A stretch of 41,412 nucleotides of DNA from an uncultured Gemmatimonadales bacterium (GCA_963825055.1 CAWGSK010000023.1:1-41412); one strand, 5' to 3'; shown: positions 1 to 41,412, counted from the stretch's first letter. Translations and numbers: made by a program. The notes: generated from the sequence alone by a model not told the origin.

Positions 1-1
1 G

Positions 2-1267
2 GGCGCCCACACCGCGCTCGACGTTGGCGGCTTCGTCCGCTGCCTGAGTCACGGCTTCGGCTGGGGCGCGGCGAGCTTCACCGCGCTGGACCACCTTCCC
101 GCCATGGTCGCGCGGGCGCACGAGCTGTCGCGGGCCGTGCGCCTCGATGATCCCATCACGCTGGCCCCCGTCCCGATCCGCCAGGACGATGTGCGCCTCG
201 ACCTCGATGGCGACGTCCGGGGGGTCTCACTCGACGACAAAACCCGCCTCCTCGGCCGGCTCAACGCGCTCATGCTCGACCAGGACCGCCGGGTGGTCGA
301 TACCCAGGCCGCCTATCGTGACGAGGTCACCGAGTACTGGTACGCCAACTCCGAGGGAACGCGGCTCTTCGAGCTGCGGCCCGAGGTGACCCTGTCGGCG
401 GTCGCCAGTGCCCGGCAGCACGGCACCATCCAGCGCGGGCTCGAGTCGCTCGGCCTCCGTCGCGGCTGGAATGCGGTGCAGGGGCGGGAGGAGCAGTTCC
501 TCACCGCGGCCCGTCGTGCGGTAGCCCTCCTGGACGCCCCCAGCGTCCGGGGTGGCACCTATCCGGTGGTGATGGACCCCAAACTCGCCGGCGTGTTCAT
601 CCACGAGGCCTTCGGTCACCTGAGCGAGGCCGATTTCGTGTACGAGAATCCCGGCGCCCGGAAGATGATGACGCTGGGCCGGCGCTTCGGCAGCGACCTG
701 CTCACCGTCGGGGACGACGGGCACGCCACCGGCCTCCGGGGCACGCTGCCCTACGATGACGAGGGCACCCCGACCCGCAACACCGTCCTGATCAGGAACG
801 GCGTCCTGGTCGGACGGCTGCACTCGCGGGAGACGGCGGCGCGGATGGGCGAGGAAGTCACCGGCAACGCGCGGGCGCTCAGTTTCCGCCACCCGCCGCT
901 CGTGCGCATGACCAACACCTACATCGCCGGCGGGACCGGCACCCGGGACGATCTGCTCCGCGATATCCCGCTCGGGGTGTATGCCTGTGACGCGCAGGGA
1001 GGACAGACATTCCTGGAGGATTTCTCGTTTACCGCCGGATACGGCTACATGATCCGGGACGGCCAGCTCGCGGAGCTGGTGCGCGACGTGACCCTGGCGG
1101 GCAACCTCTTCCATTCGCTCCAGCACGTCGACCGGATTGCCGGGGATTTTCAGTGGAACCAGATGGGCGGTGGTTGCGGAAAAGGGTTCCAGGTGCCGCT
1201 GCCCGTCACGGAAGGCGCGCCGCACGTCCGGATGCAGGAGACGCTCATCGGGGGAGTGGCAGGGTGA
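2..1267 (+). CDS. tldD: TldD family metalloprotease (5'-truncated by window edge)
   Basis: Frame is open from nt 2 (GAHTALDVGGFVRCL...). Contains the HEAFGH zinc motif, DDEG, RMTNTY and C-terminal GGGCGK motifs typical of TldD. Confidence 0.92.
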   Translation, partial: GAHTALDVGGFVRCLSHGFGWGAASFTALDHLPAMVARAHELSRAVRLDDPITLAPVPIRQDDVRLDLDGDVRGVSLDDKTRLLGRLNALMLDQDRRVVDTQAAYRDEVTEYWYANSEGTRLFELRPEVTLSAVASARQHGTIQRGLESLGLRRGWNAVQGREEQFLTAARRAVALLDAPSVRGGTYPVVMDPKLAGVFIHEAFGHLSEADFVYENPGARKMMTLGRRFGSDLLTVGDDGHATGLRGTLPYDDEGTPTRNTVLIRNGVLVGRLHSRETAARMGEEVTGNARALSFRHPPLVRMTNTYIAGGTGTRDDLLRDIPLGVYACDAQGGQTFLEDFSFTAGYGYMIRDGQLAELVRDVTLAGNLFHSLQHVDRIAGDFQWNQMGGGCGKGFQVPLPVTEGAPHVRMQETLIGGVAG

Positions 1268-2565
1268 TCGGCGGGCTGCTCGACCGGGCCGCCCGGCGGG
1301 CGGAGCAGGCGGACGCGATCGCCAAGACGGACGAGACCCTGACGGCAGTCTTCGAATCGGGGCGGCTCAAGTCGATCTCGCTGGCGCAGGAGCAGGGCGC
1401 CAACCTGCGCGTGATGGCGCGCGGGCGGCTGGGGTTCGCCGGGACCACGGCGCCCCACTGGGACGATCTCATCGATCAGGCTCTCGAGAGCGCCCGGGTG
1501 GGGCCCGAGATCCCGCTCGAGATGCCCTCCCCCCGGCCCGTGCCCAGGGTCTCCACCCATGCCCCGGCCGCGGCCGCCGCCGATGCCCGGCGCCTGACGG
1601 AGATCGGTGAGCAGGTCGTGTCCCGGCTCATGCGTGACGGATGCCAGGTCAACGTGTCGGTCGAGCGCTCCCTGGGGTCGGTCCTTGTCGGCAACAGCCA
1701 CGGCGTGGACGCCGGATATGACGTGACGAGCGTGAGCGTCAGCGCGGAGCTCACCCGGGTGGCGGACGATGACGTCCTGATCATTGCGCAACACCTGGCC
1801 GGCGCGGACCTTCCCACCACCCGCGAACTCGAACTCCTGACGGGCCGGATGCTGGAGCGACTCGAATGGAGCCGCCGCACCGCCGCGGCCCCGACCGGAA
1901 CACCGCCCGTCTGCTTCACGCCCGCGGGTACGGATGTCCTCCTCGCCCCGTTCCGTCAGGCATGCCTCGGCCGGTCCGTCCACCAGGGCGTCTCCCCGCT
2001 CGCCGGGCGCGAAGGGGAGGCGATGTTCGACCCGCGTTTCTCGCTCGTGGATGACGCCCTGCTCGACTGGCGCGCAGGCTCGCGCCCGGTGGACGATGAG
2101 TGCGTACCCTCCCGGCGGATGCTCCTGGTCGACGCTGGAAAGGTTGGTGGCTTCGTCTGGGACCTGGAGACCGCGGGACTGGCCGGCGTGAATGCGACAG
2201 GCCACGGCCGCCGGAGCATCTTCGGCAAGCCCCGGACTGCCTACAGCAACCTCATGGTCCTTCCCGGCGAGGATACACCCGGGGAACTGCTCGCCCGGAT
2301 GGGGACGGGGCTGCTGGTGGACGACCTGATCGGCGTGGGACAGGGCAACGTGGTGGGCGGGGCCTTCAGCCAGCCGGTGGCCCTGGCCTTCCGGGTTGAG
2401 GGGGGAGAGGTGACCGGCCGGGTGAAGCGCGCGACCGTGGCCGGTACCGCATACGATCTTCTCAGGAACCTCGCCGGCATCGGGAACGAACTGCAGTGGA
2501 TGGGGAGCGTGGCCGCGCCGCACCTGCTGATCGAAGGGGTGAAGATAGAAGGCGGTGAGCGGTGA
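1264..2565 (+). CDS. pmbA: PmbA/TldE family protein
   Basis: GTG at 1264 overlaps the tldD stop (GTGA). TldD/PmbA-like motifs (DDEC, TGHG, GAFS, GEVTG, PHLL) are present without HExxxH. Canonical tldD-pmbA pairing. Confidence 0.85.
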   Translation: MIGGLLDRAARRAEQADAIAKTDETLTAVFESGRLKSISLAQEQGANLRVMARGRLGFAGTTAPHWDDLIDQALESARVGPEIPLEMPSPRPVPRVSTHAPAAAAADARRLTEIGEQVVSRLMRDGCQVNVSVERSLGSVLVGNSHGVDAGYDVTSVSVSAELTRVADDDVLIIAQHLAGADLPTTRELELLTGRMLERLEWSRRTAAAPTGTPPVCFTPAGTDVLLAPFRQACLGRSVHQGVSPLAGREGEAMFDPRFSLVDDALLDWRAGSRPVDDECVPSRRMLLVDAGKVGGFVWDLETAGLAGVNATGHGRRSIFGKPRTAYSNLMVLPGEDTPGELLARMGTGLLVDDLIGVGQGNVVGGAFSQPVALAFRVEGGEVTGRVKRATVAGTAYDLLRNLAGIGNELQWMGSVAAPHLLIEGVKIEGGER

Positions 2566-2657
2566 GGTGTAAGCGGTAAGCGGGAACCGCCCCGCGGGCT
2601 TGGATCTCAAATCATGAGGCAGTTCCCGCTCACTGTTTACCGCTCACCGCTCACGGT
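2552..2657. repeat. Inverted pair of heptamer arrays (GCGGTRA)n...(TYACCGC)n, probable bidirectional terminator hairpin
   Basis: GCGGTGA GCGGTGA GGTGTAA GCGGTAA GCGGGAAC (2552-2587) and GTTCCCGC TCACTGT TTACCGC TCACCGC TCACGGT (2622-2657) lie between convergent genes. Confidence 0.8.
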
Positions 2658-2665
2658 GTTCTTTG

Positions 2666-3025
2666 TTAGAGATACCGTCTTGCCAGCGCGACGATGCCCA
2701 CCACCACCAGCGCGGCCAGCACCCACATCAGGTATTCGAGCATCGTATTCCGGGAGCGGGCGGCGAGCACGCCCAGCGGGCGGCCGTCCCCGAGAGCGGG
2801 CCAGGTGCGCTGGTGCAGTGGCACCCGCTTGTCCTGGGCCTCGAGGACCCGCCGGGCGCTCCACAGGACGCCGGCGAGGAAGCCCGCCACTCCACCAGCG
2901 ACGAGTATCCCGACAGGCGGAATGGCGCCAAGTCGCTCCGGCGCAACGGACACCAGCAGGCAGCCGAGGAGGAAGCCCAGCAGGGTTCCCACGAGCAGTT
3001 CGAGTGGCTCGAGAAGGCGATGCAT
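2666..3025 (-). CDS. Small hypothetical membrane protein (about 3 TM helices)
   Basis: 119-aa ORF with three hydrophobic segments, directly downstream of the V4R gene on the same strand. Confidence 0.65.
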   Translation of the reverse strand: MHRLLEPLELLVGTLLGFLLGCLLVSVAPERLGAIPPVGILVAGGVAGFLAGVLWSARRVLEAQDKRVPLHQRTWPALGDGRPLGVLAARSRNTMLEYLMWVLAALVVVGIVALARRYL

Positions 3026-3050
3026 GGTCAGGCGCGGGGACCCGCGGGGG

Positions 3051-3620
3051 TCAGGTGGCGGCTTCGGCCGCGGCGGCTTCCAGGTAGGGCAGGCCCTGAC
3101 TCATCCGGTCGTAGATCAGCTGGAGTGTCTCGGGTGCGCCGGTCAGGAAGCGGCACGCCTCGTCCCCACGCGTGCGGCACTCGACCTCCATGACTCCCAC
3201 CACGGCGTTCGATACCCTGCCCAGGAAATCGGCGAGCATACCGCATGAAAAGTGGCATGAGGGGTGGGCCGAGCGGTGTTCCGGGCTGGCCTCGGCCCAG
3301 TCGGGCGAATCGAGGGTGACCACCGCCGGGCTCAGCTGGTCGGGCACCAGGTGCCCCCAGCCGAACTCCGCGAAAAAGCCCGAGAGTGCCTCGCCGAAGT
3401 ACTCGACGTCGAGATCGCGCGGCGAGTCCAGCCGGTAGCGCGCCTGCACCCATTCATTGAACGCGGCGTAGACGGATTCCCCGGCGGCGAAGCCAGCCTG
3501 CTGAAGCACCGACGCGCTCTGGATCCCGCCGTCCTGTTCCAGGATAATCCGGAGCTGGTGCAGCGCACGGCGGGAAAGCCCGAGGCAATCATGGGACGTC
3601 AGGAGCGATGCGGCGTTCAT
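3051..3620 (-). CDS. V4R (vinyl-4-reductase-like) domain protein
   Basis: AGFAAG, GWG, SCHF.CG.LA.F and EVECRTRGDEACRF motifs match the V4R/4VR domain. Confidence 0.85.
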   Translation of the reverse strand: MNAASLLTSHDCLGLSRRALHQLRIILEQDGGIQSASVLQQAGFAAGESVYAAFNEWVQARYRLDSPRDLDVEYFGEALSGFFAEFGWGHLVPDQLSPAVVTLDSPDWAEASPEHRSAHPSCHFSCGMLADFLGRVSNAVVGVMEVECRTRGDEACRFLTGAPETLQLIYDRMSQGLPYLEAAAAEAAT

Positions 3621-3655
3621 GAGGAAACCGGGTAGAAGTCATTGTGAAGCTACGG

Positions 3656-6470
<2,815 letters not shown>

Positions 6471-6604
6471 AGGGCAGGCGTCGGGATGAAGGAGGGTGGA
6501 AGATAGCCCGAACCCGCCCGGCACGGGAGTCCGTCATACGGCGGGCTTGGAGGCGTCGATGGCCCCGGGCTAGGTTTCGGGGGTATCACACCATGGAGAC
6601 GGAC

Positions 6605-6925
6605 ATGAGCGAGAACGAGGAAATCCTCGAGCAGGATGACGACATGGAAGACGCCGGCGGGAGCGGGGCGTTCATCGCCGGGCTGGTGCTGGGCGCCGCC
6701 CTGGGGGCGGGGGCCGCCCTGCTGTTCGCCCCCCAGGCGGGCGACCGGACACGTCGCCAGGTCGGACGCCGCCTGCGCGAGATCCGGGAAGATGCCGGCG
6801 AGCGCGTGGAGGAGATCGCGGACAAGGGCGGCCGGGAACTGCGCCGCCGCAGCGCGCAGGCCCGCAAGAAGTTCGGCCGGGCCGCCCGCGAGGCGATGGA
6901 AGCCCTCAAGGATGCGACGGGCTGA
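6605..6925 (+). CDS. YtxH-like protein
   Basis: FIAGLVLGAALGAGAALLFAPQAG..TR is the YtxH signature. GGAG at 6595-6598 precedes ATG 6605. Confidence 0.85.
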   Translation: MSENEEILEQDDDMEDAGGSGAFIAGLVLGAALGAGAALLFAPQAGDRTRRQVGRRLREIREDAGERVEEIADKGGRELRRRSAQARKKFGRAAREAMEALKDATG

Positions 6926-6931
6926 CCACGG

Positions 6932-7714
6932 TCAGCTCTCGTCGTTCTTGCCCTCGATGGACTTGAGCAGCGCGGCGGCCTCTTCCTTGTAGGTCGGGTC
7001 CATCACGTCCTTGACCGGCAGCTCGCCGATCCTGGCCAGCTGCTCCCGGGCCTTGCTGTACTCTTTCCGGTCAACGTAGATCTCGGCCAGGTCGTAGCGG
7101 TGATAGATGTTCTGGGGTGCCAGCGAGACGGCCTTCTCCATGTTCTCTACGGCCTTGTCCCAGGACGCCTCGTTGAAGATGGCGCCGCCCAGGAAGCTCT
7201 TCGCGAAGAAGCGCTGGATACCAGACAGGCGCATGATCTCGGCGTGCCAGCGGCCGAGGACGTGGTAGGCACCGTCATGGTCCGGGTCCAGCGCGATGGC
7301 CCGCAGGGCCTCGCTGCGGATTTCGGCGGCGCGCTGGACCCGCTCCTTCTTGCCCTTCGTGAGCGACGCGCGACCGATCGCCGCGCTCAGGATGAAGTGG
7401 CCGTCGGACCCGTCCGGGCTGGCGGTCACGGCGCGGCGGGCGTAGCGCTCCGCCTGGGCATACAGCGAGTCGCGGGCGGCACTCTTGCGGTCATCCGGGG
7501 TCTGCTTGCCGATGTCGATCAGGGCCCGGGCGGCGTGCCAGTTTGCCTCGTAGTTCATGGAGTCCACCCGCAGGGCGGACTCGAAGTACGCCAGCGCCTC
7601 CGCCGGCCGGCGGGCTTCGGCCGCCTCGATGCCCCGGGCGATCTGGGCCTCCTGGGCGGGAAGGGCCGCGGCGCCGGCACACAGGGCGGACAGGACCAGA
7701 AGGGTGGCGCGCAT
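6932..7714 (-). CDS. Secreted TPR-repeat protein
   Basis: AAGGAG RBS before ATG 7714, signal peptide MRATLLVLSALCAGAAALPA, then TPR-like helices (AIALDPDHDGAYHVLG, AVSLAPQNI). Confidence 0.8.
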   Translation of the reverse strand: MRATLLVLSALCAGAAALPAQEAQIARGIEAAEARRPAEALAYFESALRVDSMNYEANWHAARALIDIGKQTPDDRKSAARDSLYAQAERYARRAVTASPDGSDGHFILSAAIGRASLTKGKKERVQRAAEIRSEALRAIALDPDHDGAYHVLGRWHAEIMRLSGIQRFFAKSFLGGAIFNEASWDKAVENMEKAVSLAPQNIYHRYDLAEIYVDRKEYSKAREQLARIGELPVKDVMDPTYKEEAAALLKSIEGKNDES

Positions 7715-7760
7715 GCAGGGTCTCCTTGGTGACATCCCACTCGGTACAATGGATGCCTGA

Positions 7761-9092
7761 ATGGTGGTCGCAAGCCTGATCGAACGCAAGCGGGATGGCG
7801 GTACACTGTCCGCCGGTGAATGGGCCGCGCTCATTGAGGCTTTCGCCGCGGACCATGTCCCCCGGTACCAGATGGCCGCCATGCTCATGGCCATTCTCTG
7901 GCGCGGCCTGGCGCCGGAGGAACTTCAGGCCATGACGGATGCGATGCTCAACTCCGGTGCCCGCCTCGACCTGACCGGCCTCCACCGTCCAGTGGTGGAC
8001 AAGCACTCCACTGGTGGCGTGGGCGACAAGACGTCGATTATCGTTGCGCCGCTCGTGGCCTGCTGTGGCGTCGCGGTGCCGATGATGAGCGGGCGGGGCC
8101 TCGGGCACACCGGCGGTACCATTGACAAGCTCGAGTCCATTCCCGGCTTCCGCACCGCCCTGAGCCTCGACGAGACGCAGGCCCAGGTCCGGCAGATCGG
8201 GGTGGCCATGCTCAGCCAGACGCCCGAGATCGCCCCGGCCGACCGTAAGCTGTACGCCCTGCGCGACGTGACCGCGACGGTCGAGTCCATCCCGCTCATC
8301 TGTGCCAGTATCATGAGCAAGAAGCTGGCCGAGGGCCTGGACGGCCTTGTCCTGGACGTGAAGACCGGCAGCGGGGCCTTCCTGCCGTCCGTCGAGGACG
8401 GTCTCGCGCTCGCCCGGACGATGATCGGGGTTGGGGAAGGGCATGGATGCCGGACGGTGGCTCTCCTGACGGCGATGGACCGGCCGCTGGGGCGGGCGAT
8501 GGGGCACGCGCTCGAGATCGAGGAGTCGCTCCAAGCACTCGAAGGGAAGGGACCGGACGATCTCGCGACCGTGACCATGGCGCTGGCGGTGGAGATGCTC
8601 CTGATGGCCGGGGTTGCGGACACTCCTGTCCTTGCACGGGAACAACTCGACCGGGCGATCGACTCCGGTCAGGCGCTCGCGCGGTTCCGGGAGGTCATCG
8701 AGGCCCAGGGAGGGGACCCCGCGATCGTCGAGGATCCCTCACGGCTTCCCCAGGCCGGTGCGGTGGAACTGTTCCACGCCCCGGAGGACGGCATTGTCCA
8801 GGCCGTCCTGCCCCGGGTGCTCGGCCGGGCGATCATCGCGCTGGGCGGCGGGAGAGAAGAGGTCGAGGACGAGATCGATCCATCGGTGGGTTTCGTGGTC
8901 ACGGTGAAGCCGGGCGACCGGGTCCGCCGGGGCCAGCCGGTGGCATCCGTGTTCGCCGCCGACCAGGCGGGCATCACTCTCGGGCAGGACGCCCTCGCCG
9001 AGGCCATCAGGGTGGGACCGGGCATGCCGCAGGACGTGCGGCCGCTGGTGTCGCACCGGGTGAGCGCGGGGGGTGTCGAGGAGATCGCCTGA
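7761..9092 (+). CDS. pdp: Pyrimidine-nucleoside/thymidine phosphorylase
   Basis: DKHSTGGVGDK, MSGRGLGHTGGT.DKLESIPG, LYALRDVTATV and SIMSKK motifs. Confidence 0.95.
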   Translation: MVVASLIERKRDGGTLSAGEWAALIEAFAADHVPRYQMAAMLMAILWRGLAPEELQAMTDAMLNSGARLDLTGLHRPVVDKHSTGGVGDKTSIIVAPLVACCGVAVPMMSGRGLGHTGGTIDKLESIPGFRTALSLDETQAQVRQIGVAMLSQTPEIAPADRKLYALRDVTATVESIPLICASIMSKKLAEGLDGLVLDVKTGSGAFLPSVEDGLALARTMIGVGEGHGCRTVALLTAMDRPLGRAMGHALEIEESLQALEGKGPDDLATVTMALAVEMLLMAGVADTPVLAREQLDRAIDSGQALARFREVIEAQGGDPAIVEDPSRLPQAGAVELFHAPEDGIVQAVLPRVLGRAIIALGGGREEVEDEIDPSVGFVVTVKPGDRVRRGQPVASVFAADQAGITLGQDALAEAIRVGPGMPQDVRPLVSHRVSAGGVEEIA

Positions 9093-9316
9093 TGGGTATC
9101 GTGGTGCTGGCGTTCGTCCTGCTCACCGGGCTGCTCTGGCTCCTCAGGGGCAACGGCGACGGCGAGGCGCCCGACCGCGACCCTTCCCTCCGCCACGGTG
9201 AGCTGGAACAGGCGGAGCGCGAGGTGCGGGACCTCGGTACCGAACACCAGGCCGGACAGGACATCTACGGTGACGACTGGGGGCCGGGCGTCCCGCGCCC
9301 CCCGGAGCGATTGTGA
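9092..9316 (+). CDS. Small single-pass membrane protein (74 aa)
   Basis: ATG overlaps the pdp stop (TGATG) and its stop overlaps the kinase GTG. N-terminal TM (MGIVVLAFVLLTGLLWLL) with an acidic tail. Confidence 0.65.
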   Translation: MGIVVLAFVLLTGLLWLLRGNGDGEAPDRDPSLRHGELEQAEREVRDLGTEHQAGQDIYGDDWGPGVPRPPERL

Positions 9317-12300
9317 ACGATCGCGTGCAGGATCTCCAGCAGCGGGTCGCCCACGCCCTGGCGGCCGACTACGACGTCATCCGCCCGCTGGGCAGCGGGG
9401 GGATGGCGACCGTGTTCCTCGCCGAGGAGCGCGCGCTGCGCCGCATGGTCGCGATCAAGGTCCTCGACCCCGACCTTGCCGCCAGTCCCGTGTTCCGCAC
9501 GCGATTCCAGCGCGAGGCGGAGACGGCGGCCCAGCTCCAGCATCCGCACATCGTTCCGATCTACCGGGTGGGCGAGGCCGACGGCCTCGCGTATTTCACC
9601 ATGGGGTATGTCGAGGGAGAAAGCCTCGCCGAACGCATGCGGCGGGAGGGGCGGCTGCCCGTGACCGAGTCCCTGCGCCTCGCCCGGCAGGTGGGCGGCG
9701 CGCTCGCCGCCGCCCACCGCCGCGGCATCGTACACCGGGACGTGAAGCCGCAGAACGTCATGCTGGAGGCGGAGTCGGGCCGCGCCCTGGTGACCGACTT
9801 CGGAATCGCGCGGGTGGCGGTTGCGTCCGGCGACCCCGGTCCGGAGGACGACGACCGCCTGACGGAACTCGGGATGGTCATGGGCACCCCGCGCTACATG
9901 AGCCCCGAGCAGGCGGCGGGGGAGCGTGACCTCGAGCCGGTGGCCGACAGCTACGCCCTCGGCATCATGCTCTACGAAATGCTGACGGGCGACTACCCAT
10001 ACGACCTCCGGCCCGGAACCAGCCCGATCGTCGCCCATCTGACGCATGCCGTGCGCGACCCGAGCGAGCGGATTGATGACCTGCCCGCCGGCGTGGCGGG
10101 ACTCCTGGACCAGCTGCTCGAGAAGAACCCGGAGCGGCGGATGACCGCCGCGTCGTTCGTCGCAGCCCTCGATAACCCGGCCCTCACCACCGGTCGACCG
10201 GCAGCGCGGCGGCCTCCTCCGTCTCGCGCTCGACGCCTCCTGATCGGGCTCGGCGGCCTCGCCGTCCTGGCCGCGCTCGTGATCGGCGCGGTCGTGATGA
10301 TCCGCAGCCGCCCGGCCGGGCCGCCGCACGGCGTCAATCCCCGCCACTCGCTCCTCATCGGTTTCTTCGCCAATCGCACCGGAGATCCGGGCCTGGGCTG
10401 GCTCCGGCTCGGCGGAGTGGAGCTGATGACCCGGCCGCTGGTCCGCTGGGAAGACCTCACGGTAGTGAGCCCCGAGCGGCTCCTCGATCTCGCAAGGCGG
10501 GTGGGGATGTCCGAGGATGCCACGCTGTCCACCGGGGACGTCCGCACGCTGGCGCGCGAGGCCGGCGTCTGGACCGCCACGATCGGCACCATCGTCAAGC
10601 TCGCCCAGGACCGGGTCGAGATCAGCGTGCGGGTGTACGACGTGGCCTCCGGCAGCCAGATCGGCACGTTCACCGCGGAGGCAGCCCCGGACAGCACGCT
10701 CCCGGAGGCGTTCGAGCACCTGGCCGACCGCATCCTCGACATTGCGGGCGCGCCGCGTTCGGCGCTGCCCGATGTCGATCCGCCGACCACGTCCCTGACG
10801 GCCTACCAGGCATACATCGAGGGGCTGGCGGCACGGAGCCGGTGGGACATGGAGTCGGCCATCCGGCACTTCCGCGGCGCCGTGGACGCCGACCCGACCT
10901 TCGCGCTTGCGTACTACCGGTTGAGCGCCGCGACCGCCATGGCCGAGATCGCGAGCCCCTCACCGACCTGGATCAACCTGGCGGACTCGGCTTACCAGTA
11001 CTCCACCGGCCGGCCGCCGCGAGAGCGGCTGCTGATCGGTGCGTTCGACGCGTACGTGCACGCGGCCCTGGATCGCGCCGACTCGCTGTACCGCCAGGTG
11101 CTGGCAGAGGACTCCACCCTCGCGGATGCGTGGTCCGGTCTGGGCGCGGTCGCGCAGTCCAGGCTCACCCTGGTCAAGGACTCACGCGGACGGGACTCCC
11201 TGCCCGCCAACCTGACCCTCGCGCTCAACGCCTATCGCCGCGCGCAGGATCTCGACCGCAGCAATCACCTGTACTACCTGCAGATCGCGAACCTGCTCGC
11301 CTATGCGGGCCTGGAGCAGAACAACATGCTCCCCGCCTTCCGGGAGCCGCCGAAGAATATCCGGGGCCTGCAGAATCGCATTCCCGCCCGTACGTACTCC
11401 GTGTTGCTGATAGGCGATTCGCTCAAGACGTTCCCTTCGGAGTCGCTGACTGCGCGATTCCGGCAGGAGACCATCGATTCCCTCCGGCGGCGTGCGCGAC
11501 AGCAGGCCGCAGACGTGATCGATCAATGGCTGGCGGTGGCACCCGATGAGGGTCAGGCCTACATGTTCCAGTCCGTCTTTCGCCGACTGGACAGGGACTA
11601 CGATGGGGCGCTGACGGCGCTGGAGAAGGCCCACCAGCTCGGGTTCGCCCTCCCGATTCCCTATGAAAACCTGCGCCTCACCACCCTGCTGGATGGCGGG
11701 CGGTGGAGCGAGGCAATGGCCATGGCGGATTCGATGGGTGCCGCCGGGTATTCGCCGGACAGCCTCGGCAGTTCGTCCATCTTCGCCGCGCCGTACGTCA
11801 ACGTGCGGCTCGCGCAGGGGCGCCTGGACGAGGCTGCCACCTGGTACCAGCCCCTGCTGGGGGCCGCCCGCGCACTTGCCGGCGATGCCCAGCTGCGGGG
11901 ATACTTCGACGTGGCTGTGGGCCTGCTGCCCATTCGCGTCGCGGCCACGACCGGAACACTGCGCCGGCCCCAGCTGCGTGCGATGGCCGCACGGCTGTCA
12001 TCGAGGATGACCCGGGACAGCGTCCCGGATGACATTGCGAAATCGTGGGCCTCGAACATTGCCTTCGCGGCCGCCGTGGTGGGAGACACCGCGCTGTTCC
12101 GCGAGTGGGCGGCACGGGACACGGTGGACCGATCTGCCGAGCGCGCGCTGGCGGCGCTCGAGGCCGGCGACCGCGCGGGCGCGGGACGCGGATTTGCCGA
12201 CGCGCCGCCCCGGTCCCAGGGCAATGCGTGGGCCCGTGCGCGAGTAGCCGAGGCGCTCGGGAAGGTGGATATCGCGCTGGCGCAATACGGCGCGCTGGAT

Positions 12301-12552
12301 ACGCTTTTCACAGAGTCCTCCAACGGAGTGGACCCCGAGTTTCCCCTCCTGGTCCGAAGCTGGGCGCATCGGGCGGCGCTGTACGAGGCGAAGGGGGAGA
12401 ACGCGCGGGCCGCGGAATACTACCGCCGGTTCATCGACGCCTGGCAGAAGGCTGACCCGGCGCTCCAGCCCGAGGTCGAGCGGGCGCGTCAGGCGCTCGG
12501 CCAGCTCGAGCGGATCGATCGGGGCGACGCCCCCACGTCCGCGCCTCGCTGA
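9313..12552 (+). CDS. Hanks-type Ser/Thr kinase with TM, TolB-N-like domain and TPR repeats
   Basis: GSGGMATV, VAIK, HRDVKPQN, DFG, GTPRYMSPE; TM LLIGLGGLAVLAALVIGAVVMI; then FANRTGDP (TolB-N-like) and TPRs (DPTFALAY). Confidence 0.9.
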   Translation: MNDRVQDLQQRVAHALAADYDVIRPLGSGGMATVFLAEERALRRMVAIKVLDPDLAASPVFRTRFQREAETAAQLQHPHIVPIYRVGEADGLAYFTMGYVEGESLAERMRREGRLPVTESLRLARQVGGALAAAHRRGIVHRDVKPQNVMLEAESGRALVTDFGIARVAVASGDPGPEDDDRLTELGMVMGTPRYMSPEQAAGERDLEPVADSYALGIMLYEMLTGDYPYDLRPGTSPIVAHLTHAVRDPSERIDDLPAGVAGLLDQLLEKNPERRMTAASFVAALDNPALTTGRPAARRPPPSRARRLLIGLGGLAVLAALVIGAVVMIRSRPAGPPHGVNPRHSLLIGFFANRTGDPGLGWLRLGGVELMTRPLVRWEDLTVVSPERLLDLARRVGMSEDATLSTGDVRTLAREAGVWTATIGTIVKLAQDRVEISVRVYDVASGSQIGTFTAEAAPDSTLPEAFEHLADRILDIAGAPRSALPDVDPPTTSLTAYQAYIEGLAARSRWDMESAIRHFRGAVDADPTFALAYYRLSAATAMAEIASPSPTWINLADSAYQYSTGRPPRERLLIGAFDAYVHAALDRADSLYRQVLAEDSTLADAWSGLGAVAQSRLTLVKDSRGRDSLPANLTLALNAYRRAQDLDRSNHLYYLQIANLLAYAGLEQNNMLPAFREPPKNIRGLQNRIPARTYSVLLIGDSLKTFPSESLTARFRQETIDSLRRRARQQAADVIDQWLAVAPDEGQAYMFQSVFRRLDRDYDGALTALEKAHQLGFALPIPYENLRLTTLLDGGRWSEAMAMADSMGAAGYSPDSLGSSSIFAAPYVNVRLAQGRLDEAATWYQPLLGAARALAGDAQLRGYFDVAVGLLPIRVAATTGTLRRPQLRAMAARLSSRMTRDSVPDDIAKSWASNIAFAAAVVGDTALFREWAARDTVDRSAERALAALEAGDRAGAGRGFADAPPRSQGNAWARARVAEALGKVDIALAQYGALDTLFTESSNGVDPEFPLLVRSWAHRAALYEAKGENARAAEYYRRFIDAWQKADPALQPEVERARQALGQLERIDRGDAPTSAPR

Positions 12553-13173
12553 TCAGCCGTTGCGCCGCCGGCGATAGTAGCGCCTGACTTTCGCGCGGTT
12601 TCCGCAATCGGCCATGTCGCACCACCGGCGGCTCCGGTTGCGGCTGCTGTCCACGAACAGCCAGTTACAGTCTTCTGCGCGGCATTTCTTGACGCGGGCC
12701 AGCTCGTCGGCACCCAGCAACGCGACCGCACTGTCCACGACCGGCCAGCCGATACGGGTCAGGTCTTCCGGTTTCGACATCCACTTCCACGCTCCCCGCC
12801 CGTCCTGCCAGGCCAGCTGCCGGCGCTGCGCGGCGTCGTGCCAGGCCCGGTCCAGTGCCTCCAGATCGGCGGGCGCGGGTGTCGCCTGGTCCGTGACTGC
12901 CGAGAAGATCCGGTAGATCACCTCCCGAAGCTCCTTCAGCTCGTCGAGGGCACGCGCCGCCAGCACCGGGTGGGCGGCCGCGGTCTTCCGGAGTGCGGCT
13001 GCCTCACGACGGCCTGCCAGCTCCACCCGCTCCGCCCAGGTCACCACGTCATCGAACTGCGTCAGCCGCTCGCGCGGCGATCCGCTGTGGCGCTCGCTCG
13101 TCGTGTTGGCCAGGTCGAGGGCGAGGTTCCCCCCGACGATGGGAATGGCGGAGATATCGGGGTGCAGGGACAT
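12553..13173 (-). CDS. ABATE / CGNR zinc-finger domain protein (putative transcriptional regulator)
   Basis: GGNLALDLANT (ABATE N-terminus) and C....C.WLFVDSSRNRSRRWCDMADCGNRAK. Confidence 0.93.
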   Translation of the reverse strand: MSLHPDISAIPIVGGNLALDLANTTSERHSGSPRERLTQFDDVVTWAERVELAGRREAAALRKTAAAHPVLAARALDELKELREVIYRIFSAVTDQATPAPADLEALDRAWHDAAQRRQLAWQDGRGAWKWMSKPEDLTRIGWPVVDSAVALLGADELARVKKCRAEDCNWLFVDSSRNRSRRWCDMADCGNRAKVRRYYRRRRNG

Positions 13174-13182
13174 GGGCGATCT

Positions 13183-13212
13183 GGTGAGGGGTAAACGGTG
13201 AACGGTGAACGG
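13183..13212. repeat. Heptamer tandem repeat (GGTGAAC)n in the CGNR gene leader
   Basis: GGTGAGG GGTAAAC GGTGAAC GGTGAAC GG. Confidence 0.65.
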
Positions 13213-13225
13213 AGCGTCCAGCTCC

Positions 13226-13253
13226 TAACCGGTATTATGGTATTGACAGGTTA
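13226..13253. promoter_or_regulatory. Putative operator box 1, TAACC-N18-GGTTA
   Basis: cTAACC ggtattatggtattgaca GGTTAg, overlapping both predicted promoters. Confidence 0.65.
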
Positions 13254-13262
13254 GAAGGTCAA
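13234..13262 (-). promoter_or_regulatory. Sigma70-like promoter for the CGNR gene
   Basis: Minus strand TTGACC (13262-13257) - 17 nt - CATAAT (13239-13234). Confidence 0.65.
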
Positions 13263-13271
13263 GTATAGAGT
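13243..13271 (+). promoter_or_regulatory. Sigma70-like promoter for the ABM-DinB operon
   Basis: TTGACA (13243-13248) - 17 nt - TAGAGT (13266-13271). GGAGG RBS at 13303-13307 before ATG 13313. Confidence 0.7.
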
Positions 13272-13301
13272 ATAACCAGTAAACAACATGTTACTGGTTA
13301 T
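13272..13301. promoter_or_regulatory. Putative operator box 2, TAACC-N18-GGTTA with extended perfect arms
   Basis: ATAACCAGTAA acaacatg TTACTGGTTAT, an 11-bp perfect inverted repeat immediately downstream of the + strand -10. Confidence 0.7.
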
Positions 13302-13312
13302 CGGAGGGTTAC

Positions 13313-13807
13313 ATGACCAATCCCCCATCGCTTGCCGCCACCGTTTTCCGTCCCACCGCCCTTCCATCCACCGCCGGGGTGTTCCGGCGCTGGGCCCGCT
13401 GGTGGGTGGCCTTCACTGATGCCTGGCAGGGGGGGCTGGACGCGCCCCGGCGCGACGCCCGCGGCTCCAGCGCCGAGGCGGCCGGCGCCCGCCCGGCCCG
13501 GCTGGTGGCCCGTACCTGGCACGGGCGTGTGCCACGCGAGAAGGCCGACGCCTACGAGCAGTACCTCGCCCGGACCGGCTTTACTGACTACGCGGATACG
13601 CCGGGGAACCGGGGCATGCTCGCCCTCCGCCAGGACGCCGGCGAGGAGACCCACTTCCTGCTGCTGACCCTCTGGGAATCACGGGAGGCCATCGCCCGGT
13701 TCGCCGGGGACGATATCTCCCTGGCGCGTTACTACCCGGAGGACCGGGCCTACCTGCTCGAACTCGAGCCGCGGGTGAACCACTATGACGTGATGGCGAT
13801 CCGATGA
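13313..13807 (+). CDS. Antibiotic biosynthesis monooxygenase (ABM)-like protein with N-terminal extension
   Basis: C-terminal ~100 aa VARTWHG...TPGNRG...LTLWES.EAIARFAG.D...A.YYPED...L is a typical ABM-fold family. Good RBS at 13303. Confidence 0.8.
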   Translation: MTNPPSLAATVFRPTALPSTAGVFRRWARWWVAFTDAWQGGLDAPRRDARGSSAEAAGARPARLVARTWHGRVPREKADAYEQYLARTGFTDYADTPGNRGMLALRQDAGEETHFLLLTLWESREAIARFAGDDISLARYYPEDRAYLLELEPRVNHYDVMAIR

Positions 13808-14295
13808 GGGGGCGGGCAGGGGTGGCGGCGCTCGAGCTGCTGCTCCGGGAGGCGTGGGCCGGCCCGAACTGGCTCGGCCCCTCCCTCAGGCGGACCGTGC
13901 GGGAACTCGATGCGGACCAGGCGTGGTGGCGCCCTGAAGGTGCGTCGCACAGTGCATGGGACATCGTGCTGCACCTTGCCTACTGGAAACACCGGGTGGC
14001 GCGGAGGATGACGGGCGGCCGCGGGCCGCGCTTCGCACGGGGGCCGGCCAACTGGCCGGCGGTCCCCGATGCCGCGGATCCCGGGCAGTGGCGCGAGGAC
14101 GTTGCTCTGCTCGAGGCAACCCACTCGGCGTTCGTCGAGCTGGTACAGGGGCTCACCGACCGCGATCTCGACCGACCGGTCGGCCGGCACACGGTGGCGG
14201 AGTCGATCCGGGGGATTGCCGCCCATGACGACTACCACGGGGGGCAGATCCGGATGCTGCAACGGATGGGGGAGACGGTAAGCGGTAAGCGGTGA
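13804..14295 (+). CDS. DinB family protein
   Basis: W.GPSL, HSAWDIVLHLAYW and HDDYHGGQI (His triad). ATGA overlap with the upstream gene. Confidence 0.88.
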   Translation: MRGRAGVAALELLLREAWAGPNWLGPSLRRTVRELDADQAWWRPEGASHSAWDIVLHLAYWKHRVARRMTGGRGPRFARGPANWPAVPDAADPGQWREDVALLEATHSAFVELVQGLTDRDLDRPVGRHTVAESIRGIAAHDDYHGGQIRMLQRMGETVSGKR

Positions 14296-14355
14296 GAGGT
14301 GAGCGGTGAATGGCCGTGGATATGCTGCTCCCGCTCACCGCTCACCGCGTACCGC
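14275..14355. repeat. Inverted pair of heptamer arrays (GCGGTRA)n...(TCACCGC)n, probable terminator hairpin
   Basis: ACGGTAA GCGGTAA GCGGTGA GAGGTGA GCGGTGA ... TCCCGC TCACCGC TCACCGC GTACCGC between the convergent DinB gene and gyrB. Confidence 0.8.
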
Positions 14356-14358
14356 TGT

Positions 14359-16648
<2,290 letters not shown>

Positions 16649-16652
<4 letters not shown>

Positions 16653-17740
16653 CCCGGCCTCCCGCCGTCCGTCGTGATACGTCCCGCCCGAATGGTCCAG
16701 ACCGGCCGCGCCAGCGCCCGGGGCAGCTCGTCGGGCCGGGGCGCGCTCAGGAACACCTGGCGGTCGCCGGCCTGCAGGCGGCGCCCCAGCCGCTCCTGCC
16801 GTTCGCGGTCCAGCTCGGCAAAGATGTCGTCGAGCAGGAGGGCCGGTTCCACCCCCCTGGCGTCGCGCAGCGTCCGGAGTTCGAGCAGCTTGAGCGCGAT
16901 GGCTGCGCTCCGCTGCTGGCCGGTCGAGCCGAAGGCCCGGACTGCGCGGCCGCCCAGCGTGAGGGCCAGTTCATGGCGGTGCGGGCCGATGGTCGTCAGG
17001 CCGCGTGCCAGGTCATGCTCCACGCTCCGCTCCAGGGCTGCCGGCCATGCCGCCGGATCGGCCAGCGCCTCATCGCCGTCGTACTCGATGCCCGCGTCTG
17101 CCGGCTCGCCCAGCGCCGCGAGCTCCTCCGCGAACGCCTCGCGATGCGCCACGGCCCACGCGAGCCGCGTCTGCACGATCTCGGCGCCAGCGGCGCCCAG
17201 CACCGGGTGAAACGGCCGGGCCAGGTCGGCCCGCTTCTGTCGGAGCGCCGCGTTGTGCTGGGCGAGTGCGGCGCGATACCGGCTCAGCGCCCTGAGGTAC
17301 GTGCCCCCGGTGAGGGCAAGCATCCGGTCCAGGTACAGGCGACGCTCCCCGGCCGGCCCCGAGGCGAGCTGCAGGTCGGCCGGCAGGAATGCCACCGCCA
17401 GCCAGTGTCCCACCGCCTCCGTCATCCTCGGGGCCGGCGCCCCGTCCACCTCGATCTGCTTGCGGCGTCCCGAAGCCCGGTAGACTGCTGCGAGCTGGTG
17501 CGACGCGCCGCCGGTGGTCACGGTCGCCTCGACCCGGAATCCCTCGCCGCCGAAGGCCGCGACCTGCTGGTCGGGCACCCGGTGCAGGGAGCGCCAGAGG
17601 ACGGGATACCCCACCGCCTCCAGGAAGTTCGTCTTGCCCTGTGCGTTGTCGCCCAGGAGGGCCACGCCCTCCCGTGGTATCCCGAGGTCCGGATCGGCCA
17701 GGTTTCGGAAGCCCCGGGTCGTCAGGTGGACCAGGCGCAC
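16649..17740 (-). CDS. recF: DNA replication/repair protein RecF
   Basis: FRNL, Walker A GDNAQGKTN, GPHR, GSTGQQR and LLLDDIFAELD motifs. Confidence 0.96.
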
Positions 17741-18162
17741 TACTTGAAGAAGATCAGGCGGCCCACCGGATCGCCGGTGTTCCCCAGCCCGTCCACCGCC
17801 CTGAGCACCACCTGGATCGTGTCGCCCTTCTGTTTTCCGCCGGTCGAGATGGGCAGGTCGAACCGTATGGAGTCCTTGCCGCTGAAGGTGAGCGGCAGGA
17901 ACTGCTGGTTCCCGTTCACGACTTCGACGTTCAAGGTGTCCACCCCGTCCCTGTCCACCACGTTCCCGGCGACGAAGATGCCCGGGCCTGCCACGATGGT
18001 GGTGTCCTGCGCCGGCTCGGTGATGGTGATGACCGGGCCGATGCCGTCGCCCGGATCGGGAAACGTGAGACGATCCCGTCCGTTGCAGCCCGGCAGCAGG
18101 GTGAGCGCAAGGAGCGTTACGGCCCCCCGGACGGAGGGCCCGGAAACCATGGTCCGGGGCAT
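17740..18162 (-). CDS. Hypothetical lipoprotein (Ig-like beta-sandwich)
   Basis: Hydrophobic stretch ending LLPGC (lipobox-like). GP.ITITEP...RAVDGLGN is typical of bacterial Ig-like domains. Stop overlaps the recF GTG. Start may be 18150. Confidence 0.7.
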   Translation of the reverse strand: MPRTMVSGPSVRGAVTLLALTLLPGCNGRDRLTFPDPGDGIGPVITITEPAQDTTIVAGPGIFVAGNVVDRDGVDTLNVEVVNGNQQFLPLTFSGKDSIRFDLPISTGGKQKGDTIQVVLRAVDGLGNTGDPVGRLIFFK

Positions 18163-18176
18163 CCAGTAATCTAGCG

Positions 18177-18203
18177 AAAACGCCCCCGGAATTGCAGGGG
18201 GCG
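18177..18203 (-). terminator. Possible intrinsic terminator after the enoyl-CoA hydratase gene
   Basis: Minus strand CGCCCCC-tgcaattcc-GGGGGCG-TTTT (7-bp GC stem, short U tract). Confidence 0.45.
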
Positions 18204-18239
18204 CCGCTCTATCTAAGTGCTTGCCGCAAGGCGAGATAG

Positions 18240-19016
18240 CTACTCGCCCCGGAAAGCCGCCCGGCGCTTCTCCAGAAACGCCTGCATTCCCTCCTTCATG
18301 TCGGCGCTGGAGGCAAGCAGGCCGAAGTAGTTGGCTTCGAGCAGGAGGCCGTCATCGAGTGGAATATCCAGCACGGTATTCACTGCCTCGAGGCAGAGGC
18401 CGACGGCGAGCGGACCATTCGCCAGAATGGTGCGGAGCAGGCCCGTGGCCTCGTCCAGCAGGCGCTCGGCCGGCACCACCCGGTTCACCAGGCCGATCCG
18501 GTATGCCTCTTCGGCGTCGATCATTCCTCCGGTCAGCAGCAGTTCGAGCGCGCGCCCGCGGCCGATGAGGCGCGGCAGCCGCACCGTGCCGCCGTAGCCG
18601 GGACAGATGCCCAGCTTGACCTCGGGCTGCCCGAACTTCGCCGCCTCGCTGGCGATCCGGATGTGGCAGGCCATGGCAAGTTCGCAGCCGCCGCCCAGCG
18701 CGAAACCATTGATGGCCGCGACCACCGGCTTGCGGGAACGTTCGAACCGGCGGAACACGGCCTGTCCCGCCATCGCGCGAGCCTTGCCGTCGAAAGGCCC
18801 CTGTTCAGCCAGCTCGGCGATGTCTGCGCCGGCGACGAAGGCTTTGCCCCCGGCCCCGGTCAGCAGAACCCCGCGGATGGCGTCGTCCGTCTCGACGCGC
18901 GCAATGGCCTCGCCCAGCTCGGCGATGACAGCATCATTCAGCGCGTTGAGTTTGTCGGGACGGTTGATGGTGATGGTGGCGATGGCGTCGGCGAGATCGA
19001 AGGAAAGATTGGGCAT
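18240..19016 (-). CDS. Enoyl-CoA hydratase/crotonase
   Basis: INRPDKLNALN, AFVAGADI, ALGGGCELAMAC and FGQPEVKLG motifs (both catalytic Glu). Confidence 0.95.
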   Translation of the reverse strand: MPNLSFDLADAIATITINRPDKLNALNDAVIAELGEAIARVETDDAIRGVLLTGAGGKAFVAGADIAELAEQGPFDGKARAMAGQAVFRRFERSRKPVVAAINGFALGGGCELAMACHIRIASEAAKFGQPEVKLGICPGYGGTVRLPRLIGRGRALELLLTGGMIDAEEAYRIGLVNRVVPAERLLDEATGLLRTILANGPLAVGLCLEAVNTVLDIPLDDGLLLEANYFGLLASSADMKEGMQAFLEKRRAAFRGE

Positions 19017-19023
19017 GGGAGGC

Positions 19024-19155
19024 AGTGGGTAGTGGGAGTGGGTAGCGAGTAGTGAGCAGTGAGGAGTGAGTAGTGAGTAGTGAGTAGTGCTTCAAGGGCA
19101 GCCAGGCGCCGGACGCCCGAAGTCCAAACACTAATCACTAGTCACTAGTCACTAC
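19024..19155. repeat. Heptamer arrays (AGTGAGT)n and (CACTAGT)n
   Basis: About 9 degenerate AGTGRGT units at 19024-19089 and CACTAAT CACTAGT CACTAGT CACTAC at 19129-19155. Confidence 0.8.
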
Positions 19156-20250
19156 ATCCCCATACCGCTCCCGCATCGGAAACTCCGCCCCCTTCATCTC
19201 CCCCGCCACCCATCCGCGTATCCGGGTTCGCACGTCCTCCGGCACGTCGGCGTAGCGATCCGCCGAACCGCGCACGAACAGGGCGGCATCGGTGGCGAGC
19301 AGATGGGGCGGGTGCATCTCGAAAGCGTTTTCGTGGTCCCGCATATAGGCGAAACCGCACTTCTCCGCCACGGCGGCAACCTCGCTGTCGGAGAGTGGCC
19401 GTACGCCGAGGAACCCGGCCACCCGGCGGATGGCGGCGGGAAGGTCCTTCTTCATGTCCTCGAAGTAGACGAAGTGGACATTGGGATGCGCCTGCGCCTG
19501 CCGCCACCAGCCCTCAACGTGAGTCGTCCAGGGCCCCCACCACATGGCATCCGAGCAGTACCACGCCTCGATCGCCTCGAGTTCCGGCTGGAAGGTGCCG
19601 ACGTTGGCGCCGATGAAGTCCACGCAGCTGGCAAAGCAGGACACCGGATGGCGCGCAACGTAGATGTACTTCGCACGGTCCGACCAGGGGCAATGAGTCA
19701 CGGGCAGGTGGGTCTTGATGATCCGGGACGGGCGTTCCTCCCCGACCAGCGGCGCTTCCCCGACCGGAACGCTCTTCTGGGCCTCGAGCCAGGGGCAGAT
19801 GGCGTAGAGGGTGGTGCCGGACTCCACGATGTCCCCATGGCCGCGCCGCAGGACTTCGTACACCACGTGCTGCATCCAGGTCGTCCCGCACTTCATCTGC
19901 GTGACCACGAAGACGTCCTCCGGCCCTGCCTCGTACGTGTCCGCCCGGGCAAAGCTTTCCGGGCTGCAGGTACCGCGCGGGCCCGCGATGTCCCGGTGGC
20001 GGAAACCGACCTTGTCGAAGGAAAAACTGGTGAACCGGCCGATGAGCCGGAGGATCGGGTAGAGCACTCGCGCCTGGCGCCGGAGCGTGGCCTTGAACGC
20101 CTCCCGTTCGGCCGGCGGCTTTCCATAATAGGCGAGTCCCTGCGTCTGCTGGTCACCCCAGGTCAGCGCCACGGCCAGGTAGATCCACTGGAAGAGGAGG
20201 AAGAGGAGGAGCAGGCCGATGAGGAGCAGGATCCAGGAGAGTGGGGACAT
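19138..20250 (-). CDS. Membrane-anchored PAPS-dependent sulfotransferase (Sulfotransfer_1-like)
   Basis: Start at ATG 20250 (MSPLSWILLLIGLLLL... TM). DVFVVTQMKCGTTW (5'-PSB), RIIKTHLP, KYIYVARHP (3'-PB) and FEDMKKDL motifs. Confidence 0.88.
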   Translation of the reverse strand: MSPLSWILLLIGLLLLFLLFQWIYLAVALTWGDQQTQGLAYYGKPPAEREAFKATLRRQARVLYPILRLIGRFTSFSFDKVGFRHRDIAGPRGTCSPESFARADTYEAGPEDVFVVTQMKCGTTWMQHVVYEVLRRGHGDIVESGTTLYAICPWLEAQKSVPVGEAPLVGEERPSRIIKTHLPVTHCPWSDRAKYIYVARHPVSCFASCVDFIGANVGTFQPELEAIEAWYCSDAMWWGPWTTHVEGWWRQAQAHPNVHFVYFEDMKKDLPAAIRRVAGFLGVRPLSDSEVAAVAEKCGFAYMRDHENAFEMHPPHLLATDAALFVRGSADRYADVPEDVRTRIRGWVAGEMKGAEFPMRERYGDVVTSD

Positions 20251-20271
20251 TATCCGGGAATCGGGAAGGGC

Positions 20272-20392
20272 AGTGGCGAGTGCGGAAGTGGCAAGTGGCA
20301 AGTGGCAAGTGGCAAGGTAATGTCGTATACCCGATACCGGATACCCGCACCCGGCTTCCCGCCCCCCTTGCCCATTCCCCGTTCCCCGTTGC
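20272..20392. repeat. Mixed heptamer arrays (AAGTGGC)4, (ATACCCG)3, (TTCCCCG)2 in a divergent intergenic region
   Basis: Perfect AAGTGGC x4 at 20286-20313; ATACCCG ATACCGG ATACCCG at 20327-20347; TTCCCCG x2 near 20375-20388. Confidence 0.75.
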
Positions 20393-20402
20393 CTATTGGT
20401 CC

Positions 20403-21887
20403 ATGCCCTCCATCCTCGCCCTGGACCAGGGAACCACCGGCAGCACCGCACTGCTGATCCACCAGGACGGCACGGTGCTGGGTCGCGGCTATCGCGAGTT
20501 CACCCAGCACTTTCCCCGGCCCGGCTGGGTGGAGCATGACGCCGAGGAGATTTTTCAGGTCACGCTGGAAGCGGCCCGCGAGGCCATCGCCGCGGCCGGG
20601 GAGACCCCGGTGGGGATTGGTATCACCAACCAGCGCGAAACCGTGGTACTCTGGGATCGGGCGAACACGCGCCCCGTCGCGCCGGCCATCGTCTGGCAGG
20701 ACCGGCGGACCACGGTGCGCTGCCAGGAACTGCGGCGGGAGGGTCGACTGGACCTCGTCCGCGAGCGTACCGGGCTCGTGCTCGACCCCTACTTCAGCGC
20801 CACCAAGATCGAATGGCTGCTGCGGTCCGACCGCCGCCTGCGGCGCCGGGCGGAGCAGGGAGAACTGGCGTTCGGGACGATCGACAGCTGGCTGGTCGCG
20901 CGGTTGACCGACGGCGTCGTGCATGTGACCGACCACACCAACGCCTCCCGCACGATGTTGTACGCGCTCGATTCGCAGGCCTGGGATCCCGAGCTGCTCG
21001 GGGTCTTCGGCATCCCGGTCGAAGCGCTGCCCCGGATTGTCCGCTCGGGGGAGGTCGTCGGGGAAACCCGGCCAGAATACCTTGGCGTGCCGCTGCCGGT
21101 GGCGGGCATGGCGGGGGACCAGCAGGCGGCGCTCTACGGGCAGGGCTGTGTTACTGCCGGGACCGCGAAGAACACCTACGGTACCGGTGCGTTTCTCCTG
21201 GCCCACACCGGCACCGAGCGCCCGCATTCCGACCATGGCCTGCTCGCGACGATGGCCTGCGGCCCTTCCGGGGAACCGGCGTTCGCGCTCGAGGGCAGCA
21301 TTTTCATCGCGGGAGCAGCCATACAATGGCTGCGCGACGGCCTGGGCATTCTCGGAAGTGCCGCCGACTCCGAGGCGATGGCCCGGTCGGTGCCGGACAC
21401 CGGGGGCGTGCACTTCGTGCCGGCCTTCGTGGGCCTGGGTACTCCGCACTGGGAGCCCGAGGCCCGGGGCACGATTACCGGTCTCACCCGGGGCACCACA
21501 CGCGCCCACCTGGTACGCGCCGCGCTCGAGAGCATGGCGTTCAGCACGGCTGACCTGCTTGACACCATGGTGCAGGATGCCGGCCTCGATGTCCCTGCCC
21601 TGCGGGTGGACGGCGGGGCCTCGGCCAACGACTGGCTCATGCAGTTCCAGGCGGACGTGCTCGGCCACCCGGTGGAGCGGCCGGACATGGTCGAAACCAC
21701 CGCCCTCGGAGCGGCCGGACTGGCCGGGGTGACGCTCGGCCTCTGGAGGGATCCCCGGGACTTCCTCTCTCACCGGACTTTTGACCGCTTCCAGCCCGGG
21801 ACCACGCCGGCCGGGCGCCGGCAGCTCCGTGCCGGTTGGGAGGGGGCGGTCAGGGCCACCCTGGCCTGGGTCGAGCCCCGCCACTGA
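20403..21887 (+). CDS. glpK: Glycerol kinase
   Basis: ALDQGTT, GITNQRET, IVWQDRR, DPYFSATK, GDQQAAL, KNTYGTG and PAFVGLG motifs. ATG at 20403. Confidence 0.96.
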   Translation: MPSILALDQGTTGSTALLIHQDGTVLGRGYREFTQHFPRPGWVEHDAEEIFQVTLEAAREAIAAAGETPVGIGITNQRETVVLWDRANTRPVAPAIVWQDRRTTVRCQELRREGRLDLVRERTGLVLDPYFSATKIEWLLRSDRRLRRRAEQGELAFGTIDSWLVARLTDGVVHVTDHTNASRTMLYALDSQAWDPELLGVFGIPVEALPRIVRSGEVVGETRPEYLGVPLPVAGMAGDQQAALYGQGCVTAGTAKNTYGTGAFLLAHTGTERPHSDHGLLATMACGPSGEPAFALEGSIFIAGAAIQWLRDGLGILGSAADSEAMARSVPDTGGVHFVPAFVGLGTPHWEPEARGTITGLTRGTTRAHLVRAALESMAFSTADLLDTMVQDAGLDVPALRVDGGASANDWLMQFQADVLGHPVERPDMVETTALGAAGLAGVTLGLWRDPRDFLSHRTFDRFQPGTTPAGRRQLRAGWEGAVRATLAWVEPRH

Positions 21888-22156
21888 TGCTCCGGGTGCA
21901 CAGGGTTAGGGTATTGCCTCCCGCGGCCCTTGCTATCCCCGGGTAAACCGTCGAGGTTTCGTCAGGGCCGCACGCATCCTTCCTTATCCGCGGTTCCGCC
22001 AAGATCAGACAGAAGATTTGCCGCCGCCGGCGATCCCGGCAGCGTTTTCATGCGGGCGCCTTTGAGCGCTCCGCCGTCTCTATCGGTCAGGTGCCCCGGT
22101 CTGGCCCTGCCGCCGGAGGCGCGTCCATTGCTGGTTCTCCATGGAAAGGATCCTGT

Positions 22157-22738
22157 ATGACCCGTGGCGCAGCTCTTTCCGCTGTATTTGCTCTCCTCGC
22201 AGTCTCGGCGACCGTGCCCCTTGGGGCCCAGGAGATCCCCGTCGACCGGCAGGTGGCAGGTGCGGTGCTCCCCCTGCCTGACAGCCTTGCGGCCGGGGCC
22301 ACCGTGCTGGGATACCGGCAGGGCAAGCTGGTCGAGCTTCGGGCCGGCAGCAACGAGATGATCTGCCTCGCCGACGACCCGACGGCGGAGCGCTTCCAGG
22401 CCAGCTGCTACCACAAGTCGCTGGAGCCCTTCATGGCGCGAGGACGGACGCTCCGCGCCCAGGGGAAGAACCGCGCCGCCATCGACTCCGCCCGGCTGGC
22501 GGACATCCGGCGGGGCATGCTGATCATGCCGCAGTCGGCGGCGCTGTACTCGGTGTTCGCCGAGAGCGACACCCTGGATCCCGCGGCGGTCGACCGGGAG
22601 AAGCTTGGCCGCCTCTACGTGATTTACCTGCCCTATGCGACGTTCGAGTCCACCGGCATCAGCACCCAGCCCGCACAGGACCGCCCCTGGCTCATGCATC
22701 CGGGGCTTCCGTGGGCGCACGTGATGATACCGAAGTGA
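22157..22738 (+). CDS. Hypothetical secreted protein
   Basis: AAAGGA RBS, signal peptide ending PLGA-QE, and conserved-looking MICLADDP...CYH...PFMARGR...PWLMHPG.PWAHVM. Confidence 0.8.
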   Translation: MTRGAALSAVFALLAVSATVPLGAQEIPVDRQVAGAVLPLPDSLAAGATVLGYRQGKLVELRAGSNEMICLADDPTAERFQASCYHKSLEPFMARGRTLRAQGKNRAAIDSARLADIRRGMLIMPQSAALYSVFAESDTLDPAAVDREKLGRLYVIYLPYATFESTGISTQPAQDRPWLMHPGLPWAHVMIPK

Positions 22739-22755
22739 TCGGGAGTCGAAAGCCT

Positions 22756-22806
22756 GGAGTCGTTGAATCGTGGAGTCGTGGAGTCGTGGAGTCGTGGAGT
22801 CATGGA
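22756..22806. repeat. Octamer tandem repeat (GGAGTCGT)n upstream of the kinase array
   Basis: GGAGTCGT TGAATCGT GGAGTCGT GGAGTCGT GGAGTCGT GGAGTCAT GGA. Confidence 0.8.
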
Positions 22807-22870
22807 AGGGATGGAGATGCCGGGAATCGTCGGTGCCTGAAGTGAACCCTGAGTGTACCCAGTCGAGGCC

Positions 22871-25528
22871 ATGGTGACCGACGCCATTGCCCGGCTCACG
22901 CAGGCCCTTGCTGACCGCTACCTGATCGAGCGTGAGCTCGGCCAGGGTGGCATGGCCACCGTGTACCTCGCGCAGGATGTGAAGCACGACCGCAAGGTCG
23001 CGCTCAAGGTCCTGCGCCCCGAGCTCGCGGCGGTGATCGGCGGCGACCGGTTCCTCCAGGAAATCAAGACCACGGCCAACCTGCAGCACCCGCATATCCT
23101 GCCGCTGCACGACTCGGGCGAGGCGGGAGGCGCGGTCTATTACGTCATGCCGTACGTGGAGGGGGAGTCCCTCCGCGACCGCATCGACCGCGACAAGCAG
23201 CTGCCGGTGGATGAGGCGGTGCGCATTGCACGGGAGGTGGCGGATGCGCTCGACTATGCGCACCGTCACGGCGTGATCCATCGCGACATCAAGCCGGACA
23301 ACATTCTCCTGCACGACGGGCATGTTCTCGTCGCCGACTTCGGCATCGCGCTGGCGGCCAGCCGCTCCGAGGGCGGCACCCGGATGACCGAGACGGGCAT
23401 GAGCCTCGGGACCCCGCACTACATGAGCCCCGAGCAGGCGATGGGGGAGCGGGAGATCCGGGCCTCCAGTGACGTGTACGCGCTGGCCTGCGTGCTGTAC
23501 GAGATGCTGATGGGGGAGCCCCCGTTCACCGGGCCGACGGCACAGGCGATCGTCGCCAAGGTGATGACGGACCATCCGCATCCCATGAGCGTCCATCGCA
23601 GGAGCATCCCGGCGCATGTGGAGAATGCGGTGATGGTGGGGCTGGAGAAGCTCCCCGCCGACCGGTTCGCCTCTGCCGCGGAGTTCGCGGCTGCCCTGGG
23701 CGGCGCCACGACGACCCGGATGGCTGCCGCCGGGATGCCGGCCACCCGGCGGGGGCCCTGGCGCCCGCTGGCCATCGGTGCGCTGCTGGTGGCCGCCGGC
23801 GCACTCACGGTCGCCACGTGGGCCTGGCGCCGCGCGCCGGCAGACGAGCCGGGGGTCATGCGGGTGTCGCTGACGTTTCCGCCGGGCGAGCGGATCCGAT
23901 CCACTTCCACCCGTCGCTTTGCCCTGGCCCCGGATGGTTCCCGGATCGTCTACGTCGGCCAGGACTCGGCGGGCACCCAACTCTGGGTGCGGGAGATGAA
24001 CTCGCTCACCGCACGGCCCCTCCCCGGCACCAATGGGGCGGATGCGCCCTTCTTCTCGCGGGACGGCCAGTCGGTGGGCTTCTTCACCGGCAACCCGGGA
24101 GACCTGCGCATCGTCCCGGTCGCGGGCGGGGTCTCCCGTACCGTGGTCCGCGACTCCGCGGCGCCCTGGGGTGGCGACTGGGCGGATGACGGCATGATCT
24201 ACTTCGTCGGCCCCGACGCCCGCGTGGCGCGCGTTCCGGCCGGCGGCGGAGCCGTCGAGCATCTTGGCGCCCCGGACACCACCCAGGGGTCGGTGGAGTA
24301 CGACTGGCCACAGTATCTGCCGGGCGGGAAACGACTGCTGATCCAGATCTGGCACACGTCGGTTGGTGATGCCGAACTCGGCGTACTCGACCTGGCGACG
24401 GGCGAGGTGGCGCCGCTGTTTCAGGCGGCGTATGGCCGTTACCTCCCGAACGGATATCTCGTGTACACGACGGTGAGCGGTACACTGATGGCGGTGCCGT
24501 TCGATGGAGCGAAGGCGAAGGTGGTGGGGGCGCCCAGGGCCATCGCCGACCTGGTCCAGGTGGATCCGTTCAGCGGGTCGGGCCAGTTCGCCGTCTCGGA
24601 CAACGGCGTACTGGCCTACATGGCCGGTGGTGGTCCCGGCAGCCAGCAGGTCGTGTGGGTCGATCGCGCCGGGACTCAAATACCGGTGGATACGTCATGG
24701 GTGGGACAGTTCGGCACCCTGGCGCTCTCGCCCGATGGCCGCCAGCTGGCCATCACCCAGATCTCCGCTGAGGGCGAACAGGTCTGGGTCAAGCAACTGC
24801 CACGGGGGCCGCTGTCCCGCCTGACGTACGGTGGTGCGGCCAATGTGCGACCCGTGTGGACCCGGGACGGCCGGCGCATCGCCTTCGTCTCCAGCCGGAG
24901 GGGCAACCTCCGGCAGACCTACATTCAGCGGGCGGACGGCAGCGCGGATGCCGATTCCCTCATGGCTGATCCTCGACAGGTTGACCAGGTGGCCTTCACG
25001 CCCGACGGGCAGGGCTTCCTCTACCGGACCGGAAGCAGCGGCACCAACTCGCGGGACATCCACGCCGCCCGGCTCGGCGGCGGTGAGTCGCGCACGATGG
25101 TGGCCGGACCCGCTGACGAGTTTGGCCCCGTGATCTCCCCCAGCGGCCGCTGGTTCGCCTACGTGTCCAATCAGGCCGGGCGGGATGAAGTGTTCGTCCG
25201 GAGCTTCGCCGATCCGGCCGCCGGCCGTACGCAGGTTTCGGTAGATGGCGGCAACGAGCCGCTGTGGGCGCACAACGGACGCGAACTGTTTTTCCGCTCC
25301 CGCCGCGGGGAGATGATGTCCGTGGACGTCACGACAGGCGACACGTTCACCGCCGGGCAGCCCCGCGTCCTCTTCGAAGCGACCAACATGGCCACCGACC
25401 CCTACCACCACGCCTATGACGTGAGCGCCGATGACCGGCGCTTCCTCATGGTGAATCGCGCCATCAATGACGTGGCCGAGCTGGTGGTCGTCGTCAACTG
25501 GTTCAAGGAACTGGAACGACGGCGGTAG
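22871..25528 (+). CDS. Receptor-type Ser/Thr kinase K1 (kinase-TM-TolB/PD40-like beta-propeller)
   Basis: [55 protein letters not shown]; repeated SPDG/SRDG PD40-like blades. Confidence 0.92.
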   Translation: MVTDAIARLTQALADRYLIERELGQGGMATVYLAQDVKHDRKVALKVLRPELAAVIGGDRFLQEIKTTANLQHPHILPLHDSGEAGGAVYYVMPYVEGESLRDRIDRDKQLPVDEAVRIAREVADALDYAHRHGVIHRDIKPDNILLHDGHVLVADFGIALAASRSEGGTRMTETGMSLGTPHYMSPEQAMGEREIRASSDVYALACVLYEMLMGEPPFTGPTAQAIVAKVMTDHPHPMSVHRRSIPAHVENAVMVGLEKLPADRFASAAEFAAALGGATTTRMAAAGMPATRRGPWRPLAIGALLVAAGALTVATWAWRRAPADEPGVMRVSLTFPPGERIRSTSTRRFALAPDGSRIVYVGQDSAGTQLWVREMNSLTARPLPGTNGADAPFFSRDGQSVGFFTGNPGDLRIVPVAGGVSRTVVRDSAAPWGGDWADDGMIYFVGPDARVARVPAGGGAVEHLGAPDTTQGSVEYDWPQYLPGGKRLLIQIWHTSVGDAELGVLDLATGEVAPLFQAAYGRYLPNGYLVYTTVSGTLMAVPFDGAKAKVVGAPRAIADLVQVDPFSGSGQFAVSDNGVLAYMAGGGPGSQQVVWVDRAGTQIPVDTSWVGQFGTLALSPDGRQLAITQISAEGEQVWVKQLPRGPLSRLTYGGAANVRPVWTRDGRRIAFVSSRRGNLRQTYIQRADGSADADSLMADPRQVDQVAFTPDGQGFLYRTGSSGTNSRDIHAARLGGGESRTMVAGPADEFGPVISPSGRWFAYVSNQAGRDEVFVRSFADPAAGRTQVSVDGGNEPLWAHNGRELFFRSRRGEMMSVDVTTGDTFTAGQPRVLFEATNMATDPYHHAYDVSADDRRFLMVNRAINDVAELVVVVNWFKELERRR

Positions 25529-25592
25529 CGTCGGCCTGCCTGCAGCACAGCCGTCCACCCCTGGGCGGCTGACTGGAAACCGGGAGGTAGCA

Positions 25593-27578
25593 TTGTTCAA
25601 CCCGTTGAGGACACTGACCGCCGTCGGCCTGCTCGTGGCCGTCGCCGCGCCGTTGATGGCGCAGGGACTCTACACCTCCGAGCAGGCGGCCCGCGGTCGG
25701 CAGATCTACACGACCTACTGCGTCACCTGCCACGGTGCCGACCTCGAAGGGGGCGTCGCACCGGCGCTTGGCGGCGCGACCTTCCTGCACAAGTGGGGCG
25801 GGGAGAACCGGAGCATCGACGACCTCTACTACGTGCTGCGGACGAACATGCCGCGGCCCGCTGCCGGCTCGCTTACGCCCAAGGCCTACGCGTCGGTCTT
25901 CGCGTACATCCTGGAGCGGAACGGGGTCCAGGCCGGAACCCGCGAGTTCGACGGCTCGCAAGACATGCTGAAGGCCGTCCCGTTCTCCGCCCTGGCGCTC
26001 GCGGCGGGCCCGGCGCCGTCGGTAGCGCCGATGTCCATCGAGGGCGTGCGGCGGAAGCCGCTGGGCAAGGGGCCGGCGCAGTCGGAACTTCTGGCCCCGG
26101 ACGCGGCCGACTGGCTCTACCACACCGGGAACTACGCGGGAACGCGGTATTCCCCGCTGGACCAGATCACCACCGCCAACGTGGGCAGCCTCAAGGTCTC
26201 ATGCGCGCTGCAGGTCGGACCGGTGGAAACGTTTTACAGCGGGCCGATCGTGCACCACGGCATCATGTATCTCACGACCGCCAATACGACGGTGGCGGTG
26301 GATGCCGCGACCTGCCGGGAGCGGTGGCGCTACGAATGGAAGCCGCAGGACGAGATGCTGTGGCCCAACAACCGCGGCGTGGCCGTCAAGGACGGGTACG
26401 TCGTCCGGGGCACGGCCGACGGCTACCTCGTGGCGCTGGACGCCGAGGACGGGGCGCTCCTGTGGGCCCGGCACGTCGCCAGTCCCGGCGAGGGCGAGAC
26501 GATCACCATGCCGCCCATGATCTTCGAAGACCTCGTCCTGATCGGGCCGGCCGGCAGCGAGAACAACATTCAGGGGTGGATCGGCGCCTTCAAGCTGTCA
26601 AGCGGGGAGCCCGTATGGCGCTTCAATACTGTCCCCCGCCCCGGGGAGCCGGGGCGCGAGACCTGGCCCACTACGCCGGGCGTACCCAACGGAGGCGGGG
26701 CCGTCTGGACGCCGCTCTCCCTCGATGCCGCGCGGGGGGAGCTGTATGTCGCCGTGACGAACCCCGCGCCCGACCTGCCGGCGCACCTCCGGCCCGGCGC
26801 CAACCTTTATACCAACGCCGCTGTTGCGCTCGACGTCCGGACGGGCAAGCTCCGCTGGTACGACCAGCTCGTGCCGAGCGACTTCCATGACTGGGACCTG
26901 ACCCAGGTGAGTCCCCTGATCCGGGCCCGTGTGGCTGGAAAGGACCGCGACCTGTTGATCACCTCGGGCAAGGACGGGCTCCTGCACGCGATCGACCGCC
27001 GGACCCGTGAACGGCTCTACCAGGCCGAAGTGACGACCAGACGCAATGTGGATGCGCCGCTCTCGAAGGATCCGGTCGAGGCCTGCCCGGGCCTCCTCGG
27101 TGGCGTCGAGTGGAACGGGCCGGCGTATGATCCCGGGGCCGGACTTCTCATTGTGCCCGCCGTGGACTGGTGCTTCCGCATGGCCCTGATGGATACGGTC
27201 CGCCATGTGCCCGGCGAGATGTACCTGGGCGGCACGTTCGAAGGGGCAGAGCAGAAGCAGGGGTGGCTGACCGCTGTGGATGCCAGGGACGGGAGCATCC
27301 GCTGGCGCTACCGCTCGGAACTCCCCATGACGGCGGCAGTCACCACTACCGCCGGCGGGGTCGCCTTCACCGGCGAGCAGACCGGCGACTTCCTCGCGTT
27401 CGAGTCCGCCACCGGCCGGGAACTGTACCGGTTCCATACTGGCGCCGGGATCTTCGGCGGTGTAGTCACCTACGCGGTGGGGGCCCGCCAGTACGTCGCG
27501 ACCACCTCGGGCGGGGGATCGCTCACCATGGGCGGGGGTGGCGCGCCCATACTGTTCGTGTTCGAACTGCCCCGATGA
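25593..27578 (+). CDS. Periplasmic PQQ-dependent dehydrogenase with N-terminal cytochrome c domain
   Basis: GGAGG RBS before TTG 25593; signal peptide; CVTCH heme motif; RYSPLDQIT, NRG, GGGAVW, NPAP, ALDVRTGKLRW, CPG..GGVEW and ..TGRELY PQQ-propeller motifs. Confidence 0.9.
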   Translation: MFNPLRTLTAVGLLVAVAAPLMAQGLYTSEQAARGRQIYTTYCVTCHGADLEGGVAPALGGATFLHKWGGENRSIDDLYYVLRTNMPRPAAGSLTPKAYASVFAYILERNGVQAGTREFDGSQDMLKAVPFSALALAAGPAPSVAPMSIEGVRRKPLGKGPAQSELLAPDAADWLYHTGNYAGTRYSPLDQITTANVGSLKVSCALQVGPVETFYSGPIVHHGIMYLTTANTTVAVDAATCRERWRYEWKPQDEMLWPNNRGVAVKDGYVVRGTADGYLVALDAEDGALLWARHVASPGEGETITMPPMIFEDLVLIGPAGSENNIQGWIGAFKLSSGEPVWRFNTVPRPGEPGRETWPTTPGVPNGGGAVWTPLSLDAARGELYVAVTNPAPDLPAHLRPGANLYTNAAVALDVRTGKLRWYDQLVPSDFHDWDLTQVSPLIRARVAGKDRDLLITSGKDGLLHAIDRRTRERLYQAEVTTRRNVDAPLSKDPVEACPGLLGGVEWNGPAYDPGAGLLIVPAVDWCFRMALMDTVRHVPGEMYLGGTFEGAEQKQGWLTAVDARDGSIRWRYRSELPMTAAVTTTAGGVAFTGEQTGDFLAFESATGRELYRFHTGAGIFGGVVTYAVGARQYVATTSGGGSLTMGGGGAPILFVFELPR

Positions 27579-30238
27579 CCACGGACGGCCGAAGCCTGGG
27601 CGCGGCGCTGTCGGACCGGTACGCGATCGAGCGGGAGCTCGGGGCGGGGGGCATGGCCACGGTGTACCTCGCCCAGGACCTGAAGCATGACCGCCGCGTG
27701 GCGGTGAAGGTGCTGCGGCCGGAACTGGCGGCGGTGATCGGGGCGGAGCGATTCCTGAGTGAGATCAAGACGACGGCGAACCTGCAGCACCCGCACATCC
27801 TGCCGCTGCACGACTCGGGGGAGGCGGACGGGTTCCTGTTCTACGTGATGCCGTACGTGGAGGGCGAATCACTCCGGGACCGGCTGAGCCGGGAGAAGCA
27901 GCTGCCGGTGGACGAGTCCATCCGGCTGGCGACGGAGGTGGCGGCGGCGCTGGACTATGCGCACCGGCACGGGGTGATCCACCGGGACATCAAGCCGGAG
28001 AACATCCTGCTGCACGATGGCAGCGCGCTGGTGGCGGACTTCGGGATCGCGCTGGCGATGAGCTCGGCGGGCGGGACGCGGATGACGGAGACAGGGATGA
28101 GTCTCGGGACGCCGCACTACATGAGTCCCGAGCAGGCGATGGGGGAGCGGGAGATCACGGCGCGGAGCGACGTGTACGCGCTGGGGGCGGTGACGTACGA
28201 GATGCTGACCGGGGACCCACCGTTCACCGGGAGCACGGCGCAGGCGATCGTGGCGCGGGTGGTGACGGAGAGCCCGCGGTCGATGACGACGCAGCGGCAC
28301 ACGATCCCGCCGCACGTGGAGGCGGCGGTCTTCCAGGCGCTGGAGAAGCTGCCGGCCGACCGGTTTGCCAGCGCGGCGGAGTTTGCCTCAGCACTGGCCA
28401 ACCCGGCGTTAGCGCCGGCGACCACGCGGGCGAGGCCGGCGGCGGTGTCGGGAAGCCGCTGGTCACCGCTCGTGGTGGGCGGCTGGGCCCTGGCCGCCGG
28501 GGCCATCGGCGTGGCGCTCTGGGGCTGGCTCCGTCCCGCGCCCGAACTCCCGGTCCTGCGCTACGAGATGTCGCTGCCTGCCGGCGAGGAAATCGCGGAG
28601 AATGCGCGCGGCAACCACTTTGCGATTTCCCCCGATGGTTCGCGCCTCGTGTACGTCGGTCCCGGGCAGGATGGCCCCCAGCTCTGGATGCGCTCGCGCC
28701 GGCAGCTGCACGCGACTCCGATCTCCGGGACGGATCGCGCCACCATCCCGTTCTTTTCCCCGGACGGATCCCGCGTCGGTTTCGTTCTTGATGGAAACAC
28801 GGAGCTCAAGACCGTGGGGTTCACCGGGGCCCCCCCGATCGTAGCGGTGGATTCCGGCCTTGGCGCCGACGGCGCCACCTGGAGCGCCGACGGATACATC
28901 TACTATGACGGGCTGACGGGTGGAGGCACGACAGGGGTCATGCGGGTCCGCGCCGCCGGTGGCCGCCCGGAGATGGTGACGACGGTGGATACGGCGGGCG
29001 GGGAGATCGACCACTACTGGCCCCAGGCGCTCCCGGACGGGCGCGGTGTGCTCTTCACGATTCAGAAACGTGATACGCGCCAGGCCAGCGACGTCGCAGT
29101 ATTCGATTCCCGGAGTGGCACGTATCACGTCCTGGTCCAGGCTCTCACGGCTCGATATTCGCCAACGGGGCACCTGGTGTATGTGACGGCGGCGGGCGAC
29201 CTGATGGCCGTGCCGTTCGACCTCAAGCATCTCGAGGTCAGCGGGGAACCGTTTGCCCTCGCCAGCGGTGTGGGCGCCCGGCCGTTCGGCGCGGTGGACC
29301 TGGCGCTCTCGGAGAGCGGAACGCTGGTGTACGGGGCGGGAGCCCCGCAGATCGCGCCGGCCGAGGTGGTGTTCGTGAGCCTCGACGGCACCGTTGCACG
29401 GATCGATTCCGGGCTCACGGGGGACTTCCGGACCCTGGCGATTTCGCCAGATGGCCGGCAACTGGCGCTGAGCCGGGTGGATGGGACCGAGCAGCAGATC
29501 TGGGTGAAGCAGCTGCCGGATGGCCCGATCAGCAAGCTCACCTTCGAGGGCACCCTGAACCAGCGGCCTTTCTGGTCGCCCGACGGACAGTACGTGGGGT
29601 ACGTCTCGAACCAGGAGCAGGTGCCGCGGATCTATCGCAAGCGCGCCGACGGCAGTTCGACGGACGAACTGATCGTGCGGACACCGGACCGCCCGGTGCT
29701 TCGGGCCTCCTGGAGCCATGACGGGCGCTGGCTGCTCTATCGGACCAGCCCGAACGACATCTTTGCCCGCGGGCCCGCCCCGGACACGACGACCCTGCCT
29801 CTGCTGGCCACCGACTTCAACGAGATCATGCCCGCGCTCTCGCCCGACGGGCGGTGGCTGGCCTACGGCTCCAACGAGTCCGGGCGGCTGGAGATTTTCG
29901 TCCGACCCTTCCCCGATGTCGCCTCCGCCAAGTGGCAGGTGTCCACAGGGGGTGGATTCTTCCCCCTCTGGTCACCCGACGGCCGCGAGCTGATTTATGG
30001 CGGATTCGACAACATGGTGCGGTCGGTCGAGGTGCTTCCCGGCCGGACGTTCATCACCGGCCGGCGGCAGACGCTCTTCAATGCCGGCGGGTTCGTCCGG
30101 GACCTCGGGTCCTGGGATATTACGCCGGATGGCCGGCGGATGGTCATGATTCGCCAGGGTGTCGGTGGGGAGGGCGCGGGCGTCCTCGTGGTGGTGGAGA
30201 ATTTCACGGCCGAGCTCCTCGCGGGTCGCTCGCCGTGA
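27575..30238 (+). CDS. Receptor-type Ser/Thr kinase K2 (kinase-TM-beta-propeller)
   Basis: ATG overlaps the PQQ gene stop. Full Hanks motifs, TM LVVGGWALAAGAIGVALWGWL, PD40-like repeats. Confidence 0.92.
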   Translation: MTTDGRSLGAALSDRYAIERELGAGGMATVYLAQDLKHDRRVAVKVLRPELAAVIGAERFLSEIKTTANLQHPHILPLHDSGEADGFLFYVMPYVEGESLRDRLSREKQLPVDESIRLATEVAAALDYAHRHGVIHRDIKPENILLHDGSALVADFGIALAMSSAGGTRMTETGMSLGTPHYMSPEQAMGEREITARSDVYALGAVTYEMLTGDPPFTGSTAQAIVARVVTESPRSMTTQRHTIPPHVEAAVFQALEKLPADRFASAAEFASALANPALAPATTRARPAAVSGSRWSPLVVGGWALAAGAIGVALWGWLRPAPELPVLRYEMSLPAGEEIAENARGNHFAISPDGSRLVYVGPGQDGPQLWMRSRRQLHATPISGTDRATIPFFSPDGSRVGFVLDGNTELKTVGFTGAPPIVAVDSGLGADGATWSADGYIYYDGLTGGGTTGVMRVRAAGGRPEMVTTVDTAGGEIDHYWPQALPDGRGVLFTIQKRDTRQASDVAVFDSRSGTYHVLVQALTARYSPTGHLVYVTAAGDLMAVPFDLKHLEVSGEPFALASGVGARPFGAVDLALSESGTLVYGAGAPQIAPAEVVFVSLDGTVARIDSGLTGDFRTLAISPDGRQLALSRVDGTEQQIWVKQLPDGPISKLTFEGTLNQRPFWSPDGQYVGYVSNQEQVPRIYRKRADGSSTDELIVRTPDRPVLRASWSHDGRWLLYRTSPNDIFARGPAPDTTTLPLLATDFNEIMPALSPDGRWLAYGSNESGRLEIFVRPFPDVASAKWQVSTGGGFFPLWSPDGRELIYGGFDNMVRSVEVLPGRTFITGRRQTLFNAGGFVRDLGSWDITPDGRRMVMIRQGVGGEGAGVLVVVENFTAELLAGRSP
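28019..28401 (+). repeat. Direct repeat copy 1 (kinase C-lobe), 382/383 nt identical to 34691-35073
   Basis: Manual alignment shows a single mismatch (G28186 vs A34858). Confidence 0.85.
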
Positions 30239-32940
30239 GCGACCTGTTCCCGCCCGGTGGCGCCCCCGACCGCCTCGGCGCAGCCCTGGCCGGACGCTAC
30301 GCGTTCGAGCGGGAGCTGGGGCAGGGGGGGATGGCCACGGTCTACCTCGCCCAGGACCTGCGGCACGACCGGCGGGTAGCGGTGAAGGTGCTGCGGCCGG
30401 AGCTGGCGGCGGTCATCGGCGCCGAGCGCTTCCTCACCGAGATCAAGACGACGGCCAACCTGCAGCATCCGCACATCCTCCCGCTGCACGATTCCGGCGA
30501 AACGGACGGCTTCCTCTTCTATGTCATGCCCTACGTGGAGGGCGAGTCGCTCCGGGACCGGCTCGACCGGGAGCACCAGCTGCCCGTGGAGGACGCCGTC
30601 CGGCTGGCGACGGAGGTAGCCGGCGCCCTCGACTACGCGCACCGGCACGGGGTGATCCACCGGGACATCAAGCCGGAGAACATCCTGCTGCATGACGGCA
30701 GCGCGCTGGTGGCGGATTTCGGTATCGCGCTGGCTGTGACGACCGCGGGCAAGACGCGGATGACCGAAACCGGCATGAGCCTTGGCACCCCGCACTACAT
30801 GAGTCCCGAGCAGGCGATGGGGGAGCGGGAGATCACCGGCCGGAGCGACGTGTATGCGCTGGGGGCGGTGACCTACGAGATGCTGACCGGCGACCCGCCG
30901 TTCACGGGGAGCACGGCGCAGGCCATCGTGGCGCGGGTGGTGACCGAGACCCCGCGTGGCATGATGGCCCAGCGTCACACGATTCCGCCCCATGTGGAGG
31001 CGGCGGTGATCCGGGCGCTGGAGAAACTGCCGGCCGACCGCTTTGCCAGTCCGGCCCAGTTCGCGGAAGCGCTGGCGAAACCCGGCCTCATGCCGTCGAC
31101 GGCCGCCGGCATGCCGGGCGCGGCCACAACTCCGGCGGCGCGGGGCGCCAGGGTGTGGCAGGGAGTGGCCGGGATCACGCTGCTCCTGCTGGCCACGGTG
31201 GCCGCCTGGAGCTGGCAGACGCTTCGGCACGCCACCGACACCGGTCCGACGCGGCAGTATATCCTGCTCGGCGACAGCCTCCGACTCATGATGGGCTCCC
31301 CCGCGATGGCCCTGTCGCCCGACGGCAATCTCTTTGCCTTCGTGGACAGCCGGCAGAACGGCCGCATCTGGCTCAAGGCGAGGGACCAGCTGGATGCGAG
31401 GCCCCTGGCCGGCACCGAACGGGCGCGGAACCCCGTGTTCTCCCCCGACGGGCAGTGGGTCCTCTTCGTGGCCGACGGTGCCCTCCGGAAGGTTGCGGTA
31501 TCCGGGGGGAGTCCGGTGACGATCGCCGATACGGCGGCGGGAGGCTACGGTGGCGGGGCCTGGCTCGACGACGGCTCGGTCATCTATACCATCCCCAACC
31601 TCAATGAGTGGCGCGAGGCTCCCGCGTCCGGGGGTGCCGGTCGCGTGGTGTTCCGCACGTCGAGCGACACGACGCTGGTCGGCGGCGGGGTGGGGATGCC
31701 CATCGCCCTTCCCGACTCACGGGGGATTCTCTTCCAGTACTGCGCGTCCGGGTGCGTGACCATGAGTGTGCACGTGCTGGACCTCCGGACCGGAAAGCAG
31801 AAGCTGCTCGTGGGCGACGCGGCGCAGGCCTGGTACCTGCCCGGCGGGCGACTGCTGTACGTCCGAAGCGACGGCGTGGCCATGGTGGCGCCGTTCGACC
31901 TGGATGCGCTGGCCATTACCGGGGAGGCCGTGCCGGTGCTCGAAGGAGTCGAGGCCCGCACCCTCTTCGGCTACGCCCAGCTGGCCTGGTCGCCCGCCGG
32001 CCCACTGGCCTATGTGCGCAGTTCGGCCACCGCAGGTGGCAATACGGTCGTCCGGGTGGCGCGTGACGGAACGGTCATGCCCATCGACACCGGGTGGTAT
32101 GGCAGCTTCAATTCCCTCGCACTGTCACCGGATGGACGCCGGCTCGCCGTGGGTACCGGAGCCGCGGGAAATCTGAACATCTGGATCAAGCAACTGGACC
32201 GCGGGCCATTCGCCCGTCTCACCTTTGGCAACGCCGACCGTCGCCCCGCCTGGTCCCCCGACGGCCGTCGCGTGGCGTTCCTGCGTGACAGTGCGGGGAA
32301 CACGGGCGTCTATACCCGGCCGGTGGACGGCAGCGGGGGAGACCGGTTCGTGGGCCGGCTCGAGCAGCAGGTGCAGGAAGTGGCCTGGACGCGGGACGGG
32401 CGCTGGCTCGTGGTCCGTACCGACAACCTTACTGCGGGCGCCGGCGACGTCTTCGGCATTCCGGCCACCGGCGACTCGACGCCTGTTCCCCTGGTGACGA
32501 GCCGGTTCACCGAAATCGAGCCCACCCCGTCGCCGGACGGCCGGTGGCTGGCCTACACCTCGGATGAGTCAGGCGGCCGGGAGGTCTATGTCCGGCCGTT
32601 TCCGAACACCACGGCCGGCCGCTGGCAGGTCTCCAACGGTGGGGGGAGCCAGCCGCGATGGTCCCCCGACGGGAAAGAACTGTTCTACCGGAGGCCCGAC
32701 GGATGGCTCATAGCGGCGCGGCTGGCGGGTGGTGACGCATTCTTCATCGACGAACTCCAGGGCCTGTTCGACACCTCTCCATACTTTTGGGACAGTTTTC
32801 ACCAGTCGTACGATGTCGGGCCGGACGGACGGTCCTTCGTGTTCATGAGCCTGCGCCGGGACAACGGCGGGCAGAGCGATGTCCACATCGTATGGGTGGA
32901 CCACTGGCTGCAGGACCTGAAGGAACGGCTGGAGCCGTGA
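30235..32940 (+). CDS. Receptor-type Ser/Thr kinase K3 (kinase-TM-beta-propeller)
   Basis: GTG overlaps the K2 stop. Full Hanks motifs, TM VWQGVAGITLLLLATVAAWSW, PD40-like repeats. Confidence 0.92.
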   Translation: MSDLFPPGGAPDRLGAALAGRYAFERELGQGGMATVYLAQDLRHDRRVAVKVLRPELAAVIGAERFLTEIKTTANLQHPHILPLHDSGETDGFLFYVMPYVEGESLRDRLDREHQLPVEDAVRLATEVAGALDYAHRHGVIHRDIKPENILLHDGSALVADFGIALAVTTAGKTRMTETGMSLGTPHYMSPEQAMGEREITGRSDVYALGAVTYEMLTGDPPFTGSTAQAIVARVVTETPRGMMAQRHTIPPHVEAAVIRALEKLPADRFASPAQFAEALAKPGLMPSTAAGMPGAATTPAARGARVWQGVAGITLLLLATVAAWSWQTLRHATDTGPTRQYILLGDSLRLMMGSPAMALSPDGNLFAFVDSRQNGRIWLKARDQLDARPLAGTERARNPVFSPDGQWVLFVADGALRKVAVSGGSPVTIADTAAGGYGGGAWLDDGSVIYTIPNLNEWREAPASGGAGRVVFRTSSDTTLVGGGVGMPIALPDSRGILFQYCASGCVTMSVHVLDLRTGKQKLLVGDAAQAWYLPGGRLLYVRSDGVAMVAPFDLDALAITGEAVPVLEGVEARTLFGYAQLAWSPAGPLAYVRSSATAGGNTVVRVARDGTVMPIDTGWYGSFNSLALSPDGRRLAVGTGAAGNLNIWIKQLDRGPFARLTFGNADRRPAWSPDGRRVAFLRDSAGNTGVYTRPVDGSGGDRFVGRLEQQVQEVAWTRDGRWLVVRTDNLTAGAGDVFGIPATGDSTPVPLVTSRFTEIEPTPSPDGRWLAYTSDESGGREVYVRPFPNTTAGRWQVSNGGGSQPRWSPDGKELFYRRPDGWLIAARLAGGDAFFIDELQGLFDTSPYFWDSFHQSYDVGPDGRSFVFMSLRRDNGGQSDVHIVWVDHWLQDLKERLEP

Positions 32941-34256
32941 TGGCCGGCATGCCCTCGCGGATGCGGCGCCAACGCCCCATCCTGGCCCTCCTGGCCCTCG
33001 TACTCCGGGCGTACCCGCTCCCGGCGCAAGGCATGCCTCCGGCCGATCCGGCCTCTCTGGGATTCTCGGCTGCGAGGCTGGCGCGTGTCGACAGCGTCGT
33101 GCAGCGGTACGTCGATTCCGGCCGGGCGGCCGGGGTTGTCGTGCTGGTCACCCGGCATGGCAGGATCGCGTACCGGCGGGCGTTCGGCTTCGCGGACCGT
33201 GAGGCCGGCCGCCGCATGACTATGGATGCCCTGTTCCGCATCGCGTCGCAGACCAAGGCCGTCACCAGCGTAGCCGCGATGATGCTCGTGGAGGAGGGGA
33301 AGCTGACGCTCAACGATCCGGTGAGCCGATACATCCCGACCTTCGCCAGCACCTCGGTCATGGTGGAGAACGACTCGGGATCGGTGGTCGTTCCCGCCAC
33401 GCGCCCGATCACGATTCGCGACCTGCTGACCCACACCGCGGGCATCTCCTACGGAACGGACCGGCTCGTGGCCGGGCAGTATCGGGACAGCGGGCTGGGC
33501 CCGGCGGCGGGGTGGGGCTGGTATACCGCCGACAAGGACGAACCCATCTGTACCACGATGGAGCGGTTGGGAACCCTGCCGTTCGTTGCCCAGCCCGGGA
33601 GCCGGTGGGTCTACGGCTACTCCCTGGATGTGCTCGGCTGCGTGATCGAACGGGTCTCCGGCACCCCGCTCGACCAGTTCTTCCGGACGCGGATCTTCCA
33701 GCAACTCGGGATGCGGGATACCTGGTTCTATCCTCCCGCGAGCGAGGCGAGCCGTCTGGCCACAGTCTACGCCGCCGGCGACAGCGGACTCCGGCGCGCC
33801 CCGCCGGGCCCCCGTGGCCAGGGCGACTACCTGGCCGGACCGCGAAAGAGCTTTGCCGGGGGGGCGGGACTGGTCTCGACCGCGACCGACTATGCCCGTT
33901 TTCTCCAGATGCTCCTGAATGGCGGCACGCTGGACGGCATCCGTGTGCTCAGTCCGGCCACGGTGCGGCTGATGACGACGAACCAGGTCGCCGATTCTGT
34001 CTACGGTGGGTCGGCGGGCGGATTCGGGCTCGGGTTCGAGATCGTGGAGGATCCTGGTCTGGCGGGCGCATACGGCCCGGCCGGCCGGTATGGCTGGGGG
34101 GGGGCGTACGGCACCAGCTACTGGGTCGACCCCCGCAATGAGCTGGTCGCCCTGTTCATGGTGCAGTTGCTGCCGAGGGGCGACTTCGACCTGGCCGGAA
34201 AGTTCCCGGCCCTGGTGTATCAGGCGATCGTGGAGCCGGGGACGGCCGCGCCATGA
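32940..34256 (+). CDS. Secreted serine hydrolase (beta-lactamase/class C-like family)
   Basis: FRIASQTK (SxxK), LLTHTAG, WVYGYS, GGAGLVST and GWGGAYGT motifs; N-terminal signal-like segment. Start overlaps the K3 stop (32937 or 32940). Confidence 0.9.
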   Translation: MAGMPSRMRRQRPILALLALVLRAYPLPAQGMPPADPASLGFSAARLARVDSVVQRYVDSGRAAGVVVLVTRHGRIAYRRAFGFADREAGRRMTMDALFRIASQTKAVTSVAAMMLVEEGKLTLNDPVSRYIPTFASTSVMVENDSGSVVVPATRPITIRDLLTHTAGISYGTDRLVAGQYRDSGLGPAAGWGWYTADKDEPICTTMERLGTLPFVAQPGSRWVYGYSLDVLGCVIERVSGTPLDQFFRTRIFQQLGMRDTWFYPPASEASRLATVYAAGDSGLRRAPPGPRGQGDYLAGPRKSFAGGAGLVSTATDYARFLQMLLNGGTLDGIRVLSPATVRLMTTNQVADSVYGGSAGGFGLGFEIVEDPGLAGAYGPAGRYGWGGAYGTSYWVDPRNELVALFMVQLLPRGDFDLAGKFPALVYQAIVEPGTAAP

Positions 34257-36910
34257 CCTTCGAACGGCTCAGCGCCAGTCTCGCCGACCGCTACGCGATC
34301 GAGCGGGAGCTTGGGGCGGGGGGCATGGCGACGGTGTACCTCGCGCAGGACCTGAAGCATGACCGCCGTGTGGCGGTGAAGGTGCTGCGGCCCGAGCTGG
34401 CGGCGGTGATCGGGGCCGAGCGGTTCCTGAGTGAGATCAAGACGACGGCCAACCTGCAGCACCCGCATATCCTGCCGCTGCACGACTCGGGCGAAGCCGA
34501 TGGCTTCCTCTTCTATGTCATGCCGTATGTGGAGGGGGAGTCCCTGCGCGACCGGCTGACCCGGGAGAAGCAGCTGCCGGTGGACGAGTCCATCCGGCTG
34601 GCCACGGAAGTGGCGGCGGCGCTGGACTACGCCCACCGGCACGGAGTGATCCACCGGGACATCAAGCCGGAGAACATCCTGCTGCACGACGGCAGCGCGC
34701 TGGTGGCGGACTTCGGGATCGCGCTGGCGATGAGCTCGGCGGGCGGGACGCGGATGACGGAGACAGGGATGAGTCTCGGGACGCCGCACTACATGAGTCC
34801 CGAGCAGGCGATGGGGGAGCGGGAGATCACGGCGCGGAGCGACGTGTACGCGCTGGGAGCGGTGACGTACGAGATGCTGACCGGGGACCCACCGTTCACC
34901 GGGAGCACGGCGCAGGCGATCGTGGCGCGGGTGGTGACGGAGAGCCCGCGGTCGATGACGACGCAGCGGCACACGATCCCGCCGCACGTGGAGGCGGCGG
35001 TCTTCCAGGCGCTGGAGAAGCTGCCGGCCGACCGGTTTGCCAGCGCGGCGGAGTTTGCCTCAGCACTGGCCAATCCGGGCGCAACCAGCCGACGTGTGGC
35101 GGAGGCCGCCGGCTCGCCGCAGGGAGCGGGGAGCCGGTGGCGTTTCCTCTGGCCGGCCGCGGTTGTCCTGCTGACGCTGGCCGCGCTCTGGGGGTGGTTC
35201 CGCCCTGCGGCCGCCCCGGTGCCCGGTCGCCAGCGTGTGATGCTCTGGAACTTCCCGTTCCCGGATTTTCTCATCCCCAGCTCGCCCCGTATCGAAGCCC
35301 GGGCGGCCATCTCCCCCAACGGGGCGTATATCGTCTTCGCCGACTCCTCCGGCGACGACACGCAACTCTTCCTCAAGGCGCGCAATGAAACCACCGCCAC
35401 GCCGATTCCCGGGACGGAGGGCGCGGCGGGGCCCTTTTTCTCGCCCGATGGTGAATGGATCGGATACTTCGCCCACGGCGGGAGTGTCCGGAAGGTCCGG
35501 GTTTCCGGGGGCGGGTCCATCAAGCTCTCCGCGGCCGGGAATGAGACCTACACCGTCGGCACCTGGCTTGATGACGGCACCATCGTCTTCGTCGACGCGG
35601 CCGGGGCGATGTCGCGGATTCCCAGTTCGGGCGGGGACGTCGCGGTCCTGCGCCCGGCCGATCTCGCCCACCGCGATGACGTGTCCACCCTGTCGCCCCT
35701 GCCCCGGAGTCGCGGGGTACTCTTCACCGGCTGTCCGGGCAACTGCGCGAGCGGATCCTCGATCTACGCCTTCGACATCGTACACGATACGACGCTCCTC
35801 CTCCTCCCGGACGCCACGGGAGGGTGGTACTCGCCGACCGGCCACCTGCTCTACACCAGCCGGGAAGGGGGGCTCTACGCCGTCGGATTCGACCTGGACC
35901 ACCTGGCGGTTACCTCCGGTCCTGTGTCCGTGGCGGACGGGGTGGCACCGGCGGGCTTCGCCATGTCAGCCTCCGGTCTGGCTTTGCTGACGCTCGGGAC
36001 CCAGGACCTGAACCAGTCCACGCTCGTCTGGGTCTCGCGGGATGGCACGGAGGAGCCCTACGCCCCCGACTGGACGGGACAGTTCGAGTATCCCGCGCTG
36101 TCGCCCGACGGTCGGAGCATCGCCGTCAGCGTACGTGAGGGGGTGACGCAGCTCTGGGTCCGCCGGGCGGACGGGTCCCGGCTCCGGATCTCGCGGGGGG
36201 ACCTCGGCAGCTGGCGGCCATCGTGGACGGCGGATGGAAACGGCTTCGCCTTCACCACCACCAACACCGCCTCCAGTGCGGCGGGCGCCAATGACGTGTA
36301 CGAAAGTCCGCTCGATGCCAGCACGCCGCCGCGCCTGCTGCTCGACCTGCCGGTGGGGATCTGGGAGATCGAATTCAGCCGTGATGGTGCCTGGATGGTG
36401 GTGCGGACGGATGACAAGTCGTCGGTGGGCGTGTTCTACGCCCGGCAGCTGCGGGGTGATACCACGCTGTCCATGATCTACTCGGACAGCAGCTTCAATA
36501 CACAGCTGGCGCTTTCGCCTGACAGCCGCTGGCTGGCGTTCACGTCCGACCGCTCGGGGCGGTCCGAGGTGTACGTGGCGTCGTTTCCCGGGATGCAGGT
36601 CAAGTACCCCGTCTCGCAGGGGGGCGGGACCGAACCCCGGTGGTCGCACAGCGGGCGTGAGCTGTTCTTCAAGAGCCGGGGAAAACTGATGAGCCTTCCG
36701 GTCACTCCCGGGGCCGGGTTTGCCCCCGGAAGCGCCCGCGCGCTCTTCTCTGTCCGGAGCTACGCGAACGCCGTCAACCGGCCCCAGTATGACGTCGGGC
36801 CCGATGACCGGCGCTTCGTGATGATCCGGCGGCCGGAACGTTCGGGTCGTGAGGATGTCGTCCTGGTGGAAAATTTCTTTGCCGACCTCGCGGCCAGGGT
36901 GAAGCAGTGA
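34253..36910 (+). CDS. Receptor-type Ser/Thr kinase K4 (kinase-TM-beta-propeller)
   Basis: ATGA overlap. Kinase domain differs from K2 by about one residue. [23 protein letters not shown]40-like repeats. Confidence 0.92.
34691..35073 (+). repeat. Direct repeat copy 2 (kinase C-lobe), near-identical to 28019-28401
   Basis: Manual alignment, offset 6672 nt, one mismatch. Confidence 0.85.
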
Positions 36911-37302
36911 GTAATGCCCCCGAGCGCCTGCGCGCGGCCCTCACTGACCGTTACCGGATCGAGCGCGAGCTCGGGCAGGGCGGAATGGCCGCCGTCTATC
37001 TCGCCCAGGACCTGAAGCACGACCGCAAGGTCGCGCTCAAGGTCCTGAGGCCGGAACTTGCGGCCGTCCTCGGCGCGAACGTGTCGGCCTCGTCCGGGCT
37101 CACGATCGGACCGGCGCAGGAGCTGTTCGTAGACACGACCTACCTGCGCGCCCCCAGCTACCGGGGGTATGACGTGGCCCGTGACGACCGCTCGTTCATC
37201 ATGCTCCGCGTGATTCCCGAGACCGATACCGGGCCGACAGGGGATCTGATATTCGTGGACAACTGGTTTACGGAACTCAGCCGGAAGGGAGCGAAGCCGT
37301 GA
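36907..37302 (+). pseudogene. Internally deleted receptor kinase paralog (kinase N-terminus fused in frame to the last propeller blade)
   Basis: aa 1-57 are kinase subdomains I-II ([17 protein letters not shown]...[13 protein letters not shown]). aa 58-131 are the C-terminal tail ([13 protein letters not shown]...[11 protein letters not shown]), as in the intact paralogs. Confidence 0.85.
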
Positions 37303-39968
37303 GCCGCCTCTCCGAAGCCCTGGCCGACCGGTACACCATCGAACGCGAACTGGGCGCGGGCGGGATGGCCACGGTTTACCTGGCGCACGACCTCCGCCAC
37401 GACCGGCAGGTGGCCATCAAGGTGTTGCGACCCGAGCTCGCCGCCGTGATCGGCGCCGAGCGATTCCTGTCCGAGATCAAGACCACGGCCAACCTGCAGC
37501 ACCCGCACATCCTCCCCCTCTTCGACTCGGGGGAGGCGGACGGCCAGGTCTTCTACGTGATGCCCTATGTGGAGGGCGAGAGTATCCGCGACCTGCTCGC
37601 GCGCGAGCGACAGCTTCCCGTGGAGGACGCGGTCCGCATCGCCACCCAGGTGGCGCAGGCACTCGACTACGCGCATCGCCACGGCGTCGTGCACCGGGAC
37701 ATCAAGCCCGAAAACATCATGCTGCATGACGGCAGCGCGGTCGTCGCCGACTTCGGCATCGCGCTGGCTGTGAGCCGGTCCGACGGCGGCACCCGGATGA
37801 CCGAGACCGGCATGTCGCTCGGGACCCCGCACTACATGGCCCCGGAACAGGCGATGGGTGAGCGCGAGATCACGGCCCGGAGCGACGTGTACGCGCTGGG
37901 TTGCGTCCTGTATGAAATGCTGGCAGGTGAGCCGCCGTTCACCGGGCCAACGGCGCAGGCGATCATTGCGCGGGTCGTGACGGAGGAACCCCGTTCCCTG
38001 ACCGTCCAGCGGAAGACCGTGCCCCCCAACGTGGCGGCGGCTGTCGTGCGTGCGCTGCAGAAGCTTCCCGCGGACCGCTTCGCGACGGCGGCGCAATTTG
38101 CCGAGGCGCTGAACCGGCCGGGCTACGCCACGGAAACCCTCGAAGCGACTGCCACCATGGCGGCATCGCGGCGGGGTCGACGGCAGACCGTCCTGCGGAT
38201 GGCTCCCTGGGGGCTGGCCGCCATCCTGGCGGGCCTCGCGGCGTGGGTCTGGCTTCGGTCCCGGCCCGAGCCCCCGGTCAGCTGGCAGTACATCTCGGTC
38301 GGGGACACGCTGTCCCCGACGGTCACGGGTCCGTCGCTCGCCCTGGCGCCGGATGGCCGGAGCCTCGTGTTCAAGGACGAACGGCAGAACGGGCTGCTGT
38401 GGCTCAAGCGATGGGACCGGCTCGATCCCGTGCCGATTCCGGGGACGGAGCGCGCCAATGCCCCGGCGTTTTCTCCTGACGGCAGCTGGGTGGCGTTCCT
38501 GGCGGACGGTCGGCTCAAGAAGGTCCGTTCTGAGGGTGGTGGCGCGATGACCCTGGCTGATACGGCTACGACGGTCCCCGCGGGCGGATACAAGTTCGCA
38601 TGGCTGGACGACGGCACCCTGATCTATCCCGCCGCGCGCCAGGATCAGTTGCTGCGTGTCAGTGCGAACGGCGGCCAGAGCACGGTGGTCCTGGCGGACT
38701 CCGCCCTGCGCGGGTTCGGCCTGCTCAACCTGGAACCCCTGCCGGGGGCGCGCGGCGTCCTGTTCACACCCTGCATTTCGGGGTGCGTGACCATCGGGCT
38801 TCATGTCCTCGATCTGCGCACCGGGACCCAGAAACTGCTGCTGGCCAATATTGTGAGCGGATGGTACCTGCCCGACGGATATCTGATGTACGCGACCCGC
38901 GCCGGGACAATCTTCGGCGCGAAGTTCGACCTCGACAAGCTGGAGATCACCGGTCCCGCGATACCGCTGCTCGAAGATGTGAGGGTGACTGCGGGGAATG
39001 CCTTCCTGGCCTGGTCATCCAGCGGGAACCTTGTCTACCTCCGGGGCAGGGGGGTCACGACGGACCTCGAGGTGGTGCGGGTCAGCCGGATGGGCGTGCC
39101 GACCATCGTCGACAGCAGCTGGACGGGCGGGTTCAACTCGTTCGCGCTCTCGCCGGACGGCCGGCGTCTGGCGGTCGGGACCGGCCTGACGGCCGGGGGC
39201 CTCAGCATCTGGCTCAAGCAACTCGACCGGGGCACCTTCGGCCGGCTGAGCTTCGGGGGGCAGGACCGCCGTCCGGTCTGGTCCCCCGACGGCAGGCAGG
39301 TCGCATTCATCCGGGACAGCACGGCGGGCGGCAACGTGTTCGTCCGCGCGGCAGATGGAAGCGGCGGCGACCGCCTCCTTGGACACCTGGACCGGCAGAT
39401 TCAGGAAGTGGAGTGGTCGCCCGACGGCCGGTGGCTGGTGGTGCGGACCGACAACGGGACCGCCGGCGCGGGCGACCTGGTCGGCATCCCGCTGTCCGGA
39501 GATACCGCGGCGGTGCCACTCGTCGCCAGTCCGTTCACCGAACTCCATCCCGCCGTGTCCCCGGACGGAGCCTGGCTGGCGTACGTCTCGAACGAATCCG
39601 GGGAAAATGAGGTATATGTCCGTTCCTTCCCGCAGACCGCCGGCGGACGGTGGCAGGTCTCCAATGGCGGGGGGTCGCAACCGCGATGGTCATCCAGCGG
39701 GAAGGAACTGTTCTACGTGGACGTCACGGGCAGGCTGGTATCCGCGCATGTCCAGACCAGGCCGGTATTCCAGGTCACCGGCCTTGAATCACTCTTTTCC
39801 GTGACCGATTTCCTGCTGGACGACTTTCACCAGTCCTACGCGGTCACGCCCGACGGAACCGGATTCTACTTCCTGCGGCGGGCGCGCACGGAGCGCGGCG
39901 CCGAGTCCGACCGCGTCGTGCTCGTGGAGCACTGGTTCTCCGACGTGGCCAAACGGATGGAGCAGTGA
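37299..39968 (+). CDS. Receptor-type Ser/Thr kinase K5 (kinase-TM-beta-propeller)
   Basis: GTGA overlap. Full Hanks motifs, [22 protein letters not shown]40-like repeats. Confidence 0.92.
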
Positions 39969-41320
39969 ACCAGACCTCCGGTCTCGACCGCGCCATCGGG
40001 CCCTGGGCGCTCGGCGCCAACGCCGTGAACCTGACGGTCGGCGCCGGGATATTCGCCCTGCCGGCCGTCGTGGCAGCCATTCTCGGCCCGGCGGCCCTCC
40101 TGGCGTACCTGATCTGCGGCGCGCTGATTCTGCTCGTGCTGACCTGCTTCGCCGAGGTCGGCAGCCAGGTGACACGGAGCGGCGGTGTCGTGGCCTATGT
40201 TGAAGAGGCATTCGGCCCGATGGCCGGCTTCCTCGCCTGGGCCGTCTTCGCCATCGGTTTCTCGATGGCTGCGGATGCCGCCATCGCCCATGTGCTCCTC
40301 GACGCGGTCGCCGTCGGCATACCGGTCCTGGCGCGACCCCTTCCGAGGGCCCTGGGCCTCCTGGTCCTCTTTGGCGGGCTGGCAGCCGTCAACATCCGCG
40401 GCGTGCGCCAGGGCACCCGGGTGTCCGTCGTCACGACCGTGGCCAAGCTGGTGCCGCTGCTGCTGCTCGTGGCGGTCGGCATGTTCGCGATTCGATGGTC
40501 GAATCTCACCTGGTCTGGCTGGCCGTCGGGCAAGGAACTCGGCACCGCAGCCCTGGTGCTCTTCTTCGCGTTTGCCGGAGCGGAAAGCGCCCTGACGCCG
40601 AGTGGAGAGATCCGCGATCCGGGCCGGACGGTACCGCGCGGAATGCTGGGAGCCGTGGGCGCGATCGTGTTGCTCTACGTGGCTCTGCAGCTGACCGCCC
40701 AGGGCGTACTCGGGAACGACCTCGCGACCGGCGGAAACGCACCGTTGCTCGCCGTTGCCCAGTCCCTCGCCGGCGGAGCGGGGCGAGCGGTCATTGCGGC
40801 CTGTACGGCTATCGCGGTGTTCGGCGCCCTGGCGGCAGACATGATCGGCACGCCACGGGCGTTCCTCGCTGCCGCGGAGGCCGGCACCCTGCCCGCGGTG
40901 CTCCGGAAGATCCATCCGCGTTTCCATACGCCCTGGGTCTCGATCGCCGCCTTCGCCGGGCTGACCTTCGTGGTGGCAGTGAGTGGCAGCTTCCGGACGC
41001 TGGCCGTGCTGGGGAGCCTCGCGCTGTTGCTGGTCTATCTGGCCGTCTGCCTTGCCGCGCTCCGGATCCGCTATACCCGGCCCCACGCCCCCGGGACGTT
41101 CCGCGCACCCGGCGGCCCGACCGTCGCGCTGCTGGCGTCGGGCGCAGTGGTGTGGGTCCTGGCGCACTCCACCCGGCGCGAGTCCATCGCCATGGCGGTG
41201 TTCATCGGGGTGGCCACCCTGTATTACATCATCCGGACGCGGTTCCTGCCTTTGGCGCTCGCAACGGTCCCGGCGGGTTCTCCCGACGACGCAGCCGACC
41301 TCTCCAGGGGGAAGATGTGA
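39965..41320 (+). CDS. APC family amino acid permease
   Basis: VGAGIFALP, CFAEVGS...SGG, FAFAGAE, GEIRDP and IHPRFHTP motifs; about 12 TM segments. Confidence 0.92.
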   Translation: MNQTSGLDRAIGPWALGANAVNLTVGAGIFALPAVVAAILGPAALLAYLICGALILLVLTCFAEVGSQVTRSGGVVAYVEEAFGPMAGFLAWAVFAIGFSMAADAAIAHVLLDAVAVGIPVLARPLPRALGLLVLFGGLAAVNIRGVRQGTRVSVVTTVAKLVPLLLLVAVGMFAIRWSNLTWSGWPSGKELGTAALVLFFAFAGAESALTPSGEIRDPGRTVPRGMLGAVGAIVLLYVALQLTAQGVLGNDLATGGNAPLLAVAQSLAGGAGRAVIAACTAIAVFGALAADMIGTPRAFLAAAEAGTLPAVLRKIHPRFHTPWVSIAAFAGLTFVVAVSGSFRTLAVLGSLALLLVYLAVCLAALRIRYTRPHAPGTFRAPGGPTVALLASGAVVWVLAHSTRRESIAMAVFIGVATLYYIIRTRFLPLALATVPAGSPDDAADLSRGKM

Positions 41321-41412
41321 TGGAACCCGTAGCCCGCCTCGGCGCGGCCCTCTCGGACCGCTACATGATCGAGAGGGAGCTCGGGGCGGGGGGCATGGCC
41401 ACCGTGTACCTC
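41320..41412 (+). CDS. Start of a further array kinase K6 (truncated by window edge)
   Basis: ATG overlaps the permease stop. Translates as [31 protein letters not shown], the same N-terminus as K1-K5. Confidence 0.85.
   Translation, partial: MEPVARLGAALSDRYMIERELGAGGMATVYL

Follow-up and report, generated by a model that had tools for sequence, protein, structure and literature searches.

Known receptor kinases of this type

In the Mycobacterium tuberculosis kinases PknB and PknD, ligand-driven clustering of the receptors and trans-phosphorylation are established. Expanded membrane Ser/Thr kinases have reportedly also been described by Perez et al. in 2008, as cited in the paper on Planctomycetota and myxobacteria. 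According to passages of PMC2877116, the sensor of PknD is an extracellular six-bladed propeller. For Planctomycetota and myxobacteria, passages of PMC11032199 describe a cytoplasmic Pkinase domain, a single transmembrane helix (TM) and periplasmic WD40 or TPR repeats, and species-specific kinase clades are read there as "duplication and/or recombination", with some neighbouring duplicates in myxobacteria; Gemmatimonadota, PD40 and gene conversion go unmentioned in that paper, whose tree uses only the kinase domain. For the acidobacterium Ca. Solibacter usitatus, passages of PMC3174227 report that the Ser/Thr kinase family is expanded and shows no positive selection. In plants, passages of PMC6368629 attribute tandem clusters of receptor-like kinases (e.g., the CRKs) to unequal crossover and gene conversion, the conversion occurring among recent duplicates and tandem genes having high dN/dS. 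No paper on the arrays described here was returned by a literature search, outside which lay most subscription journals and supplements, and the domain-architecture supplements of PMC11032199 and PMC2877116 may hold this one; the two "kinase" passages found in PMC10581226 are both unrelated. The protein architecture is already known, and arrays with exchanged kinase heads are not in the papers found.

Organisation of the array

The window, i.e., the whole stretch of 41,412 nucleotides that was analysed, is the entire contig C23 of genome G000, which belongs to a soil Gemmatimonadales bacterium. From 22871 to 41412, membrane kinase genes lie head-to-tail, all on the + strand: five intact kinase-TM-propeller genes (K1–K5), one in-frame deletion remnant and one edge-cut copy (K6), and the array runs on to the contig end, its right end lying beyond the contig. 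K1 (22871..25528, 885 aa) is assigned from profile matches, motifs and hydropathy as a Hanks-type kinase, a TM and a double PD40/Tricorn_N-type propeller. It is followed by a gene of 661 aa (25593..27578) with a signal-peptide-like N-terminus, a cytochrome c motif (CxxCH) and a PQQ-dehydrogenase-family propeller. The kinase of K2 (27575..30238, 887 aa) is 99% identical to that of K4, the sensors being 34% identical, and K3 (30235..32940, 901 aa) has a kinase nearest to K2/K4 (89–90%) and a sensor nearest to K5 (54%). Then come a serine hydrolase (PF00144) whose start resembles a signal peptide (32937..34256), K4 (34253..36910, 885 aa), whose sensor type occurs in other records at 66–91% identity on many kinase variants, the remnant (36907..37302, 131 aa), K5 (37299..39968, 889 aa), whose sensor type is widespread in the order at 50–60% identity, an APC amino-acid permease (39965..41320) and the first 31 codons of K6 (41320..41412), a continuation of which was sought at all contig ends of G000 and found at none of them. 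In the remnant, about 57 aa of kinase N-lobe run, near 37077, into the C-terminal ~73 aa of yet another sensor type, with start/stop overlaps kept on both sides. Eight of the nine gene junctions are such overlaps, and the other is a 64-nt gap. A scan for sigma-70 promoters gave no useful information (1 site, with 1.4 expected), and the terminator-like sites (13 vs. 5.0 in shuffles) are all weak and all within genes.

The first-pass annotation had spoken of a tandem of at least seven kinases. The five intact genes, the remnant and the edge copy do add up to this, but a pure kinase tandem is ruled out by the interspersed dehydrogenase, hydrolase and permease genes, which occupy about 4.7 of the 18.5 kb. 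The dehydrogenase is under every NCBIfam cut-off, and its one close orthologue (59%, in G012) is on none of the contigs listed as carrying an array; the hydrolase is far under the class C beta-lactamase cut-offs, and close relatives of both genes lie mostly away from known arrays. All three close orthologues found for the permease (61–69%) sit inside kinase arrays, in two families. The drift of unrelated genes into and out of the gaps between copies is strongly supported, together with the recombination step of the explanation preferred below.

Similar arrays, up to about 95 kb, occur across Gemmatimonadales, and the family comprises 5689 of 8000 scored candidates and is present in 63 of 121 genomes of the phylum. 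Copy number varies, with between zero and about 20 sensor matches found per genome, and gene order and passenger genes vary, as had been anticipated of array content among relatives. G000 itself has 46 kinase-matching ORFs but only 3 PP2C matches and 5 FHA matches (the FHA matches at three places), and a frameshifted kinase copy lies elsewhere in it (G000:C11:154754-157742).

Kinase half and predicted membrane topology

K1–K5 all give Pkinase matches (E 1e-48 to 1e-52) as well as PD40 matches, and share HRDIKP and a 16-residue segment. GxGGM, VA[LVI]K, HRDIKP, DFG and [SA]PEQ, the motifs of Hanks-type (PknB-like) RD Ser/Thr kinases, are present in all five intact copies, and PknB is the closest solved kinase (E 2e-57). 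By this motif set and the PknB alignment, K1–K5 are classed as PknB-like Hanks-type RD Ser/Thr kinases. On the model for Stk1/PknB PASTA kinases (NF033483), K1 scores 306 and K4 311 bits, over the kinase part only, against a cut-off of 450, and PASTA has no match in any of the five proteins. The PADLOC PD-T4-6 profiles match the kinase halves only, with no PADLOC match for the sensor or the three interspersed genes, and the anti-phage kinase profiles MAD6 (184–188 bits vs. 460) and PglW (88–89 vs. 990) score far under cut-off; with matches so limited, membership of PD-T4-6, MAD6 or PglW was rejected.

Directly after the kinase, all five proteins have one hydrophobic 19-residue stretch (Kyte–Doolittle 1.66–1.98, by simple hydropathy only; in K5 a propeller strand scores slightly above the post-kinase stretch, 1.72), the hydropathy peak falling at about residues 298–325 in each, with basic residues ahead of it. 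In K4 the helix predicted from hydropathy covers residues 298–316 (35144..35200). The predicted layout is thus single-pass, with the TM between the N-terminal kinase and the C-terminal domain, and the earlier reading of the proteins as receptor kinases of kinase-TM-propeller order agrees with the domain matches, the motifs and this stretch. CxxxC pairs are confined to the K3, K4 and K5 sensors, which fits an oxidising compartment; the sensor is therefore predicted, from the domain order and these pairs in three of five sensors, to lie outside the cytoplasm.

Predicted structure and age of the sensors

The structure model of the K4 sensor (pLDDT 90.4) has 12 blades in two nested six-bladed propellers, of which the distal, TolB-like one (model residues 266–546; 35999..36841) is nested in the membrane-proximal one and carries type-specific pocket residues. 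Residues 266–546 superpose on TolB-type chains with Z 24–27 (rmsd about 3 Å, about 250 aligned), and the proximal propeller on the PknD structure with Z 19.8 (rmsd 3.1 Å, 238 aligned). In sequence, the sensor matches TolB chains at E about 1e-6 and Pfam Tricorn_N-type propellers, and its nearest ESM Atlas clusters are mostly from Acidobacteriota. When the whole sensor was submitted to Foldseek, the matches were no more than generic double propellers (best TM 0.33, rmsd >15 Å). Tricorn protease is absent among the structure matches listed, whether for the whole sensor or for its single propellers, which does not imply its exclusion. On the TolB model (TIGR02800), K1 and K4 score 98 and 67 bits against 343, only the propeller matching and no TolB N-terminal domain being found; likewise, the S41 catalytic domain of tricorn protease is lacking: the proteins end after the propellers, and neither the five proteins nor the 120 homologues listed have any peptidase match. 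With 12 blades in two propellers, the model is not a PknD-type single six-bladed sensor.

Between sensor types, loop identity is 0.18 vs. 0.47 and the variation lies mostly on one propeller face, a contrast that is partly generic for PD40 repeats; with this qualification, the suggested concentration of variation on one face is supported. Type-specific residues are not enriched in the top-face loops as a whole (19/145 vs. 12/128, p 0.35). In a post hoc comparison, type-specificity is higher in the pocket of the distal propeller (0.344) than at random positions (0.214, p 0.0004); the pocket positions were assigned by strand register, not coordinates, and picked after viewing the K4-type list. 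In the K4 model, the predicted pocket includes Y296, W337, R338, W387, E388, E390 and R479.

Over all 10 pairs of intact copies, amino acid identity is 76–99% in the kinase and 34–54% after the TM. The proposed repertoire, in which the sensors are distinct and the kinases closely alike, is supported. At least 22 clusters under 46% identity are found among 50 proteins; each sensor type has relatives in other genomes, and types are conserved across genera and families. Between K4 and L031 the sensor is 80% and the kinase 81% identical, and dN/dS of K4-type sensors is 0.11–0.27 (15 pairs). These comparisons support the view that the sensors are old, distinct types under purifying selection. Fast-evolving sensors are ruled out by the same values, and the earlier idea of rapidly diversifying, arms-race-like ectodomains had to be given up, since a sensor type is about as conserved between species as the kinase. 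No reverse transcriptase for a DGR was found among the window ORFs scanned, and the long repeats are kinase halves in the best 20 of 47 families listed.

Probable exchange of kinase halves between copies

In the first set, the nearest kinase was in the same genome for 23 of 37 proteins and the nearest sensor for 8 of 37; in three genomes fetched afterwards the counts were 12/24 and 1/24, that is, 35 and 9 of 61 pooled. Genome labels are clustered on the kinase tree (22 changes, against 30.1 after shuffling, 0/200 as low) and unclustered on the sensor tree, a quick tree (30 vs. 30.2, 110/200). A kinase tree forced to keep six K4-type proteins in one group is rejected by the AU test (log-likelihood 213.6 lower, p 1.5e-65); since the compared genomes are kin, such p values overstate the significance. 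For three pairs in three genomes, kinase dS is 0.20, 0.043 and 0.060 and sensor dS is >1, and in all three the identity drops at codon ~270 from 90–100% to about 50%; two of these pairs come from G020, a genome of 9 contigs, and from a contig of 3.2 Mb (L037). In the window, the kinase tract of K2 (27614..28406) is 95.7% identical over 793 nt to that of K4 (34286..35078), with all but two of the 34 mismatches (32) falling on third codon positions, and ends at the kinase/linker boundary; its 3′ part has 1 mismatch in about 385 nt, which could be assembler polishing.

K4-like sensors (at least 65% identical, 39 homologues) are found on 20 activation-loop variants with kinase identity of 67–98%, implying that the heads are functionally interchangeable, and P0001, an independent record, has the same kinase and sensor type as K4 (98% and 91%). 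The marks of concerted evolution (same-genome copies more alike than orthologues, synonymous sites, tract boundaries) are seen for the kinase half only: kinase-coding DNA is 75–95% alike between copies, whereas sensor DNA, at about 50%, is too diverged for exchange. The kinase halves were therefore likely copied between neighbours by homologous recombination. As for the constant kinase of the first-pass annotation, the kinases are indeed similar within a genome, but the pattern is best explained by DNA exchange.

Proposed explanation and its alternatives

Taken together, the array is probably a set of PknB-like kinase genes with a predicted TM and periplasmic double propeller, in which old sensors are combined with swapped kinase halves and would have a similar output. 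Such receptors, with the kinase motifs intact and the domains in the observed order, would keep the kinase in the cytoplasm and the 12-bladed nested propeller outside, the TolB-like propeller distal. Each sensor type may bind its own fixed ligand, most likely a periplasmic peptide or protein segment, which would sit in a pocket on the narrow face of that protein's distal propeller. By analogy with PknB/PknD, binding would cluster the receptors, activation-loop threonines would be trans-phosphorylated, and a small common set of substrates might be phosphorylated in turn, so that signals from many different sensors would likely converge on a similar output. Meanwhile, recombination of kinase-coding DNA would homogenise the heads, re-pair sensors with heads and delete copies, as in the remnant. 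A single array can contain kinase subtypes that share only about 70% identity, and several outputs may thus exist. In superintegrons, toxin-antitoxin cassettes act as guards against deletion. A further-reaching version, drawn by this analogy, is rather doubtful: the at least 22 ancient sensor types, each having a ligand pocket of its own on a TolB-like propeller, would form a plug-and-play library in Gemmatimonadales, refitted again and again through recombination with the kinase head current in the genome. Every sensor, newly acquired ones too, would then cross-activate the rest and feed one phospho-output, and toxin-antitoxin cassettes would guard those arrays that contain them.

It is unlikely, though less so than the readings that follow, that kinase homogenisation is a neutral by-product of the tandem arrangement, the receptors being separately wired or partly redundant with no joint array function. 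Recombination requires DNA similarity alone, more than one kinase subtype is maintained in parallel, genomes differ in gene order and passengers, and broken copies (the remnant and the one on C11) are common; on the other side, the 20 loop variants tolerated by one sensor type imply interchangeable heads, the 46 kinase ORFs against so few PP2C and FHA matches fit convergence, and the start/stop overlaps are kept even across the remnant. An artefact of the metagenome-assembled genome, affecting the array or the K2/K4 likeness, is scarcely credible. G000 is 87% complete with 6% contamination, strain variants are present in the runs, the contig stops within a kinase, and the K4 kinase-to-linker junction is unbridged by any contig among those listed; but contigs of public runs (study P1 may be the source) bridge at least 7 of the 9 junctions among the pieces listed, a 364-nt contig of run X1 bridges the remnant fusion, and X5, a run from another study, spans the K3-hydrolase and hydrolase-K4 junctions, differing there by 31 and 23 letters. 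With the K4 pairing repeated in P0001 and arrays also present in genomes of 4–10 contigs, assembly collapse is ruled out, in favour of the first-pass annotation.

Two further alternatives concern what the array senses. An immune-like repertoire, sensing phage, predator or competitor proteins and diversifying in an arms race, is improbable: it would suit the toxin-antitoxin genes that adjoin array genes in some relatives (12/72 neighbours and 4/22 held-out, vs. 1/127 background genes), the variable copy number and the PD-T4-6 matches, but the sensor types are conserved across families under purifying selection, the defence profiles match the kinase only or score far under cut-off, and PIN genes have no match in G000 and are absent from the arrays checked (0/5 in G070, 0/5 in G065, 0/2 in G025 and 0/3 in G026). 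Slightly less probable still, the receptors would report peptide or amino-acid supply, co-regulated with neighbouring peptidases and transporters. The permease orthologues within arrays of two families and the Tricorn_N-type propellers agree with this, as did the peptidases or amino-acid/peptide transporters among first-set neighbours (12/72 vs. 9/127 background genes, p 0.053); however, this borderline enrichment failed in the held-out set (1/22; pooled 13/94, p 0.11) and was rejected, and the dehydrogenase and hydrolase relatives lie mostly elsewhere.

When bacterial kinase domains of one species form a clade, recent duplication is the usual interpretation. In the present case such clades probably represent new heads on old sensors, so that expansions of this kind are misdated by trees of the kinase alone. 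This is a large family in an abundant, little-studied soil phylum; its conserved sensor types with a predicted pocket are targets for finding ligands, and the idea of "many sensors, one output" can be put to a direct test with the naturally swapped heads.

Comparison with known systems

PknB and PknD resemble the present proteins in their kinase-TM-outer-sensor layout, and the kinase is nearest to PknB among solved structures; here, however, there is no PASTA, the PD40-type blades are 12, in two nested propellers, instead of 6, the host is diderm, and many tandem copies have probably exchanged kinase halves. The likeness to the N-terminal propellers of TolB and tricorn lies in sequence, fold and Tricorn_N, but the TolB N-terminal domain and the protease domain are missing and the propellers are fused to a kinase. 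Passages on Ca. Solibacter usitatus do not describe a sensor domain, tandem arrays or gene conversion. The Planctomycetota and myxobacterial kinases share the predicted layout (cytoplasmic kinase, one TM, propeller repeats in the periplasm) and also form kinase clades by species. In contrast to the tree of PMC11032199, the sensor tree here reveals old and unrelated sensors on kinases that group by genome. The plant CRKs offer an analogy only: in the present arrays, very old paralogues exchange nothing but the kinase half, and the sensors are under purifying selection.

Organisation of the array in the window

The window spans all of contig C23 in genome G000 (3.53 Mb in 35 contigs, 87% complete, 6% contamination); its DNA is contained in soil metagenome runs, and the closest sensors to that of kinase K4 come from records titled Gemmatimonadales. 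From position 22871 to the contig end there are ten genes in total, all in one orientation: K1, a cytochrome c-PQQ dehydrogenase-family gene, K2, K3, a PF00144 serine hydrolase, K4, a 131-aa remnant (36907-37302, + strand), K5, an APC permease and the start of K6, which is cut by the contig end. Start and stop overlap at 8 of the 9 junctions. These gene calls agree with the first-pass annotation, which had described five intact paralogs (K1-K5), one deletion remnant and one edge-truncated copy on one strand; its tandem array stands as a co-oriented row of kinases, although the dehydrogenase-family gene, the hydrolase and the permease are interspersed among the copies. Its constant kinase with strongly divergent post-TM regions also holds within the window, the K1-K5 kinases being mutually 76-99% identical and the post-TM parts (the sensors) 34-54%. 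The remnant consists of about 57 kinase residues fused in frame to the last 73 or so residues of another sensor type, and this end is 45% identical to a protein of related genome G016 (E 2e-16).

Just upstream of K1 lies an ORF with a signal-peptide-like start (22157-22738, + strand), which had no Pfam, NCBIfam or PADLOC match and no homologue among the arrays examined for it; between this ORF and K1 there is a short tandem run of about five copies of the GGAGTCGT unit (22755-22803). Outside the array, a separate kinase-TPR gene of 1079 aa (9313-12552, + strand) follows a pyrimidine-nucleoside phosphorylase gene.

Protein anatomy and predicted structure

Every kinase catalytic motif is intact in K1-K5, the closest solved kinase is PknB, and each copy has a single hydrophobic stretch after its kinase. 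The AlphaFold2 model of the K4 post-TM part, built from a 118-sequence alignment (pLDDT 90.4, pTM 0.86), contains 12 four-stranded blades and then a C-terminal helix. Residues 266-546 of the model fold as a TolB-like propeller (Z 26.7, 24.9 and 24.1; rmsd 2.8-3.0 Å; 247-255 residues aligned), and the second propeller is composed of the N-terminal part together with the last strands, the PknD sensor matching over the range 9-564 with Z 19.8. By these match ranges the two propellers of the model are nested; both sensor ends would thus probably lie next to the membrane, and the TolB-like ring farther out. Sensor homologues carry PF26549 (Tricorn_N) and PD40, and the nearest ESM Atlas clusters are mostly from Acidobacteriota. 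Tried against known identities, the array proteins fell outside PASTA kinases, TolB and tricorn protease, and also outside the curated anti-phage kinases.

Probable exchange of kinase halves between copies

The kinase halves have very probably been exchanged among the copies, and this evolutionary part of the explanation is well supported by sequence comparison. Among proteins from multi-copy genomes, 23 of 37 have their nearest kinase within their own genome and 8 of 37 their nearest sensor; for three genomes added later the corresponding figures are 12 of 24 and 1 of 24. The kinases of K2, K3 and K4 form a supported clade (99/90), while their sensors are only 34-41% alike; a comparison of the K2 and K4 kinase tracts shows 34 mismatches in 793 nt, of which 32 are at third positions. 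In the pairs from genome G020 and locus L037, kinase dS (0.043 and 0.060) is below that of K2/K4, and the sensors are 34% and 48% identical. In all three pairs the kinase end is the point where DNA identity falls. The synonymous sites common to the copies argue for DNA exchange rather than protein constraint alone. In addition, a single kinase-tree group of K4-type proteins is rejected (p-AU 1.5e-65), and 39 homologues with K4-type sensors show 20 activation-loop variants with a median kinase identity of 73%.

Old and conserved sensor types

By these comparisons the sensors belong to old types shared between genomes. Fifty intact proteins fall into 22 sensor clusters at <46% identity. In the sensor tree (42 rows, 4 near-duplicate G016 copies having been removed from 46), K1, K2, K3, K4 and K5 each group with proteins of other genomes, and genome-label changes (30 vs 30.2 in shuffles) indicate no extra clustering. 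Sensor dN/dS among six K4-type orthologues is 0.11-0.27 (Nei-Gojobori, 15 pairs, dS near saturation). Rapid, arms-race-like diversification of the ectodomains is therefore not borne out. As for the expected mapping of variation onto the propeller, the d-a and b-c loops do vary most between types (identity 0.18 vs 0.47), without an overall enrichment of type-specific residues in them (p 0.35). The strand-a positions predicted to face the central pocket are type-specific, those of the distal ring (p 0.0004) more strongly than those of the proximal one (p 0.016), in a post hoc test with positions set by strand register, not coordinates. TolB binds its partners at the same propeller face.

Soundness of the assembly and spread of arrays

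An assembly collapse had been raised as a possible origin of the array. Among the pieces listed, no public-run contig bridges the K1-dehydrogenase and permease-K6 junctions or the K4 kinase-to-linker joint; contigs bridge the other 7 of 9 gene junctions and the remnant fusion, the sequencing study P1 possibly being itself the window's source. Run X5, which belongs to a second study, spans two of the junctions and differs there at 23-31 letters. P0001, a separate protein record on a 63-kb contig, has the same pairing, with kinase 98% and sensor 91% identical to K4, and arrays of about 95 kb and 30 kb occur in genomes of only 10 (G057) and 4 (G070) contigs. Taken together, these results reject assembly collapse, and the array is genuine. 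The K4 sensor has matches in 30 of the 41 related genomes, with a maximum of 19 in one genome. For the K5 sensor, with 11 candidates scored per genome, matches occur in at least 63 of 121 genomes sampled from the phylum, and nearly all of these are of the same order.

The G057 array (C3:312000-406000, L058-L062) contains over 20 kinase genes. In G016, contigs C6, C2 and C16 (L011-L017) carry a single array in three near-identical versions with sensors 97-100% alike. These probably represent strain haplotypes, and frameshifts are numerous in the one on C6. Elsewhere in G000, a sixth family copy (C11:154754-157742, L052), frameshifted at its TM region, may be a pseudogene or a sequence error, and two kinases of the same head type with a different PD40/DPPIV_N-like sensor (C12:12354-21016, L053) adjoin a histidine kinase, a response regulator and a receiver-Pkinase fusion. 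Contigs C5 and C29 each carry an identical 907-residue kinase ORF, possibly a duplicated or contaminating stretch.

Neighbouring genes

A codon-usage script was used to call the genes up to two places from a kinase-propeller gene, which were then scanned with Pfam and sorted into classes by hand (7 of 79 rows merged as duplicates); background genes were taken at fixed points, one third and two thirds of the way along six long contigs. Peptidases and amino-acid/peptide transporters made up 12 of 72 neighbours vs 9 of 127 background genes (p 0.053), and this excess was not repeated in held-out genomes (1 of 22; 22 of 23 scanned), so the peptide-related hint failed. Toxin-antitoxin parts numbered 12 of 72 neighbours and 4 of 22 held-out ones vs 1 of 127 in the background. 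PIN genes lie inside arrays in G057 (3 of 8) and G027 (3 of 6); the arrays of G070, G065, G025 and G026 contain none, and in G000 there is no match to PIN at all. Toxin-antitoxin presence in arrays is thus lineage-dependent. VapBC-like antitoxin-PIN pairs (L027:5817-7232; L029:2017-2669 and 8070-8717; L037:11729-12432; L058:9579-10243 and 12829-13463; L061:1613-2339), all on the kinase's strand, stand directly upstream of kinase genes, whose start is often overlapped; their role might be to protect the arrays from being deleted, or the arrays may simply serve them as places to insert.

PP2C phosphatases occur within arrays of G020, G026 and L037, and the three of G000 lie outside arrays. Close orthologues of the APC permease are inside arrays in 3 of 3 cases, one of five listed relatives of the serine hydrolase sits at the edge of a G016 array, and the sole close relative of the dehydrogenase-family gene comes from a contig for which no array was listed. 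Several arrays have DinB-family genes next to them (L018, L021, L031, L054; 4 of 72 neighbours, 0 of 127 background genes), multicopper oxidases likewise recur (L039, L053, L064), and in G025 two kinase-propeller genes are separated by a cyanophycinase/cyanophycin synthetase cluster (L030:7652-14036).

Proposed mechanism

The receptors likely face the periplasm. Each sensor type would have a fixed ligand, perhaps peptide-like, held in the pocket of the distal propeller. PknB-type kinases are activated through clustering and trans-phosphorylation, and the array kinases would follow this model. Because recombination keeps the heads alike, they may converge on shared substrates; kinase subtypes about 70% identical stand side by side in arrays, which counts against a single output. 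The joint reading, that is, receptors with a fixed ligand per type, PknB-like activation, shared substrates and exchanged heads, is favoured with moderate confidence.

Comparison with known systems

In the literature searched, no paper was found on tandem arrays of kinase-TM-propeller architecture with exchanged kinase halves. Membrane kinases with periplasmic propellers and their lineage-specific expansion by "duplication and/or recombination" are already known (PMC11032199, PMC2877116 and PMC3174227), and PMC6368629 likewise describes gene conversion among tandem receptor kinases of plants.
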